Source of the DNA: an uncultured Defluviitaleaceae bacterium
GTDB lineage: Bacteria; Bacillota; Clostridia; Lachnospirales; WRBF01
Direction: 5' to 3'
Assembly (NCBI GenBank): GCA_964468805.1
Contig: CAYXWM010000004.1
Coordinates: 969-64,968, forward strand
Length of the DNA: 64,000 nt
Under the pieces are notes generated by a model. It saw only the letters and a list, made by a program, of their open reading frames with translations, had not been told where the DNA came from and did not search any database. Position 1 is the stretch's first letter, and each line of letters opens with the position of its first letter. Below are positions 1-64,000 of this stretch, in pieces. A program made the position numbers and the translations under genes.

Positions 1-324
1 AAATGTCCAATTTTTAGATTAATCCAAAACCTCAATTGGTCCTGATGCTTACCGAGTGCTGCGGAAATTTGACTTCAAGAAGGAATATGAATACATACAA
101 ATGCTGCATTTTGATTATTCTTCGTAATTCATTGCTTATCTAAAAAACGTTTTGGCTTAATAAACCTCCATTCAAGGGTATATTGTAGGATTCTACATAA
201 TGATTGTAAGATAATCTATAACGGAGAATTCCTAAACGATAGTATACTCTAAAAATATATCTGCTGTTGCCGCATAACAAGTGCGCAGTATGCGATAAAT
301 TTTATTTTAATGGAGGAGTTCAAG

Positions 325-2328
325 ATGAAAAGACGCATTTTTGCTTTTCTGTTGACGCTTATGATGTGCCTTTCTCTACTACCTTTGACGGTATTTGCAG
401 AACAAGCCAAATATCGTTTGGATTGGAAAGAAGGCAGCAGGAGTAACCCAAATTGTCCGGTAACAGTAACGTGGGAAGCAAATAGCAATATAGTCAACGT
501 AAGTTATGACAATACCGGTGATTACTTCATTCTTGAAAATTTTGATGTGGAACAGGAAACTATGCTGTATAAACAAGAAAGCAAAGGCACATGGAGTCTT
601 GTTTCCGGCGTTAGCACACGAATACTAAGTGCAGGAAATATTAGATCAGGCAACAACTATGGCTCGGTATCAATAGGCTTCTTTAATGCGTGGGGAACAC
701 CATATGCTTTCACCGATGGAGTATACGGCATTGATTTTCGTATTGGCGCGAATGGCTTTCATTCTACCCCTACCGGCGGGGAACGGTTCATAATTTATGT
801 AACCGATTCTAATTCAGCATCTCCGGTAGCAAAAGGCGAATATGGGGGTCATAGGTACGAAATATACGATAATATTAAGACATGGAAGGACGCGAAGGCG
901 TATTGTGAATCTAGAGGCGGATATTTAGCCACAGTTAGCAGTAAAGATGAAAATGATTTCATACAAAATCTAATAAAACAAGGCAATATGTATAACTACT
1001 GGTTAGGAGGATATAAATCCGGTGGCGGCTGGTCATGGGTTAATGGAGAGTCCTTTTCATATGACAACTGGGCTTCGGGTGAACCCAATAATTTAGACAA
1101 TGTAGAAGCTTTTATCCATATGGATGGTGGAAGAAGTAATAAATGGAACGATCTTCAGAACGAAGGAGAAAACTCTAAGTCCGGGTATCGTTTAGACAAA
1201 TTTGGCTTTGTATGTGAATACGGGGATGTTAATAGCCCTAAGCATAATACAATGAACCTTGATGACATTTTAGGGTATTATGAGGGCTATTTTAAGAATT
1301 CGTTGGGTACATATACTACATATATGACAGTTTACAAAGAAGGTTCGGCCTATAAGGCGAAGTACGAATGGAAAATAAAAGGCAAGGACGTAAGCTCATT
1401 AAGCACTATGACACTAAAAAATGATGGCACTGTGTTTGCTGATGCCGGAGTTTGGCTTGTTTCTCCGAATGATGGCACTTATCTGATTAGTGTAACGTTT
1501 ACGGAATTTGACGGAAAAGTTCTTTATGGTAAAGGTGAGAATGGCGGTGAGAACCGCTTTGTAAAGGTTGATAGCCCTAAACCGACCACTACGCCGCCTT
1601 CCGGCGACCAAATCGGCGGCTTTATCGGCGAAAGCATTTCTTCCGGTGCTAAGCTTTGGTGGAACCCTGTTAGAGGCGGCGTTGGCTACAGAGTTTTCAG
1701 AAGCACCAACCGGTCTGACGAGGGCATTTCGGCAACTGACTTTTACATTACAAGCAACGAGTTTGTTGACGTTAACGTGGACGCAAACAAGACTTATTAT
1801 TACACTGTGCGTCAGGTATTAAAAGAGGCGCGCCCTTTTGAAGGTTTGAAGGAAGAGTTGGGTCCTGTAACCGCAAAAGTTACGGTAAAAACCGGCTCAA
1901 CTATACTGGGAGGCAACGCCTCAGATTCTCCGGCGCCCAAGCAGTTTATTTTGATGACGCTGGATGACCCATATATGAGCGTTAACGGCGTTAGGGAAGA
2001 AATAGACCCGGGCCGCGGCACAACGCCACTTATTTTAAACAGCCGAACAATGGTGCCTATTCGTGCTATTGTAGAGGCAATGGGCGGCACGGTTGGCTGG
2101 AATGACTCTACAAGGAAAATAACGCTAAACCACAAAAATCAAGCGGTTGTAATGACGCTTAATGAGAAAAGCATAACGGTTAACGGCTCATCAAAATCCA
2201 TCGATGTTGCGCCAACTGTCATAAACGCCCGCACAATGGTGCCCATTCGTTTTGCGGCAGAAAATTTGGGTTGCGATGTTGATTGGATTAACTCAACAAG
2301 GCAGATTGTAATTGTGTTTAGGAACTAA
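325..2328 (+). CDS. Secreted multidomain protein: beta-rich N-terminal region, C-type lectin-like domain, Fn3-like module, C-terminal copper-amine-oxidase-N-terminal-like (stalk) repeats
   Basis: Track ORF 310..2328. GGAGG at 312-316 favours the ATG at 325. Signal peptide MKRRIFAFLLTLMMCLSLLPLTVFA. CTLD signature WKDAKAYCESRGGYLATV..WLGG..GEPNN..KWNDL..FVCEY. Two RTMVPIRxxAExxG repeats typical of Cu_amine_oxidN1-type domains. Confidence 0.8.
   Translation: MKRRIFAFLLTLMMCLSLLPLTVFAEQAKYRLDWKEGSRSNPNCPVTVTWEANSNIVNVSYDNTGDYFILENFDVEQETMLYKQESKGTWSLVSGVSTRILSAGNIRSGNNYGSVSIGFFNAWGTPYAFTDGVYGIDFRIGANGFHSTPTGGERFIIYVTDSNSASPVAKGEYGGHRYEIYDNIKTWKDAKAYCESRGGYLATVSSKDENDFIQNLIKQGNMYNYWLGGYKSGGGWSWVNGESFSYDNWASGEPNNLDNVEAFIHMDGGRSNKWNDLQNEGENSKSGYRLDKFGFVCEYGDVNSPKHNTMNLDDILGYYEGYFKNSLGTYTTYMTVYKEGSAYKAKYEWKIKGKDVSSLSTMTLKNDGTVFADAGVWLVSPNDGTYLISVTFTEFDGKVLYGKGENGGENRFVKVDSPKPTTTPPSGDQIGGFIGESISSGAKLWWNPVRGGVGYRVFRSTNRSDEGISATDFYITSNEFVDVNVDANKTYYYTVRQVLKEARPFEGLKEELGPVTAKVTVKTGSTILGGNASDSPAPKQFILMTLDDPYMSVNGVREEIDPGRGTTPLILNSRTMVPIRAIVEAMGGTVGWNDSTRKITLNHKNQAVVMTLNEKSITVNGSSKSIDVAPTVINARTMVPIRFAAENLGCDVDWINSTRQIVIVFRN
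1627..2322 (+). repeat. Copy 1 of a ~696 bp direct repeat shared by two adjacent genes (Fn3-like + stalk module)
   Basis: Aligns without indels to 3051..3746 (offset 1424). 1630..2015 is identical to 3054..3439 (386 bp). Scattered substitutions follow. Confidence 0.95.
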
Positions 2329-2378
2329 TGTTGTATTGTGTCAAGTAATTCCATTACTCTATTTTAAGGAGATATATT

Positions 2379-3749
2379 TTGATGAATAAAAATGTTTTTG
2401 CAATGCTTACACTGATTTTCATTTTACTGCTTTCGGTTGCCACTTTTGCGAGCTCGGAACAACAAACATACACAGACGATCGCGGCAACAAAATTGAGTT
2501 TATTCAAGGCGAAAAATCTTTTGCTACAAAAGTAGTTGAATTTACACCCGGTTCTCCTTGGACAAGAATGAAACAGTCAATGGATCCAAACAAAATATTA
2601 GGTTCGCCGGATTATAATAGCTCCGATGATACAGGGAGCATCACTTTGGGCAGTGAGGGTGTAATCGTAATCGAATTTGGTGACGTGGAGTTTAGCGATG
2701 GGCCCGGAGACGATATTTATGTCTTTGAAGTTGGTCCTGATGTTGAAGCCACAAAAGTTGAAGTTAGTAAAGATTTAGTTGAATGGATTTATGTTGGAGA
2801 TGCAAAAGGCTCGTTATGCTCTGTTGATATGGCTGGCAAAGTTGATGCAGATGCAACATTTAAATATATTCGCATAACAGACCTTGTACCGGTAAGCAGT
2901 GGCACTTGGCCCGGTGCAGACATAGATGCAGTGGGCGTTATTAACGCAAGTATTATACTAAGCCAAGAACCGACACCCACAGCAACACTAACGCCGGCAC
3001 CGACAGCAGCACCCGCACCAAGCACCGGCAGTGAAATCAGCGGGTTTAAAGGTGAAAGCATTTCTTCCGGTGCTAAGCTTTGGTGGAACCCTGTTAGAGG
3101 CGGCGTTGGCTACAGAGTTTTCAGAAGCACCAACCGGTCTGACGAGGGCATTTCGGCAACTGACTTTTACATTACAAGCAACGAGTTTGTTGACGTTAAC
3201 GTGGACGCAAACAAGACTTATTATTACACTGTGCGTCAGGTATTAAAAGAGGCGCGCCCTTTTGAAGGTTTGAAGGAAGAGTTGGGTCCTGTAACCGCAA
3301 AAGTTACGGTAAAAACCGGCTCAACTATACTGGGAGGCAACGCCTCAGATTCTCCGGCGCCCAAGCAGTTTATTTTGATGACGCTGGATGACCCATATAT
3401 GAGCGTTAACGGCGTTAGGGAAGAAATAGACCCGGGCCGAGGCACAACGCCACTTATTTTAAACAGCCGCACAATGGTGCCTATTCGTGCTATTGTAGAG
3501 GCAATGGACGGCAGAGTAGCCTGGAATGATTCCACAAGAAAAATCACATTAAACTACAAAAACCAAGCCGTTGTAATGACGCTTAATGAGAAAAGCATAA
3601 CGGTTAACGGCTCATCAAAAACTATCGACGTTGCACCTACCGTTATAAATTCACGCACAATGGTTCCTATCCGTTTTGCGGCAGAAAATTTGGGTTGCGA
3701 GGTTGACTGGATTAATTCAACAAGGCAAATCGTAATTGTTTTCAGATAA
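2379..3749 (+). CDS. Secreted protein paralog: unrelated beta-sandwich-like N-terminal head, Pro/Thr/Ala linker, then the same Fn3-like + stalk module as the upstream gene
   Basis: AAGGAG at 2366-2371, with TTG at 2379 or ATG at 2382 as start. Signal peptide MNKNVFAMLTLIFILLLSVATFA. The C-terminal ~230 aa is near-identical to ORF 325..2328. Confidence 0.8.
   Translation: MMNKNVFAMLTLIFILLLSVATFASSEQQTYTDDRGNKIEFIQGEKSFATKVVEFTPGSPWTRMKQSMDPNKILGSPDYNSSDDTGSITLGSEGVIVIEFGDVEFSDGPGDDIYVFEVGPDVEATKVEVSKDLVEWIYVGDAKGSLCSVDMAGKVDADATFKYIRITDLVPVSSGTWPGADIDAVGVINASIILSQEPTPTATLTPAPTAAPAPSTGSEISGFKGESISSGAKLWWNPVRGGVGYRVFRSTNRSDEGISATDFYITSNEFVDVNVDANKTYYYTVRQVLKEARPFEGLKEELGPVTAKVTVKTGSTILGGNASDSPAPKQFILMTLDDPYMSVNGVREEIDPGRGTTPLILNSRTMVPIRAIVEAMDGRVAWNDSTRKITLNYKNQAVVMTLNEKSITVNGSSKTIDVAPTVINSRTMVPIRFAAENLGCEVDWINSTRQIVIVFR
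3051..3746 (+). repeat. Copy 2 of the ~696 bp direct repeat
   Basis: See 1627..2322. Confidence 0.95.
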
Positions 3750-3911
3750 GTTTATGTATAAAGCCCATCAAGAGGAAATCGGATAGATATAACTTAGGTA
3801 TAGAACAAAGCAACAAAAGAACACAAGTAGCTGTTTAAAATGACTTTATTGCTGATACCCTAGTTATCGTCTTAGTATTCTCACAGAACCTGTTAGAAAG
3901 GACTAGAAACA

Positions 3912-4142
3912 ATGAAATGCTTTATGTGCAGAGGAAGCCTACAAAATAAACTAACAACATTTATGGCTGATATGGAAAACTGTATAATCATTGTTAAAAA
4001 CGTACCTTCACAGGTTTGCGGTCAGTGTTGAGAGATTTCATATTCCCATGCGGTCACGAAACACTTGGAGGCCATTGTTACTGCCTTAAAAACATCCATA
4101 ACAGAAATAGCTGTTGTGAATTATTCCGATAAGGTTGCATAA
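3912..4142 (+). pseudogene. YgiT/MqsA-type zinc-finger antitoxin gene interrupted by an in-frame TGA
   Basis: Translation is MKCFMCRGSLQNKLTTFMADMENCIIIVKNVPSQVCGQC, then a stop at 4029-4031, then EISYSHAVTKHLEAIVTALKTSITEIAVVNYSDKVA. The CxxC..CxxC zinc-ribbon layout and length fit the YgiT family, where the position after the second CxxC is normally Gly (GGA, here TGA). It is absent from the ORF track because both halves are under 60 aa. Confidence 0.6.
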
Positions 4143-4313
4143 TAGGCTTTTTTATCCGGTTAATGCATGATTTTTTTGGGTATCGGTTGGGTACTATTTG
4201 TGTACAAACAATAAACCGGTAACCAAAGTGCCGAAAAGCAATAAGCAGGTTTAGCAAAAGGACTATAGATAAGGGGTTTACTGGAGGTTTGGGTAGGAAT
4301 ATTAAGTTCTTTT

Positions 4314-4342
4314 AGGGGTTCGATTCCTTTCACCTCCTCTCC
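4314..4342 (+). other. tRNA/tmRNA 3'-end-like fragment (T-arm plus acceptor-like tail), not a full gene
   Basis: AGGGGTTCGATTCCTTT (canonical GGTTCGATTCC T-loop) followed by CACCTCCTCTCC. No matching 5' acceptor, D or anticodon arms upstream. Confidence 0.25.
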
Positions 4343-4360
4343 TCGTATTAACAAAAGAAA

Positions 4361-4417
4361 AGCCCGGATTTACGGTGTTTTACGCCGTTTATCCCGGGCT
4401 ATTTCTTTGTTTTTTTG
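4361..4417 (+). terminator. Long hairpin plus T-tract (rho-independent terminator-like)
   Basis: AGCCCGGAT..ATCCCGGGCT stem with an inner CGGTG/CGCCG stem, followed by ATTTCTTTGTTTTTTT. Confidence 0.5.
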
Positions 4418-4692
4418 CGTTTGGGGTACTATATGGGTACTATGAGCGCAAAATCTACTTTTGCAGATACTTTGCATTTCAATCATAATGACCCTCTACC
4501 TTGGTATACTTCCCATAGAACTTGTCCATCTTATTGGCCGCCTGCTGCTCCTTGGCTGTACTCTTACAAATCAACTGAAGTTGGGTCAAAAAAAACAGCG
4601 GATTGTCTTTTATTAAGTTCTTGGAGAAGTCAAAAATACGTATCTCATTTTTACTTACCGCTTACAACTGTTTTTCATATTATTTTCAGATG

Positions 4693-6030
4693 TTAATGTT
4701 GTGACATATATTTTCCGCACCAACATATTGCACCACCTCTTGGGCCATATCTCACTGTATAGTGCTCCTGACGAGGTGCCTTCGTTGTAGAGGGTGTAGG
4801 TCTAGGTGTCGGCGTAGGTCTAGGTGTTGATGTGGGTGTGGGTCTAGGTGTTGATGTGGGGGTTGGTGTCGATGTAGGGGTGGGCGTAGGTGTAGGTCTA
4901 GGTGTCGATGTAGGTGTTGGCGTAGGTGTAGGTCTAGGTGTCGATGTAGGTGTCGGCGTTTGTTGCGTTGGTGCTTTCGGCAATTCGTTATACTTGATAT
5001 TATCAAATGTTAAAATGCTTTGCTGTCTTGTGTAGTTTGATTTCGGGCTGAACGTCGGTGGGGTAACTGTCATGCCGGACATGATTCCGTGTTTGCGGAC
5101 AAAATTGATACCGGGAACCGACCAACCTGATGCCGTGTTTAAGTCTGTGAAATCGGATGTGGGAGAATTTTCAATGTTCGCGCCGTAGGCTCTGCAAGTG
5201 TACATGACCATTACCGCCGCCTGTTCACGGTCCAACCGGCTGTTAGGGTCGAAAATGCCGGGAGCTGTGGCTGAGGGCGCTACTCTACCGCTCGTTATTC
5301 CAAGAGCATAAGCGGCCAGTATCGCGGAGTCGTTTGTATCGCTAAAAGCGTTCGTGTTACGTGATAATCCTTTTTCGGACAGCACTGTATCTATGCTCTT
5401 GTCTGTAGCATATTCAAGCCAAGCAACCGCCAAACGGCAAAACTCTGCGCGGGTTATTACATTGGTGTAATTGTTTTGTATATCAGTAGGAACAAAACCA
5501 TTTGCCAATGCGCTTGTGATACCGGCACGCGCCCAATCGCTTGCACTATCGATGGGGTCGGGCAGCACAGTGTTAGACGCTCCTACGGTATACGCCGGGG
5601 ATTTTGCTATTTGTCCTAAAGTGTCGCCATTCGTATTTACAGCATATACAATAAAAACGTACTCTCCGGGTTCCTTTGTATAAGCGGATATATCGGCTGT
5701 CGCCAAAAGGCTGTTCCCAATATTCGCGCTTTCCACTGACCATGAGTTATTTACATAGCTACCGTTACGAAACAAACGAATTTGGTAAGAATAGCTAAAC
5801 GCATCCTCATAAGTTGACCGGCTATTGACATTTGGGGTTTGCACGTTGAAGCTGATTTTTCCGCCTGCTTCATCAACCCATTTGAGATTATAGGGGGTGT
5901 AGTTGTCGCCGTTGGAACCGGTGAACACTTTCGCTTGGGCGAGCAGTTCCTCGTTTGCGAACGTGGGGATTGCTGTAGCCGCTAACATAGTGACGCAGAG
6001 CAACATTGCTAATAGTTTTGTGATTCTCAT
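4693..6030 (-). CDS. Secreted cell-surface protein with three SLH-like repeats and a Pro/Thr-rich repeat tail
   Basis: AAGGAGG lies 7-8 nt upstream of the ATG. Signal peptide MRITKLLAMLLCVTMLAATAIPTFA. SLH-like segments SDWARAGITSALANGFVP..ITRAEF, FSDTNDSAILAAYALGITSG.., FTDLNTASGWSVPGINFVRKHGIMSG. Short C-terminal tail with a CWCG motif. Confidence 0.8.
   Translation of the reverse strand: MRITKLLAMLLCVTMLAATAIPTFANEELLAQAKVFTGSNGDNYTPYNLKWVDEAGGKISFNVQTPNVNSRSTYEDAFSYSYQIRLFRNGSYVNNSWSVESANIGNSLLATADISAYTKEPGEYVFIVYAVNTNGDTLGQIAKSPAYTVGASNTVLPDPIDSASDWARAGITSALANGFVPTDIQNNYTNVITRAEFCRLAVAWLEYATDKSIDTVLSEKGLSRNTNAFSDTNDSAILAAYALGITSGRVAPSATAPGIFDPNSRLDREQAAVMVMYTCRAYGANIENSPTSDFTDLNTASGWSVPGINFVRKHGIMSGMTVTPPTFSPKSNYTRQQSILTFDNIKYNELPKAPTQQTPTPTSTPRPTPTPTPTSTPRPTPTPTPTSTPTPTSTPRPTPTSTPRPTPTPRPTPSTTKAPRQEHYTVRYGPRGGAICWCGKYMSQH
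4790..4962 (-). repeat. Imperfect tandem repeat encoding a (T/S)P(T/R)P linker (unit about 36 nt, TPTPTSTPRPTP)
   Basis: Repeated GGTGTAGGTCTAGGTGTCGATGTAGGTGT.. blocks, which also generate the spurious ORFs 4752..5006 and 4832..5035. Confidence 0.85.
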
Positions 6031-6290
6031 TTGAAAATCCTCCTTAAATATTTAGAGTTTTGCTCCATAGTATAAATCCCTTCGTTAATTTATTAGTCTT
6101 CGCTTGAAGTAGCTAAAACTCTGTGCTAAAGGCTTAACAAAAACTAATATAAAAGATAAGATGAATATATAAATCAACTTCCCATCTTTGCCATACCGAG
6201 CACCTTACCTTATAAGAAGTATTTTACTTGATAGAAAAAATTTCTACATGTTCATAAGAACATATAACTTCCTTTACCGATAAGTTCTTA

Positions 6291-8000
6291 TTAGTTACTA
6301 AAGCCCTGTTTTCCGCTGACGTTATACAGTCCGTAAAAAGGAAGAGTGTCAACGCCAACAAAATTAGTAGCCCGAGGCGAACCTACCCAATCCTTGAACT
6401 CTTCAGGCAATTCATCAATTCTCTTTCCGGGCAAATACAATATAAATTCATCTGCATTGTCAAAACCATATGGTGAAGAAGTAATATATCTAACGCCATC
6501 TTCTCCTATCTCCACTTCGCCGGCTGTGCCTTCCTGTGTTATAAAGTCACATTTCATGGAATATTGATAATCCCCGGTTTTCGTTAGAGATGAAAATTTA
6601 CCACTGAAAGAGCAAAAATATTGTGTGCCGTTAGGATAATCGGAACCGGTATCACCCATGTCCGCGTCAGAATGATAGCCATTGAATGTACCGTCTGCCG
6701 ATATCTTCACTTCCGTTTGCCAAGCACCTACACCACTTGAGAAGTAAAATACCATATCAACTAAATCAGCAAACGTCAAATCTGACACCTCTGTTGGTTT
6801 ATGTGCGGTTGATTCCGTTTGGGAAGCTGTGGCCACTACTTGAGAATTAATATTATCTTTATTCAGCTCATACCAAACCACGTCTTTTTTTTGATTCTGA
6901 TTATTGCAATAAGTATCAAACTCTTCTTCCGGAACAGACATATTATTAATAAAATACTTTTCAAGGGTACTGCCATCCTCAACATAATATTCGGCAAGGA
7001 AAGTCTCTTTTGCGTATACACCAAAAAACTGTACGTTTGAACATCCGCTGTAACTACCGCCACCGCTCCAACTAAATGTCCCATCTTTTTTCAAATTGTC
7101 TAACTCTCTTGCTCCAAAGAAATAGCCGTACACCGTACCATCCTCATAGTGTAAAATTCGGCTCATTGCAACGTTCCCACTCTCATAGACACCTTGTACA
7201 ACAATCTCTAAAATACCGTCGCCATCCATATCTATTACTGTAAAATAAAGCTTAGCATGATTTGCATCAACAACGCTAAAAAAAGAATCATCCAAATAAG
7301 TATCCTTATCATCATTAATTTTATTATTAATACTGAAAAATTTAGCTTCATTTTGCAATACTGCCCTGTATGCTTCCACAGCTTGGTTAATATCATAGTT
7401 ATGAATATAATACCTATGTATCAACTCAAGGGTTCTTCTTTTTGTTTCAGTTAATAAAAAATTATTGGTGTCAACCATGGCTAGGGAACCGCCCGATGAT
7501 TTTAAAGAGTTAGCCTTTTCTTCCTTTTCTTTTATCCACAAACGTTCCTCTGTCTTTAATTTCTGAATATCCTCCGTGGAAAGTTTCTCAATCAAAAGGC
7601 GATATATTTTGTTCAGTTCTTTATCCCACGCATTAAAAGCACTCTCGCTTGCTGTAACCATATCAAACGTTGTGTTTGCCATGGGGATTTTTGCTTCTAA
7701 TTCATCCAAATATTTGAGACTATTAATATATTCTTTATATGGATTGGAAATATCCTGCAAAAAGCCGTAATGATTGCTATCTCCCACATGTACATCTTCA
7801 TGTTGTACGGTTGTGTTACCCCTAAGCGCAGGAGTTTCATCCGAAGTTTCAATTGTATTATTCGAGATTTCTTCAGACCGGATGTCTTTTACTGTATTGA
7901 TTGAGACAGTATCGTTGGTACAAGATGTTAACACAATCAGTAATCCAAACAGCAACCCAACCGGCAAGAGAACGCATTTAAAGTCTTTTATATTCGCCAA
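6291..8000 (-). CDS. Lipoprotein with a DUF1311/LprI-like domain and FG-GAP/VCBS-like segment
   Basis: Lipobox LIVLTSC. AWDKELNKIYRLLIEKLSTEDIQKLKTEERLWIKEKEEKA matches the DUF1311 pattern. DMDGDGILEIVV motif. The start is a TTG with poor RBS spacing, so it is uncertain. Confidence 0.7.
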   Translation of the reverse strand: MANIKDFKCVLLPVGLLFGLLIVLTSCTNDTVSINTVKDIRSEEISNNTIETSDETPALRGNTTVQHEDVHVGDSNHYGFLQDISNPYKEYINSLKYLDELEAKIPMANTTFDMVTASESAFNAWDKELNKIYRLLIEKLSTEDIQKLKTEERLWIKEKEEKANSLKSSGGSLAMVDTNNFLLTETKRRTLELIHRYYIHNYDINQAVEAYRAVLQNEAKFFSINNKINDDKDTYLDDSFFSVVDANHAKLYFTVIDMDGDGILEIVVQGVYESGNVAMSRILHYEDGTVYGYFFGARELDNLKKDGTFSWSGGGSYSGCSNVQFFGVYAKETFLAEYYVEDGSTLEKYFINNMSVPEEEFDTYCNNQNQKKDVVWYELNKDNINSQVVATASQTESTAHKPTEVSDLTFADLVDMVFYFSSGVGAWQTEVKISADGTFNGYHSDADMGDTGSDYPNGTQYFCSFSGKFSSLTKTGDYQYSMKCDFITQEGTAGEVEIGEDGVRYITSSPYGFDNADEFILYLPGKRIDELPEEFKDWVGSPRATNFVGVDTLPFYGLYNVSGKQGFSN

Positions 8001-8480
8001 CCCCTATCATACGTTATTTAAACATTGTTAACTTCGTATTGTTGCTATAACATAAATTCTCTGTTGTAAAGTTTAAAGATTTTTCTAATTAACCGGTTTA
8101 TTTATTAAACCATTATTTAACATATTGTACTATAATACTACAAAAAATACAATTGGCATTTTGATATTTAACAATATACCATAATAAAAAGAGCAATATA
8201 TCTGCTCTTTTACTAAAAATTACTCCGGATAGTTGATCATTTCATAAGCATTTTTAAAGAGATTATTTGAATAAAGCAATAAATCTTGTCCCTTCTCCAA
8301 ATACTCTATTAAGGGTATTCTAAAATATATTTTGCGTATTCAGAATTCGCATGAAGTCATAGCGGTTGAGTGGGATGGCGTTAACAAGGTTGAAATTTCT
8401 TCGAAAAATATATAATGACACTTCCGTCGCTAAAATAAATAAAAAGAGAGTGGGTTCACTCTCTTTTATTTTATGCAAAC

Positions 8481-8684
8481 CTAACTACTGCATTGTTTTG
8501 CACCCGGTTTTGCGTAGCCACAGTCTTTACACCAATCTCTATACTTCCCGGCACAATTAAATTTTGCTAATCTTAATTGTATAACCGGAGGCATCATATA
8601 ATACTGTTTGTGAATTTGCATTTTAACAGGATTAAGGGAGATATAACCGGGATTAGAATTCCTATATTTTTGTTGCAATAACAT
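8481..8684 (-). CDS. Hypothetical small Cys-containing protein
   Basis: 67-aa ORF 37 nt downstream of 8722..9030 on the same strand. Weak RBS. C-terminal CAGKYRDWCKDCGYAKPGAKQC. Confidence 0.3.
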   Translation of the reverse strand: MLLQQKYRNSNPGYISLNPVKMQIHKQYYMMPPVIQLRLAKFNCAGKYRDWCKDCGYAKPGAKQCSS

Positions 8685-8721
8685 TTTCCGTGTTCTTGCA
8701 CCTTGTTATTAAAAATACCTT

Positions 8722-9030
8722 CTAAACGCTTGCTTGATGGCTAATACCCAAACAAATATTGTTTTCATCAAACAACAAGACAATGTGATACCCTGTAGCC
8801 ATCCATTGTCTTACTTGAATGGGTTTTCCGTCCGTGCTAACTTGACTTGTCTGTGATTTCGGTAATCCGCATGCAGAAACTATTTCATCATATGTTTTCC
8901 CTTGCAAATTACCCAATTTCACAAACTTTTGTTGTAATGCCATTCCTGACGCTCTTACACCCACAGATATTAAGGCGAATAGCAATAGTCCGCCTAAAAT
9001 CGGCAACACCGTATACATAAAAGTATCCAT
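8722..9030 (-). CDS. Hypothetical membrane-anchored protein
   Basis: AAGGAG lies 10 nt upstream of the ATG. N-terminal TM helix TVLPILGGLLLFALISVGV. Confidence 0.55.
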   Translation of the reverse strand: MDTFMYTVLPILGGLLLFALISVGVRASGMALQQKFVKLGNLQGKTYDEIVSACGLPKSQTSQVSTDGKPIQVRQWMATGYHIVLLFDENNICLGISHQASV

Positions 9031-9178
9031 TTTCTAATCGCTCCTTATGTAATTTAATTTTACTGCAAATTCCAACAAATAAAGTATAACACTAAACAAT
9101 CTACCGGTTAAGGTCAGACGACCTCATTTGTAAACCTTTTCCTCAGTAAAATAATAATATGTAAAGGGGGCGTATAAG

Positions 9179-9412
9179 ATGCTTAATCCGGGGCAAATAG
9201 GACAAATAATAAGACAATGCAGAGAAAACAAAGGACTAACTCAAGAGCAGTTAAGCGGATTAGCTGTATTAGATAGAACACATTACAGCAAGATAGAAAG
9301 AGGATTAAGGATACCGACAATGGAATCACTGTTTAAGATTGCGTACGCCCTTGATATGAAGCCACATGAACTGATAAAGATTATTGAAAATGAAATAGAA
9401 TTAAAGTTTTAG
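9179..9412 (+). CDS. XRE-family helix-turn-helix transcriptional regulator
   Basis: RBS AGGGGG lies 8 nt upstream. GLTQEQLSGLAVLDRTHYSKIERGLRIPTMESLFKIAYAL is a classic HTH_3 pattern. Confidence 0.8.
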   Translation: MLNPGQIGQIIRQCRENKGLTQEQLSGLAVLDRTHYSKIERGLRIPTMESLFKIAYALDMKPHELIKIIENEIELKF

Positions 9413-9610
9413 AACAACCCAAAAGCGCAAGACGCCATAACATGCAACTTGTGCTTTTTGCTTATTACATGGGATAGGATTTATTCCGAGTGGTTTCCCG
9501 GTTACGGCTATAAGCTTGCCGAAGGACCCGAACTCCTGTGGAATGAAAGCCCCGATACCACAAAGCCTGATTATAAAAGCGAAATATGGATTCCCGTTAA
9601 AAAGCTTTAA
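9413..9610 (+). pseudogene. 3' fragment of a GyrI-like / AraC-effector-binding-domain gene (no start codon)
   Basis: Open frame without an ATG, ending ..[46 protein letters not shown]. This resembles the C-terminal strand pattern of GyrI-like domains. A strong terminator follows. Confidence 0.4.
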
Positions 9611-9617
9611 AGTATAA

Positions 9618-9656
9618 AGAGGTAGCCACTATCAAACCTGTGGCTACCTCTTTTGT
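9618..9656 (+). terminator. Rho-independent terminator
   Basis: AGAGGTAGCCAC..GTGGCTACCTCT (12 bp) followed by TTTT. Confidence 0.8.
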
Positions 9657-9822
9657 ATTTCAAGTCATTATACCCGTTTTATATTTGCACGCATACCATT
9701 GACACCGGAAGTCACCCACCGGTTTTTTGCAAAAACACGCAACACAGCCGGCATTGTTTCGGTTGATACGAATGGGAGCTTATAGGGGGTAAAGTAAAAG
9801 GGATAGGTTGTTCGAACTTTTT

Positions 9823-10182
9823 TTATTTACCACCAAACTTTTCCCTAATTTCCCGATTAAGTTTATCACGCCAATTTTCTGTGTATGTTTCGGCATTACG
9901 CATAAGTTCTTCGCAAAATGCGGCGACATCTTCGCCGGTGATTTCCAATACATGCTTACCGTTTGAGGCACCTTCTTCGAACAGCTCCATCAAGTCGCCA
10001 TGTACCTTCATCATATCGTAGCCTGCACCTGCTACGAACATCCACATATGGCCCTGAATTTTCTTGAATACGAATTGATAGTCTTTTGGCAATTTATCTA
10101 CTCTTGCCATCAGCTCTTTGTACTCACGTTTGCTTTCGATCATTTTTTTGATGTTAAAGTAATCATCGAAGAAATTAGACAT
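9823..10182 (-). CDS. DUF1048 domain protein (PadR-operon partner)
   Basis: SKREYKELMARVDKLPKDYQFVFKKIQGHMW pattern. Overlaps the stop of the PadR gene by 8 nt. Confidence 0.75.
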   Translation of the reverse strand: MSNFFDDYFNIKKMIESKREYKELMARVDKLPKDYQFVFKKIQGHMWMFVAGAGYDMMKVHGDLMELFEEGASNGKHVLEITGEDVAAFCEELMRNAETYTENWRDKLNREIREKFGGK

Positions 10183-10507
10183 TGGATTGTTCCTCCCTTA
10201 ATTGATTAATTTTCGATGCAACGAATTCCCACTTTTCCCAATAGCGACGTAACTCTTCCCGCCCGGCATCGTTAAGCGTAAAAAACTTTCTGGGCGGACC
10301 CATATCCGAGGGCTTTTTATCCACCTTCACAAGGGCGTTCTTTTCAAGTCTCACAAGTATGGTATAAACCGTACCCTCCACTACATCTGTAAAACCCAGG
10401 GCATTTAGCTTTCGTGTGATTTCATAGCCATAGGTTTGTTCACGGCTGATAATTTCAAGAACGCAACCTTCTAATACACCTTTTAACATTTCAGTTAGGT
10501 TTTCCAT
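10175..10507 (-). CDS. PadR-family transcriptional regulator
   Basis: LKGVLEGCVLEIISREQTYGYEITRKLNALGF..EGTVYTILVRLEKNALV winged-helix signature. Confidence 0.85.
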   Translation of the reverse strand: MENLTEMLKGVLEGCVLEIISREQTYGYEITRKLNALGFTDVVEGTVYTILVRLEKNALVKVDKKPSDMGPPRKFFTLNDAGREELRRYWEKWEFVASKINQLREEQSNV

Positions 10508-10735
10508 CGCGCACCTCCCATATCTATTCTTTATAACTGATAATCAGTAATACATACTACCGGTATATAGTATTACAAAGTAGACCTTGTGTCAATAGGA
10601 AAATTTTATATTTTTACAATAATTAGTGCAAACGACCGTTAGGATCGTGTATGCTATGCCGTTTTAAAACAGACTAAAGTTAACGAAAGCTTTCTACTAT
10701 TTTATAGTAATAGAAAAAAATACAACTTCTTCCTA

Positions 10736-10784
10736 TTGACCGAGTCGGTTTAGAGTATTATAATAATAATAAACCGATTCGGTT
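10736..10784 (+). promoter_or_regulatory. Sigma-A-type promoter flanked by two palindromic operator candidates for the TetR regulator
   Basis: TTGACC (10736-10741), 17-nt spacer, TATAAT (10759-10764). Palindromes ACCGAGTCGGT (10739-10749) and AACCGATTCGGTT (10772-10784). Confidence 0.6.
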
Positions 10785-10808
10785 AATTATATTTGAGGTG
10801 ATTGTAGA

Positions 10809-11423
10809 TTGGAAAGGTTTTTGAGTTTGCCGCCGGAAAAGCAAAATGTCATTGTAGACGCTGCCATGAGTTTGTTTGGTGCAGTTGGATATAAAAAAGC
10901 GTCTGTTGCCGATATTGCCGAGGCAGCCGGAATCTCAAAGGCAATGGTTTTTTACTACTTCGGGAGTAAGAAAGCGCTTTATCTGTACCTTATAGAGTTT
11001 GCGGGTAATACTGTTAAGGACGAGATTGATAAGCGTTTTGACAAATCGATCACCGATTTTTTTGAAAAAATCCGATTAGCCTCTGAGATTAAAATGTCGG
11101 CTCTGAAAAGATTTCCGGGAATCCTCTCGTTTTTGACAGGTATGTATTATGAAACCGATAAGGAGGTTGCTGAGGATATAAGGCGAGTTTTATCCGAGGG
11201 TGAGGCGTTTGGCTCAGAGTTTGTTTTAGATAACATGGATGCGAAAAAGTTCAAGGACGATGTTGACCCTGAGCTTGTGCTGAAAATACTGACCTGCTAT
11301 TCCGAGGGCTATATGTCGGGTTATGAAATGCGACAGGTTAAGGACTTTAACGCAATGATGGCAGACTTTAACAATTGCCTTGATCTTATGAAACGGCATT
11401 TTTATAAAGAAGAATATGTTTAA
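10809..11423 (+). CDS. TetR/AcrR-family transcriptional regulator
   Basis: TTG start after GAGGTG. N-terminal HTH AAMSLFGAVGYKKASVADIAEAAGISKAMVFYYFGSKKALY. Confidence 0.85.
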   Translation: MERFLSLPPEKQNVIVDAAMSLFGAVGYKKASVADIAEAAGISKAMVFYYFGSKKALYLYLIEFAGNTVKDEIDKRFDKSITDFFEKIRLASEIKMSALKRFPGILSFLTGMYYETDKEVAEDIRRVLSEGEAFGSEFVLDNMDAKKFKDDVDPELVLKILTCYSEGYMSGYEMRQVKDFNAMMADFNNCLDLMKRHFYKEEYV

Positions 11424-11441
11424 GAACAGGGGTGAACCTAA

Positions 11442-11669
11442 TTGAAAAAACATATTAAAAAGATGATTGCACCAATTGTTATTATTACAATTATCATAGC
11501 GTATTATGCCACACTTGGGTTTACTCTTTTGAACTTGGTAATGCCTGTTTGGGGTAAAGCTTTGGTAATCTTAATCCCGGCTATATTAGCCGGAGTCGGC
11601 ATTTACATGTTAATACAGCGAATTAAGGAAATAAGGAGTGGAGAAGAAGATGATCTTAGTAAATACTGA
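11442..11669 (+). CDS. Small two-TM membrane protein
   Basis: 75-aa ORF with two hydrophobic helices, in an operon position between the TetR and YbjQ genes. Confidence 0.5.
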   Translation: MKKHIKKMIAPIVIITIIIAYYATLGFTLLNLVMPVWGKALVILIPAILAGVGIYMLIQRIKEIRSGEEDDLSKY

Positions 11670-11964
11670 TTATATAACCGGAAAAGAGCTTGAAATGATT
11701 GGAATTGTTAAGGGTAGCACGATTCAGTCCAAAAATATCGGAAGAGACATTACACAAGGCTTCAAAACATTGGTCGGGGGCGAACTGACAGCGTATAACG
11801 ACATGATGAACACCGCTCGCGCTCTTGCCACCAAGCGTATGGTTGCCGAAGCTGAAGAGCTTGGTGCGGATGCAATTGTAAATATTCGGTATGCTTCTTC
11901 TGCTGTTATGTCCGGCGCCGCCGAGGTTATGGCTTATGGCACAGCTGTGAAATTTATAGTCTAA
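11650..11964 (+). CDS. YbjQ/UPF0145 family protein
   Basis: MILVNTDYITGKELEMIGIVKGSTIQSKNIGRDI..GGELTAYNDMMNTARALATKRMVAEAEELGADAIVNIRY. The ATG at 11650 is preferred over the track start at 11638, which lies within the RBS GGAGTGGAG. Confidence 0.8.
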   Translation: MILVNTDYITGKELEMIGIVKGSTIQSKNIGRDITQGFKTLVGGELTAYNDMMNTARALATKRMVAEAEELGADAIVNIRYASSAVMSGAAEVMAYGTAVKFIV

Positions 11965-11993
11965 TAAAAGAGCTTTGATTGGAGGGAAAACAC

Positions 11994-12692
11994 ATGTATA
12001 TATCCATCAATAATCTTTGCAAAAGCTACGGAAGCAGTGAGGTAAAAACCACTGCTTTGAACAACGCTTTCTTTGAGCTTGATAAGGGCGAAATAGGCGT
12101 AATTTTAGGACCCTCCGGCAGCGGAAAGTCCACACTGATGAACATTTTGGGCGGTATCGACCGAGCAGACAGCGGAACCGTCCTGGTGGGTGGCGAAAAC
12201 ATTGCGGTGTTGGGCGACGATGCACTGACAGAATACCGCCGCAGCAAGGTGGGCTTTATCTTCCAAAGTTACAACCTTATCTCTCATCTGACCGTGACAG
12301 AAAATATAGAGGTGGTGGAAAATATCAGCACTTCTCCGATTGCTGTTAGCCGGGTACTTTCCGCCGTTGGGCTTTCCGAGAAAAAGGACCGTTTTCCACG
12401 TGAGCTTTCGGGCGGCGAACAGCAGCGAGTGGCTATTGCACGGGCGATTGTGAAAAACCCCGAGCTGCTTTTATGCGACGAAATCACCGGTGCGTTGGAC
12501 TTTGAAAGCGCCATCGAGGTTTTGGCACTTGTACAGGAAATCAGCAAACAATTTGGCACGACTATAGTAATGATTACCCACAACAGCGCCATTTCTGCAA
12601 TGGCTCATAGGGTGTATAAATTTCGCAGCGGCGAGGTGGTGGATGTTGCAACAAATAAAGACCCCGCTCCTGCAAGGAGTGTGGTGTGGTGA
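11994..12692 (+). CDS. ABC transporter ATP-binding protein (MacB/LolD-like)
   Basis: Walker A GPSGSGKST, signature LSGGEQQRVAIARA, Walker B LLLCDEITGALD. GGAGGG lies 7 nt upstream of the ATG at 11994. Confidence 0.9.
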   Translation: MYISINNLCKSYGSSEVKTTALNNAFFELDKGEIGVILGPSGSGKSTLMNILGGIDRADSGTVLVGGENIAVLGDDALTEYRRSKVGFIFQSYNLISHLTVTENIEVVENISTSPIAVSRVLSAVGLSEKKDRFPRELSGGEQQRVAIARAIVKNPELLLCDEITGALDFESAIEVLALVQEISKQFGTTIVMITHNSAISAMAHRVYKFRSGEVVDVATNKDPAPARSVVW

Positions 12693-14935
12693 TGAAGCTT
12701 AATAAAAGCGTGCTACGTGTTATGAAAGAAAACAAGGGGCAGTACCTTGGAATGTTTTATATGGTGCTACTGTCAAGCTTTCTGTTTGTGTTCTTTATGC
12801 TGGCCGCAGCTAATCTTTCCACTAACAAAAACGCCTATTTTTCTGACTACGTTATGGGCGATATTGAGTTCGCATCTAGAACGGAAGTTGCAAACATCGC
12901 TTACATTGAAAAGCAGTTTGACATTCAATTGGAAGGTGCGCTAACAAAAGACGTCGCAAACGAAAGTAAGACAATTAGGCTATTTACACCAAACAAAAAG
13001 GTCAACATTCCTGCTGTTTTAGACGGTAGGCTGCCGCAGCCAGGGGAAATCGCCCTTGATCCGCAGTTTGCAAAGGCAAACAGCTATAAGCTTGGCGGCA
13101 TCATTGGGATTGAAGGTAAAAGCTATACTATATCGGGTACTATATGCCTACCGAACTACGCATATGTGCTGAAAAAGCCAGGGGATTTGGTCAACGACTT
13201 TAACACCTTTGGCGTTGCGGTGATGAATGAGGCCGACCTCATAACTGGCGAGCTGCTCTACTCGGTGAAGTATAACACGCCACAGAAAGATATTTATGCA
13301 CAGGCAAAGCCGTTAAAATCCTACTTAAACCAACAGGGTGTGCAGCTTCTTTCATGGAACTACGCAAAATACGATATGAAAACCAACATGCCCGACGTAG
13401 AGGTGCAGATGATTACCGTTTATTCGTGGATACTGCCGCCATTTTTGATGCTGCTTTCGGCGGCACTGGCAGCAGCGGTGCTCGGAAGAATGGTAAAGAG
13501 CCAATCGGGCGTAATCGGAACCCTTTACGCCTTGGGTTATCGCAAGGGAGAGCTTATGCGTCACTACCTAAGTTATCCCTTACGGATAGGTATATTTGGT
13601 GGCGTATTGGGCGGTGTCATGGGTATGGTAACCATTGTACCGTTTCTGAACCTTATGCATACCTTTTTCCCAATGCCCATTAAGGAACTTATCTTTAACC
13701 CGATTTATATTCTGTTTGGCACAGCTTTGACTACTTTTATTCTTTGTGCAGGTGTGTATTTTGTGCTGAATAAAGTGCTGTCTGCCTCACCGGTTTCGCT
13801 GATGCGAAACGATGCAAAGACCGGAAAGCCAAACTTCCTTGAACGCAGGCTTCCGCTCTCAAGTATGCGTTTTGAAACTGTGTTTTCCATTCGTGAGAAT
13901 CTGCGTTCTATCCCTCGGCTTGCCCTAATGTTAGTAGGCGTTTTGGCTGCCACGGCACTGCTTATGTTTGGGCTGATTACCAAAAGCTCCATGGATTATC
14001 TCATCAGCAGTGAGGGAACCAAAGCCACCTTGACCTATAACTACGAGTACGGGCTACACGTACCTCAGAATACGAAGCCTCCAATGGGCGGCGAACCCAT
14101 AGCCGGGCGAAAGTTTGTGCCTGAATTTAACACCGAGCAACGCTTTGAAATTATTGGTTCTGTACCCGACGGAAGTATTGTTTCCTTGTTTGACAAAAGC
14201 GGAAAGCCTATCCGGTTGGACGACAAAAAGGCCGTAATAACGAAAACTATGGCCGCCAAGTATGGTCTAAAGCCCGGTGACACCATCCGCTTTTCTGACA
14301 TTATATCCGACAGGGAGTTATCAATTATCATCACGGACATTGCTGATTCCGGACTCGGAGATTACATCTTTGTATCACTGGAACGCTTCGATGAACTGCT
14401 TGGCTGGGAAAAAGGCGCTTACAACGCCATTATGTCTCTCTCTCCCATTGACATCGACCCGGCTTTGGTTTACAAACTAACCACGCCGGAAAGCCTAACA
14501 GACAGCCTTGCTGACTTTATGTTGCTGATGAATACCTTTTTGTACGGCATTGCTGTTGTGGCTGCTGTAATCGCTATGATTATAATCTACATCCTTGCCG
14601 CGGTAAGTATCGACGAACAAAAGGGCGGTATTGCACTGATGAAGGTATTCGGCTACAAAAAGAGTGAAGTAGGCGCTCTTATGACAAACAGCTCACGCCT
14701 GTTGGTGCTTGCAAGCTTCGCCATCGGCGTACCCCTATCATACTATTCAATAAGTACTGCGCTGACCTTTATTTTCGGGCTTTTAAATCTGACAATTGAA
14801 GTACGCTTGGATTGGTATTTCGTTTTGCTTGGGTTGGTACTTATTGTGGGTGCTTTTGAACTCTCCAAAAAGCTTTGCCTTAGAAAGATTGCCGGAATAC
14901 CCATGAGTGAGGTGTTAAAAGCGCAGAAAGAGTAG
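12692..14935 (+). CDS. ABC transporter permease, FtsX-like fold (two FtsX modules)
   Basis: The start overlaps the ATPase stop as ATGA. Multiple TM segments and a large extracytoplasmic loop typical of the MacB/FtsX family. Confidence 0.85.
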   Translation: MKLNKSVLRVMKENKGQYLGMFYMVLLSSFLFVFFMLAAANLSTNKNAYFSDYVMGDIEFASRTEVANIAYIEKQFDIQLEGALTKDVANESKTIRLFTPNKKVNIPAVLDGRLPQPGEIALDPQFAKANSYKLGGIIGIEGKSYTISGTICLPNYAYVLKKPGDLVNDFNTFGVAVMNEADLITGELLYSVKYNTPQKDIYAQAKPLKSYLNQQGVQLLSWNYAKYDMKTNMPDVEVQMITVYSWILPPFLMLLSAALAAAVLGRMVKSQSGVIGTLYALGYRKGELMRHYLSYPLRIGIFGGVLGGVMGMVTIVPFLNLMHTFFPMPIKELIFNPIYILFGTALTTFILCAGVYFVLNKVLSASPVSLMRNDAKTGKPNFLERRLPLSSMRFETVFSIRENLRSIPRLALMLVGVLAATALLMFGLITKSSMDYLISSEGTKATLTYNYEYGLHVPQNTKPPMGGEPIAGRKFVPEFNTEQRFEIIGSVPDGSIVSLFDKSGKPIRLDDKKAVITKTMAAKYGLKPGDTIRFSDIISDRELSIIITDIADSGLGDYIFVSLERFDELLGWEKGAYNAIMSLSPIDIDPALVYKLTTPESLTDSLADFMLLMNTFLYGIAVVAAVIAMIIIYILAAVSIDEQKGGIALMKVFGYKKSEVGALMTNSSRLLVLASFAIGVPLSYYSISTALTFIFGLLNLTIEVRLDWYFVLLGLVLIVGAFELSKKLCLRKIAGIPMSEVLKAQKE

Positions 14936-15117
14936 AGTGGATAGCTGAAAATGATTGATATGTAAGAAACTTGTGTTTTTGGAAAGAGCCGTCGGTAAAC
15001 GACGGTAGGTGTGGAGCTATCAGATTAATCACGAAATTTACCGATTCCGGCAGGATGCCCGTGTAACCTTGTATACCCAAGCCACACACAGCGGAATCCA
15101 CCTAAAGGAAGTTTAAA

Positions 15118-15168
15118 GGAGAAAACCTTTTTCAACAAATGAAAAAAGGCTTTCTCCTTTTTGGTTTT
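15118..15168 (+). terminator. Strong rho-independent terminator ending a ~230-nt non-coding tail after the ABC operon
   Basis: GGAGAAAACCTTTTT..AAAAAGGCTTTCTCC stem followed by TTTTTGGTTTT. Confidence 0.8.
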
Positions 15169-15625
15169 CTACATCTATTAAAGAAGGAAACTGCACAAAA
15201 ACTGTAATTTAAGAAGCAAATTTATTTTCCGGAATGCCGTTAATATAGCATAAATTATACCGGTATTAGCTGCTAATAGCCTTTTAGACGGATGGTAGTT
15301 TTAAGCCGTGCCAAAAATGCTTCCTATCTAAATCCCAAACCCGGAAGTCTCGGAATCCTTTATGCAAATAATTATCTTTGTCAAACACCCCGGAAAGTCC
15401 GTTTACAGCAGCTTAATGCGTGTAGGGCTGTGATTTTCTCTTTAAAAATTCATTGATAAAAAAAGTCATATAATTCCTATAGTTATACTCAAATATTCGG
15501 CAAGTATTACCGGGTCCAATTTGATTAAAAAATATTGCAAAAAGAATCGAAATAAAGCATAATGTTTAGAAATAAAAAAAGGTTATTGATAATAATTCTT
15601 TTTAAATAATTAAAGGAGTGAAGAA

Positions 15626-17029
15626 ATGTCTGATAAAGGCAGAGGAAGTTGGGGAAGCAACTTTGGATTTTTAATGGCTGCAGTCGGCTCTGCTGTAGGA
15701 CTTGGTAATCTATGGGGTTTCCCTTATAAGTTAGGAAAAAACGGCGGTTTTGCGTTTTTATTGGTCTACATTATATTTGTTGCAGTGGTTGGCGTCGTTG
15801 TTATTTTGGGCGAGCTTGCCATAGGACGCAAAACTAAGTTAAGCCCTGTGGGGGCATATAAAGCTGTAAATAAAAGGTTCGTGTTTAACGGATGGCTGGG
15901 CGTTTTAGGCTCATTTATAATACTTTCCTTTTACAGCGTTTTAGGTAGCTGGTCTATCAAATATTTCTTTACATATTGTATGGAAATGTTTGGGTCCGGA
16001 TTTAACGGAATGAGCGGACCGGAATTTTTCGGTAGCTTTACTGCAGACCCTGTGCAGTCAATAATATACCAGTTGATTTTTATAGTTATAACCACAGCTA
16101 TAGTTATTGTGGGTGTACAATCGGGTATTGAAAAGTTTTCCAAAATTATGATGCCCTGTTTGTTTATTATGCTTATTATAGTAATCATAAGAAGCGTAAC
16201 CTTGCCGGGAGCTATGCAAGGTATAGAGTTTATGTTTAAGCCGGATTTTTCTGTATTTTCCGATGTAAACTCCTCTTTTGAAGTAATAGCATCTGCCTTG
16301 GCGCAAATGTTCTTTTCTCTGTCACTGGGTATGGGTACGATGGTCTGCTACGGCAGTTATCTAAACAAAAATACAAGTTTGGTTAAAAATTCAATATTAA
16401 TACCGGTATTCGATACTCTTATTGCAATAATGGCAGGTCTGGCCATTATGCCGGCGGTTTTTGCAACAGGTATAGACCCTGCATCCGGTCCTTCTTTGTT
16501 ATATATAACTCTGCACGGAGTATTTGAAAGTATGCCGGGCGGCGTATTGTTTGGAGCTTTGTTTTACCTGCTGGTTGCAATAGCAGCGTTAACATCTTCA
16601 ATATCTCTGTTGGAAGTTTCTACGTCTTATTTTGTGGACGAGAAAAAATGGAGCAGAAAGAAAGCTACTGCTATAGCAGCAATCGCTACCTTCGTGGTTG
16701 GTGTGCCTACGGCGTTAAGTTTCGGAGTTTTTGGAGACGTTAAACTAATGGCGTTAAACGGTCAAATGATGGGTATTCTGGACTGGATGGATTACATCGG
16801 CGAGTACTTGTTAATGACAGTGGGTGCCTTGGTAATGTGCGTATTAATCGGCTGGGTTGCAAAACCGAGTACCTTTATCTCTGAAATTGAACAAGACGGA
16901 TATAATTTTAAATACAAAAGACTCTGGAGCTTTATGATAAAATTTGTAACGCCTGTATTGGTGTTTATTACATTTATGACTGCAACAGGTCTTCTTGATT
17001 CCATAACTGCTTTATTTACTAAAAAGTGA
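15626..17029 (+). CDS. Sodium-dependent transporter, neurotransmitter:sodium symporter (SNF/NSS) family
   Basis: WGSNFGFLMAAVGSAVGLGNLWGFPY signature, about 11-12 TM. AAAGGAG RBS. Candidate promoter TTGCAA-17-CATAAT at about 15535-15563. Confidence 0.9.
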   Translation: MSDKGRGSWGSNFGFLMAAVGSAVGLGNLWGFPYKLGKNGGFAFLLVYIIFVAVVGVVVILGELAIGRKTKLSPVGAYKAVNKRFVFNGWLGVLGSFIILSFYSVLGSWSIKYFFTYCMEMFGSGFNGMSGPEFFGSFTADPVQSIIYQLIFIVITTAIVIVGVQSGIEKFSKIMMPCLFIMLIIVIIRSVTLPGAMQGIEFMFKPDFSVFSDVNSSFEVIASALAQMFFSLSLGMGTMVCYGSYLNKNTSLVKNSILIPVFDTLIAIMAGLAIMPAVFATGIDPASGPSLLYITLHGVFESMPGGVLFGALFYLLVAIAALTSSISLLEVSTSYFVDEKKWSRKKATAIAAIATFVVGVPTALSFGVFGDVKLMALNGQMMGILDWMDYIGEYLLMTVGALVMCVLIGWVAKPSTFISEIEQDGYNFKYKRLWSFMIKFVTPVLVFITFMTATGLLDSITALFTKK

Positions 17030-17047
17030 TTTTGCTGAAATAATAAA

Positions 17048-17093
17048 AAAAGCCCATATTTACAGTTTTCGGCTGTTAGTATGGGCTTTCTTT
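17048..17093 (+). terminator. Rho-independent terminator
   Basis: AAAGCCCATA..TATGGGCTTT stem followed by a T-rich tail. Confidence 0.7.
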
Positions 17094-17351
17094 ATGTATT
17101 TATATAAATTTTCTCTATGGAATTTGGAAAGGATAAGGTTGATTAAAGGGTTGTTTAGCGGTTTAAGTTAACAGTACAAAAATCAATTACCTTAATCCAT
17201 GAAGCGTTGGCTGAATTAGTTTATTAAGGTTAAACTACTATATAGAATAAAATATTTATTGGATAAATATAAATTTGTTTGATATAATTCCTCTTGTCGG
17301 ATAAGTTAGTTTTATTAAAATAAACCACTATAATATAAAGGAGATAAAAAT

Positions 17352-17870
17352 ATGTCAAATCCCATTGTAACAATCGAGGTTGAAAATTACGGAACAATTA
17401 AGCTTGAGCTTTATCCGGAAATTGCACCAAACACTGTTAACAATTTTATTTCACTGGTTAATAAGGGCTATTATGACGGATTAACCTTTCACAGAATCAT
17501 TAACGGCTTTATGATTCAAGGAGGCTGTCCTTTGGGAACCGGTACAGGCAACCCCGGCTACAGCATTCCCGGTGAATTTAACTTAAACAACTTTAGCAAC
17601 GACTTAAAACACGACGAGGGCGTTATTTCTATGGCAAGAGCACAAAACCCCAACTCTGCCGGCTCACAATTTTTCATAATGCACCAAAAATCACCTCATC
17701 TGGACGGACAATATGCCGCCTTCGGAAAAACTACAGAGGGTATGGATGTGGTTAATAAAATTGCAGAAACCGAAACTGATTATAGTGACAAACCGGTAAC
17801 CCCTGCTGTTATTACAAAAATGACCGTTGAAACCTTCGGAGTGGAATATCCCGAACCGGAAAAGATGTAA
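17352..17870 (+). CDS. Peptidyl-prolyl cis-trans isomerase, cyclophilin type
   Basis: FHRIINGFMIQGGCP..GTGTGNPGYSIPGEF..SMARAQNPNSAGSQFFI signature. Confidence 0.9.
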   Translation: MSNPIVTIEVENYGTIKLELYPEIAPNTVNNFISLVNKGYYDGLTFHRIINGFMIQGGCPLGTGTGNPGYSIPGEFNLNNFSNDLKHDEGVISMARAQNPNSAGSQFFIMHQKSPHLDGQYAAFGKTTEGMDVVNKIAETETDYSDKPVTPAVITKMTVETFGVEYPEPEKM

Positions 17871-17891
17871 GTTAGTATAATATAGGATAAC

Positions 17892-17928
17892 AAACGAGCC
17901 ATGGATTAATCTCCATGGCTCGTTTTGT
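17892..17928. terminator. Bidirectional terminator between convergent genes
   Basis: AAACGAGCCATGGA..TCCATGGCTCGTTT (14 bp) flanked by A/T runs. Confidence 0.8.
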
Positions 17929-17934
17929 GTCATA

Positions 17935-20007
17935 TCAGTATGTCTTACCGATAACCGTTAATTTTTTTAAATTAATGGGTAACCAATTTCCGTTGGGTTG
18001 TTTCCTACAGGTATAAGTATTCTCGAAACTTTTAACATGTATAGGTTCATCGTAATTTTGTATTTGATAGGTCTCCCTGACAACCACATCACAAAGATCC
18101 GTACCCACGTAATCCTTGGATATAACCTCGAAGGACAGAAGTTGTTCTGTTACTTTCTTTGTTTCAACATATTTCTTTTGAGTAGTATAAAGCTCGCTTC
18201 CTGCCTCTATATAATCCTGTAAATAAGAGAAGTTATTGGCATTGATAGCCTTAACAAACCCACGAAGATAATTGGAAATTGCCAAGTCTATGCCCGTAAT
18301 CCCTGCCCCGGTATTATCCATACCGAAAATAAGCCTTGGCTGATATTGATAACTGGTGTTGCCGCCGTAATTATTGGCTTGATACTCTAATATAATGTCT
18401 CTTGTTGAGTCATCATCGGGATTTTCTATTGTGTATTCCAAAACATAAAGTTCTTTTTGTTCACGATAAATAGAATCGTATATTTCCCTTAAATTATAAA
18501 GGTCGTTAATATTTCTATAGAATCCGCCTGTGGATTGAGCTATTTCTCGCAAAGACCATTCTTCAACATCCGAACCAACCCCAACAATAAATATGGGTAT
18601 CTGATAACGTTTGGCTATATCTATAACGGATTCTTTAGTATTATAACTTATGTTATCCTGTCCGTCGGTAAAGGCTATGATGCACTTTGCTCCTTCTTGT
18701 AAAACTGTTCTGTTTACTGCGGTATACAAAGCATCGTATAGGCAGGTAAGACCGGAAGTACTCAAGCCGGCAGCAGACCTTGCAATCTCATCCTTATCAT
18801 TAGTAAAATCCACAACAGAATAAACTTGGTCGCTAAAGGCTAAAAGCTCTAATTTGTCTCCGGCATTAAACTGCATTGTTTTTGCAAAACCGATGATGGT
18901 GCTTTTGGCTGCTTCCAACATTTCGTAGGACATACTGCCGCTGACGTCGGCTACAAGATCAATGTTTAAGCTTTCCTTTTCATTTAGCTGTACTACCTCG
19001 CTGATTTTACGGCTTATGTACTCGCCGGTGATTTTATCAAATTCTCCCAAATAGAAAAAGTCCTTTATTAAATCCTTGGGGCTTGTATCATTGTTTTTGT
19101 CATTTGCCTGAAAATAAAGCTTAATCTTGGGGTAATTGTATGTGTCCACCTGTTTTACGGTCAGTTCCAAGTTATCCAAGGGTGCCGGAACAAAACTTCC
19201 TTTTCCCACGATACTGCGATTGTTTATAACCGCCTCCACATTAAAAGGCACATCAACCTTGCCTCTTTCCTCAGATTGGGTTTCAAAGGCAATCTCATAA
19301 TGTAAATCCTTAATTTCATCTACATACAGGGGTTCTGATTTTACACCGCTTTCGTCAATTCCAAGCTTATCTAAATTAAAAGTCAGCACAGGACTATTAT
19401 TAACTTCTTTAAACGAAAACTGAACCAAGATTTGGGGATACGATTCAGAATTAACACTATCAACAGTCAGCTCCCATTTTGGAAGCTTTGGAGATCGGAA
19501 GCTGAAATTGCCTTCAACGACTTTTTTATCTCCGTCAGAGATACTGATTTTAAAAGGAACGGTCTTTTCGTCATAATCTTCAAATTGAGTTATATATGTA
19601 ATTTTGTATTTTGTATCATCTATCCTACTAATTTCCTTTAAATCAGAGGTTTTATCATCTTCTGTAATTTCTATATCTTCTGTCTGCAGTTTTTCAGCCA
19701 AATTCTTGCTTAACTCCAATTCAAAAGAAACCTCCGGAAAATATTGAGTATTAAATTCACCTACATTTATTTTCTCCGTGAACATAAATGCCGCAAAATA
19801 TACGCCCACACCAATTAAAGAAAGAAGCACTGCTCCCAACACCCCAAAAAGTATATACGGTTTTCGTGATTTCTCTTTCTCTTTCTCTTTATTTTCCTGC
19901 ACGGGTTCCGCAGGAGCAACCTCCGTGGTATCTTTAAGACTTTCACCGCACTTACTGCAAAATTTTGCGTCGAGTTTATTTTCACTGCCGCAATTAGAAC
20001 AAAACAT
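17935..20007 (-). CDS. Membrane-anchored zinc-ribbon / Ig-like repeats / von Willebrand factor A domain protein with a TcaA/NTF2-like C-terminus
   Basis: N-terminal MFCSNCGSENKLDAKFCSKCG zinc ribbon. One TM segment. vWA MIDAS motif DLVADVSGSMS plus ..IIAFTDGQDN. AGGAGTG RBS. Confidence 0.8.
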   Translation of the reverse strand: MFCSNCGSENKLDAKFCSKCGESLKDTTEVAPAEPVQENKEKEKEKSRKPYILFGVLGAVLLSLIGVGVYFAAFMFTEKINVGEFNTQYFPEVSFELELSKNLAEKLQTEDIEITEDDKTSDLKEISRIDDTKYKITYITQFEDYDEKTVPFKISISDGDKKVVEGNFSFRSPKLPKWELTVDSVNSESYPQILVQFSFKEVNNSPVLTFNLDKLGIDESGVKSEPLYVDEIKDLHYEIAFETQSEERGKVDVPFNVEAVINNRSIVGKGSFVPAPLDNLELTVKQVDTYNYPKIKLYFQANDKNNDTSPKDLIKDFFYLGEFDKITGEYISRKISEVVQLNEKESLNIDLVADVSGSMSYEMLEAAKSTIIGFAKTMQFNAGDKLELLAFSDQVYSVVDFTNDKDEIARSAAGLSTSGLTCLYDALYTAVNRTVLQEGAKCIIAFTDGQDNISYNTKESVIDIAKRYQIPIFIVGVGSDVEEWSLREIAQSTGGFYRNINDLYNLREIYDSIYREQKELYVLEYTIENPDDDSTRDIILEYQANNYGGNTSYQYQPRLIFGMDNTGAGITGIDLAISNYLRGFVKAINANNFSYLQDYIEAGSELYTTQKKYVETKKVTEQLLSFEVISKDYVGTDLCDVVVRETYQIQNYDEPIHVKSFENTYTCRKQPNGNWLPINLKKLTVIGKTY

Positions 20008-20355
20008 AAATCACACTCCTAAATAAGGTTAAGGTTTATACTTATACTGATTCCTTATGCAACTAAGTTTAAGCATTTCCTTAGGTAAATTTGAATACGA
20101 ACCATGACTTAGCTAACGGTTTGGTAATTTAAAACAACTGTTTGTTAATAATTTTGCATTTTATCATAATCGATGACAATATTCAACATATACAAAGAAG
20201 TGATTAATAAAATCTTTTATTTAAGCATGTTGAAGCCTTATGAGTAAACCTGTTTGAAAAAAGCAGTGATATATGTTAAAATGAACCATAGGTATACCAT
20301 AAAATTTTAGAATCAGCGTATTGAACATAATTCGAACACGAGAGGAAAATACCAC

Positions 20356-21174
20356 ATGACAATTAAAAGTTATACTTTGGCAAACGGAGTAGAAATTCCG
20401 GCTTTAGGATATGGAACTTACAAGGTGGAAGATGGAAATCAGGCCGTTGAATCTGTAAAGACGGCTCTGGCTACGGGTTATCGCCATATTGATACTGCGT
20501 CATTCTATGGAAATGAAGAAAGCATAGGAGAGGCTGTCAGACAAAGCGGAATACCCCGTAATGAAGTGTTTGTGGTAAGCAAGGTTTGGAATACGGAACA
20601 GGGCTACGAAAAAACCATAAACTCCTTTGAGACTTCCCTGAAAAAGATGAAATTTGATTACCTTGATTTGTTCCTTGTTCATTGGCCCAAGGAAATCAGC
20701 GGAGAAACTTGGAGAGCCTTGGAGAAGCTTTACAGAGAAGGAAAAATTCGAGCTATAGGTGTTTCCAACTTCATGGTTCATCACTTGGAAAACTTATTAA
20801 AAACAGCCGAAATCATGCCTATGGTAAATCAGATTGAATTTCACCCTCAACTAATGCAAAAAGGTGTTTTGGATTATTGTAAGGAAAAGAATATTATAGT
20901 TGAGGCTTGGGCTCCGTTAATGCGAGGCAGAATATTTGACATACCGCTGTTAAAAGAACTGTCGGAAAAATACAATCGCACAATTTCCCAAATAGTTTTA
21001 AGGTGGGATTTGCAAATGGGCGTTGTAACTTTGCCCAAAACGGTTAACCCAAACAGGATAGCAGAAAACATGAATATTTTCGACTTTGAACTGTCTCAAG
21101 AAGATATGCAAAAAATTTGTGATTTAAATACTGAAGAAAGAATAGGTGCCGATCCGGATAAAATTGATTTTTAG
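20356..21174 (+). CDS. Aldo/keto reductase (DkgA/YvgN-like)
   Basis: LGYGTYK..GYRHIDTASFYGNEESIG..LDLFLVHWP..IGVSNF signature motifs. Confidence 0.9.
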   Translation: MTIKSYTLANGVEIPALGYGTYKVEDGNQAVESVKTALATGYRHIDTASFYGNEESIGEAVRQSGIPRNEVFVVSKVWNTEQGYEKTINSFETSLKKMKFDYLDLFLVHWPKEISGETWRALEKLYREGKIRAIGVSNFMVHHLENLLKTAEIMPMVNQIEFHPQLMQKGVLDYCKEKNIIVEAWAPLMRGRIFDIPLLKELSEKYNRTISQIVLRWDLQMGVVTLPKTVNPNRIAENMNIFDFELSQEDMQKICDLNTEERIGADPDKIDF

Positions 21175-21200
21175 TTGATTGAAATGGGGGTAATTTCTTT

Positions 21201-22052
21201 ATGGTTGAGATACTGTCTGTAATTGATAATTTAAGCTGTTCGCCCAATTATCATGCGGAACACGGATTGTCCTTGCATATAAAGCAAAATGAAGACTGTT
21301 ATTTGCTGGATACAGGGGCATCCGAAAAGTTTATGGAAAACGCGGGAAAAATGGGCGTTGATTTGAAAGGTTTAAAAGCCGTTTTTATTTCTCATAACCA
21401 CTATGATCATATGGGCGGTCTTTCTCACTTATTGGAGCATAATAAGGAAGTAAAGGTTTATATTAAAAACTCTGCTAAAAGTGAGTTTTATTATAAAGTC
21501 TTTTGCTTTAAAAAGAACGTGGGTGACCAAAAGGGTACGCTTGAAAAGTATGCTGACAGATTTGTGTTTTTTGAGGATGATTTGAGTATTACAGACTCTT
21601 TTAAATTGCTTTCAAACAACGTTGTCAATGAATATTATTCTTGTAAAGATAAGAAGCTTTTGGAAAAACAGGCAGGGCACTTCGTCCCCGACCGGTTTAA
21701 TCATGAATTGTTTGCAGTTATTGAAGAAAACAAGGAATTAATCGTAGTAAGCAGTTGCAGTCACAGCGGTATTGTAAATATCCTTGATACGGTAAAAGAA
21801 AAATATCAGGATAAGCCCATTTCACATTTAATCGGCGGATTTCATTTAGCCGGAATAGGTTTAAACGGAAAACCTTCAAAATTAAACTGCTCGGAAGATT
21901 ACATAAAAGAGGTCTGCCAAATTCTTTCGGAACGTTGCAAACAAGTTTATACTTGCCATTGTACCGGAACCATGGCTTATAATATTATGAAAAGAGAGAT
22001 GGGAGACGGTATTTCTTATCTTGATGCAGGAACGAGAATAATAATTAATTGA
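21201..22052 (+). CDS. MBL-fold metallo-hydrolase (COG1237-like)
   Basis: ISHNHYDHMGG (HxHxDH) motif. AEHGLSL..LLDTGAS N-terminal pattern. Confidence 0.8.
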   Translation: MVEILSVIDNLSCSPNYHAEHGLSLHIKQNEDCYLLDTGASEKFMENAGKMGVDLKGLKAVFISHNHYDHMGGLSHLLEHNKEVKVYIKNSAKSEFYYKVFCFKKNVGDQKGTLEKYADRFVFFEDDLSITDSFKLLSNNVVNEYYSCKDKKLLEKQAGHFVPDRFNHELFAVIEENKELIVVSSCSHSGIVNILDTVKEKYQDKPISHLIGGFHLAGIGLNGKPSKLNCSEDYIKEVCQILSERCKQVYTCHCTGTMAYNIMKREMGDGISYLDAGTRIIIN

Positions 22053-22166
22053 TAATATTAGACAAAACCCGGAAACTTTGCTATAGTATTGGAATCTATG
22101 AATCATCAACCCATGAGTATTTTATAAATATCTCTGATGAGTTCGTTGACAGATAATTTTTTACTG

Positions 22167-22256
22167 ATTCCATATAAGATGAGGGACAAAAATAATTGTT
22201 TTTCCTTGAGCCGTTGGAACAAATCAATTATTTTTGTCCTCTGTTTAAAATGGAAT
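22167..22256 (+). repeat. Rep-A copy A (long-hairpin interspersed repeat)
   Basis: ATTCCATATAAGATGAGGGACAAAAATAATTG..CAATTATTTTTGTCCTCTGTTTAAAATGGAAT. Ends 28 nt before the start at 22284. Confidence 0.9.
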
Positions 22257-22283
22257 AAGTATACATAATTCAGGAGAGTGACT

Positions 22284-22613
22284 ATGAGACATAATGTGGA
22301 TTTAAGACCTAACGAAACAATTATTGAAGTAACAAAAGGTGACTTATGGGTAGGATGGTCATTTGCTTCCAAACAAAACCGGGGCAGATACACATTTACA
22401 GATCAAAGAGTAATTTTCACCCCGACACAGTTATTGGCTATGGGAAGCGATATAGAATTTAACTACAGTGACGTAGAAAGCTTAGAAAAATGCTCCATAG
22501 GTCCGTTTTTACCTTTTGGAGTCAAAGTGATAACAAAACAAGGTGAAAAGTATAAATTGTCACTTATGAAAAGAGATAAATGGATTAAAATTATAAACGA
22601 CAGGATGTCTTAA
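22284..22613 (+). CDS. Small PH/GRAM-like domain protein (hypothetical)
   Basis: AGGAGA lies 7 nt upstream of the ATG at 22284. The size and beta-rich pattern are reminiscent of bacterial PH (YokE-like) domains. A terminator-like hairpin follows at about 22643-22680. Confidence 0.5.
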   Translation: MRHNVDLRPNETIIEVTKGDLWVGWSFASKQNRGRYTFTDQRVIFTPTQLLAMGSDIEFNYSDVESLEKCSIGPFLPFGVKVITKQGEKYKLSLMKRDKWIKIINDRMS

Positions 22614-22910
22614 TAACCTCAAAGAAAATATTATAATACGCTGAAAGTCCCGGAATTTAAAATTTCGGGATTTTTTTATTTCGGTAATTCCCCGGTCGCG
22701 ATCCTACTATCAGCAAAATGATGTTTTATTAATATAACCTTATAGAATAATAGCAAAAATTACCGGATTTATATTGTTATAACATTAATAATATGATAAT
22801 ATTGTATTAGACAAGAATAGTATGGGGGTGGTGTTGTGATAAATCAATGAAAAGAAAAAAGATTTTGCAAGACACCGCGACTAACTTGTTTCCTACATAA
22901 TTTCAGCGGT

Positions 22911-23021
22911 TATACTTAATTTCGAGTTAAGTAGTAACAAAAGCGTATATTTATAAAAACACAAGAGCGAACTGTTTACGAAGAATAGCTTTTATTACTA
23001 TTCCTTATGCAATTAAGTATA
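22911..23021 (-). repeat. Rep-C long copy 1 (TIR-bounded element)
   Basis: Bounded by TATACTTAATT.. and ..CAATTAAGTATA (12-bp inverted termini). The interior is homologous, in inverted orientation, to 41576..41712. Confidence 0.85.
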
Positions 23022-23076
23022 TAAACTTATTTGAATCTGAAAAAAAGCCGTGAAAAACGGCGGATAGGAGATATGT

Positions 23077-24534
23077 ATGAGAAAAATAATATCAGGTTTG
23101 TTGATTTTAGTTTTATGTACTGCTTTTTTGAGCGGTTGCAGTAAGGAAGAGATAAATTATCTTAATCTTACACGAGAGATGTCTGCCTTGGAATCCGCAC
23201 AGGATGTAGGAAGGCTTGACATTGAATTAGGTGAGGCTTGGGTAAGGGAAAAAGTAAAATTGTCGGTTGATTATCGTATGAATATGGCTGTAGATTACTT
23301 TGATTTGAATTTGGCGGTTACATATAACGGAACAAAAGCCGGTAATATTGATGTTATTTATGATTTCCAAAAAACAGATTCAATTTATATATCAGCAAAA
23401 GGCGTTTTAGACCTTATCCCATTATACGAAAAGCTGGGCTTTAGAGTATCCAAGGATGTAAAAGAGGCTCTTAAAGACAAAGACTATATTGTAGTTGATA
23501 TGAGTGCAAATGATAACCAAGATTTTGTGGATTACAAACGAAACTTTAAAAACAGAAGCCAAGTCTCCAAATATTTATATGATTTCTTGGAAATGGCATT
23601 TGGGCAATTCAGCACGGGTGTTGTTTCCGAGAAAGACGGTGAATATAAAATATCTTTAAACAATCAACAGATTTATGAGTTGTTTAAAAACACCGTGAAT
23701 TATATTTCTCAAGACCCCGAACGTTTTTACAGCCAATTCTTAAAATTTATCAAAAAGACCTATTTATATCCTCAAAATATAATAGACGCACTTGAGGCAC
23801 AGGACAAAGCATTTCGGTATAACATGAACACTTTAAACCAATCCCTGGAGCAAAGCGAACCTTATACATTAGAATACTTATCTATGCTTGAGGGAACCAA
23901 GTTTGAATCCTCACTTAAAAAGGAATCCGGAAAATATGTTCAGACTACGAATTTTGTCTTAAAATATTCCAATGATGTCGTCCTTAAATTAACCGATAAA
24001 AATACCATGACCCCGGGTAAGGTTACCCCTAAGGAAATCACCGGAAACTTCTTTGATTACAATGAGCTTCTTGAAATAATGTATCACAAAGGCAAGTTCG
24101 AAAGTATGGATATTTACTTGAATCGTTCAGAACCGGAAGGCACCCCGTATGTGCATGCTTCTTATGAGAATGGCTATGATGGTGGCTATGTAGATTACTT
24201 TAATTCTGATAACAGTCTGTATGTCAGTCTGCCTTCAATCTGTAGACTCATGGGTGAGGAAGTTGAATTGGATGAGGAGAACAAAACAGCACACTTTACC
24301 GTAAACGATGCTAAGATCCAAATGCCGGTCATTATGAAAGACGGCAATGCTTTTGTGAAATTAAGGGATTTTGAAAAGCTGGGGTATACTGTTGACTATC
24401 ATGTGAAATATAGAGCGAAACATGAAGAGGAATATGAAGAGGACTATGACGAGGACTATGAAGCGGACTATGACGAGGACTATGAAGCGGACTATTACGA
24501 GGAATACGCTATCGTTACTGTTTACAAATCCTAA
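23077..24534 (+). CDS. Lipoprotein with a C-terminal stalk-like (Cu-amine-oxidase-N-like) domain and an acidic Tyr-rich tail
   Basis: Lipobox FLSGCS. The tail is KHEEEYEEDYDEDYEADYDEDYEADYYEEY, encoded by 24-nt tandem units at about 24438-24500. A bidirectional terminator hairpin lies at about 24543-24585. Confidence 0.75.
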   Translation: MRKIISGLLILVLCTAFLSGCSKEEINYLNLTREMSALESAQDVGRLDIELGEAWVREKVKLSVDYRMNMAVDYFDLNLAVTYNGTKAGNIDVIYDFQKTDSIYISAKGVLDLIPLYEKLGFRVSKDVKEALKDKDYIVVDMSANDNQDFVDYKRNFKNRSQVSKYLYDFLEMAFGQFSTGVVSEKDGEYKISLNNQQIYELFKNTVNYISQDPERFYSQFLKFIKKTYLYPQNIIDALEAQDKAFRYNMNTLNQSLEQSEPYTLEYLSMLEGTKFESSLKKESGKYVQTTNFVLKYSNDVVLKLTDKNTMTPGKVTPKEITGNFFDYNELLEIMYHKGKFESMDIYLNRSEPEGTPYVHASYENGYDGGYVDYFNSDNSLYVSLPSICRLMGEEVELDEENKTAHFTVNDAKIQMPVIMKDGNAFVKLRDFEKLGYTVDYHVKYRAKHEEEYEEDYDEDYEADYDEDYEADYYEEYAIVTVYKS

Positions 24535-24620
24535 TTCCCATTAAAAAAATGCAGCCCCGGATTAACCACGGGCTGCATTTTTTTACGGCAGAAATACTAA
24601 CAAATGTTCGCATATATTTC

Positions 24621-25865
24621 TCATTTAAAGAAGTTTATGGGATGAATAATATGCTCGTCCTTGGGGTTTACTTTTGTTATGTTTTTATCCAAGAGAAACA
24701 GCCCCTTTTTTATAGAATGATACCCGAAACGTTCCCTTAATTTATCCACCATATGCTCCATAATCTCCGCCTTGTCCCGTTTGTCCATATCCGTAAAAAG
24801 ACTTAGCTGAACAAAGGCATCTTTGTCCACCGGGTTTGTACCTCGAACTCCAATGCTCCTTATGGGATGATACATTTTGTATTTGGTCAGGAAGATTTCC
24901 ATTGCCTTTTCGGCAATTTCCGAAGAAATAAAGGTTGGCATTTTTAACCCGGCTTGGCGTTCACAGGACATAAGGTTCTTGTCACGGACGTAAATTTGAA
25001 CGGTGGTGCATTTTAGCCCGTGTTTTCTGAGCCTTGCCGCTACGCTTTCGGAGAGCATATAAATAACGATTTTTACGTCATCCGGGGTAAGCAGGTCACG
25101 AGGCGTTGTTATGGAGTTTCCTATGCTTTTTATAAAGGACTCCGGATTGCTTGAGGACACGGGAGAATTGTCTATACCGTTGGCAAAACGGTGCAACACC
25201 AACCCCCATTTTCCAAGACAACCGTAAAGATATTTATAATGGCAGTTTGCTAAGTCTCCTATGGTGTTTATGTTTAGACTGCGTAATTTTTTGGTGGTGG
25301 AACGCCCCACATAGAGTAATTCGGATGCAGGTAATGTCCAGACCAGATTTTTAAAGTTTTCCTTGGTTATAACCGTGGTTGCGTCCGGCTTTTTCATGTC
25401 ACTGCCCAGTTTAGCAAAAACTTTATTGAAACTTACCCCAACCGAGGCGGTTATTCCTACTTCTTTAAGAATTCTGTGGCGTATTTCGTTGGCTATGGTA
25501 GGGCCGCTTCCGAAAAGCCCCACGCTACCGCTTACGTCCAACCAACATTCGTCTATACCAAAGGATTCCACTTGGTCTGTATATTCTTCGTAAATACTCT
25601 TGACTGTTTTGGAAAACTGTAAATACAGTGAAAAATTAGCCGGTAGGCATATTAATCCCGGGCATTTCTGTTTTGCCTGCCAAATAGGCTCGCCTGTTTT
25701 TACCCCCGTCTTTTTTGCAGGTTGGTTTTTTGCCAAAATAATTCCGTGCCTTGCATTGGGGTCACCGCAAACAGCCACAGGCTTCATTCTTAAATCGGGT
25801 CTAAACAAACATTCCACCGAGGCATAAAAATTATTTAAGTCGGAATGTAATATAACCCTATCCAC
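24621..25865 (-). CDS. dinB: DNA polymerase IV (Y-family)
   Basis: ILHSDLNNFYASVECLFRPDLRMKPVAVCG and downstream Y-family motifs. GTG start 4 nt after GGAGGTGA. Confidence 0.9.
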   Translation of the reverse strand: MDRVILHSDLNNFYASVECLFRPDLRMKPVAVCGDPNARHGIILAKNQPAKKTGVKTGEPIWQAKQKCPGLICLPANFSLYLQFSKTVKSIYEEYTDQVESFGIDECWLDVSGSVGLFGSGPTIANEIRHRILKEVGITASVGVSFNKVFAKLGSDMKKPDATTVITKENFKNLVWTLPASELLYVGRSTTKKLRSLNINTIGDLANCHYKYLYGCLGKWGLVLHRFANGIDNSPVSSSNPESFIKSIGNSITTPRDLLTPDDVKIVIYMLSESVAARLRKHGLKCTTVQIYVRDKNLMSCERQAGLKMPTFISSEIAEKAMEIFLTKYKMYHPIRSIGVRGTNPVDKDAFVQLSLFTDMDKRDKAEIMEHMVDKLRERFGYHSIKKGLFLLDKNITKVNPKDEHIIHPINFFK

Positions 25866-25880
25866 CGATTCACCTCCGAT

Positions 25881-25928
25881 AAAACATATGTTCGATTATT
25901 ATTATATTACTTTCGGAGGAAAATACAA
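25881..25928 (-). promoter_or_regulatory. dinB promoter with a LexA (Cheo/SOS) box
   Basis: Read in gene orientation: TTGTAT (25928-25923), 16-nt spacer, TATAAT (25906-25901), 6 nt, then CGAACATATGTTTT (25894-25881). The Firmicute consensus is CGAACATATGTTCG, so the left half is perfect. Confidence 0.6.
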
Positions 25929-26018
25929 CAGAAATATTCCGGCAGTTTTTGATAGGGTTTGACAAATCTTGAAGCAAATTAGAGTTAGACCATTTATTGG
26001 CAATGTATAGATATACTG

Positions 26019-26109
26019 ACTCCATTTTAAAACACAGGACAAAAATAATTGATTTTTTCCAACGGTTTAAGGAAAAACGATTATTTTTGTCCTTCAAATT
26101 ATTTGGAAT
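26019..26109 (-). repeat. Rep-A copy B (the only reverse-oriented copy)
   Basis: The reverse complement matches the Rep-A consensus. Lies between the histidine-kinase stop and the dinB promoter. Confidence 0.9.
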
Positions 26110-26154
26110 TGGTTATTAATACCCCGCCTCTATGCGGCGGGGTATTCGGGTAAT

Positions 26155-27657
26155 CTATTCTTCACATCTGCTTAATACAAACCAAAATACACTGCCTTGT
26201 CCCGGTCGGGAAGCAACACCGTAAAGCCCGTTATGGTTTTGTATAATCTGTTTTACTATGGATAGCCCCAAACCGCTGCCGGTAATGGCTCGTTTGTGGG
26301 TTTTATCTACCTTATAATATCTGTCCCAAATATAGGGCAGGCTTTCTTCGGCTATGCCTTCGCCGCTGTCTATGACCTCAATCCGAACGCTGTTTTCATA
26401 ATCTGTTTGCCTTACGGTTACGGTTTTGTCCTCTCCGGAATAATTAATCCCGTTGATTAAAAGATTATAAAAAGCTTGGGATATTTTGCTCTCATCGGCG
26501 TAAACATAGGTTTCTCGTTGGTATTCAAAGTTAATGGTGAAGTTTTCGTTCTTTAGCAGACCTCTGAGCCTTTCCACGGCCTCACGGATACTTTGGGTAA
26601 GATTATACTTTCGCATATCCGGCTGTTGTATTCCGGATTCCAGCTTGGATATATCCAAAACATCGTTAACCAGATTGGTAAGCCGTCTTGATTCGTCTAC
26701 TATAATTTGTGCGTTTTCCGCATTGTTTTCTTCAGGCAAATCACGCATAATTTCCGCATAGCCGGAAATTAGAGTAAGTGGCGTTCGCAAGTCGTGGGAT
26801 ATGTTTGCTATCAATTCACGCCTCAATTTTTCTACCTTAGATAATTCCTTTGCGGCGAAATTTAAGGTATCCGCAAGCTCGGTGATTTCTTTGTAACCCT
26901 TATCGTAGAATTGGATATCGAAATCCCCGGTAGCCAGTTTTTTTGCACTTTGATTAATATTAACTATGGGCTTGGATACGTTTCTGGCTATTATAAACGC
27001 CAATATTACAGAAAAAACAAGCATAATCACGGTTATATAATACAACTGTACCCTTAGGGTATTTACCGTGGAATTAACCGGGGTGATTACGGAATTAAGC
27101 ATAACAGCCACGGTTTCTTTGTTTTCTGTGGTAAATACCTTTACGTAAACTATACTTTCCGGCACAGTAAAGCCGGGCAGTATTCTTATATCGCTGATAA
27201 TTATGTCCTTATCGGTGCTTTCCGAAGGCTGAATCTGAAATTTTGTAATGCCGTTGCGGTCGAAAAATTGCAGGAGTTCGCCGCCTTTTTCTATGGTATT
27301 AATCAGCAGCATAGCCTTTTCATAGGTGGTGAGTTTGTGTATCAAGCAATCACGCAAAACGTCCGAGGAATAGACCTCTTTGCCGTTTTTTGTGAGTATT
27401 TCGACGCAAACGTCGTTTCCTTCGGATATTCCGGTGACTATATTGGGTAAATCTTTATTATTTAAATTTTTTAAAATAGTAGAGGCGGCGGACTTTATGT
27501 CGTTGATTTTAATATGCTTATAGAAGCTTTCCAAAAACACCGTTTGGAACAACCACAGTATTAACAACAACAGCCCGCAAAAGCCCAATAAAAAGCTGAA
27601 TATTTTCCATTTTACGCCGGTATTGCGTCTGCTCTTAACCTTCAAATCTGTAACCAA
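26155..27657 (-). CDS. Sensor histidine kinase (HAMP-HisKA-HATPase)
   Basis: Two TM segments. H-box ELIANISHDLRTPLT. N/G boxes NLLINGINYS and GSGLGLSIV. Confidence 0.85.
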   Translation of the reverse strand: MVTDLKVKSRRNTGVKWKIFSFLLGFCGLLLLILWLFQTVFLESFYKHIKINDIKSAASTILKNLNNKDLPNIVTGISEGNDVCVEILTKNGKEVYSSDVLRDCLIHKLTTYEKAMLLINTIEKGGELLQFFDRNGITKFQIQPSESTDKDIIISDIRILPGFTVPESIVYVKVFTTENKETVAVMLNSVITPVNSTVNTLRVQLYYITVIMLVFSVILAFIIARNVSKPIVNINQSAKKLATGDFDIQFYDKGYKEITELADTLNFAAKELSKVEKLRRELIANISHDLRTPLTLISGYAEIMRDLPEENNAENAQIIVDESRRLTNLVNDVLDISKLESGIQQPDMRKYNLTQSIREAVERLRGLLKNENFTINFEYQRETYVYADESKISQAFYNLLINGINYSGEDKTVTVRQTDYENSVRIEVIDSGEGIAEESLPYIWDRYYKVDKTHKRAITGSGLGLSIVKQIIQNHNGLYGVASRPGQGSVFWFVLSRCEE

Positions 27658-28297
27658 CTCCGCGCAGAGTTTTTATAAATTCCGAATATTTGCCCAATGC
27701 CTTGCGAATCAGTTTAATATGGGTATCCAGGGTGCGGTCGTCACCGAAAAAATCATAACCCCAAACTTCCGTAATTAGCTTCTCCCGAGACAGGGCAACG
27801 TTTTTGTTTTTAACCATAAAAAACAGCAAATCGTATTCCTTGGGTGTCATGTTTATATCCACCCCGTCTACCGAGATTTTTCTTGCGGTAAAATCCACGG
27901 CAAGACCTTCTTTTACGTATTTGTCATGATTTACAGCATTGCCTTTTTTGGCACGTTTCATAATTGCCTCTATACGCATCATCAGTTCCTTGGGAGAAAA
28001 GGGTTTGACAACATAATCATCCACGCCGGATTCAAAGCCGTGGATTTTGTCGTATTCTTCGCCTCTGGCTGAAAGCATAACCACGGGAATGTCATGGGTT
28101 TTGCGGATTTCTTTCACAGCGGAAAAGCCGTCCAGCTCCGGCATCATAACGTCCATAAGAATAATGTCATAATTGCCTTCTCTGCAGAGCTTAACTGCCT
28201 CCATGCCGTTTGCTGCTTCTGTTACCTTATGCCCTTCAAACTCAGCATATTTTTTTATTAGGGCACGTATTTTATCCTCGTCATCCACTATTAACAT
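27635..28297 (-). CDS. OmpR/PhoB-family response regulator
   Basis: MLIVDDEDKIRALI..DIILMDVMMPELDG receiver domain. C-terminal winged helix ..LRGVGYRFEG. The track start at 28369 is probably too long, and ATG 28297 or GTG 28306 after GAGGTG are the likely starts. Confidence 0.85.
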   Translation of the reverse strand: MLIVDDEDKIRALIKKYAEFEGHKVTEAANGMEAVKLCREGNYDIILMDVMMPELDGFSAVKEIRKTHDIPVVMLSARGEEYDKIHGFESGVDDYVVKPFSPKELMMRIEAIMKRAKKGNAVNHDKYVKEGLAVDFTARKISVDGVDINMTPKEYDLLFFMVKNKNVALSREKLITEVWGYDFFGDDRTLDTHIKLIRKALGKYSEFIKTLRGVGYRFEG

Positions 28298-28530
28298 GGA
28301 ATACACTGTATCACCTCGTTTCCGGTAAAAACCTTGGAGTAAAAATTTCCGGAAAATGTTCTTCCCCAAACCTATTTAATATTTTGCGGGGATAAATAAT
28401 ATTTTAATAAGGTAAAGCGATAAAGCAAGATTTTGTTGCTTTTTTAACTTTTCCGGACTATAATTGTTTTATATATTTTTGAAAGGAGATTGTCTGCTTA
28501 TTATACCGGAAAAATTAAAGCATATAAAGT

Positions 28531-28579
28531 AAATAAGGATTAAACAAAATAAGGATTAAACAAAATACGGTTTAAAAAC
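28531..28579 (+). repeat. Three tandem 16-nt units immediately upstream of hisF
   Basis: AAATAAGGATTAAACA x2 (28531-28546 and 28547-28562), then a degenerate AAATACGGTTTAAAAAC. Ends 15 nt before the hisF ATG. Confidence 0.85.
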
Positions 28580-28593
28580 GGACAATAGAAAAT

Positions 28594-29352
28594 ATGCATA
28601 CAAAACGTATAATACCTTGTTTGGACGTAGACAAGGGACGAGTGGTTAAGGGAGTTAATTTTGTAAACCTGCAAGATGCCGGGGACCCTGTGGAAACTGC
28701 CGAGTTTTACAACGAATCGGGAGCAGACGAACTGGTGTTTTTGGATATAACCGCTTCTGCGGACGGCAGAGCAATAATGCTGGACGTAGTTGCAAAAACT
28801 GCTGATAGGGTTTTTATTCCTCTGACTGTAGGCGGCGGAATAAATTCTGTGGAGGATTTTCGCCGTATACTTTCCGCAGGAGCGGATAAGATTTCCGTAA
28901 ACTCAGCGGCTTTAAAAGACCCCACTCTTATTACCCAAGCGGCGGAACGCTTCGGCAGCCAATGCGTGGTGGTTGCCATAGACGCAAAATCAAGAGAGGG
29001 CGGCGGCTACGACGTTTATTTAAACGGCGGTAGGGTAAATACCGGTCGGGATGCCGTGGAATGGGCCATAGAAGCTGAAAAGTTGGGAGCCGGAGAAATA
29101 TTGCTTACAAGCATGGACTGCGACGGCACCAAAGCAGGTTATCACATTGAATTAACCAAGACAATTTCCAAGGCTGTGTCCATACCGGTAATAGCCTCCG
29201 GCGGTGCCGGTACAAAGGATCATTTCAGCGATGTGTTTACCCAAGGCTGTGCCGATGCGGCATTGGCGGCTTCTTTGTTTCATTTCAGAGAGCTGGATAT
29301 TAAGGATTTAAAAGAATATTTACATGAACAGGGAATATCTGTTAGGAGATGA
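28594..29352 (+). CDS. hisF: Imidazole glycerol phosphate synthase, cyclase subunit
   Basis: [47 protein letters not shown] hallmark motifs. Confidence 0.92.
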
Positions 29353-29356
29353 TGAC

Positions 29357-29965
29357 GTGGAATTAAAATTCAACAAACACGGTCTTATACCGACCATAGT
29401 TCAGGACAGCACAAGCGGTAAGGTTTTAATGATGGCTTACATGAATAAGGAGTCTTTGGACAAAACTTTGGAAACCGGGCAGACTTATTTTTGGAGCCGC
29501 AGCCGTAATGAATTATGGCATAAGGGCAAGACTTCGGGACATTTCCAAAATGTGGTTGATATACAGTATGATTGTGATGAAGATTGCCTTTTGATTTTGG
29601 TTGAACAAATAGGCATGGCCTGCCATACCGGTACGGAAAGCTGTTTCTTCCGCAGCATGAAAGGCGAAACACCCATGTCCCCCAAAGGCTCCGTGCTGGA
29701 TGAAATTATTAAGGTAGTAAGGGAACGCAAGCAAAAACCCATTGAAGGTTCTTACACCAACTACCTTTTTGATAAGGGCATAGATAAAATGCTTAAAAAG
29801 GTAGGCGAGGAAGCCGCCGAGGTTATAATAGCCTCCAAAAACGAAGAAAAAGAATTTATAGCCGAAGAAATAGGCGATCTGCTCTATCATTTAAGCGTGG
29901 TTTTGGTTGAAAGAGATATGGATTGGTCGGAAGTATTTACCGTGTTGGGTAAACGCCGTAAGTAA
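29357..29965 (+). CDS. hisI: Bifunctional phosphoribosyl-AMP cyclohydrolase / phosphoribosyl-ATP pyrophosphatase
   Basis: [49 protein letters not shown] (HisI) plus [27 protein letters not shown] (HisE). GTG at 29357 lies 8 nt after GGAG. The track start at 29324 would overlap hisF. Confidence 0.9.
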
Positions 29966-30131
29966 TTTAAAAAATTTCGACATTTGGAATAGAACAGGCA
30001 ATTTATTTTCAAGCCCTCATAGAATAGATTATATTAATCCGGCATTTTGACAGAGTGTAGATTTACGGCGGAAGCGTCGTTACGTCTAATCACAGCCGGA
30101 CTATATCAATCTGTTCCGGAGGTGTTTGTCA

Positions 30132-30293
30132 ATGAATAACCCAAACCATTACGAACATCACCATCAACATTCCAATGACAATACTATGATGTTGTTAATG
30201 ATGATGATGATAATGAACCCAATGATGTTCGGCGGAGATAATTCCATGATGTTTCTGCTGTTACTTATGATGATGATGAACGAAGGAAGATAA
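30132..30293 (+). CDS. 53-aa His-rich / extremely Met-rich hydrophobic peptide (hypothetical)
   Basis: GGAGGTG lies 7 nt upstream of the ATG. Translation is MNNPNHYEHHHQHSNDNTMMLLMMMMIMNPMMFGGDNSMMFLLLLMMMMNEGR. A strong terminator follows 22 nt after the stop. Not in the ORF track (under 60 aa). Confidence 0.5.
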   Translation: MNNPNHYEHHHQHSNDNTMMLLMMMMIMNPMMFGGDNSMMFLLLLMMMMNEGR

Positions 30294-30314
30294 TCCGGAG
30301 TACATAAAGCAAAG

Positions 30315-30341
30315 CCCCTGTGCAGACACAGGGGTTTTTTG
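30315..30341 (+). terminator. Rho-independent terminator
   Basis: CCCCTGTG-CAGA-CACAGGGG followed by TTTTTTG. Confidence 0.85.
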
Positions 30342-30446
30342 TATTAAACCGTTTTTTTAAAAGAACGGATTTTACAGTAATTCTACAAAATAGACGAATA
30401 TAAATTCGTCTATATAATTTTAATGTAGATTTACTTAACAGTTTTA

Positions 30447-30536
30447 ATACCATATAAGTTGAGATACAGAAATAATTGTTTTTTCTTGAACCGTTGAAAA
30501 AAATCTACTATTTTTGTCCTCTGTTTAAAATGGAAT
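30447..30536 (+). repeat. Rep-A copy C
   Basis: Diverged 5' half and conserved 3' half. Its terminus provides the last codons and the TGA stop of the convergent gene 30536..31615. Confidence 0.85.
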
Positions 30537-31615
30537 CAGTGTACTTTATTTAATATGGACTGTAACTTTTCAATCAGCAGTTCGTTATCTTTTTCCGTAC
30601 CTATGCATATTCTGAAAAAGCTGTTGTCCAGAAACGGGAAACTGTCGGCGTTTCTTATGAGTATGCCTTCTTTTATGAGCAGGTCAAAGAGGATTTGGGC
30701 GTTTAGAGTTGGGTTAAGAATTTTTATCAGAATAAAGTTGGAATAGGATTCGTAATATTTAACTGAGCTTATTTTCTCCAAGGCGGAGCATATTTTTTCC
30801 CGTTGTTGGGCGATGAAGGTTTTGGTTTTGTTTATAAATTGTGTATCTTTAAACATAGACTCTCCGGCAAGAGTGCTTAGGGTGCTTACCGACCAGGGAT
30901 CCTTTACTTTTTCGGCTGTTTCCAATACTTTTTCGTCGGAACAAAGCCCGTAACCCAATCTCAGGCCGGGCACGCCGAAAAATTTTGAAGTGCCTCGGAT
31001 TATGAATAAATTCTTATGCTTTTCAATTAAAGGACAGGCTGAAACATCCTCCGAAAATTCCGCATAGGTTTCGTCTATCATAACAAAAATGTTGTTTTCC
31101 TTACAGCGGTTGATGATGGTTTCCAGGTCTTCTAAAGGAATTGCGGTGCCGGTAGGGTTGTTGGGGTTGCAGATAACCAGCAGATTAATTTCCTCTGATA
31201 GGATAGGCAATAAGTTATTTAAATTAAGCCGGAAATTATCCTCCTCGAGCAAGGGAAACAATACAAAAGTACCACCGTTGTTACTGACCGCCCGCTCGTA
31301 TTCCGAGTATGCCGGTGAAATAATCAGTGCCTTTTTTCCGCTGTATAAATTCATAACCAAGGAAATCAGCTCTGTTGAGCCGTTACCTACAATAATATTG
31401 TCCGCAGATACCCCGGTATAATTTCCTATGGCTTGTCGCAGTTTTAAGTATTTGGCATCCGGGTAACGGGTTATGGCGGTTACGTTGTCTATTATGGAAT
31501 TTATAATACGCTCCGGCGGAGCCAGAGGGTTGATATTTCCGCTGAAATCTTTTATTTCGCTTGTCTTGATGCCGTATAGTCTTTCGGCTTCGTCTAAATT
31601 TCCTCCGTGTTGCAT
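30536..31615 (-). CDS. Class I/II PLP-dependent aminotransferase family (threonine-phosphate decarboxylase CobD-like / HisC-like)
   Basis: N-terminal MQHGGNLDEAERLYGIK..IKDFSGNINPLAPP is typical of the CobD/HisC subgroup. Also NPNNPTG and the ..SKFFGVPGLRLGY Lys motif. Confidence 0.8.
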   Translation of the reverse strand: MQHGGNLDEAERLYGIKTSEIKDFSGNINPLAPPERIINSIIDNVTAITRYPDAKYLKLRQAIGNYTGVSADNIIVGNGSTELISLVMNLYSGKKALIISPAYSEYERAVSNNGGTFVLFPLLEEDNFRLNLNNLLPILSEEINLLVICNPNNPTGTAIPLEDLETIINRCKENNIFVMIDETYAEFSEDVSACPLIEKHKNLFIIRGTSKFFGVPGLRLGYGLCSDEKVLETAEKVKDPWSVSTLSTLAGESMFKDTQFINKTKTFIAQQREKICSALEKISSVKYYESYSNFILIKILNPTLNAQILFDLLIKEGILIRNADSFPFLDNSFFRICIGTEKDNELLIEKLQSILNKVH

Positions 31616-31844
31616 GGAAAACGTCCCTTCGAGTTTTTATCAATGATATTCAATATAAATCAAAAAAGCAAGACCTTGGGGAAAACTTTTTCTGATTAAA
31701 CAGTTTGAGGTAAATTAAAATTAATATAACCTCTTGTTAAGGAAATTGTTTTGTACATTAAGTATTTTCCGGCGGGATTTCTACGGATAAATTTTATGCC
31801 AATACACGTAAAAACGTTTATTGGCATAAAATCGAGGATGGTTT

Positions 31845-31880
31845 TACTTAATTGTATAAGGAATAGCAATTAAGTATATA
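31845..31880. repeat. Rep-C short (palindromic) form
   Basis: TACTTAATTG-TATAAGGAATAG-CAATTAAGTA(TATA). Adjacent 12-bp hairpin TTTATGCCAATA..TATTGGCATAAA at 31793-31831. Confidence 0.75.
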
Positions 31881-31964
31881 TGGACAGACAATACCGAAGC
31901 CGGTATTGGTTACAAATATATTATATACAAGATTATGTTAAATATTTATGTTTTTAACAGTTTT

Positions 31965-33347
31965 TTATTCTGCACGCATAGCCGTAAGACTGCTCAATTT
32001 CATGGCTCGCCTTGCCGGCAGGTATCCGGATACCAGTCCCATAACCGTAGCCAGAATTATGGCTATAATGCAAAGTTCCGGGGTAATAAGGGATACGGTG
32101 GTTTGCATGGAAAATTCGGAAATGCTTGAAAACAGCTGTATTCCCGAGGTGTTCATTACATATGACACGCCCAAACTGCACAAGACTCCTATGGCACCGC
32201 CCAAAAAGCCAATCATAGCGGCTTCCAAAAGAAACAGCCATTGAATATCCCGGAGAGAGGCACCGATTACCTTCATAATGCCTATTTCTCTGGTACGTTC
32301 ATATATAGCCGTAATCATGGTATTGGCTATACCCAGTACCGCAACAACCAAGGATACGCCGCCAATAAAGGACAGGAGTACTTGGAGACTGTTTGAGATA
32401 TTTTCCATGGAATCCAAGCTTTGAGAGGGTATTTCCGTAAAGAAGCCCATAGCTCTGATTTTTTCGTTAACCTCTTTAACGGTTTTAAGGTCATAACATT
32501 TAACATAGGCACGGACATAGCCTCTGTCGGTTTTGGGTTTGGAGCCGCCGTTCCAACCCCATTCCTGTTGTTGTTCTTGTTGCCATTTTTCCTGTTCGGC
32601 AACAAGGGCTTTAAGTTGGTTAAGGCTCATAAAAATTTGATAATCTATGGAAGAGCCTTTTTCCTCCAAAACGCCTACGCCTTTAACGGACATGGTCTTA
32701 ATGGGTTTATCGCCTTCTTGGGCAATGTAATAGCCCAGAGCTTGATCCAAGAAACGCCAGTCGTAGGACATTTTTATTTTGGATTCCAAGGGTTTGATTT
32801 TAGGCGGTTTGGATTCGTCCTGCATACCGCCCCAGGAGAAACCGCCGCCGCTGCGGCTTATTTCTTGAAAATTATAAGCCGCCTTTGCCCCAAAGAGGAT
32901 ATTAAGCTTATCGTTTTCCAGCAACAAGCGACCTTCTGACGGCATATAACCCATTGCTTCAAAGGCTTCCGGGTCCATAGCGGATACGTTCATATAAGGA
33001 GCAAGATATTTTCCCGATGCAAAGGTAATTTGCATTTCCACTATGGGAGTGGCGACCTGAACCCCGGGAATTTTTCTGAATGCGGAAATGGCGTTGTTGT
33101 CTAGGCTGGGTACTTTATTTTGACCTTGGGGTCTGCCGTAGTAGTTGTTGTTATGAACGGTAATAAGGGTTATATCGCCCAATTTACCCAGCTCGTCCTC
33201 AAAGGTTTTGTTCATGGCAAGACCGAGAGAAACCAACACCACTATAGACAGGGTTCCTATAACAACACCCAATATGGTTAAGATTGTACGAGTTATTCGT
33301 TTAAATAAATTGCGTACAACCATAGTGATTATGTCTATAACGCTCAT
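31965..33347 (-). CDS. ABC transporter permease, MacB/FtsX-like
   Basis: N-terminal TM, large extracytoplasmic domain, and a C-terminal three-TM FtsX module (..EIGIMKVIGASLRDI..). Confidence 0.85.
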   Translation of the reverse strand: MSVIDIITMVVRNLFKRITRTILTILGVVIGTLSIVVLVSLGLAMNKTFEDELGKLGDITLITVHNNNYYGRPQGQNKVPSLDNNAISAFRKIPGVQVATPIVEMQITFASGKYLAPYMNVSAMDPEAFEAMGYMPSEGRLLLENDKLNILFGAKAAYNFQEISRSGGGFSWGGMQDESKPPKIKPLESKIKMSYDWRFLDQALGYYIAQEGDKPIKTMSVKGVGVLEEKGSSIDYQIFMSLNQLKALVAEQEKWQQEQQQEWGWNGGSKPKTDRGYVRAYVKCYDLKTVKEVNEKIRAMGFFTEIPSQSLDSMENISNSLQVLLSFIGGVSLVVAVLGIANTMITAIYERTREIGIMKVIGASLRDIQWLFLLEAAMIGFLGGAIGVLCSLGVSYVMNTSGIQLFSSISEFSMQTTVSLITPELCIIAIILATVMGLVSGYLPARRAMKLSSLTAMRAE

Positions 33348-33593
33348 GGCATATCAACCTTTTCTTTCTCAAAGGTAAAACACAGATACAGCAATTATAC
33401 TTTACACCGGAAATGCATTTAATGAAATTGCAATAGAAGCATTTCACTTAAAACAACGAACTGAAATAAATTATAAGTACTTTAAAAGAAAAACCTTGAG
33501 GATAACTTTATCCGGAGTAAAAGCTTTAGGCAACAGATAAACAGGTTTATCCGGTTACCTTGCCTTAACTCCTTTGAAAAACTTAAAGTTTTA

Positions 33594-35780
33594 TTATTCA
33601 TCTAACTCAAATTGTTTTTTCTTTTTGATTTTTTTTCTGATGATAATAAAGGTGACCACGCCGCCGCCTACTACTATCACTGCGTATACTGTCCACATTA
33701 TGGGGCTGAAGAAGTCGAAGCCTTCTCCGGGCATACCGGGCATACCGTCGGGACCCATGGGCATACCGTCAGGTCCTATGGGCATACCGTCTGGACCAAT
33801 CATCATACCGTCCGGACCCATCATTCCTTCGCCGCCACCACCCATATCCATAACGTTAACCATAAATTCTTTGGTGACTTCCTTAACCGCACCTACTTCG
33901 TCCTCATAGGTTATTAAAACCTTGCCTTCGTGTTGACCGGGTTCAAGGGCGGTAATTTCCGCATCATAGTATCCGGAGCTGTAGCGGTTCATGGTTCCGA
34001 AGTATACAAAGGAACGGCTGGTGTCGAAGTTACCTTCTACCTTAACGGAGAGGTTGTTTAATGCTGATTTACCTTGGTTCATAATGCTGAAATCAATGGT
34101 AAAGGGAGAGCCTATGAAAACTTCCGGGGGTACGTTTACAACGGAGGTTTCCAGCTTGGTAGTTTGCTTTACGGTAATACCGATGATTTCTTTTTCTTCG
34201 TATTCGTTAAACTTTGCATCTTCGTATTTGAAGTTAACTTCCATGGTGTAGGTTCTGGGTTGAGCGTCCGGAATGGCATACATTTTAAAATTCTTAGCCG
34301 CAGTACCTCCTGGAGCAATGGTATCTATATAAAAGGTATTGGAACCGTCCACGGGCATAAAGGTATTGCCTTTGGCTTCGGGAGAAGTATCCGTGGGAGC
34401 AACCAAGACAGCCTTTATGTTGTCTATACGTTTTTCTTTGTGAGTATTGCGGAAAACAGCGTAAAGACTAAATTCTTGACCGGCTTCAACTATTTGAGGG
34501 TCTGTATAGTAGCTTTCGATAATGATTTTGGGTTTGCTGACCTTGTCTTTTTCTTTGTCATCTTTGTCTTCGTCTTCGTCGGCTTTTTTGTTTCGAACAT
34601 TAACGCCGGCGTATTGTTCAAAGGTTAAAATTTCTTTGGTGTCGTCGTCTTTTAAAAGCCCCGATTCGTACTCAACCTTAAAGTTGATAACGTAGTTTTG
34701 AGAACGGGATTTGGACGTGGGAGCAAAGGTAAAGCTTAGTCCTTTGGTTTGATTAACACCCAATTCGCTTATCATTACAACATTGGTGGATTTGGGAACC
34801 ACAGCACCGTCAGTATCTGTTACGGCGGTTACTTTAACGTTTTTTACGGTGTTGGAGCCGTTGTTGTTTACGTTTAAACTCACGGTAAAATTTTGCCCTA
34901 CTTCATAAGTACCGGTGGGAGCGGAAATTGAGCTTATAGTAACATAACCGGGCTTTTCGGAGGTGCCTTTTGTATCAACGTTTGCATAGTAAACAAAGGA
35001 ATTTTCATGAACCGTATCTGTATAGTCTTTATACTTTATTTTAAAGGTAATGGGATAGGAACCCGATTTAACCTTGGATGAAGTTTTAAAGGTATAGGAA
35101 ACGGGAGTTTTTAACAAGGCTCTGTATTCTTTAAAATATAAGCTGTCGGAGTTTCCGGTAAAGAAAATAGTATCCGAGCCTAAACCCTCAAGGGTGATTC
35201 TCAGGTCTTTCAGACCTAATCTTGATGTATTTTCCAAGACACCGGTTACGGTAAATTGGTCGTTGGTAGTAAGCACCTGTTTCACAGACCTTAAATCATA
35301 AAGCAAAACAGAGGGTGCTGCTGCACTTACTTCAACCTTAATATTTATTTTATCGCTTTCCGAAAGGTTATCACCGTCTGTATTTCTGTAAAAATGGGAA
35401 AGATTAACGGTATAGGTTCCGGCTTTGGCGTTTTTGTCTACGGTAACTTGCAGTTTTACGGTCTTTGTGGAACCTTCGCTAAAGGTTCTTACGGAATTTG
35501 AACTGTCCAAAAATTCAAGGCTCAAAGGAGCGCCGGTGTCTGCTATGGCTTGCATTAAGAAGCGTTCCGCGGAGGAAGTACCCACGTTGCGAACGCTCAA
35601 GTCCAAAACTTTTGTTTCACCGCTGCCCACGGTGTAGTTTGTTTGACTTACCAACTTTATTCTGGGAGCGGCAACCGGTTCGGGTTCGGGAGGAATATAG
35701 TCTGCAAAGGCAACAACCGAACCCAGACTAAGAAATAGGACTGCTGTAATTAAAAAGCAAATGTGTCTGATGTGTTTCAT
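33594..35780 (-). CDS. Secreted, C-terminally membrane-anchored protein built of repeated CARDB/COG1361-like beta-sandwich domains
   Basis: Signal peptide ..SVVAFA. At least 5 repeats of the pattern G(E/S)T..L.(L/F)...N.G...A..V. GPDGMP repeats, a TM helix and an RKKIKKKK tail at the C-terminus. GAGGGG RBS. Confidence 0.75.
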   Translation of the reverse strand: MKHIRHICFLITAVLFLSLGSVVAFADYIPPEPEPVAAPRIKLVSQTNYTVGSGETKVLDLSVRNVGTSSAERFLMQAIADTGAPLSLEFLDSSNSVRTFSEGSTKTVKLQVTVDKNAKAGTYTVNLSHFYRNTDGDNLSESDKINIKVEVSAAAPSVLLYDLRSVKQVLTTNDQFTVTGVLENTSRLGLKDLRITLEGLGSDTIFFTGNSDSLYFKEYRALLKTPVSYTFKTSSKVKSGSYPITFKIKYKDYTDTVHENSFVYYANVDTKGTSEKPGYVTISSISAPTGTYEVGQNFTVSLNVNNNGSNTVKNVKVTAVTDTDGAVVPKSTNVVMISELGVNQTKGLSFTFAPTSKSRSQNYVINFKVEYESGLLKDDDTKEILTFEQYAGVNVRNKKADEDEDKDDKEKDKVSKPKIIIESYYTDPQIVEAGQEFSLYAVFRNTHKEKRIDNIKAVLVAPTDTSPEAKGNTFMPVDGSNTFYIDTIAPGGTAAKNFKMYAIPDAQPRTYTMEVNFKYEDAKFNEYEEKEIIGITVKQTTKLETSVVNVPPEVFIGSPFTIDFSIMNQGKSALNNLSVKVEGNFDTSRSFVYFGTMNRYSSGYYDAEITALEPGQHEGKVLITYEDEVGAVKEVTKEFMVNVMDMGGGGEGMMGPDGMMIGPDGMPIGPDGMPMGPDGMPGMPGEGFDFFSPIMWTVYAVIVVGGGVVTFIIIRKKIKKKKQFELDE
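33728..33835 (-). repeat. 21-nt tandem repeat encoding GPDGM(P/I/M) units
   Basis: CATGGGCATACCGTC(A/G/T)GG(A/T)CC-type units repeated about 5 times. Confidence 0.85.
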
Positions 35781-35886
35781 TGTTTTATCCCCTCGTGTTT
35801 TGGTTTGATTGGATTAAATAGATAAGATTTTTAAAACCCTTTATGGATTTTGAATTACTGTTTTTTAGGCATTTTTGGCGTGCGGA

Positions 35887-36726
35887 TTAACCGGATTGAT
35901 TGTTTTCGTTATTATGGGAGTCCTCCGATGTTTGTACATCCGGTTCACCGGACTTATCTTGGGTTTCGTCCTGTAATTGGCTAACATCCGATGACGTTTG
36001 TAATTGGTCTGCTTTGTTTATCTTTGATTGGTTTTCGGCTATGTTTTCAACATTACCGTCACGGATTTTAATTATGGTATCGGCATAGTGAGAAATTTCC
36101 AGGTCATGAGTAACTATAATAAGCGTCTGATTATTTTTACGCACTATGTCAATAATTAAATCCATAAGCTCCAAAGTGGTTGCAGTATCCAAGTTTCCGG
36201 TAGGCTCGTCCGCAAAAATTACCTCCGGTTCGTTCACAAAGGCTCGGGCTATACTGGTTCTCTGCTGTTGCCCACCGCTCATTTGGCTTGGTTTATGCTT
36301 TGCCCTGTTGCCAAGCCCTACGGCTTTTAGCAAAGCCATAGCTTTTTTGTTTCGTTTCCTTTTGGGTATATGGCTGAAAATCAAAGGCAGAGTTACGTTT
36401 TCCAAGGCAGTCAAAGTAGGTAAGAGGTTGTAGGATTGAAATACAAAGCCTATATGCTGCTTGCGAAATTGAGCCAATTTGTTTTCGTTCATAGTCTCCA
36501 ACTGAAGATTTTTAAAGCGGATTTTACCTTTTGTGGGCTTTTCCAAGCCCGCCATCATATTTAAGAGCGTAGATTTACCGGAACCGGACGTGCCCAAAAG
36601 ACAATATATTTTTCCCTTGTAAAAGTCCAGGGATATATTGTCCAGTGCCACTACCTTTTCATCACCCATACGATAGACTTTTCTAACGTTTTGCAGTGAT
36701 ATTATCGGTTTTTGCTCATTATCCAT
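35887..36726 (-). CDS. ABC transporter ATP-binding protein (MacB/LolD-like) with an acidic Ser/Gln-rich tail
   Basis: Walker [10 protein letters not shown], signature [14 protein letters not shown], Walker [13 protein letters not shown]. The ATG at 36726 follows AAGGGGG. The 87-codon N-terminal extension in the track is unlikely. Confidence 0.88.
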
Positions 36727-37177
36727 TTTATGCCCCCTTTGTATTTCCCCGAGTCGGTTTTTGGCGGCATCAAAGCAGAGTAAACAAACAATACTTTTGT
36801 TTATACACAAATTTTTACAATTTGCTACATAATTAATGCCGTTTATATTATACTTCACTTTATTATAACAAACAAGTACGCATATCATTCTCACAGGAAA
36901 ACCAAAGGGCGGTTGCCGAGTTTTACAAAATATGCCGTATTTCCCGTCTTTCCGGTGGCTTAAAACGTACCCGTAACATAATGTCATCTTTATATAACGT
37001 CTTTTAGTAAAAAAAGTTGCACTTTTCGACGAAATAATTTTGGTATATTTTTTGTGTCATCGTAAAAAAATAAATCTGCTACATATTTTGTCGAAGTTTT
37101 GCATATTATTTTAGTTTAGTTTTGATATATATAAAGGTAAAAATATGTTTCCCCAAACTCTCAAAGATTATATACCA

Positions 37178-37269
37178 ATTCCATATAAGATAAAGGATAA
37201 AAATAATCTTCTTTTCCTTGAACCGTTGGACAAAATCAATTATTTTTTGTCCTCTGTTTAAAATGGAAT
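37178..37269 (+). repeat. Rep-A copy D
   Basis: Matches the Rep-A consensus. Lies in the 1 kb divergent intergenic region. Confidence 0.9.
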
Positions 37270-37770
37270 CAGTAATATAAGAAAACGCAGGTTATTGCGG
37301 CTTAAACCGGAACCGTAAATGGAAATAGGGCAATATTTTAAATCCTGTATTTAATCCTTTGGATTACAAACTATTCAATATTATTACAGTATTGTTTCAT
37401 TGTCGCAACGGCATTTACATTTGTTTACCTATCGTCTATAATTGCTATATAATAGCTAAAAACTTGTTTTACCGACGGCACTCCCAATTGCATTTAGTCC
37501 GGGCAGCGTTATCGTTGTACACGGAATTTTACGGGGCTGCAGATTCGTGTTTTTATCCGGTCTAAAGTAAGATATGCTTACAGATTTGCATATTTTATAC
37601 GGATTGTTTTAAAACAGGGATTTGTGTAGGGTGCAGATTATAAATAAAGAACTACAAAGTAAACGCTGAATAAGAAATAAAGTCTTTGGGTTCAAATAGG
37701 TTTCCTTACGGCTCACATAAGCCTTTTATAATTAAAAATAACGGCGTTTACCATACAGGGGGTAAGTATT

Positions 37771-39321
37771 ATGGCAAAAAACACATCCGGAATGAAGCTG
37801 AAAATAATAATAGTTTCATTGGTTGTACTTATCGGTGCGGCTTGCGTAGTTGGTTTTATTTCTTTCAGCGAATTTCAGAAAATGAAGGATGCCGTTGAAA
37901 TAGACAGGATTTACAAAAACGTGTATCTTAACGATGTTCCGGTGGGCGGAATGAAGAAACAAGAAGCCATCGAAGCTGTAAGCGAATCAAACATTAGATT
38001 TTTAAAAGACAACAAAATAACCATCCGCGGAAACGACCATGAGGTTAGCTTTACCTACGCGGATTTGGAACCCAAATTCGACCTGTCGGAGGCTGTTGAA
38101 CAGGCTTATCACTATGCCCGTGAAGGCAACATTGCCGACAGATACGCAAAAATTACCGCTTTGGAAACAACACCCCACAAGATTAACGCTCCCATAAAAT
38201 TTACTTTTGACGATACAATAATTATAAACAAAATCGAAGAATTGGCTCCTCTGGTTAATATAGAGCCCATAAGTGCAAGCATTTCCACGAAAAACGGAAA
38301 AATAGAAATTACCGAAGGTCAAACCGGATTACAGCTTAACGTTCAAGGAACGCTTAACAAAGTTAAAGACCTTATAGACAAAAACGAATCCGGTACGGTA
38401 GAAGCGGATTTCATCGAATCCCAACCGAAATTTACCGCGGAACAACTTAAAGGCAAGCAACAACTTCTGGGTACTTTTAAAACCACCTTTGCCGTGGACG
38501 GTGCCGGCAGAAACGACAATATCTTTAACGCAGCAAGCAAAATCAACGGTTTTGTGCTTATGCCCGGTGAAGTTTTCTCTACAAACAAAGCCTTTGGTGC
38601 CATGACTTTTGATAACGGTTATCGTTTGGCTCCCGTTATTGAAAGCGGTAAGTTGGTTCAAGGAATGGGCGGCGGTGTTTGCCAGGTTTCCAGTACCCTA
38701 TACAACGCAGTACTTTTCGCCGAGCTTGAGGTTGTTGAACGCCAAAACCACAGCTTGAAAGTAGGTTATCTGGACTGGGGTTTGGATGCTACCCTTGCCG
38801 GGGACTATATAGACTTTAAATTCAAAAACAATACGGAATATCCCGTTGTTATAGAAGCAAAAATCTCCGGAAACACCCTTACGGCGAGTATTTACGGTGA
38901 CGAAATCCACAATCCTTCTCGCCGCTTGGTATTCCAAAAGGCACTGGCAGAAACCGTTCCTCCGGGACCGGAATCCATAGTCAAGGACCCGGCTCTTCCC
39001 GAAGGCACCAGAGTAGTGGAAACTCCTGCCCGTACCGGTTATAAATATAACCTCTATAAAATAGTCTACGAAAACGATAAAGAAGTGGAAAAAACTCTTG
39101 CAAACACCAGTTACTACAGAGCAACCGCCGCGGTGGTGCGAGTAGGTACGGGATTACCCGTTCCGGTTGAAGACCCAACCCAAATTCAACCCAATCCCGA
39201 CGTTCCTCAAGACCCACAACCCGGCAACAATCCCTCGGATGTAGTCCAAGATCCACCCACACAACCCGTACCTCCTCAAAACATAGAGCCGGCTCCCGAA
39301 GAACTTCCCATAGTGGAGTAA
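37771..39321 (+). CDS. VanW-family protein with a G5 domain and Pro-rich tail
   Basis: N-terminal TM. VanW core GGGVCQVSSTLYNAVLFAELEVVERQNHS..YLDWGLDATL. G5-like RVVETPARTGYKYNLYKIVYENDKEV. Confidence 0.85.
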   Translation: MAKNTSGMKLKIIIVSLVVLIGAACVVGFISFSEFQKMKDAVEIDRIYKNVYLNDVPVGGMKKQEAIEAVSESNIRFLKDNKITIRGNDHEVSFTYADLEPKFDLSEAVEQAYHYAREGNIADRYAKITALETTPHKINAPIKFTFDDTIIINKIEELAPLVNIEPISASISTKNGKIEITEGQTGLQLNVQGTLNKVKDLIDKNESGTVEADFIESQPKFTAEQLKGKQQLLGTFKTTFAVDGAGRNDNIFNAASKINGFVLMPGEVFSTNKAFGAMTFDNGYRLAPVIESGKLVQGMGGGVCQVSSTLYNAVLFAELEVVERQNHSLKVGYLDWGLDATLAGDYIDFKFKNNTEYPVVIEAKISGNTLTASIYGDEIHNPSRRLVFQKALAETVPPGPESIVKDPALPEGTRVVETPARTGYKYNLYKIVYENDKEVEKTLANTSYYRATAAVVRVGTGLPVPVEDPTQIQPNPDVPQDPQPGNNPSDVVQDPPTQPVPPQNIEPAPEELPIVE

Positions 39322-39470
39322 GCTTTTGTATTGAAATAAGAAATATTTGTGATATTATATATAGCTGTAAACCTTAACCTTGAGGATTGTATTCTCAAGG
39401 TTAAATGCTTTTTCGATAAATTTAATGTCAAGTGACTTAATTATTAATAAAGTTTTGATTTTAAATATTA

Positions 39471-39533
39471 AAGTCTTTTTGAAGGGAGTTTGAGGGAGAC
39501 TTTTTCTTCAGAAAAAGTTTCCCTCAAGGTCTT
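39471..39533 (+). repeat. Rep-B copy 1 (conserved GAGGGAAAC hairpin element)
   Basis: AAGTCTTTTTGAAGGGAGTTTGAGGGAGACTTTTTCTTCAGAAAAAGTTTCCCTCAAGGTCTT. 62/63 identical to 45297..45359. Ends 33 nt before the ATG at 39567. Confidence 0.9.
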
Positions 39534-39566
39534 ATCTTTTTACTTATACCTGAAAGGAATTAACTG

Positions 39567-40568
39567 ATGCTAAAGGGAAAATTGGATACGGGTAAAGTGG
39601 CGGGTAAAATACTGGAGGAAATAGTATTTAACAAAGCCACGCCCTCAAATAAAGAAATTCTGGAAGCCTCCGGCATAGGCGAGGATTGTGCCGTCATATC
39701 AACGGAAAATGAATATTGCCTGCTGTCCACCGACCCCATTACCGGTGCTACCAAGGACATAGGCTATCTTGCCGTTCATGTAAACGCCAACGACATTGCC
39801 GCCTGCGGAGGCGAGCCTTTGGGTATATTGGTTACTGTGCTGATGCCGGAAGGTACGGAAGCTTTAGAGTTACAGGATATAATGGACGGAGTTTACAATG
39901 CCTGTGAGGAATTGGGACTAAGCGTTATCGGCGGTCACAGCGAGGTGACGGATGCGGTAAACCGGGTGGTGGTTTGTGCCACAGTTGTAGGCAAAACCCA
40001 AAATAAAAAATTCCTACGCACAAAAGACGCAAAACCCGGTCAGGACCTAATAATGACCAAATTCGCCGGATTGGAAGGCACGACTATTTTGGCAAAAGAA
40101 TTTGAAGCCCCACTAACCGAAAAATTCGGCAGTGATTTTGTGCAGTCAGCCGACCGCCTTGCTTCCATGCTTTCGGTTTTGAAAGAATCCCGTATAGCTG
40201 TTAAACACGGTGCTACCGCCATGCATGACATAACCGAAGGCGGAGTAATGGGTGCCGCCTATGAAATGGCTGTGGCTTCGGGAGTGGGTGCGGAGCTGTA
40301 TCTTGACCTTGTACCCCTGTTACCCGAAACAAAACAAATCTGCGATTACTTTAATATTAATCCCTATAAACTGATTTCCTCGGGTTCCATGCTGATTGCT
40401 TCAAATAATGGCGGTGAATTGGTAGAAAAACTTAAGGACCAAGGTATAAATGCCGCCGTAATAGGAAAATTTACAGAGAATAACCTAACGTACATCCAAG
40501 ACGAAAAGATATATTCCCTTACTTCACCGGAAACGGACGAACTGTACAAAGCCCTAAATCAAGCATAG
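39567..40568 (+). CDS. AIR-synthase-related (PurM/HypE/ThiL superfamily) protein
   Basis: GEDCAVI..LLSTDPITG..HVNANDIAACGGEPLGILVTVLMP..VIGGHSEV pattern of the PurM-like fold. Confidence 0.75.
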   Translation: MLKGKLDTGKVAGKILEEIVFNKATPSNKEILEASGIGEDCAVISTENEYCLLSTDPITGATKDIGYLAVHVNANDIAACGGEPLGILVTVLMPEGTEALELQDIMDGVYNACEELGLSVIGGHSEVTDAVNRVVVCATVVGKTQNKKFLRTKDAKPGQDLIMTKFAGLEGTTILAKEFEAPLTEKFGSDFVQSADRLASMLSVLKESRIAVKHGATAMHDITEGGVMGAAYEMAVASGVGAELYLDLVPLLPETKQICDYFNINPYKLISSGSMLIASNNGGELVEKLKDQGINAAVIGKFTENNLTYIQDEKIYSLTSPETDELYKALNQA

Positions 40569-40666
40569 GTTTAAAGATTTCATCTTGAAAGACGTTTAAG
40601 AAAAGCTTCGCTTCGTAAAGAGCTTTCCCATGGATTTCTTTCATACCACTTCCAAAGGAGAAAATT

Positions 40667-41572
40667 ATGCAACCCTATAACTCAGGCTTCGTATCGCTTA
40701 TAGGCAAACCCAACGTGGGTAAATCTACCCTGCTGAACAGACTTATAGGCGAAAAAATTGCCATAGTAACAAGCAAGCCCCAAACCACACGCAACAATAT
40801 CCAAGGTATTATAACCACCGAACGCTACCAAATAATCTTCGTAGATACTCCGGGTATACACGTACCAAAAACCGTCTTGGGCGAGCAAATGGTTCGCTCC
40901 GCCATGAGTGCCATGGGAGAAGTGGACGTTATACTTTATTTGGTAGAGCCTAAGGAATATATTTCAGCAGAGGATAAGAGAATTATTGAAAAACTGAAAT
41001 CCGTTCGAGAGCCGGTAATTCTTGTTATAAACAAGGCAGACAAAATCGAGTACTTAAAACTGCTTCCCATAATAGAGCTTTATTCAAAGGCATTTGACTT
41101 TAAAGAAATAATACCGATTTCGGCTTTGAAATCCAAAAACCTGGAGGATTTAAAGGACACCGTGGCAAAATACCTGCCGGAAGGACCCCAATTCTTCCCG
41201 GACGACATGATTACAGACCAACCGGAACGACAAATTGTAGCCGAAATGATACGTGAAAAAGCATTGAAACTTCTCCAAGACGAACTGCCCCACGGCATAG
41301 CCATAGAAATAGTATCCCATAAACTACGTCCGGACGGAAAAACCATAGACATTACAGCGGATATATATTGCGAAAAGCGTAGCCACAAGGGCATGATAAT
41401 AGGCAAAAACGGCGAGATGCTTCAAGAAATAGGCAGACTGGCTCGTTCGGATATAGAGCGTTTCTTGGATACAAAGGTTTATTTGCAACTTTGGGTAAAG
41501 GTAAAAGAGGATTGGCGAAGAAAGGCAACGGAGATAAGAAGATTGGGTTTGGATACGATTTCGGAACTGTAA
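40667..41572 (+). CDS. era: GTPase Era
   Basis: GFVSLIGKPNVGKSTLLN (G1), DTPGI (G3), NKAD (G4), and a C-terminal KH domain ..YCEKRSHKGMIIGKNG. Confidence 0.93.
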   Translation: MQPYNSGFVSLIGKPNVGKSTLLNRLIGEKIAIVTSKPQTTRNNIQGIITTERYQIIFVDTPGIHVPKTVLGEQMVRSAMSAMGEVDVILYLVEPKEYISAEDKRIIEKLKSVREPVILVINKADKIEYLKLLPIIELYSKAFDFKEIIPISALKSKNLEDLKDTVAKYLPEGPQFFPDDMITDQPERQIVAEMIREKALKLLQDELPHGIAIEIVSHKLRPDGKTIDITADIYCEKRSHKGMIIGKNGEMLQEIGRLARSDIERFLDTKVYLQLWVKVKEDWRRKATEIRRLGLDTISEL

Positions 41573-41575
41573 TGT

Positions 41576-41712
41576 TATAATGAATTGCATAAGGAATAGT
41601 AACATAGCTATTCTTCGTAAACGGTTCACTCTTGCGTATTTATGAACAAAACACCGGTCGCTCTCCGCTACGAGTATAATCTTTTTGACTACTGCACAGG
41701 CAATTAAGTATA
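41576..41712 (+). repeat. Rep-C long copy 2
   Basis: Starts 4 nt after the era stop. Degenerate left terminus TATAATGAATTG and intact right terminus CAATTAAGTATA. Interior CATAAGGAATAGTAACATAGCTATTCTTCGTAAACGGTTCACTCTTGCG.. is homologous to 22911..23021 (reverse complement). Confidence 0.85.
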
Positions 41713-41821
41713 TTTAAAAAACCGACTTGAGTTTTACAAGGGTTTTTTGCATAATTTTTGTTGACGTATTTGCTCCTTTATGTTATTTTTTCTAATAAAA
41801 ATAGCATAAAGGGGTTATCAT

Positions 41822-42187
41822 ATGGAAAACAGAACTATGTTAAAGGGTATAATCGGTGTTACTGTAGTAATAGCTCTTGTAATTTTTATAATATCCCTAA
41901 AACCCGCTGATGATTCAGGCGATGATTGGTATCAATATGCAAAAAAAGTTGTTTCAATCTGTGACGATTTCCTTGATTTTAAAATCGACGGAAACGAAGC
42001 CGGAAATAGGATTGAGATGATAGTAAATGCCTTGCCGGAACCAAAAAAACATTTTGAGAAAATTATTCAAATAAAAATTGATTCTACGCAAATACCGTTT
42101 TACGGTTATAAAGTTGATTTTGCAAAGGTTTTAAAATATAGAAATGACTTAGCGGAAACAATAAATATGGGTAAAAAAGTAGTTTAG
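41822..42187 (+). CDS. Hypothetical membrane-anchored protein
   Basis: 121-aa ORF with one N-terminal TM, followed by a good terminator. Confidence 0.5.
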   Translation: MENRTMLKGIIGVTVVIALVIFIISLKPADDSGDDWYQYAKKVVSICDDFLDFKIDGNEAGNRIEMIVNALPEPKKHFEKIIQIKIDSTQIPFYGYKVDFAKVLKYRNDLAETINMGKKVV

Positions 42188-42224
42188 AGCTTCATTTTAC
42201 ATAACGTATTATTTTGATTGTTAT

Positions 42225-42264
42225 GCAGAGAGGGACTAATATTACGTCCCTCTGCCAATTTTTT
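42225..42264 (+). terminator. Rho-independent terminator
   Basis: GCAGAGAGGGAC..GTCCCTCTGC stem followed by CAATTTTTT. Confidence 0.8.
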
Positions 42265-42328
42265 ATATGTATAAAATATTTCTTCCCGACAAAAATATTA
42301 TTAAAATCACGAAAAAAGGGGGGATATT

Positions 42329-42436
42329 ATGTCGTATGAAAAATTCTTCTGGAGTATGTTCGAAAAATCAGGCTCTGTTGATGCTTATCTGGGATATAAT
42401 GAAATTAAAAAGCAAAAAGGTGACGATCCGGTTTGA
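42329..42436 (+). CDS. yqzL: YqzL-like small protein
   Basis: MSYEKFFWSMFEKSGSVDAYLGYNEIKKQKGDDPV. The FxW..F..(T/S)GS(V/I)..YL.Y(K/N)E pattern and the position directly upstream of, and overlapping, recO match Bacillus yqzL. RBS GGGGGG. Confidence 0.65.
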   Translation: MSYEKFFWSMFEKSGSVDAYLGYNEIKKQKGDDPV

Positions 42437-43146
42437 GCCAAATACAAACGAGGGGCATAGTAATAAACGAACAGGCATTTAAGGAGCATGACAAACGCCT
42501 GACCTTACTGTTAAAAGATATGGGCAAGGTTACGGTCTATGCCAAAGGTGCAAAAAAATCCTCAAGCAAGCTTCTTGCAGGTACTCAACTGTTCTGTTGG
42601 TCTGATTTTAATTTATATGACGGCGGAAGATTTTTGTCTTTAAATTCGGTTGATTTAATTGAAAGTTTCTATAACCTGCATAGGGACTACGATACCCTTA
42701 TCTACGCAAGCTATCTTTTGGAACTTTGCAACAAAATTATTTTGCCCGGAAGCCCCTGCGATGATATTATAAAATTATTGTTAAAATCATTAAAAACCCT
42801 TGCAAGTACCCAAATTCCACGGGTTAATATTGCAAGGGTCTTTGAGTTTTTATTTTTAAAGCTGAACGGCTTTACTCCGGAGCTTGATGCTTGCAGTCAA
42901 TGCGGTTCAGAGGAAAATTTGATTTTTTTCGGAAAGGAAGGTTTGCTCTGCGGTAAATGCGGCACTCATACAAAATCGGTTAGAATAAGCGGTTCTGCTC
43001 TTTGTGCCATTAATCATATCTTCACCGCTACAGACAAACTATTTGCCTTTCGCTTGTCAAAAACCTGCGAAATGGAATTGGAGGCTTGTGCAAAGCTTTT
43101 TCTTCACTCTAATATCGAAGTGGAGATAAACAGCTTTTTTACATAA
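42433..43146 (+). CDS. recO: DNA repair protein RecO
   Basis: TRGIVINEQAFKEHDKRLTLLLKDMGKVTVYAKGAKK OB-fold N-terminus. Zinc motif CSQCGS..CGKCG. TTG start overlaps the yqzL stop. Confidence 0.88.
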   Translation: MSQIQTRGIVINEQAFKEHDKRLTLLLKDMGKVTVYAKGAKKSSSKLLAGTQLFCWSDFNLYDGGRFLSLNSVDLIESFYNLHRDYDTLIYASYLLELCNKIILPGSPCDDIIKLLLKSLKTLASTQIPRVNIARVFEFLFLKLNGFTPELDACSQCGSEENLIFFGKEGLLCGKCGTHTKSVRISGSALCAINHIFTATDKLFAFRLSKTCEMELEACAKLFLHSNIEVEINSFFT

Positions 43147-43153
43147 TATTGTA

Positions 43154-43711
43154 TCAGCTTGATGTATGCTCCAATACTATCATTATTCCTATAAGAACCA
43201 AAATTACGCCGCCTATGCGTTCCGGGTAACTTTTAAAAGAGTTACCCAATTTTTTGCCTGCCAATGTGCCCAAGGTACAAACGGTAAAGGTGACTAAGCC
43301 TATGATTACGGTGCTTGTAAAGATATTTACGTCCGTAACGGCAAAGGTTACCCCAACCGCAAGTGCATCGATACTTGTAGCTACGGAAAGCAGGATTATA
43401 TTTCTAAAATTTAGGTCGTTGAAAGTCTTTTTATCATCCGGCTGAAAGGATTCGAAAAACATTTTTCCGCCTATCAACGCCAGTAAGCCCAAGGCTATCC
43501 AGTGGTCAAAGGCTATAAAATAACTGCTGAATGACCTTGCACCGAAATACCCGATAAGGGGCATGAAAAACTGAAAAAATCCAAAGAAAAAACCTATTTT
43601 TAACGCATGTAACAGCGATACCTTTTTTAAAATCATTCCGTTGGCTACGGAAACGGCTAATGCATCCATGGAGAGCCCTACAGCTATAAGAAAAACCGAA
43701 GCAAGTCTCAT
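43154..43711 (-). CDS. mntP: Manganese efflux pump MntP (DUF204)
   Basis: LIAVGLSMDALAVSVANG and the second half-repeat SVATSIDALAVGVTFA. Six TM segments. Confidence 0.85.
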   Translation of the reverse strand: MRLASVFLIAVGLSMDALAVSVANGMILKKVSLLHALKIGFFFGFFQFFMPLIGYFGARSFSSYFIAFDHWIALGLLALIGGKMFFESFQPDDKKTFNDLNFRNIILLSVATSIDALAVGVTFAVTDVNIFTSTVIIGLVTFTVCTLGTLAGKKLGNSFKSYPERIGGVILVLIGIMIVLEHTSS

Positions 43712-43868
43712 AAATTCTCCTTAATATAGAAATTTTGACCGTATAGCCGGGGCGTGTCCGGGCTTTGGCGGATTCCTTTTTAATATGGCAAAAAGGGTTT
43801 TTATGCCAAGTCCCTTTTCCCTAACAATATAAATTAATAACTGTTCGACTACATCGAACTCACGTTAA

Positions 43869-43896
43869 ATTATAACATATATAGCGTTGCTTGTAA
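43869..43896 (-). promoter_or_regulatory. mntP promoter (extended -10)
   Basis: Read in gene orientation: TTACAA, 16 nt, TGT-TATAAT. This gives a ~150-nt 5' leader (43712-43861). Confidence 0.55.
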
Positions 43897-43994
43897 AAAA
43901 TTCTATTCAATCTGTCATTTACACATCCCAACGGTCGACAAATAAATATTGAAAAAAGTGTAAATATCATCTACAATGGTATACGGTGATATTT

Positions 43995-44459
43995 ATGAAT
44001 GATAAGTCATCATTAATTATAGAGGAAATTAACACCGGTATTAGTATATTATATGATAGTCTGGTGCAAAAAAAACTACTTCTTGAGCAAATACTCAATA
44101 TATCCGAAAATCAAGAACAGGTTTTAAAAAATATTGACGAGGCTCCCGAATTTAAGGAACTCTTTCACGAAATGAATCGTCAAAAGCAACTGTTGATAGA
44201 TGAAGTCCTTAACTCGGACAATTTTTTTCAAAATACCTATGAAAAATATTCCGAGGCTTTAAATACTCATGCCGAAATTTTTTCCAAAGGAATAAAATTA
44301 CTGCAAGAACTTATACAATCGGTAATGGACCTGGACATAAAAATCCGCTTTAGGGAACAGAATAACAAACAACTGATACCCAAATCCACCAAGCCCATAT
44401 CTATTGTCAATAAAAATCATTTGCTTAAAGAATACCAAAAACATAAAAGAAAAAGCTGA
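43995..44459 (+). CDS. Hypothetical coiled-coil protein (FlgN-like composition)
   Basis: 154-aa helical, Gln/Leu/Glu-rich ORF. The ATG at 43995 is preferred to the GTG at 43986. Confidence 0.45.
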   Translation: MNDKSSLIIEEINTGISILYDSLVQKKLLLEQILNISENQEQVLKNIDEAPEFKELFHEMNRQKQLLIDEVLNSDNFFQNTYEKYSEALNTHAEIFSKGIKLLQELIQSVMDLDIKIRFREQNNKQLIPKSTKPISIVNKNHLLKEYQKHKRKS

Positions 44460-44481
44460 ACATAGCGGTTTAACTTTTTTA

Positions 44482-44588
44482 GTATACTAATTCCATATAA
44501 GATGAAGGACAAAAATAATCGTTTTTTCCTTGAACCGTTGGAAAAAATCAATTATTTTTGCCCTCTGTTTAAAATGGAATCAGTATAC
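44482..44588 (+). repeat. Rep-A copy E (full-length, including outer GTATAC termini)
   Basis: GTATACTAATTCCAT..ATGGAATCAGTATAC. Nested between the perfect 12-bp inverted repeat ATAGCGGTTTAA (44462-44473) and TTAAACCGCTAT (44597-44608). Confidence 0.92.
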
Positions 44589-44640
44589 ATTTTAACTTAA
44601 ACCGCTATAACAAAAATTCGGCACAAAAGACAAAACCCTC

Positions 44641-45276
44641 GTGACACCGTGGATTACAAAACTTGGCGGTGAAATCGTGTTAACAAAAGAGAAATTAATT
44701 TTTGTATTGATAGGCTTGATTTTGACAATCGGTGTAATTTATTTTGCGGTTAAATCCGGAGAATCCAAACAAGCCGCCCTAACGCTGCTCAGTGACTCGG
44801 AACCTTCTGCTCCTCCGGTCAGTACCCAAGCCCCGGCTACCCCGGAACCCACCTCGCCACCACAAGAATTACATGTTTATATTACCGGGGCAGTGGTTAA
44901 ACCGGATGTGTACAAGGTACCCAACGGCAGCCGCATAGAGGATGTACTTGAACTGGCAGGCGGCGAAACGGAAGAAGCTGACCTAACCCTGATAAACTTG
45001 GCGAAAACGGTATCAGACGAAGAAAAAATCGTAGTTCCCAAGAAGGGTGATGACATGGAAATAAATATTCCCAACCAAAACCAAGGTCCTGTAAATATCA
45101 ATACCGCTACCCGTTCCCAACTGACCAAGTTGCCCAGAATAGGTAAGGTAACCGCCGAAAAGATCATAGAATACCGAGAAACTAACGGTGCTTTTCAATC
45201 GGTGGAAGAAATAATAAAAGTACCCGGCATAGGTCAAAAAACCTATGACGCTATTAAAGATAACATAACCGTTTAG
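44641..45276 (+). CDS. comEA: Competence protein ComEA (SLBB + helix-hairpin-helix DNA receptor)
   Basis: LHVYITGAVVKPDVYKVPNGSRIEDVLELAGG (SLBB). INTATRSQLTKLPRIGKVTAEKIIEYRETNGAFQSVEEIIKVPGIGQKTY (HhH). The start is uncertain (GTG 44641 or GTG 44675). Confidence 0.85.
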   Translation: MTPWITKLGGEIVLTKEKLIFVLIGLILTIGVIYFAVKSGESKQAALTLLSDSEPSAPPVSTQAPATPEPTSPPQELHVYITGAVVKPDVYKVPNGSRIEDVLELAGGETEEADLTLINLAKTVSDEEKIVVPKKGDDMEINIPNQNQGPVNINTATRSQLTKLPRIGKVTAEKIIEYRETNGAFQSVEEIIKVPGIGQKTYDAIKDNITV

Positions 45277-45296
45277 TTCTTTAAGTCTTTTTATTA

Positions 45297-45359
45297 AAGT
45301 CTTTTTGAAGGGAGTTTGAGGGAAACTTTTTCTTCAGAAAAAGTTTCCCTCAAGGTCTT
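45297..45359 (+). repeat. Rep-B copy 2
   Basis: Perfect hairpin TTGAGGGAAACTTTTTC-TTCA-GAAAAAGTTTCCCTCAA. Ends 30 nt before the start at 45389. Confidence 0.9.
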
Positions 45360-45388
45360 TTATTCTATATACAGGAGTGTGAAAAACG

Positions 45389-46078
45389 GTGGCGTATAAA
45401 ATATTGGTAGTGGACGACGAAAAGTCCATAGTTAAAGGCATAAAATTCAGCCTGGAACAGGACGACATGGTTATAGACACAGCCTATGACGGCGAAGAAG
45501 CCCTTAAACTGGCTAAAACCGAACGCTATGACCTTATAGTCCTGGACGTTATGCTGCCCAAAATAGACGGCTTACAGGTCTGTCAACAGGTAAGGGAATT
45601 TAGCAAGGTAGCCATAATCATGGTTACAGCCAAGGGCGATGACATGGATAAAATCATGGGTCTGGAATACGGTGCTGACGATTATATTACCAAACCCTTC
45701 AATATACTTGAACTGAAAGCTCGCATAAAAGCCATCCTAAGACGCTCCATCCGTAAAGTAGACCTGACAGAACCGCCGAAAAACACCCTTAAAGTCCGTG
45801 ACTTGGAAATAGAGTTCGATTCCAGACGGGTATTTATTAAGGGTCAAGAGGTCAGCCTTACGGCTAAAGAGTTTGACTTGGTGGAACTGCTCATGGAAAA
45901 CCCGGTCAAGGTCTACAGCCGTGAAGCCTTGCTGAACACCGTTTGGGGTTACGATTATCCCGGGGATATTCGTACTGTTGACGTGCATGTTCGTCGCATT
46001 AGAGAAAAAATAGAGGAAAACCCCAGCGACCCCAAATATATACATACCAAGTGGGGAGTTGGTTACTATTTTAAATAA
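45389..46078 (+). CDS. OmpR/PhoB-family response regulator
   Basis: KILVVDDEKSI..DLIVLDVMLPKIDG..ITKPF receiver domain, plus a winged helix ..KWGVGYYFK. Confidence 0.88.
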   Translation: MAYKILVVDDEKSIVKGIKFSLEQDDMVIDTAYDGEEALKLAKTERYDLIVLDVMLPKIDGLQVCQQVREFSKVAIIMVTAKGDDMDKIMGLEYGADDYITKPFNILELKARIKAILRRSIRKVDLTEPPKNTLKVRDLEIEFDSRRVFIKGQEVSLTAKEFDLVELLMENPVKVYSREALLNTVWGYDYPGDIRTVDVHVRRIREKIEENPSDPKYIHTKWGVGYYFK

Positions 46079-47492
46079 GAAACGCTGGTATTACAGCTTG
46101 CGTTTTAAGCTTTTCATAAGCTTTATTTTTATAAGCTTCGTACCGCTCATGTTCTTTTTTAATACCATGTTGGGTTCCATGGAAAATTACTATAAAATGG
46201 ACCGGGAATATAAACTCCTTACCCAAGCAAACGTGGTAGCCGGTCATATTGCAAAACAGGGCTACCTCCAAGACCCGGAGAAAAAATCCCTCTTTGATAC
46301 GGAATTGGAAACAAAGAGCAAAGAAGGCTCCTTTCGGATTCTGGTTTTGGACAATCGGGGCGTTGTTGTTAACGACACCAATAAAACGGAAGTGGGCAAA
46401 ACCTACCTTATACCGGAGGTTGTGGAGGCTCTGCAAAAAAACAGCAAAATGACCACAAACTCCAAAGAAGCCGTTTCCTACGCTTCCGCTTCCATAGTTA
46501 ACGATGCTTCGGAAAAACTGGGAGTAGTGCTGATTGTAGCCTCGGTAAAGGATATTTACTTGGCTCTTTCCGAAATAGAAAAGACCTCGGCTCTTTTTAC
46601 GGGCTTAACTGTAGTTATATTGTTGGTATTGGTGTTTTTTGTTTCCCAACTTTTGCTGGATCCGCTTAACAACGTACTTAAAGTTGTGCAGAAAATGTCC
46701 CAAGGTCACCTTAATCAGCGTATAGTTGTGAAAGGACAGGACGAGTTTGCGGACTTGGCATTTACCTTTAACAATATGTGCCAAAAGTTGGAACAGGTAG
46801 AGAAAACCCGTGAGGAATTTGTTTCCAACGTTTCCCATGAATTAAAAACTCCGCTCAGTTCCATAAAAGTACTTACGGAATCCATACTTCTGGAAGAATC
46901 CGCTCCCAAAGAAATGTACCGGGAATTTCTCCAAGATATAAACGGCGAAATAGACCGTATGACCAACATCGTTGTGGATTTATTAAACTTGGTAAAACTT
47001 GACCAACGAGACGTAGGTTTAAATATCAAAAAAGTCGACCTAAACCTAATGTTGGAGGATATACTCAAACGTCTTTATCCTCTTGCGGAACAAAAAAATA
47101 TAGAGTTGCTTTTTGAAGATGCCAAAAGTGTCAGCCTTGAAGCCGACGATATGAAACTAAGCCTTGCCTTAACAAACCTTGTGGAAAACGGTATTAAATA
47201 TACACCGCCCGGAGGTATGGTAAAGGTCATTGCAGATTGCGACAATCAAAACGCCTATATTACCGTTCAGGATACAGGCATAGGTATTTCCCAAGAAGAA
47301 CACGAAAAAGTCTTTAACCGTTTTTACCGTGTAGACAAAACCCGTGACAGAGAAACAGGCGGTACCGGCTTGGGGCTTTCCATAACCCACTCCACCGTCT
47401 TGCTCCATAACGGCAGTATACACCTTACAAGCAAAGAAAACGAAGGCACAACCTTCGTTGTTCGTATACCCCTAACCCATACCACCCCTTAA
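46059..47492 (+). CDS. Sensor histidine kinase (HAMP-HisKA-HATPase)
   Basis: H-box EFVSNVSHELKTPLS. N box NLVENGIKYT. G boxes QDTGIGI and GTGLGLSI. Overlaps the response-regulator stop, so the start is uncertain. Confidence 0.85.
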   Translation: MVTILNKKRWYYSLRFKLFISFIFISFVPLMFFFNTMLGSMENYYKMDREYKLLTQANVVAGHIAKQGYLQDPEKKSLFDTELETKSKEGSFRILVLDNRGVVVNDTNKTEVGKTYLIPEVVEALQKNSKMTTNSKEAVSYASASIVNDASEKLGVVLIVASVKDIYLALSEIEKTSALFTGLTVVILLVLVFFVSQLLLDPLNNVLKVVQKMSQGHLNQRIVVKGQDEFADLAFTFNNMCQKLEQVEKTREEFVSNVSHELKTPLSSIKVLTESILLEESAPKEMYREFLQDINGEIDRMTNIVVDLLNLVKLDQRDVGLNIKKVDLNLMLEDILKRLYPLAEQKNIELLFEDAKSVSLEADDMKLSLALTNLVENGIKYTPPGGMVKVIADCDNQNAYITVQDTGIGISQEEHEKVFNRFYRVDKTRDRETGGTGLGLSITHSTVLLHNGSIHLTSKENEGTTFVVRIPLTHTTP

Positions 47493-47542
47493 ATAGCCAC
47501 CTAAAATCAGGTGTTCAAGTGCTTTTTAATTAACTTAATTAT

Positions 47543-47617
47543 CGGCTTTTTTGGAAAGAGGGGTTTGGGGAGAAAACTTTTTTTGCCGTTGGAAAAAAGG
47601 TTTTCTCCCCAAGTCTT
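47543..47617 (+). repeat. Rep-B copy 3 (variant with compensatory stem changes)
   Basis: TTGGGGAGAAAACTTTTTTT-GCCGTT-GGAAAAAAGGTTTTCTCCCCAAGTCTT. Confidence 0.75.
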
Positions 47618-47652
47618 ATACTTAATGTGCAAGAAATAGCGATTAAGTTTAA
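47617..47652. repeat. Rep-C short form (degenerate), abutting Rep-B copy 3
   Basis: TATACTTAATGTGCAAGAAATAGCGATTAAGTTTAAT. Confidence 0.55.
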
Positions 47653-47692
47653 TTATTTACCCTGTACCGCATCCCCGAAAGCCTTAAAGTAG

Positions 47693-48664
47693 GTGAAATT
47701 ATTGCAGAAATTCAGTAGGAACTTGCGTATTTTTGGGGTTATGATATTGGTGTTTTTGTCAGCTTATATTGTAATGATCTTCGTATCCAAAAATAACAAC
47801 GGTTCTACAGAGAAAATTTTGGTTAATGTATATTTTCTAAACCCCTTAACAAATCGTATCGAACCGGAACTGCATTATGTGGAAACCGGCGAAAACAAAG
47901 AAATAGCCACCAAAGTCCTAAAAATGCTCTTTGAAGGTCCCACCGGCTCTAAACTGGTAAAAACCGTAAATGACAAGGTGGAATTCATAGACGGCAGAAT
48001 AGTCAACGACTCGGTTCTTGAAATAGAATTTTCCGAAAACTACAATAATATGAGTCCCTTGGAAGAACTTTTTTTCCGTGGCTCTCTGGTCTGGACTATG
48101 ACAGATCTGGAATTTATCCAGGATATACACATTTACGTTAACGGTCGGGAACTGTTGACCCAAGCCGGAAAACCCATGGGTCTACAAAACCGCAAAAACG
48201 TCATTATCCATACCAATATACCTCCGGAACCGCTAAACCATCGTACCGTCAAGCTGTATTTCATAAAAGAAGGTACGGGCACTTTGGCAACGGAAACCAG
48301 AACGGTTAGGGTTAAAGACTTGCCCATAGAGGCATATATAGTAGAAGAACTCATAACCGGCCCAACAACCCAAGGTCTCTTACCCACCCTACCCCAAGGC
48401 ACCAAAGTTAGGGAAGTCAAAACAGACGAGGGTATTTGCTATCTGAATCTAAGTGCGGAATTTATAAACAAACAATCCGGCATAACCGGGGATCAAAATC
48501 TTACCATATATTCCATAGTAAACTCCCTGACCGAATTAAGCTCCGTGAAAAAAGTACAATTCCTAATAGAATCCGAAAAGCCCCAATACGTAGAAGGCGA
48601 ATTTGACCTTTCCAAACCTCTGGAGAAAAACACGGATATTGTGGATAAAGTGGATAAACCATAA
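47693..48664 (+). CDS. GerMN-domain lipoprotein-like protein
   Basis: Two GerMN-like repeats (..VNVYFLNPLTNRIEPE..ATKVLKMLFEGP.. and ..VKLYFIKEGTGTLATETR..AYIVEELITGP..). N-terminal TM. Confidence 0.75.
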   Translation: MKLLQKFSRNLRIFGVMILVFLSAYIVMIFVSKNNNGSTEKILVNVYFLNPLTNRIEPELHYVETGENKEIATKVLKMLFEGPTGSKLVKTVNDKVEFIDGRIVNDSVLEIEFSENYNNMSPLEELFFRGSLVWTMTDLEFIQDIHIYVNGRELLTQAGKPMGLQNRKNVIIHTNIPPEPLNHRTVKLYFIKEGTGTLATETRTVRVKDLPIEAYIVEELITGPTTQGLLPTLPQGTKVREVKTDEGICYLNLSAEFINKQSGITGDQNLTIYSIVNSLTELSSVKKVQFLIESEKPQYVEGEFDLSKPLEKNTDIVDKVDKP

Positions 48665-48715
48665 TTGCCGTAAATCTGCTTTTAACGTGGGTTTAGTTCC
48701 GTTATTTCAGTAATA

Positions 48716-48762
48716 GGAGATTTGAGGGAAACTTTGATTGTAGAAGTTTCCCTCAAGGTTTT
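48716..48762 (+). repeat. Rep-B copy 4 (short-loop variant)
   Basis: TTTGAGGGAAACTT-TGATTGTA-GAAGTTTCCCTCAAGGTTTT. Ends 18 nt before the comEC ATG. Confidence 0.8.
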
Positions 48763-48779
48763 AAAAGCAGGTGAATACC

Positions 48780-51110
48780 ATGAACAGACCGTTAATTATA
48801 TCCCTTTTATATACTGTTGCGGGAATACTAATCGCTAGATTTACAGGCGATACGGTTGGGCTTACGGTATTTTTTTTATTGTGTTTGGGTATGTGCCTTT
48901 GCCTGTATATAAAATTTAAAACCCCTGCCGTTTTTATATTTTTATTATTTTTCGGTGTAGGTGTTTTCAGAACTGCCGCTGTAATTCAACCTTTCGACCC
49001 TAAGCTTGAATCCTACGCTAATTCCGGTACTGAATTAACTGTTCTTGCTAAGGTTACGGATTTATCCTTAACCGGCACAGGTCTCCAACGAATAGAAGCC
49101 GAAACCTATCTTATAAAAAGCGACACAGAAGAACAGCAAATAAATATTAACTTTAAGGCGGTATTGGAAAAGGGCGAAACGGTTCAGGTAGGGCAACAAT
49201 TGGTCTTAAAAGGCAAATTGCTTCATCATTCACCGGCAAGAAACCCAGGCGGTTTTGATGAATATACCTACCTTAAATCACTGAACATAGCATATAAAAT
49301 GTTTCCCAAGGTGATTTCCAAAGGCGAAATAAGTCAAGACTTAAATACATATCTGTATAATATTCGGGAGAAAATTTCCTCCGTTTTTGACAAAGCTCTG
49401 CCCGAACGGGAAGCCGCCGTTATTAAATCCATGATTTTAGGCGATAAATCCGAACTGGATGATGAGATTTCCGATATATACAAGGAAGCCGGCATATATC
49501 ATATTTTGGTTATCAGCGGGCTGCATATAACGATACTGGGTTTTTGCTTCGAGTTATTCTTTTCCTTGTTTATGAAAAGGCGTTTTTCCGGGATACCCGC
49601 TCTGCTCCTTTTGACTGTTTATTGCTTATTAACCGGCAGTTCATTATCTACGGTTCGTGCCGTTACCATGTTTGGGGTTATGGCTTTTTCAAGGTTATTA
49701 CGCCGAGATTATGATATGCTTTCCTCCGTTGCCTTTTCCTGTATAGCCCTGCTTATATATCAACCCTTTTATCTTTGGAATACAGGATTCTTGCTGACCT
49801 ATTCGTCAGTTTTGGGAATAGGCTACGGTTATGTCCCCGTGTTGAATTTATTTGAATATCTGAAAAAATATAAACCGGGTAGGGCTTTCTTTAAATTTGA
49901 TAAACTTAATAAGGCTCTTGCCCTTATTGTAGCCGTTCAGGTGGCAAATGCACCGGTTATAGCCTTTCAATTCAATTATTATGCCACTTACTCTGTTTTG
50001 ACCAATCTTATAATCATCCCAACAGTTTGCCTTACTGTTGGTTTGGGTATGATAGCCGGGGTAGTGGGCTTGATGTTTTCGGAACTTGCGGTTATACTCA
50101 GTGGAGGAGTCTTTACTCTGCTTAAAGCTTATGAATGGATTTCAAACTTTTTCAGAGAACTGCCCTTTGCTAAAATTTTAATGGGACAGCCCTTGATTTT
50201 GGAAATCTTTCTGTGGTATGTGACTTTGTGTGTTTTATATTTTGTAATCAACAAAAAGAAGTTTAAATACCTAAAATATTCTGCCTGTATTTTTGTTGCC
50301 TTTGTGGCGGTAAGTTTAAGTAAGCCATTTTTTCAAACGCCTACCGTAACTATGATGGACGTGGGTCAAGGAGACAGTTTTATAATTGAAGCAGCCGGCA
50401 AGGTTTATATAACCGATTGCGGAAACAGCGGTTACGGTAACTCCGTGATTTTGCCTTATCTGGATTTTAAGGGCATACATAAAATCGACGGTGTTTTCAT
50501 CAGCCACTTTGACAAGGACCATGCCGCAGGGCTTGAAGAAATAATAGGCAAAAAACAAATCTCAGCCGTGTATTCCAAGGAAGGTACTTGGGAAAGCGAA
50601 AAATACAAGAAAAAAATACTTAACATGTTTGAACGCAACAATATAGACTTTATAAACATGAAACAAAATGAATTGCTAACCGATGGGGAACTTAAATTTC
50701 TCGCCCTTTCACCGCCCAAAGATTTTGGCAACACCAACGACAACAGTTTGGTTTTTAAATTCAGCTACGGAGAAGCGGATTTTCTGTTTACGGGTGATAT
50801 GGGTAAAAACACCGAAAAGGCTGTACTTGCAGAGGAAAACAACATCAATTGCGAAATAATTAAGCTGGCACATCACGGCTCAAAAAACTCTACCACCGAG
50901 GAATTTTTGAAAACCGTGTCGCCCAAAGCAGCTTTGGTTAGTGCCGGAATAAACAATATGTATAAGCATCCCTCAAAAGAAGTCTTGGAACGCCTAAGGG
51001 CTATGAATATTCCCTGCTTCAGCACCCCGGTAAACGGAGCCGTAACCATTGAAATTAAGGACGGCGGTAAGGAGCTGAACGTAATCCCAATGATAATAAC
51101 GGGAAGTTAA
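48780..51110 (+). CDS. comEC: DNA internalization competence protein ComEC/Rec2 (DUF4131 + competence + MBL domains)
   Basis: Polytopic core ..GIYHILVISGLHI.. and a C-terminal MBL domain MDVGQGDSFII..HFDKDHAGG..LAHHGS. The ATG at 48780 follows AGGTGA. Confidence 0.9.
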   Translation: MNRPLIISLLYTVAGILIARFTGDTVGLTVFFLLCLGMCLCLYIKFKTPAVFIFLLFFGVGVFRTAAVIQPFDPKLESYANSGTELTVLAKVTDLSLTGTGLQRIEAETYLIKSDTEEQQININFKAVLEKGETVQVGQQLVLKGKLLHHSPARNPGGFDEYTYLKSLNIAYKMFPKVISKGEISQDLNTYLYNIREKISSVFDKALPEREAAVIKSMILGDKSELDDEISDIYKEAGIYHILVISGLHITILGFCFELFFSLFMKRRFSGIPALLLLTVYCLLTGSSLSTVRAVTMFGVMAFSRLLRRDYDMLSSVAFSCIALLIYQPFYLWNTGFLLTYSSVLGIGYGYVPVLNLFEYLKKYKPGRAFFKFDKLNKALALIVAVQVANAPVIAFQFNYYATYSVLTNLIIIPTVCLTVGLGMIAGVVGLMFSELAVILSGGVFTLLKAYEWISNFFRELPFAKILMGQPLILEIFLWYVTLCVLYFVINKKKFKYLKYSACIFVAFVAVSLSKPFFQTPTVTMMDVGQGDSFIIEAAGKVYITDCGNSGYGNSVILPYLDFKGIHKIDGVFISHFDKDHAAGLEEIIGKKQISAVYSKEGTWESEKYKKKILNMFERNNIDFINMKQNELLTDGELKFLALSPPKDFGNTNDNSLVFKFSYGEADFLFTGDMGKNTEKAVLAEENNINCEIIKLAHHGSKNSTTEEFLKTVSPKAALVSAGINNMYKHPSKEVLERLRAMNIPCFSTPVNGAVTIEIKDGGKELNVIPMIITGS

Positions 51111-51197
51111 AGTTTTTTGAAGTTAAAGATAAATTTTTCTCATCTGCAAGTTTTCTCAAAAGTCTTTTTTTTACAAAATTTCAAAGTAGGTTATAAA

Positions 51198-52193
51198 ATG
51201 AAAGAACTGAAAAACCATATAAAATTAAAACAATTCAAGCCTATTTACCTTCTTTTCGGAGAAGAACATTTTCTCATGAGAAAATACAAGGACGAATTGG
51301 AAAAAATTATAGAGCCGGATGCACAAACCATGAATTTTGACCGCTTTAGGGACAAGGAATGCTCCGTATCCGGTATTTGCGATGCGGCGGCAACCCTGCC
51401 TTTTATGTCCGAAAAAAGATTGGTTTTTGTGGAATCCTCCGGATTGTTTGCACCGGGCAGAAAGGACGACTCCGAAAGAATATGCGATTTCTTGGACGAC
51501 CTTCCGGACACTACTCATATGGTGTTTGTGGAAAGTAACGTGGACAAACGCAGTCGGCTTTATAAAAAAGTAGCCAAACTGGGGCATTGTGCCGAGTTTA
51601 AAACCCAAGCGGAAAAGGACTTGGGGGTTTGGGTTGAGCAAATATTCAAAAAGCAGGGCAAATCCATTTCAAAAATCGACGCAACTTTATTAATCCGTAC
51701 CGTTTCGCCGGATATGGAGACTGTCTACAAAGAATGCGAAAAAATTATAGCCTATCTGGGAGAACGGGATAAAGTAAAGGCAGAGGATATAGAGCAAATC
51801 TGCGTTAAATCCCTTGAAGCACAAATATTCCAGATGTTGGACGCTTTCGGTCACAGAAACGCCGGAACAGCCCTAGACATCTACAGCAAATTAATACGCC
51901 TAAAAGAATCGCCCATTATGATAATCTCCATGATAGCAAGGCAAATACGCCTTATTATTCAATCCAAATTGCTTTTAAACAAGGGGCTTGATTCAGCCTC
52001 TATTGCTCAACGCCTTTCCCAGCGACAATTCGTAATTAACGAATGTATACGCCAAAGCAAGAATTTCAGCTTGGAAGTCTTGCAAAAAGCATTAAATAAT
52101 TGCCTGGAGACAGACGTAAATATAAAATCGGGTAAAATTACCGATGTTCTTGCGGTAGAGTTGCTTATAACCCGGTTTTGCACCGGTGCATAA
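51198..52193 (+). CDS. holA: DNA polymerase III delta subunit
   Basis: KPIYLLFGEEHFL..LPFMSEKRLVFV.. pattern, and conserved synteny after comEC. The ATG at 51198 is preferred to the track start at 51117. Confidence 0.85.
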   Translation: MKELKNHIKLKQFKPIYLLFGEEHFLMRKYKDELEKIIEPDAQTMNFDRFRDKECSVSGICDAAATLPFMSEKRLVFVESSGLFAPGRKDDSERICDFLDDLPDTTHMVFVESNVDKRSRLYKKVAKLGHCAEFKTQAEKDLGVWVEQIFKKQGKSISKIDATLLIRTVSPDMETVYKECEKIIAYLGERDKVKAEDIEQICVKSLEAQIFQMLDAFGHRNAGTALDIYSKLIRLKESPIMIISMIARQIRLIIQSKLLLNKGLDSASIAQRLSQRQFVINECIRQSKNFSLEVLQKALNNCLETDVNIKSGKITDVLAVELLITRFCTGA

Positions 52194-52624
52194 AGCCTTT
52201 ATAAAATAAAACATTTTTATCGTAAAGGTTTGTATTTTACGATACCAACGGCGAATTAAAGATTTTTACGTGCCGTATGAACTTTTCCGTATACAAAATT
52301 TTGGATATTTACGAGCAAAAATTCGGAAAAATTCAAAAACCGGCTAAATTACTCTATAAAACTCCTCATTATATATTGTAGATTTATTACGGTTTTTAAG
52401 CTAACGCTTGACAGATATTTCAAAACGTAATACAATTGCATGGTGTTATAAAAGTTTTATGGATAAAAATTTTCTTCGTGCTAAATCAATTTAGTACTAA
52501 ATTAATAAATTTCTTTTCCCAATCACAAGAATTTTATTAATTTATAACTTTGATTAAAAAAACTTAAAAAGTTTGGGTATGTATAAAAGTATACTCAAAA
52601 ATTCACTGTAAGGAGGTGTGTTTT

Positions 52625-54184
52625 GTGTGGGATAACGTAGTATTTACAAGTATTATCGGCGTTTTGGCAACCATATTTGTAATAGGCATAAGTTTTTTCT
52701 GCGGCATATTGTATCGCAAAAAAATAGCCGAAACCAAGCTTGGCTCTGCGGAAAAAGAAGCCGTATTTATCTTGGAAGAGGCTAGGCGTAAGGCAGAAGC
52801 CGAAAAGAAAGAAATTTTGCTGGAAGCAAAAGAAGAAAGCATTAAAGCAAAAAACGAAGCCGAAAAGGAAGTTAAGGAGCGTCGTGCCGAAATTCAACGC
52901 CTTGAACGCAGACTGCTGCAAAAAGAGGAAACGTTGGACAAAAAGGTTGATGCTTTGGAAAAAAGGGAAGAACAGTTAGCTACGAAAAATGAGCACCTCG
53001 AACAACTTAAGGTCGAGGTTGAACATATAAAAGAGCAACATATTTCCGAACTGGAACGAATCTCGGCTTTGACCCAAGAACAGGCTAAGGAATACCTGTT
53101 GGCTATGGTAGAGGACGATGTGCGTGCCGATACGGCAAGGCTTATTAAGGACTATGAAGCCAAGGCAAAACAGGATGCGGATAAAAAATCCCGTGAGATT
53201 TTGGCAGGAGCCATCCAACGCTGTGCCGTTGATCATGTGGCGGAAACCACCGTATCAGTTGTGGCATTGCCAAATGATGAAATGAAGGGTCGCATTATCG
53301 GCCGTGAGGGCAGAAATATTAGGGCTTTGGAATCCCTTACCGGCATAGATTTTATAATCGATGATACCCCCGAAGCGGTTATTCTCTCCGGCTTTGACAG
53401 CATGAGACGTGAAATCGCAAGAATAGCACTTGAAAAATTAATAATCGACGGTCGTGTTCACCCCGCCAGAATAGAAGAAATGGTGGAAAAGGCAAAAAAA
53501 GAAGTGGAAGTCACCATCAGAGAAGAAGGCGAAGCCGCCACTTTCGAAACCGCCGTACACGGTATACACCCCGATTTAATCCGCCTGCTGGGCAAAATGA
53601 AATTCAGGACAAGCTATGGACAAAATGTTTTGAAACATTCTATAGAAGTGGCTCACCTTTGCGGTTTGATTGCCGCTGAACTGGGCGTTGACATATCCAT
53701 TGCCAAACGAGCCGGTTTGCTCCATGATATAGGAAAATCCGTAGACCACGATATGGAAGGCTCTCATATAACCATAGGTGCCGGTCTTTGCAAAAAATAT
53801 CGTGAATCCGATATTATTATTAACGCTGTAGAATCACATCACGGCGACATTGAACCCAACAATATCTACTCCATTATCACACAAACAGCCGATGCAATAT
53901 CCGCATCTCGCCCCGGTGCAAGACGTGAGACTCTGGAATCTTACATCAAACGCCTGCAAAAACTGGAGGCCATCGCCGATAGCTTTATCGGAGTTGAAAA
54001 GTCGTTTGCTATCCAGGCCGGTCGTGAATTGCGAATTGTCATAATTCCCGAAATGGTCGACGAAAGCGAATTAACCATCTTGGCTCGTGAGATTGTAAAA
54101 AGAATAGAATCCGAATTAGACTACCCCGGACAAATCAAAATACATCTGATTCGTGAAACCCGTGCTATTGAATACGCAAAATAA
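52625..54184 (+). CDS. rny: Ribonuclease Y
   Basis: N-terminal TM, coiled coil, KH domain ([17 protein letters not shown]) and HD domain (LLHDIGK). GTG at 52625 lies 8 nt after AGGAGG. Promoter TTGACA-17-TACAAT at about 52409-52437. Confidence 0.92.
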
Positions 54185-54288
54185 TATTTTTATATTATTC
54201 TTATATATTTTTTATTCACGGTATTTTTAACTTATGTTTCACTTACTTTGCTAATAACATGGCATTGATTTGCCATTTCGGTATCCCA

Positions 54289-54350
54289 CAACCTCGTCTG
54301 AGAATAATCCCTGTTTTTGTGATTATACTCAGACGGGGTTGTTGTTTTTA
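54289..54350. terminator. Long-stem terminator shared by rny (+) and the convergent small ORF (-)
   Basis: ACAACCTCGTCTGAG..CTCAGACGGGGTTGT stem followed by TGTTTTT. Confidence 0.75.
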
Positions 54351-54369
54351 CTGAGAAATTTCACTATCT

Positions 54370-54537
54370 TCACCGCCGACATCTACAGCTTCCTATACAA
54401 CCGAAAAGGATAGCCAACAGAAAAAATATCCAGCTTGTTGACAGTAACAGAGCAAAAATATATATTAATAACTGTAATAATGCTATACTTAAACAAATCC
54501 CCGCAATAACGCAGAAGCATTTAAAGAAGAAATACAT
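54370..54537 (-). CDS. 55-aa hydrophobic Cys-rich peptide with a basic C-terminus (type I toxin-like)
   Basis: AAGGAGGTG lies 5 nt upstream of the ATG. Translation is MYFFFKCFCVIAGICLSIALLQLLIYIFALLLSTSWIFFLLAILFGCIGSCRCRR. Not in the ORF track. Confidence 0.45.
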   Translation of the reverse strand: MYFFFKCFCVIAGICLSIALLQLLIYIFALLLSTSWIFFLLAILFGCIGSCRCRR

Positions 54538-54642
54538 AATAACACCTCCTTTTTAGATTTTTATATGTCAGGAGATTGTTTTTAACTTTTCAAACAACCT
54601 CGATTAATGCAATAATCCTCGTTTACCGTAAGTTTTATAATA

Positions 54643-54731
54643 ATTCCATATTAGATGAATGATAATTAATCGTTTTTACCTTGAACTGTTGAAAAAAATC
54701 AATTATTTTTGTCCTCTGTTTAAAATGGAAC
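54643..54731 (+). repeat. Rep-A copy F
   Basis: Matches the Rep-A consensus, with the 5' half more diverged. Confidence 0.88.
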
Positions 54732-54841
54732 CGGTGTATTTGCTATTAGAGAGGATTAGTATATCTTATTCTCCGGTTGTCCCAAAGTATCCTAGTCTAT
54801 GTGCACCGGAACACAAAACCTTTTAGGATAGGAGTTTTCTA

Positions 54842-55000
54842 ATGGCTATAGGAGTAATAGGCGGACCGGACGGTCCAACGTCTGTATACATAACACCCGT
54901 TTTTAATTGGATTAATGTCATTTATACGCTAATTGTAATTTTGGTTGTTTCGGGCTTAATTATTTGGCTAGTCCGCAAGAATAAAAAATCAAAGAGATAA
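54842..55000 (+). CDS. 52-aa tail-anchored small membrane protein
   Basis: AGGAG RBS. Translation is MAIGVIGGPDGPTSVYITPVFNWINVIYTLIVILVVSGLIIWLVRKNKKSKR. Not in the ORF track. Confidence 0.45.
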   Translation: MAIGVIGGPDGPTSVYITPVFNWINVIYTLIVILVVSGLIIWLVRKNKKSKR

Positions 55001-55053
55001 TGGAATATTTATACTCTCATTGGGGATTATAATATCTAAAGGAGGTGTTTTTA

Positions 55054-55206
55054 ATGTCCAATCAAGAAATTCGCTGCAACGTTCACAATTGTAAATTCAA
55101 TGACAAGGCTAACTACTGCACACTTAACAGTATCGTTGTGGGCTCTGAAACCGCCAACGCTTGCAAAAAATGTGATACTGAATGTGTAAGCTTTGAACAA
55201 GAATAA
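55054..55206 (+). CDS. DUF1540-like Cys-rich small protein
   Basis: AAAGGAGGTG RBS. Translation is MSNQEIRCNVHNCKFNDKANYCTLNSIVVGSETANACKKCDTECVSFEQE. The CxVxxCxF..xxCxLxxIxV pattern is as in DUF1540. Confidence 0.55.
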   Translation: MSNQEIRCNVHNCKFNDKANYCTLNSIVVGSETANACKKCDTECVSFEQE

Positions 55207-55216
55207 TAATATGGTA

Positions 55217-55250
55217 AAAAAGAGCAACCCCCAAAAAGGTTGCTCTTTTT
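55217..55250 (+). terminator. Terminator hairpin, first of two sequence-related copies
   Basis: AAAAAGAGCAACC-CCCAAAAA-GGTTGCTCTTTTT. Confidence 0.8.
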
Positions 55251-55287
55251 AATGTCTGAATTAACTACGACTACTATTTGAAAACAA

Positions 55288-55318
55288 AAAGAGCAACCGC
55301 AAAGGGTTGCTCTTTCTT
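55288..55318 (+). terminator. Terminator hairpin, second related copy
   Basis: AAAAAGAGCAACC-GCAAAG-GGTTGCTCTTTC. Same stem as 55217..55250 with a different loop. Confidence 0.65.
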
Positions 55319-55670
55319 CGTTAAAAAGGGGAATATGATGTATTAAGACCGTAACCCGGCTTTCAAAACTTGTTGCAGGTTGAAACTTATCTTTTCGTAC
55401 AAGTTTTTGTAACATTTAAATCGGTTCTTGAATGTGCTTGATTTTTTTATATAACTGCATTTAAGAGGATTATAAATGAAAACTTACATTTGGTTAAAGG
55501 TTTTGAAAGAGGCTTGGGAGAAAGCCGGTGCAAGGCTTTCTTTCCAAAGGTCCTTATGTTTAATGGGGTCATGGTAGTTTTTTGCATATAACCATGCAAA
55601 AACTTACTCATTACGTGATGCTTACTTCGGAATTCAATTTGCTACGCAAATTGTTTGACCGAAAAGTTAA

Positions 55671-57320
<1,650 letters not shown>

Positions 57321-57362
57321 CTAAAATATTTAAACTACGTACTGGATTTATTAATTTTAGAA

Positions 57363-57647
57363 TTATTCTACGATAGCCAAAATGTCGCTTTGTTTTAAGA
57401 TTATATATTCAACAGAGTCCATTTTAACCTCTGTGCCTGCGTATTTGGAATAAATTATTTTGTCTCCGACTTTAACTTCCATTTTAACTTCTTTGCCGTC
57501 AATCATTCCACCCGGTCCTACGGCTACGACTTCCGCTTCTTGGGGTTTTTCTTTTGCTTGACCCGGCAAAACTATGCCTGATTTTGTTTTTTCTTCAGCT
57601 TCAAGTTGTTTGATTACTACTCTGTCACCCAATGGTTTAAGATTCAT
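57363..57647 (-). CDS. groS: Co-chaperonin GroES
   Basis: [28 protein letters not shown].... Confidence 0.96.
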
Positions 57648-57727
57648 AATTAAATATCCTCCTTTTGACGGTTGTAATCTAATTCCTACAGAGAACGGAT
57701 GTACTTAAAAAACCGGAATTAGTTTTA

Positions 57728-57754
57728 TTAGCACTCAACCTAATTGAGTGCTAA
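57728..57754. promoter_or_regulatory. CIRCE element (HrcA operator)
   Basis: Perfect TTAGCACTC-N9-GAGTGCTAA. Confidence 0.92.
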
Positions 57755-57764
57755 CTGCTACTAT

Positions 57765-57793
57765 ATATTAGTAAAAGGTATTACTTTATGCAA
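57765..57793 (-). promoter_or_regulatory. groES-groEL sigma-A promoter
   Basis: Read in gene orientation: TTGCAT, 17 nt, TAATAT. Lies 10 nt upstream of CIRCE. Confidence 0.65.
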
Positions 57794-58000
57794 TCTCGAA
57801 TTATATGCAAAATCGGCTGAAAATTCGAAAATTACTGTTCGGTAATGCCTTTTACTTTTGTTATCTTTAATTATTCCCGTATTTTATAATTTTATAATAT
57901 AGGAGATGTTATTTGCAACTACATTATTCTTCATTATATTACAGGGTTAATTAAAGGATTTTATGTTGTAACATTTTATGTATTATGTTAAAATGCAGCG

Positions 58001-58180
58001 AATGCAAATAAACTCTTATCTACAAGCATAATATATAGAAAAAATTCAAGGATTATAGAGGTCGGAAATGGTTCCCGACGCACTCTGAGCAAGAATACCT
58101 GAGATGCCGGATACACCGACCATCCTTTAATCCCAACTTGATAAAAGGCACTTGCAGAAATGCAGGTGCTTTTTTGTTTG
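58001..58180 (+). ncRNA. Candidate small RNA / orphan leader with its own promoter and terminator
   Basis: Promoter TTGTAA (57966-57971), 17 nt including TGT, TAAAAT (57989-57994). No credible ORF. Internal mutually exclusive pairings. Terminator GGCACTTGCA-GAAA-TGCAGGTGCT plus TTTTTTGTTTGGTTTTT at 58146-58180. gdhA has a separate promoter downstream. Confidence 0.4.
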
Positions 58181-58243
58181 GTTTTTAGATTAAATAATAT
58201 AAAATTTTGTGCACTTTACCGGTTTAAAGAATTAAAAAAAATA

Positions 58244-58272
58244 TTGCAAAACTTTAATCTTAATTTTATAAT
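58244..58272 (+). promoter_or_regulatory. gdhA sigma-A promoter
   Basis: TTGCAA (58244-58249), 17 nt, TATAAT (58267-58272). Confidence 0.7.
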
Positions 58273-58287
58273 CAGTAGTTGAGGTAA

Positions 58288-59640
<1,353 letters not shown>

Positions 59641-59677
59641 TAAATAAACTATAAATTAAGTAATAGATTTAATAAAA

Positions 59678-59712
59678 GTGAGGTATTGCCAAAAGCAGTA
59701 CCTCATTTTTTT
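59678..59712. terminator. Bidirectional terminator
   Basis: GTGAGGTA..TACCTCAT stem followed by TTTTTTT. Confidence 0.75.
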
Positions 59713-59730
59713 GCAAAGTTTCGACTAAAG

Positions 59731-60099
59731 TTAATCCAAAACGATGTACTTTTCTTGTTTTAAGACGTCTAGTGCCCTCTGAAAATTCTCCGCCTTTGTT
59801 AGTATATAATCCGTATTAAAGGTAGAAACAGCAAATATCCCTATTTTATTTTCTGCAAGAACAGCGGAGATTTTGGATAGTATTCCTATCAAGGAAAAGT
59901 CCAACTCTCCTTCTATTCTGAATGCTTTCCAGCCGTCATCACGCTTGATTGTATGTTCGGGAACAGCGTCCGTAGGACAAACCAAAGATATTTCCTCATC
60001 GGTTACGCCCACAAAAGTAAATTCGGCTGTTAAGTTTATATTATCAGTCTTGTCTAACTTACAAACAGAGAATTCTTTTTGAATAACTTTCAGATTCAT
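59731..60099 (-). CDS. ACT-domain (ACT_7-like) protein
   Basis: MNLKVIQKEFSVCKL..WKAFRIEGELDFSLIGILSKISAVLAENKIGIFAVSTFNTDYIL. The ATG at 60099 lies 5 nt after GGAGG. Confidence 0.7.
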   Translation of the reverse strand: MNLKVIQKEFSVCKLDKTDNINLTAEFTFVGVTDEEISLVCPTDAVPEHTIKRDDGWKAFRIEGELDFSLIGILSKISAVLAENKIGIFAVSTFNTDYILTKAENFQRALDVLKQEKYIVLD

Positions 60100-60153
60100 C
60101 AGTGCCTCCAAATTTCAAGGGAGAGAACCGTTGTACGTTCTCTCCCGAGTTTT

Positions 60154-61074
60154 TTAGTCTTGCTTCCTATACAAATCGTAAGGTGTTTCTTGGTATACGT
60201 AATAATTAAGCCAGTTGGAAAACATCAACGAAGCATGGGAACGCCAGGTGACCAAGGGCGTTTTATAGGGGTCGTCGTTGGGGAAATAGTTGTGGGGTAT
60301 TTGGATGTCCAGGCCTTGGTTCAGGTCACGGAAGTATTCGTTTTTCAGGGTGTCGTAGTCGTATTCGGAATGACCGGTGCAGAAGATTTGGCGGCCGTCT
60401 TTTGTGGCTACAAGATATACCCCTGCCATGTCCGATTCTATGAGGGTTTCCAAATTTGGGTTTTGGTCTATATCGGAGCGTTTAATTTCCGTGTGTCTGG
60501 AGTGGGGTGCGTAGAAAACGTCATCAAAACCCCGGAGGAGATTGATGTTTTCTTTGTTTTTATAATGCGGGAAAATGCCGAACATTTTGTTATCCAAGGG
60601 ATACTTGGGAATGTTGTGGTGATAATACAAGCCGGCTTGGGCACCCCAACAAATATGGAATGTGCTGGTTACGTTTTCCGCCGTCCAAGACATGATTTCG
60701 GTGAGTTCTTTCCAGTAAGACACCTTTTCGTAGTCCAAAAGTTCTATGGGAGCACCGGTAATTATCATGCCGTCGAATTTTTTGCGTTGTACCTCATTCA
60801 TGGTTTTGTAGAAGGTATCTAAATGCTGCATGGAGGTATTTTTGGAAACGTGGCTTTCCATGTGCATTAGGGTAACGTCTATTTGAAGAGGCGTGTTACT
60901 CAAGGCTCTGAGCAACTGAACTTCAGTAGTTTGCTTAATGGGCATTAAATTTAAAATAACTATATCCAAGGGACGGATGTCTTGGTGATAAGCTCTGGTT
61001 TCGTTTATTACGAAAATATTTTCCGAAATAAGTACGTCTTTAGCCGGTAAATTATCGGGTACTTTAATTGGCAT
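60154..61074 (-). CDS. metA: Homoserine O-acyltransferase (MetA family)
   Basis: [50 protein letters not shown] signature. Confidence 0.9.
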
Positions 61075-61126
61075 GGAGGCCTCCTGTCAGTCTGTCGTAG
61101 TGTTTGGGTATAAGAAAGACTTTATA

Positions 61127-62953
61127 TTAATTATTTTGTGGTTGTTCTTTTTTATCTTCGTCTCTTGGGAAGCAAATTTTATTGGGGTTTTTACTGCTCC
61201 CGGCTATTATGAATTCTACAAAACGCTTGATGCTTTGCATGAACCTTTCGGATTGCATGGTACCTTTAGAGATAGAGGTCAGCCCTTTTTCCCATTTGCC
61301 TGTGGTTTCCGGTGATTTTATTTCGTCCGGTACGGCTTCTATGAGGAGTTTGCCTTTTTCCGTGGGTATAAGTGCCTTGCCTTTACGTTCTATGTAGCCC
61401 ACGGTAAGCAGGCGTTCAATAATGGCGGCACGGGTAGCAGGCGTACCCAGACCGGAATCTTTGGCGTATTCCTCCGACTCCACAAAGCGACCGGCGTTTT
61501 CCATGGCGGTAAGCAGGGTTGCCTCTGTATAGGGTTTGGGCGGTTGGGTTTTTTTGTGGAGTATCTCCGTAGAGCGTACCTGTATTTTATCGCCTTCTTT
61601 AACGTTTGGCAACAGGGGTTCTTCGTTGGTTTTCATGCTGTCCTTATATAATTCCATATAACCGTAATTTATTACTGTGGTGCCCTTGGTAAGGAAGCGT
61701 TGATTTTCCGCAAGAGAAGTGATTTTTGTAACGTTGTATTCGTATTGGGGATAGAAAACGCAGATAAAACGGCGGGCTATCATGTCATAAACCTGCAACT
61801 CGTCCTTGCTTAAGCTTTGTGGGTTAAAACTTATATCCGTGGGGATTATGGCGTGATGGTCGGTGACCTTGGTATCGTCTATAATCCGTTTGTTTATGGG
61901 CAGTTCCGTAAGATTAAGAACATAATCCACATATGGTCTCAATTCCTGTAAACGTATGGATTGGAGCGTTTTTTTAAGCTTGGGAATCATATCCGTTGAA
62001 AGGTGACGGCTGTCGGTACGGGGATAGGTGATAACTTTTCTTTTCTCGTACAGTGTTTGGGCTATTTCCAAGGTTTGTTTGGCGGAGTAGCCGTATTTTT
62101 TGTTGCAGTCCCTTTGCAGTTGGGTTAGGTCATAAAGGAGAGGAACGGCTTGTTTTTTCAGTTCGTTTTCTATTTTTTCAACGATGCCGTCCTTGCCTTT
62201 GACGGCTTTTTCCAGGTCTTTGGCTTGGGTTTTATTTAAAATTTTGGTCTCGCCGGTATTGGGGTCGAACCAAGTGCCGTTATAGCCATCAAAGCCGGCA
62301 TTTAATTCCCAATATTCCACGGCAACAAAGGCATCGATTTCCTTTTGTTTTGCGACCACTATTGCCAAGGTAGGGGTTTGTACACGACCCATACTGAGCA
62401 GGGTTTTGTATTGGATGGTATAGGCACGGGTTGCGTTTATACCCACCAACCAATCCGCTTCGGAGCGGCATTTTGCACTGTTGTAGAGGCAGTCAAACTC
62501 CTTGCCGTCCTTTAGGTTTTCAAAGCCGGTTTTAATGGCTTCCGGGGTAAGGCTTGAAATCCATAGTCTGGAAAAAGGTTTGGTGCATTTTGTTATGCTG
62601 TAAATGTAGCGAAAAATCAGTTCGCCTTCCCGACCGCTGTCCGTAGCACAGACTATATGGGAAACCTTGGGGCTGTTCATAAGGCTGTCCAGAATTTTCA
62701 GTTGGGACCGGGTACGCTCTATGGGTTTTAGTTTTATTTCTTTCGGGATTATAGGCAGGGTGTTGAGACGCCAAGGTTTAAGCTCGGCATTGTAATCCTC
62801 CGGGTCACAGAGGGTTACAAGATGACCCACAGACCAAGAGATAATGTGGGTATCGTTGAACAAAAATCCGTCGCCTTTGGAGTTGATTTTCAAAACCTTG
62901 GCTATATCCCGTGCAACGGAGGGTTTTTCGGCTATAATAAGAGTTTTGCCCAT
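61127..62953 (-). CDS. topB: DNA topoisomerase III (type IA, no C-terminal zinc fingers)
   Basis: TLIIAEKPSVARDIA (Toprim). ..ITYPRTDSRHLS active-site Tyr region. Confidence 0.88.
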   Translation of the reverse strand: MGKTLIIAEKPSVARDIAKVLKINSKGDGFLFNDTHIISWSVGHLVTLCDPEDYNAELKPWRLNTLPIIPKEIKLKPIERTRSQLKILDSLMNSPKVSHIVCATDSGREGELIFRYIYSITKCTKPFSRLWISSLTPEAIKTGFENLKDGKEFDCLYNSAKCRSEADWLVGINATRAYTIQYKTLLSMGRVQTPTLAIVVAKQKEIDAFVAVEYWELNAGFDGYNGTWFDPNTGETKILNKTQAKDLEKAVKGKDGIVEKIENELKKQAVPLLYDLTQLQRDCNKKYGYSAKQTLEIAQTLYEKRKVITYPRTDSRHLSTDMIPKLKKTLQSIRLQELRPYVDYVLNLTELPINKRIIDDTKVTDHHAIIPTDISFNPQSLSKDELQVYDMIARRFICVFYPQYEYNVTKITSLAENQRFLTKGTTVINYGYMELYKDSMKTNEEPLLPNVKEGDKIQVRSTEILHKKTQPPKPYTEATLLTAMENAGRFVESEEYAKDSGLGTPATRAAIIERLLTVGYIERKGKALIPTEKGKLLIEAVPDEIKSPETTGKWEKGLTSISKGTMQSERFMQSIKRFVEFIIAGSSKNPNKICFPRDEDKKEQPQNN

Positions 62954-63030
62954 AATTCACCTTCTTTGCTGAAAAAAAATTAAAAGAATAAGACCTTGAG
63001 GGTTAAAAAAGGGCTTATCCCATATCAAGG

Positions 63031-63987
63031 CTATTCTTGAGAGTCGTCGCTTTCCGGGGTGATATCGAACAGAGCTTGGGCGAAGCTTGTTGGGTCAAAG
63101 ACTTGAAGGTCGTCGATTTTTTCACCTATTCCTATATAGCGAACGGGGATTTTCAATTCGTTGCTGATGGTAATGACTATGCCGCCTTTGGCTGTGCCGT
63201 CCAGTTTGGTGAGGACTATGCCGGTTATATCGGCAACTTCGGAGAATAATTTGGCTTGTTGCATGGCGTTTTGACCGGTAGTAGCGTCCAGAACCAGGAG
63301 GACTTCGATTTTGGCTTCGGGGTAATTGGAGACGACGATTTTGTGTAATTTTTTAAGCTCGTCCATAAGGTTCTTTTTATTGTGGAGACGACCGGCCGTA
63401 TCGCAGATGAGGGCATCGACTTTACGGGATTTGGCGGCTTGGACTGCATCGAACACAACGGCACCGGGGTCGGAGTTTTCCTGTTGGCGGATTACGTCTA
63501 TGCCGGCACGTTTACCCCAGATTTCAAGCTGGTCGATGGCGGCGGCACGGAAGGTATCTGCGGCGGCAAGGAGCAGTTTGGCGTTGGGGTTTTCTTGGCG
63601 GATAAGGTTGGCGAGTTTGGGGATGGTGGTGGTTTTACCTACGCCGTTTACGCCGATTATCAGGTAGACCGTAGGGAACCGGAATTGGTGTTCCTCGGCT
63701 GATTGGGTGAGGAGTTTGGTAATTTCCTCGACTATCATTGTTTTTATTTGGGAGACTTCGGCAACTTTTTCGGTTTTTACTCTTTTGCGGACCAGGTCGA
63801 TAATTTCGGAGGAGGTGGTAACGCCCAGGTCAGCCATGATTAAGGCTTCTTCCAGTTCTTCAAACAGTTCGTCGTCTATTTTGGTAAAGGACTGCAAGAC
63901 GGTTTCTACGGAGTTTACAATGGATTTGCGGGTTTTGTCCAACCCTTCTATCATTCTGCGGAAGAATCCCTTTTTTTTCTCTGACAT
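63031..63987 (-). CDS. ftsY: Signal recognition particle receptor FtsY
   Basis: NG domain [15 protein letters not shown], ..DTAGR.., ..[10 protein letters not shown]... Confidence 0.93.
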
Positions 63988-64000
63988 ATTTTCTCCTTTG

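Follow-up and report, generated by a model that had tools for sequence, protein, structure and literature searches.

Rep-A, a near-palindromic repeat of ~104 nt present in exactly six copies within 22.2-54.7 kb of the 64-kb window (the whole stretch of DNA analysed here), is best explained as a previously unrecorded MITE family of the RUP, Correia or ERIC kind, a reading to which we assign a probability of roughly 0.7. A MITE/RUP-like nature had been proposed in a sequence-only reading of this DNA, and the proposal has held up: the repeat is small, noncoding and multi-copy, carries terminal inverted repeats and lies in AT-rich intergenic DNA. It is also absent from syntenic loci of two relatives, has rebuilt the 3′ end of a gene and, in copies E and F, is nested in host hairpins.

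Six full-length copies with unequal halves

All six copies were recovered by a repeat search and by an nhmmer profile, with nothing weaker across the 64 kb (Table 1). A scan for a 24-nt core with at most three mismatches returned five copies against 0.00 expected (100 shuffles), so that the earlier count of six agrees with the searches while chance predicts none. No copy was found in 1-22 kb, in 55-64 kb or in the 4.6 kb beyond the window. Running from TATAC to GTATA, every copy is full length at 104-106 nt, whereas only copy E had previously been taken as complete; the ~90 nt assigned to the other five reflects the divergence of their ends. Overall, the copies differ from the consensus by 2-15%.

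Table 1. Positions of the Rep-A copies and associated features in the window
Feature	Position	nhmmer span	Strand	Remarks
Rep-A copy A	22160..22263	22162-22264	+	6.5% from consensus; promoter-like site 22059-22087 on one side, RBS and ATG (22284) of GRAM-domain gene on the other
Rep-A copy B	26012..26116	26011-26113	-	Flanked by the terminator hairpin of a histidine-kinase gene on one side and by the conserved dinB promoter region on the other
Rep-A copy C	30440..30543	30444-30545	+	Decayed, 15% from consensus
Rep-A copy D	37171..37276	37173-37274	+	Divergent spacer between ABC ATPase gene (-) and VanW-domain gene (+), upstream of promoter-like site 37414-37442
Rep-A copy E	44483..44587	44485-44588	+	Nearest consensus, 1.9% different; 181-nt spacer upstream of comEA
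Rep-A copy F	54636..54739	54639-54738	+	Decayed, 13% from consensus; between two small divergent genes, downstream of rny
Aminotransferase gene (class I/II)	30536..31615		-	Relatives named threonine-phosphate decarboxylase or histidinol-phosphate transaminase
Host inverted repeat around copy E, left arm	44462..44473			12 bp, perfect; ATAGCGGTTTAA
Host inverted repeat around copy E, right arm	44597..44608			12 bp, perfect; TTAAACCGCTAT
Host inverted repeat around copy F, left arm	54613..54620			8 bp, perfect; TAATCCTC
Host inverted repeat around copy F, right arm	54751..54758			8 bp, perfect; GAGGATTA
Rep-B, first copy	22910..23022		+	Second palindromic-ended family; termini TA-TACTTAATTGC
Rep-B, second copy	41575..41713		-	Longer, with a 28-nt internal insertion also present in the L001 copy
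Mini-element	20037..20068		+	Rep-A-type end (TATACTGATTCC) joined with a Rep-B-type end
Mini Rep-B	31844..31877		+	Two terminal repeats only: TACTTAATTG...CAATTAAGTA

The element is an imperfect palindrome throughout, with conserved termini TATACYAATTCC...GGAATCAGTRTA. Its terminal inverted repeats pair TATACTAATTCCAT with ATGGAATCAGTATA, and the pairing runs on through nearly the whole element. The two halves are unequally conserved, as had been noticed from the letters: pairwise comparison of the copies gives a mean identity of 77% for the 5′ half and 89% for the 3′ half, with 41 and 19 differences from the consensus, respectively, and a 32-nt block within the 3′ half is almost invariant. 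The asymmetry is thus real, and this roughly two-fold better conservation of the 3′ half is at odds with simple neutral decay of a MITE.

Rep-A is also noncoding, in line with the sequence-only reading. The consensus itself has one open frame, yet no single frame stays open through all six copies. As a candidate for a small protein, the frame MKDKNNRFFLEPLEKINYFCPLFKMESVY was rejected: it lacks a ribosome-binding site and is interrupted by stops or frameshifts in copies A, B and D. The joined open frames of the consensus scored nothing in a collection of 5.8 billion proteins. The ORFs 22106..22393 and 25870..26097, which the earlier reading attributed to the repeat, are present and overlap copies A and B, respectively.

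Genomic setting and insertion sites

The surroundings of Rep-A are AT-rich DNA between functionally unrelated housekeeping genes, and the positions relative to these genes are heterogeneous, i.e. a 5′ UTR, a terminator-promoter gap, a gene 3′ end and divergent spacers. Located between a promoter-like site and an RBS with its start codon, copy A probably lies within the 5′ UTR of the GRAM-domain gene; it places a long hairpin 7-8 nt upstream of the ribosome-binding site. If transcribed, the hairpins of copies A and E would be double-stranded RNA substrates and could, by analogy with Correia and ERIC elements, alter mRNA stability. Effects of Rep-A on its neighbouring genes appear to be incidental.

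At one site, the repeat has changed a protein-coding gene. The 3′ end of copy C runs into the end of a convergent gene for an aminotransferase, giving it a new stop codon (TGA) and a four-residue tail: the product ends in ...SILNKVH, as opposed to ...AIL and ...EIIK in the two homologues closest to it (88% and 74% identity), which stop 3-4 residues earlier. An insertion that remodelled the gene end, as previously suggested, is supported. Of the three codons plus stop once credited to the element, GTA CAC TGA do lie inside copy C and are the most that the element proper contributes, whereas the preceding AAA belongs to the flank.

Copies E and F sit as if inserted into the loops of host hairpins. 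For copy E, the perfect 12-bp inverted repeat described earlier was found again; an inverted repeat of at least 12 bp occurs in 0.06% of random placements (p about 0.0006), and in the modelled empty site the 12-bp stem closes a T-rich loop. Around copy F, the corresponding figure for at least 8 bp is 3.7% (p about 0.04). The host inverted repeats at the two sites are unrelated to each other.

Absence from related genomes and rarity elsewhere

The syntenic loci of GCA_964392115.1 (L004, ~85% nucleotide identity in genes) and GCA_964655745.1 (L005) show the same gene order without Rep-A; in this between-species comparison, L004 has no copy at sites B and C, nor has L005 at site C. Presence or absence at orthologous sites had been named as a check on the mobility of the repeat, and these empty sites speak for it, at the level of a comparison between species only. 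Beyond the element itself, the spacers at Rep-A sites also differ between species, leaving no base-exact empty site from which to establish excision boundaries or a duplication of TA.

Exact-protein look-ups of the genes flanking copies A and E found no empty site from the same species and one contig from the same population, broken inside the element. At the copy E junction, a Logan contig from SRR10912417 (L012) crosses into the element and breaks off after 26 nt. Assembly graphs or contigs break inside Rep-A in three samples, as is expected of a multi-copy sequence. The closest GroEL relatives considered for a comparison at site F (P0122, P0123, P0124) were set aside as distant or non-syntenic. 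The closest named GroEL relatives of the window organism are Defluviitaleaceae MAGs, at ~80% identity.

Among 185,579 GTDB representative genomes, an exact 25-nt Rep-A core was matched by one half-copy, whose neighbours on a MAG contig (L001) are an IS3 element and a phage terminase-like gene; the genome-wide copy number could therefore be small, given that GTDB outside this population yielded nothing else. The L001 contig, which carries a Rep-B/Rep-A chimera, is probably from the same study as the window. The 'Acidaminococcales' label of its MAG was rejected as a taxon for the window, since the GroEL and aminotransferase relatives point to Clostridia. The neighbouring IS3 element was considered as a parent of Rep-A and dismissed because its ends, TGTGAACTG...CAGTTCAC, are unrelated to those of the repeat. 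No true Rep-A was found in scans of JGI metagenomes (two chance matches without internal similarity) or of viral contigs (one chance match), and blastn against plasmid and phage collections gave zero matches.

The clustering of all copies in 33 kb (22-55 kb), with none in the scanned remainder, and the single further partial copy in GTDB could also be taken to mean that Rep-A is a DNA site selected by the host, for instance an array bound by a regulatory or nucleoid protein or a site used in recombination, whose local spread was due to recombination instead of transposition. The conservation of one half would agree with such a site. However, functionally unrelated genes flank the copies, the sequences have diverged with decay of their ends, copy C overwrites the end of a gene, the partial copy on L001 lies in another context and assembly graphs branch inside the repeat in three samples, all of which makes this account highly improbable.

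Hairpin stability without signs of a selected RNA

The long hairpin described in the sequence-only reading is a property of four copies and has degraded in the other two. In A, B, D and E it is strong on either strand (z -3.9 to -10.4): copy A reaches -35.2 kcal/mol (z -6.7), copy B has z -5.3, copy D -3.9 on the plus and -4.6 on the minus strand, and copy E reaches -36.9 kcal/mol (z -8.2) on the plus and -47.9 kcal/mol (z -10.4) on the minus strand. In C and F, the fold is lost (z -0.8 and -0.6, respectively; -0.6 to -1.4 overall) and is no better than that of shuffled sequence. Compensatory, i.e. two-sided, changes are found in one of 32 pairs, the changes in C and F being uncompensated, and the RNAalifold covariation term of +2.2 kcal/mol leaves the structure unsupported. 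Together, the lost folds and the near lack of compensatory changes argue against a selected RNA structure.

These results bear on whether Rep-A might instead represent structured sRNAs or cis-regulatory RNA hairpins that are kept by selection and not primarily mobile, as are mRNA-stabilising, attenuating or RNase III-target elements. The great stability of four hairpins (z down to -10) and the almost invariant 32-nt block would suit such RNAs, as would the orientation of copies A, B and E, the three for which orientation is informative, all of which are co-oriented with their flanking genes; yet three out of three corresponds to p = 0.125. Against this stand the two copies without structure and the unsupportive covariation, as well as the observation that both strands fold about equally, as predicted for a DNA palindrome. 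Neither a sigma-70 promoter nor an intrinsic terminator was found by consensus match within the copies scanned, A-D. At gathering thresholds, no Rfam family matches the copies; sub-threshold matches are only AT-rich miRNA hairpins, and a permissive search with copy E had mir-982 as its best hit (30 bits against a threshold of 70). Finally, the same sites lack Rep-A in related genomes, and the copies differ in where they lie with respect to promoters, terminators and genes. A role as selected RNA is thus very unlikely, and the sRNA family that had been offered as an option alongside the MITE has not stood.

Ends, companion elements and mode of mobilisation

Read as a MITE, Rep-A shows what defines such elements: small size (about 50-500 bp), absence of coding capacity, terminal inverted repeats and multiple dispersed copies. 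Bacterial MITEs of 100-200 bp with a long stem-loop, terminal inverted repeats and TA at their termini have been described (PMC2229807), and Rep-A matches this description. The ends of the repeat read TA-TAC...GTA-TA. In the window, TA adjoins the TAC...GTA element at five of six 3′ ends and three of six 5′ ends, where it may belong to the ends of the element itself, and TT takes its place in the L001 half-copy.

The termini of Rep-B, TA-TACTTAATTGC, resemble those of Rep-A, TA-TACTAATTCC, and TA flanks all four Rep-B ends in the window (TA/TA in both copies). Because of this likeness, Rep-B may use the same transposase as Rep-A. A terminal motif common to Rep-A, Rep-B and the two mini-elements, TATACTNATTCC, is present 10 times, against an expectation of 1.55.

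The scenario that we favour is that a ~104-bp element, with halves mutually inverted and TAC...GTA inside flanking TA, would have spread by cut-and-paste or copy-in transposition, using a transposase presumably encoded elsewhere in the genome. A TA-targeting enzyme of the IS630/Tc1-mariner-like type is a tentative candidate; a Pfam scan of ~40 of the 54 candidate ORFs of the window revealed no transposase. Its insertions would have fallen in intergenic, AT-rich stretches, two of them inside a host hairpin loop, and the lineage would have gained or amplified it after splitting from the two sampled relatives. The copies would now be decaying without selection for the hairpin.

A different mode of movement is that of REPINs, i.e. 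doublets of inverted short palindromes moved as single-stranded DNA by an IS200-like Y1 (HUH) transposase termed RAYT, a domesticated transposase with one gene per genome. REPIN/RAYT systems have been described mainly in Proteobacteria. Rep-A, a single long hairpin of ~100 nt, falls within the size range of REPINs, its unequally conserved arms suit a mechanism that treats the two ends differently, and the nesting of two copies in hairpin loops could suit a single-stranded intermediate. However, a Y1 transposase is absent among the ~40 window ORFs scanned, solitary REP-type half-units (palindromes of 20-35 nt) were not found within the 64 kb and no tetranucleotide is conserved just ahead of the 5′ ends of the repeat. 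Insertion of the IS200/IS605 type beside a fixed tetranucleotide was likewise rejected, as the 5′ flanks share none. A REPIN-like origin is therefore decidedly unlikely.

The nearly invariant ~35-nt 3′ module (ATTATTTTTGTCCTCTGTTTAAAATGGAATCAGTA) might be the actual functional unit—either a transposition end used by an end-asymmetric mechanism that targets hairpin loops or an RNA or DNA signal adopted by the host—although we consider this rather unlikely. If it were a transposition end, that mechanism would build modular elements such as Rep-A, the Rep-B/Rep-A chimera of L001 and the mini-elements. In both cases, the module would be more than a passive arm of a conventional MITE mobilised by a DDE enzyme.

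Significance and comparison with known systems

Rep-A contributes a MITE family from an uncultured, Clostridia-like lineage that has been little sampled, and it illustrates cleanly how a small repeat can rewrite a stop codon and insert into hairpin loops. Since it seeds spurious ORFs and breaks short-read assemblies, Rep-A should be masked in the annotation of genomes from this clade, as should Rep-B and Rep-C. The family opens no long-standing question; only the two-fold better conservation of one arm could lead further.

REPINs share with Rep-A the long hairpin of ~100 nt, the two inverted halves and the multi-copy, intergenic occurrence, and differ from it by their RAYT gene and solitary REP units, neither of which was seen in the 64-kb window. 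The ERIC (or IRU) elements of enterobacteria are, like Rep-A, imperfect palindromes of intergenic regions, measuring ~127 bp and lying in transcribed DNA (PMC2229807; PMC3049150). Their effects on mRNA stability depend on orientation, and their transposase is unknown (PMC2229807; PMC3049150). The sequences of ERIC and Rep-A are unrelated, and ERIC is often kept at orthologous sites across species, whereas the two closest genomes sampled lack Rep-A. The Correia (or NEMIS) elements of Neisseria, with a length of 100-155 bp for Correia, resemble Rep-A in their long terminal inverted repeats and TA ends; they often adjoin or overlap gene ends, can fuse to ORFs and give rise to hairpin transcripts that are targets of RNase III (PMC2229807). 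IHF sites and outward promoters are present in Correia elements and were not detected in Rep-A; the host phylum differs as well.

RUP of Streptococcus pneumoniae is thought to be moved in trans by IS630-Spn1 (PMC2229807; PMC3049150) and thus has a candidate partner IS, whereas none was found for Rep-A in the window. RUP is also reported to favour IS elements as targets, as opposed to the hairpin loops and AT-rich spacers occupied by Rep-A. The likeness between the two is one in kind, homology not being shown by the indirect test made (exact matches of the 25-nt core, and blastn), and it extends to length (107 bp versus ~104 bp), to a Firmicute host of ~40% G+C and to an intergenic, noncoding, tightly folded element with mutually paired terminal repeats and TA termini.

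Extent and distribution of Rep-A

The Rep-A repeats (consensus TATACTAATTCCATATAAGATGAAGGACAAAAATAATCGTTTTTCCTTGAACCGTTGGAAAAAATCAATTATTTTTGTCCTCTGTTTAAAATGGAATCAGTATAC) are genuine and have clear boundaries; they most likely form a new family of miniature inverted-repeat transposable elements (MITEs) of a familiar kind. A 24-nt consensus core finds five matches at up to three mismatches in the window against 0.00 in shuffled sequence, a repeat search of the window connects all six loci to one another in direct or inverted orientation, and an nhmmer profile of the copies, run at full sensitivity, recovers exactly these six (E-values 6e-26 to 5.5e-32), with no further match in the window better than E = 0.4. 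The six copies proposed by the sequence-only reading are thus borne out, though not the length of only ~90 nt given for five of them: as similarity runs from TATAC to GTATA in all six alignments, every copy is full length (104–106 nt), and the shortfall reflects diverged ends. Rep-A is absent from 1–22 kb, from 55–64 kb and from the 4.6 kb past the window's right end covered by a Logan contig.

Repeats and other features. Positions refer to the window unless a contig is named (L001, a GTDB representative MAG contig; L004 and L005, contigs of GCA_964392115.1 and GCA_964655745.1; L006 and L007, contigs carrying GroEL homologues).
Feature	Position (strand)	Context or content	Difference from consensus
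Rep-A copy A	22160..22263 (+)	promoter-like site on one side, ribosome-binding site of GRAM-domain gene on the other	6.5%
Rep-A copy B	26012..26116 (-)	terminator hairpin on one side, dinB promoter region (conserved in relative) on the other	10.3%
Rep-A copy C	30440..30543 (+)	past his-operon terminator; overlaps end of convergent gene	15.0%
Rep-A copy D	37171..37276 (+)	divergent spacer	9.3%
Rep-A copy E	44483..44587 (+)	181-nt gap upstream of comEA	1.9%
Rep-A copy F	54636..54739 (+)	divergent spacer	13.1%
Rep-B	22910-23022, 41575-41713	113–140 nt	
Rep-B mini-forms	31844-31877, 20037-20068	~32 nt	
Rep-B/Rep-A chimera	L001 1-127	Rep-B left part, last 35 nt of Rep-A	
Rep-C	39466-39538, 45292-45364, 31664-31706; L004 1-61, 1750-1832, 3362-3449; L008 4552-4585	GAGGGAAACTTTTT...AAAAAGTTTCCCTC, then T-rich tail	
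IS3-family element	L001 215-1540	orfA + orfB, usual frameshift arrangement; ends TGTGAACTG...CAGTTCAC	
Nested palindrome	30378-30430	TCTACA...ATAGACGAAT...ATTCGTCTAT...TGTAGA	
Met/His-rich 55-aa ORF	30126-30293 (+); L004 3005-3166; L005 3751-3936	MSMNNPNHYEHHHQHSNDNTMMLLMMMMIMNPMMFGGDNSMMFLLLLMMMMNEGR	
Small genes around copy F	54385-54550 (-), 54843-55000 (+), 55055 onward (+)	55-aa hydrophobic Cys-rich peptide; 52-aa membrane peptide with good ribosome-binding site; Cys-rich ORF, start MSNQEIRCNVHNCKF	
100-aa ORF	55113-55415 (-)	probably spurious	
Skipping-rope RNA	58051-58132 (+)	RF02924; 52 bits, threshold 36.7	
Glutamate dehydrogenase-like gene	58300-59640	name from sequence only	
300-nt duplicated stretch	1601-1900, 3025-3324	97% identical	
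Secreted or surface proteins	310-2328, 2379-3749	adjacent; contain the 300-nt stretch	
Thr/Pro-rich linker	4775-4972	12–24-nt tandem repeats	
P0122	L006 5426-7663	GroEL homologue, 745 aa	
P0123	L007 8996-11035	GroEL homologue, 679 aa	

Among GTDB representative genomes, the half-copy in L001 is the single match; JGI metagenomes and viral contigs return chance matches alone, and plasmid and phage collections none. Logan contigs of SRR10912415, -16 and -17 carry insertions C and E, each ending ~26–33 nt into Rep-A, the behaviour expected of a de Bruijn graph that meets multi-copy sequence. Judging by its GroEL and aminotransferase relatives, the organism belongs to the uncultured Clostridia (Defluviitaleaceae MAGs reach ~80% GroEL identity) and not to Acidaminococcales, the label of the L001 MAG. 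Two GroEL homologues from other metagenomes, P0122 and P0123, exceed the normal length by 140–200 residues; their overlapping blastn matches to the window groEL suggest that a portion of the gene is duplicated internally.

A hairpin inherited rather than maintained

The consensus forms a single long imperfect palindrome with an outer stem of ~14 bp, an internal loop of 9/9 nt, an inner stem of ~24 bp and a loop of 10 nt. The long hairpin described earlier holds for copies A, B, D and E (z -3.9 to -10.4), in which the hairpin forms on either strand, as a DNA palindrome should, but is lost in C and F (z -0.6 to -1.4), which at best equal shuffled sequence. Two-sided changes affect just 1 of the 32 consensus pairs across the six copies, more than 20 cells are broken, and an RNAalifold covariation term of +2.2 kcal/mol leaves the structure without support; the hairpin has therefore been inherited and not maintained. 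This uncompensated decay, together with the lost folds of C and F, speaks against a selected RNA family, such as the sRNA family initially entertained, an explanation that fits fewer observations. No Rfam family matches Rep-A at threshold, below which only weak AT-rich miRNA-hairpin matches occur. As had been argued, Rep-A is non-coding: no reading frame is open throughout all six copies, and no proteins called across them were found.

The better conservation noted for the 3′ half is confirmed, with 19 differences from the consensus against 41 in the 5′ half and the same direction in 6/6 copies, an approximately twofold asymmetry (p ~0.003 by our binomial estimate, which assumes independent changes). 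Some changes are common to several copies in a mosaic pattern, meaning fewer independent events, with the asymmetry still present. The conserved 3′ block is the same piece that occurs in the L001 chimera. With six copies, there are two candidate explanations: modular subfamilies with one end in common, or real constraint on the 3′ end.

Insertion sites and related genomes

A Pfam scan that covered about 40 of the window's 54 candidate ORFs revealed no transposase. The genes are of an ordinary chromosomal kind: hisF, hisIE, dinB, two two-component systems, era, recO, mntP, comEA, comEC, holA, rny, groES/EL, gdh (named from sequence), metA, a topoisomerase gene and ftsY. The variety of Rep-A positions argues against one common cis-regulatory job; orientation, informative for A, B and E only, is the same as that of the neighbours in 3/3 cases (p = 0.125). 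Several small genes around copy F are absent from a simple ORF list or placed on the wrong strand in it. Elsewhere in the window, a skipping-rope RNA lies ~170 nt upstream of the glutamate dehydrogenase-like gene, and two adjacent secreted or surface proteins contain a near-identical stretch, a third neighbouring protein having a repetitive linker.

Two NCBI MAGs encode relatives (88% and 74% identical) of the aminotransferase adjoining copy C, and on their contigs, L004 (genes ~85% identical to those of the window) and L005, the genes follow the same order as in the window: FtsX-like, aminotransferase, small ORF, hisIE, hisF, response regulator, kinase and dinB. Neither contig contains Rep-A anywhere. 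The spacer at site B still aligns well in its half next to dinB, while the part bearing Rep-A is swapped for other sequence; the spacer at site C measures 40 nt in L004 versus 227 nt in the window. What these between-species comparisons establish is absence and not a base-exact empty site, as the spacers differ beyond the element. The gene end thought to have been remodelled by copy C does carry a new TGA and tail: the window protein ends ...SILNKVH*, with GTA CAC TGA inside the Rep-A terminal repeat, whereas the two close relatives end ...AIL* and ...EIIK*; the AAA codon also ascribed to the element is flank.

Two further features lie near this site. One is the nested palindrome, flanked by copy C and the his-operon terminator; it falls within ~115 nt that L004 does not have at this site, and it may represent a further small hairpin insertion. 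The other, downstream of hisIE and followed by a strong terminator, is an ORF with a very high Met and His content whose position and composition are retained in L004 and L005; Pfam has no family on record for it.

Copy E is nested in a perfect 12-bp host inverted repeat, as first noticed (frequency 0.0006 in 5000 random placements), and copy F likewise in a perfect inverted repeat of 8 bp whose sequence is unrelated (0.037 in 5000); both are most simply read as insertions into hairpin loops. Local spread of a host DNA site, as an alternative origin of Rep-A, fits fewer observations.

Related repeat families

A second interspersed family, Rep-B, has ends (TA-TACTTAATTGC) and terminal inverted repeats (TATACTTAATTGC) resembling the Rep-A ends (TA-TACTAATTCC), and the 12-mer TATACTNATTCC, one mismatch allowed, occurs 10 times against 1.55 expected. 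In L001, the two families are directly fused, a kind of mosaic typical of MITEs that rely on one transposase. A REPIN/RAYT-type element, as an alternative, fits fewer observations. An IS3-family element, whose ends show no relation to Rep-A, lies ~50 nt from the chimera and beside a phage terminase-like gene. Rep-C, a terminator-like hairpin repeated just downstream of genes, recalls the pneumococcal SPRITE repeat; unlike Rep-A, it is common to the window and L004, which has copies where the window has none.

Rep-A as a probable MITE family

The best-supported account, to which we assign a probability of about 0.7, sees Rep-A as non-autonomous transposons (MITEs) whose copies multiplied in this lineage and are now decaying, with seemingly incidental effects on neighbours. 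Knowledge of the family is useful for annotation and assembly in this clade, and its hairpin-loop insertions and arm asymmetry are of mild interest, though it is not surprising as a biological system. Transposition would have occurred in trans through a putative transposase, its class likewise conjectural, presumably with TA duplication upon insertion. The dinucleotide beside TAC...GTA is TA at 5/6 3′ ends and 3/6 5′ ends in the window and TT at the single copy outside it, in L001, suggesting that TA belongs to the flank and not to the element. These flanks fit, without proving, a TA target duplication as in IS630/Tc1-mariner-type elements and RUP (PMC2229807), and, by analogy with Correia and ERIC elements, the Rep-A hairpin may affect the mRNAs that contain it (PMC2229807, PMC3049150).

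Follow-up and report, generated by a model that had tools for sequence, protein, structure and literature searches.

A methionine-rich micro-protein family of Defluviitaleaceae-like Clostridia with a promoter resembling the sporulation mother-cell type

Known micro-proteins and methionine-rich proteins

Small proteins are routinely overlooked. SpoVM and CmpA of Bacillus subtilis, peptides of 26–37 amino acids, are each encoded by a stand-alone gene with a mother-cell promoter and place a hydrophobic helix at the outer forespore membrane or the base of the coat, where they play a structural or assembly role, not an enzymatic one. The poorly understood, lineage-specific YjcZ sporulation peptides of the Firmicutes (NCBIfam TIGR01732) are about 50 amino acids long and have, between Gly-rich flanks, a very hydrophobic core, a single I/L/V-rich segment of about 17 residues with essentially no Met. 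Methionine is used for its chemistry in a different set of proteins: in Ctr1 (the ectodomain and the MxxxM motif of TM2), CusF, PcoE/SilE and CopC/PcoC, Met thioethers cluster with His, the Met residues being spaced and solvent-exposed within larger proteins. Yeast Pbp1 has a redox-sensitive, Met-rich low-complexity domain, and the M domain of SRP54/Ffh presents a Met-lined hydrophobic surface (PMC12648545). In this last pair Met-rich helices provide a flexible hydrophobic surface, and the oxidation of Met can switch self-association. Type I toxins and leader peptides, finally, are encoded by short ORFs with their own RBS and a terminator close behind, the toxins being hydrophobic and the leaders rich in a single codon.

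The locus described here lies in a window of 64,000 nucleotides (the whole stretch of DNA analysed) from an uncultured member of the Defluviitaleaceae, a little-studied group of anaerobes from termite guts and digesters. Translation, comparison with the closest relative and the family alignment identify a CDS at 30132..30293 on the plus strand, which encodes a Met/Leu-rich helix-loop-helix micro-protein of 53 amino acids (MNNPNHYEHHHQHSNDNTMMLLMMMMIMNPMMFGGDNSMMFLLLLMMMMNEGR). In its working style the micro-protein is closest to the SpoVM/CmpA-type and YjcZ-family peptides and is a member of neither. It shares with SpoVM and CmpA the tiny stand-alone gene and, by resemblance and from the sequence alone, a sporulation-type promoter; however, SpoVM consists of one amphipathic helix, the micro-protein has a pair of Met/Leu helices, hydrophobic throughout, with a Gly-rich loop between them, and there is no sequence similarity. 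The resemblance to YjcZ lies in size, Gly-rich flanks, hydrophobic core and restriction to a lineage, while the single Met-poor segment of YjcZ sets it apart; six members of the new family compared with NCBIfam at E <= 10 gave no match, the YjcZ model included. An N-terminal patch of the M-H-H-M-D kind recalls the clustered Met and His of the copper proteins, which are not homologous to the family. The Met-rich regions of SRP54 and Pbp1 are domains of large soluble proteins, whereas here the Met/Leu helices make up nearly the whole protein. Unlike type I toxins and leader peptides, the gene has no antisense partner that we could find and no gene to attenuate, and it is conserved at the protein level across subfamilies. 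The micro-protein is a small hydrophobic protein, plausibly linked to sporulation.

The gene, its coding status and its family

The 5' neighbours of the gene in the window are hisF and hisIE, and its 3' neighbour, on the minus strand at 30536..31615, encodes a CobD/HisC-type aminotransferase and is convergent with it. Read directly from the sequence, an RBS (GGAGGTG, 30118..30124, plus strand) stands 7 nt 5' of the ATG. A terminator scan located an intrinsic terminator at 30311..30340 on the plus strand, with the stem CCCCTGTG/CACAGGGG at 30315–30334, the loop CAGA and six T residues at 30335–30340; its onset is 22 nt past the stop codon, and the same scan found three terminator-like sites around the ORF where 0.4 were expected. 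The reading frame and its translation were exactly as the earlier note had given them, and so were the RBS with its spacer and the terminator with its T6 run. The note had, on the other hand, counted 21 Met residues among the 53; there are 16, or 30%, whereas the window's long ORFs have 2.5% Met. The gene is present in a single copy within the 64 kb. A TTG two codons 5' of the ATG is too near the RBS to be the start, and a 30-residue TTG ORF in the leader (30047..30139) was rejected, as it is without an RBS and its protein is not kept in the closest relative. Rfam, searched with gathering and E-value thresholds, gave no match in the ORF region, S-box and T-box included.

The closest relative, located through HisIE as the nearest genome (89% identity, the runner-up having 61%), is an uncultured Defluviitaleaceae MAG, L001, in which a syntenic ORF, not called as a gene, has hisIE on one side and the convergent gene for the aminotransferase on the other. 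The two peptides are identical at 48 of 53 residues, and there are no indels. A search for homologues with a bias towards synonymous change had been proposed earlier as a check, and in L001 the frame is indeed kept: by the Nei-Gojobori method there are 13.5 synonymous differences over 20.7 sites (pS 0.65) against 6.5 non-synonymous differences over 138.3 sites (pN 0.047), the values for the neighbouring hisIE being pS 0.48 and pN 0.058. The other two frames of the same DNA contain 15 and 3 stops and are without synonymous bias. Comparison within one subfamily (A) of the wider family tells the same story, with pS between 0.58 and 0.73 and pN between 0.10 and 0.14. The terminator keeps its position in L001 with a different stem sequence, and the DNA 3' of it is not conserved between the two genomes; at the remaining 79 hisIE loci no comparable ORF was found. 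The earlier proposal of a unit that is self-contained and translated, as opposed to a leader, holds on account of its own terminator, the convergent next gene and the coding bias. The suspicion that its ATG runs are prone to slippage, and might vary in length between strains, does not: there is neither an indel nor a length difference relative to L001, and identical sequences were seen in three samples. Very probably, then, the ORF at 30132..30293 is a genuine protein gene that is kept by selection and belongs to a new family.

The family is easily missed by conventional searches. A word-indexed protein search with the single window peptide gave no match, an exact-product lookup found no called gene for it, and phmmer with the same peptide against 1.84 billion representative proteins returned a single match (P0001, E = 2.5e-4). 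Metagenome contig DNA was scanned with a relaxed pattern of ATG-run, FGG and ATG-run, and relatives were picked out from the matches by script. Most of the matches were junk made of poly-Met, poly-Asp or poly-His repeats, and among the matches listed were at least nine uncalled small ORFs laid out in the same way, all of them preceded by an RBS and followed by a terminator of their own, features that lie outside the search pattern. Profiles built on these uncalled ORFs recovered 31 called proteins (P0001–P0031) with E-values to 1e-14, all of them labelled hypothetical (Defluviitaleaceae MAGs from termite-gut samples, where a source is given). The family thus comprises at least about 40 divergent sequences in metagenomes, mostly from termite gut, with about 30 called members among 5.8 billion predicted proteins, and falls into about six subfamilies with 40–60% identity between them. 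No match was found in Pfam, NCBIfam, PHROGs, PADLOC, PDB sequences or plasmids, and back-translated N-terminal patterns found nothing in viral contigs. Judged by the libraries searched, this is a previously undescribed micro-protein family, so far known only from Defluviitaleaceae-like Clostridia. Its phyletic range is narrow. Larger proteins that carry a Met-rich tail belong to phages and offered no functional lead.

Gene neighbourhoods were surveyed at 10 tabulated loci, the window included, and are conserved within but not between subfamilies. The gene lies between hisIE and cobD in the window and L001; it adjoins a divergent 52-residue Cys-rich ORF and a signal peptidase gene in subfamily A, stands 3' of an Exo_endo_phos gene in subfamily B, and is found one or two genes past the ATP synthase operon in subfamily F. 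In subfamilies A and B the conserved neighbouring genes belong to no informative family. All members with upstream sequence have GGAGG or GAGGT 5–9 nt before the ATG, and most have their own GC hairpin and T-run after the gene. Since the contexts differ between subfamilies, each copy must be monocistronic. No gene for a transporter or a modifying enzyme, no copper gene and no downstream gene in the same direction is common to the 10 contexts, which removes the readings of the gene as a leader peptide, a RiPP or an operon partner.

Two short predicted methionine/leucine helices

Members of the family are 46–59 residues long with about 30% Met, a range into which the window peptide fits. The N-terminus is polar, begins with MNP.. 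or MNNP.. and carries 1–6 His across members. The earlier note had treated a His cluster as a defining trait; 1–3 His are commonly conserved family-wide, and the expanded patch HYEHHHQH is limited to the window lineage. An Asn/Asp-Pro/Ser/Thr cap precedes each helix, the loop between the helices reads P-G-x-F-G-G-(D/M)-x-N, and the tail is short and made of Gly, Lys and Arg (GGK(L/M)F or GGR). In the window peptide the hydrophobic runs are of 11 residues each, TMMLLMMMMIM (residues 18–28) and MMFLLLLMMMM (39–49). Runs of 9–12 residues are found in 26 of 27 members, the exceptions to this length being two first segments of 7 residues and one member with a single run. Met makes up 53–61% of the helices, Leu 27–28%, Phe 5–9%, Ile 4–6% and Val about 1%, and Ala, Gly and Ser are absent. 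M20, M26, M39, M46, M47, G34 and G35 are conserved in at least 90% of sequences; F33 is invariant in an 11-sequence alignment, and N37 and the helix caps are likewise conserved. Leu has six codons and Met only one, and the level of Met is nonetheless held across divergent sequences; selection in the helices therefore appears to act on Met itself.

AlphaFold2, run with 21 sequences, predicts helices at residues 15–28 and 38–49 with a loop between them, at modest confidence (pLDDT 64). Of the two-helix hairpin membrane protein suggested in the earlier note, the two helices and their loop are supported, whereas the transmembrane topology is not. The best 19-residue windows are estimated at between +1.2 and +5.3 kcal/mol by a simple position-independent Hessa sum, none of them favourable, and their Kyte-Doolittle means are 1.35–1.88. 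At 1.5 Å per helical residue each three-turn helix measures about 15 Å, or half a bilayer. A classical two-TM hairpin finds no support, since the runs fall below roughly 18 residues and the insertion energies are unfavourable. The helices are hydrophobic on all faces and too short to cross a membrane, and therefore need to be buried in some other way: by oligomerisation, by insertion into one leaflet or an interface, or as a single discontinuous span broken by the polar GGDNS, any of which would fit. With an acidic or neutral N-tail and its sole Lys/Arg near the C-terminus, the peptide has a charge pattern that is compatible with an N-out/C-in orientation and is no proof of it.

The promoter, its likely regulators and the possible role of the micro-protein

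Both the gene family and a conserved sporulation-type promoter in front of it were missed in the earlier note. The family alignment defines an upstream box, TAGAACAGGCA (29990..30000, plus strand, identical in L001), which combines a SpoIIID-like element with GCA at -35, and a -10 box of the mother-cell sigma type, CATAGAAT (30018..30025, plus strand), 17 nt after the GCA. Across 14 members the promoter reads (G/A)ACA(A/G/T)GCA(A/C/T)(T/C)-N15/16-CATA(A/G/T)(A/G/T)(A/G)T and lies 30–105 nt 5' of the ATG. CATA is invariant (14 of 14), and the core (G/A)ACA(A/G/T)GC is kept in 12, being weak in L104 and L092. The strict motif ACAnGCA-N17/18-CATAnnAT has 12 matches in 1.27 Mb of DNA, all of them directly upstream of a family gene. 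Roughly 60 nt around the promoter are nearly identical between the window and L001, a conservation that exceeds that of the coding DNA. A weight matrix of the family promoters found no second site within the window. A CATA-type -10 is a hallmark of mother-cell sigma factors.

In Clostridioides difficile, sigmaK promoters read xACA-N16/17-CATA(G/T)(T/A)AT and sigmaE promoters have ATA at -35 (PMC3789822), and the -10 box of the window resembles sigmaK/sigmaE -10 boxes of this species such as CATAGTAT and CATATAAT (Table S7, PMC3789822). The sigmaK promoter of C. difficile CD0896, TAGCAAAAT...CATAGTAT, has the GCA-N17-CATA geometry of the family, and those of CD0896 and CD1063.2 both contain AGCA, as the family does. 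The correspondence is not complete: the family has GC(A) with a gap of 18 nt between C and CATA (19 in three members), at the long edge of the 16–18 range; it has G where sigmaK has A, and of the 23 sigmaK promoters listed for C. difficile only 2 have GC at -35; and the ATA present in some family promoters is only 14 nt from CATA. Compared with the B. subtilis SpoIIID consensus TAGGACAAGC (PMC11180830), the window matches at 8 of 10 positions, L208 at 9 and the other members at 5–8, and the window box matches the C. difficile consensus KRTAACARK (PMC5025042) at 8 of 9; both are resemblances only. The family promoter is unlike those in forespore promoter lists, and sigmaH, sigmaD, sigmaF and sigmaG readings were rejected on spacing or for want of key bases. 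A perfect TTGACA at 30047–30052 was also rejected as a promoter, having no usable -10 at 16–18 nt. Cultured Defluviitalea form terminal spores (PMC5817277). The annotation of the window includes no clear sporulation gene and none with a known sigma-factor dependence. On this resemblance, expression in the mother cell under sigmaK/sigmaE with SpoIIID is the best reading of the promoter; whether the micro-protein gene would be expressed specifically in sporulation is, in our judgement, an evenly balanced question.

A sporulation-type promoter of this kind would have the peptide made in the mother cell. There, its Met/Leu helices might self-associate, or the outer forespore membrane or the coat might take them up within a single leaflet or at an interface; in that setting the dense thioether surface would form a flexible hydrophobic matrix and be the property under selection. 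We tentatively prefer this reading, at a probability of about 0.4. Such a matrix may also take up oxidants, with Met turning into its sulfoxide, or else soft metal ions; the peptide could bind metals or scavenge oxidants, and a definite envelope, antioxidant or metal role is doubtful. The envelope role and the thioether chemistry are conjecture drawn from composition only. A bolder version, in which a component of the spore envelope or a membrane surface consists of poly-Met oligomers that surround the developing spore of strict anaerobes as a renewable oxidant sink or as a trap for Cu(I)/Ag(I), and in which Met oxidation might switch the material between cohesive and dispersed states, seems distinctly unlikely. 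We know of no Met-based protective or redox-switch matrix among bacterial systems.

The promoter and the helices also bear on the other explanations. The micro-protein could be a small hydrophobic protein outside sporulation, a membrane-associated modulator of a larger complex that is transcribed by sigmaA with a dedicated activator at the GACAnGCAAT box; many small membrane proteins of bacteria act in this way on larger complexes. The -10 of the family holds TAGAAT, TATAAT or TAAAAT, each in agreement with the sigmaA hexamer TATAAT at 5–6 of 6 positions, the upstream box occurs only at family genes in the 1.27 Mb, as expected of a dedicated regulator, and no sporulation genes adjoin the gene in the 10 contexts. 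However, all 14 promoters without exception have CA in front of the TA, and sigmaA has no such need; no sigmaA-like -35 lies at 16–18 nt, and GACA was rejected for that part since it is 23 nt upstream of the hexamer. With hydrophobic segments too short for a TM helix and no conserved partner gene for a modulator, we regard this explanation as unlikely. It is improbable, too, that the peptide binds or conducts Cu(I)/Ag(I), the His/Met patch capturing the ion and a Met-lined helix oligomer holding or passing it in the manner of Ctr1 or the Met-rich periplasmic copper proteins. Subfamily A does keep M-H-H-M-(D/E), and other subfamilies have H-M-P or HH near the N-terminus; specific Met positions are conserved, and not hydrophobicity alone, with Met at its high level in the helices despite the six codons of Leu; and the acidic or neutral N-tail and the lone basic residue near the C-terminus would suit an N-out/C-in peptide. 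Known Mets motifs are nevertheless exposed MxxM/MxxxM repeats and not contiguous hydrophobic helices, no sequence or profile similarity to copper proteins was found in Pfam, NCBIfam or PDB, copA, copZ and csoR are absent from the 10 contexts, and no CsoR- or CopY-type operator was recognised in the promoter.

A type I toxin, whose translation would be checked by an antisense RNA, is highly improbable: a small hydrophobic intergenic ORF with its own terminator and a structured leader has the right appearance, and one subfamily member adjoins a HicA/HicB pair, but purifying selection acts across subfamilies of 40–50% identity, orthologues are syntenic within lineages and there is only one copy in the 64 kb. 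The sole minus-strand promoter site in 29800–30700 lies inside cobD (30687–30660) and none beside the ORF, the sequence beyond the terminator shows no conservation in L001, and the peptide has neither a single 20-residue TM nor a basic tail. That the gene encodes a precursor to be secreted or modified, as bacteriocins, RiPPs and signal peptides are, is hard to credit in spite of the suitable size, the internal Gly-Gly and a MacB-type ABC transporter 1.7 kb away in the window, for this transporter is on the opposite strand and missing from the other contexts, no conserved modifying enzyme, C39 peptidase or immunity gene lies nearby, and the peptide lacks both a signal peptide and the consensus of a double-glycine leader. 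Single-codon runs followed by a terminator could, lastly, suggest that no protein is meant at all, and that the region is a Met-codon leader or attenuator sensing Met-tRNA, or a non-coding ATG microsatellite open by chance; either is barely conceivable. The Met-dependent translational sensor raised in the earlier note founders on the lack of a co-directional downstream gene in the window and the other 9 contexts, and the microsatellite, which the note had named as the alternative to a gene, on a repeat of only 31 nt that is imperfect (78% matches by Tandem Repeats Finder) and on changes biased towards synonymous sites. The conserved non-Met positions (F33, G34, G35, N37 and the caps), the constant length and the lack of an Rfam match in the region tell in the same direction.

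If the sporulation-type reading of the promoter were true, the peptide would add a lineage-specific component to spore formation in the Defluviitaleaceae and would also provide a simple, synthesisable peptide with which to probe Met-based antioxidant and soft-metal functions. The retention of 30% Met, an extreme composition, by selection across divergent lineages points to the chemistry of the thioether, or to the pliability of the side chain of Met, as the selected property, and the conserved promoter box offers a handle for finding co-regulated genes.

The leader of the mRNA has one small feature of its own. A hairpin near its 5' end, ACGGCG-GAAG-CGTCGT (30065..30080, plus strand), is identical in L001 and present in both MFE folds, while folding of the whole leader showed no unusual stability (z = -1.6 and -0.6). 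Equivalents of differing sequence occur in subfamily A, and in L106, L202, L205 and L190 such GC hairpins occupy the corresponding site after AACGGCG. Lying near the predicted 5' end of the transcript, the hairpin would fit an mRNA-stabilising 5' stem-loop.

Met-rich segments outside the two-helix micro-proteins

Met/Gly-rich tails terminate larger proteins (200-490 aa) encoded by eight of the metagenome loci (L117, L120, L134, L146, L152, L194, L124 and L173), and these tails carry the micro-protein motifs MNPMM(L/F)MMM, FGG(D/N) and MMMMSQMFGG. Pfam and PHROG returned no informative family for the tailed proteins. The N-terminal domain of one of them shares 57% identity with an unannotated ORF (49826-50182) of a 176 kb gut bacteriophage (MT835469); poly-Met/FGG modules are thus found, as tails, on phage proteins too.

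A 99-aa relative encoded at locus L105 (1606-1905 of the reverse-complemented locus, minus strand) has three Met-rich segments rather than two and resembles a family member that has undergone internal duplication; its N-terminus is rich in Cys, His and Pro, and its C-terminus bears a charged extension. In the window itself, a 728-aa protein with NPCBM_assoc/CARDB domains (33594..35780, minus strand), encoded between genes for a MacB-type ABC permease and ATPase, contains a Met/Pro/Gly-rich repeat region (…GMMGPDGMMIGPDGMPIGPDGMPMGPDGMP…).

Sequences flanking the micro-protein genes

The leader of the micro-protein gene contains a TTG-start ORF of 30 aa (30047..30139, plus strand) that extends 5 nt into the main ORF. 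Its counterpart in L001, the closest genome, shows no conservation at the protein level, and the ORF lacks an RBS; for these reasons it is probably untranslated. A perfect TTGACA at its start was rejected as a promoter, as it lacks a matching -10 element. The stretch from the hisIE stop to the conserved promoter is ~118 bases longer in L001 than in the window (extra bases at 3643-3760). These bases include a hairpin (GAGGGAAACTTTT…AAAAGTTTCCCTC), absent from the window, that could serve as a his operon terminator.

Subfamily A micro-protein genes are transcribed divergently from a conserved Cys-rich ORF (MDINCVSDCAYQQEGKCALTEL…), with a conserved TTTGTACTATTTT element between the two. The ORF encodes 52 aa (46 in L205); it lies at 5710..5868 (minus strand) in L202, also occurs in L190 and L203-L205, and gave no family match.

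Further features of the window

The gene for a small Cys-rich DUF1540 protein (55054..55206, plus strand; Pfam E = 6e-11) is followed by a terminator. Upstream of it lies GAATA-N17-GGGATTATAATA, whose resemblance to a forespore promoter of the sigmaF/G type hints that canonical sporulation promoters are in use in this organism. The product of 47693..48664 (plus strand) has two GerMN ('Germane') domains, and its gene stands immediately 3' of a WalRK-like two-component system, an arrangement reminiscent of LpqB with MtrAB. Finally, 58051-58132 (plus strand) matches the full length of the skipping-rope RNA (RF02924) with 52 bits, where the gathering score is 36.7, and lies ~170 nt upstream of a glutamate dehydrogenase gene (58300..59640).
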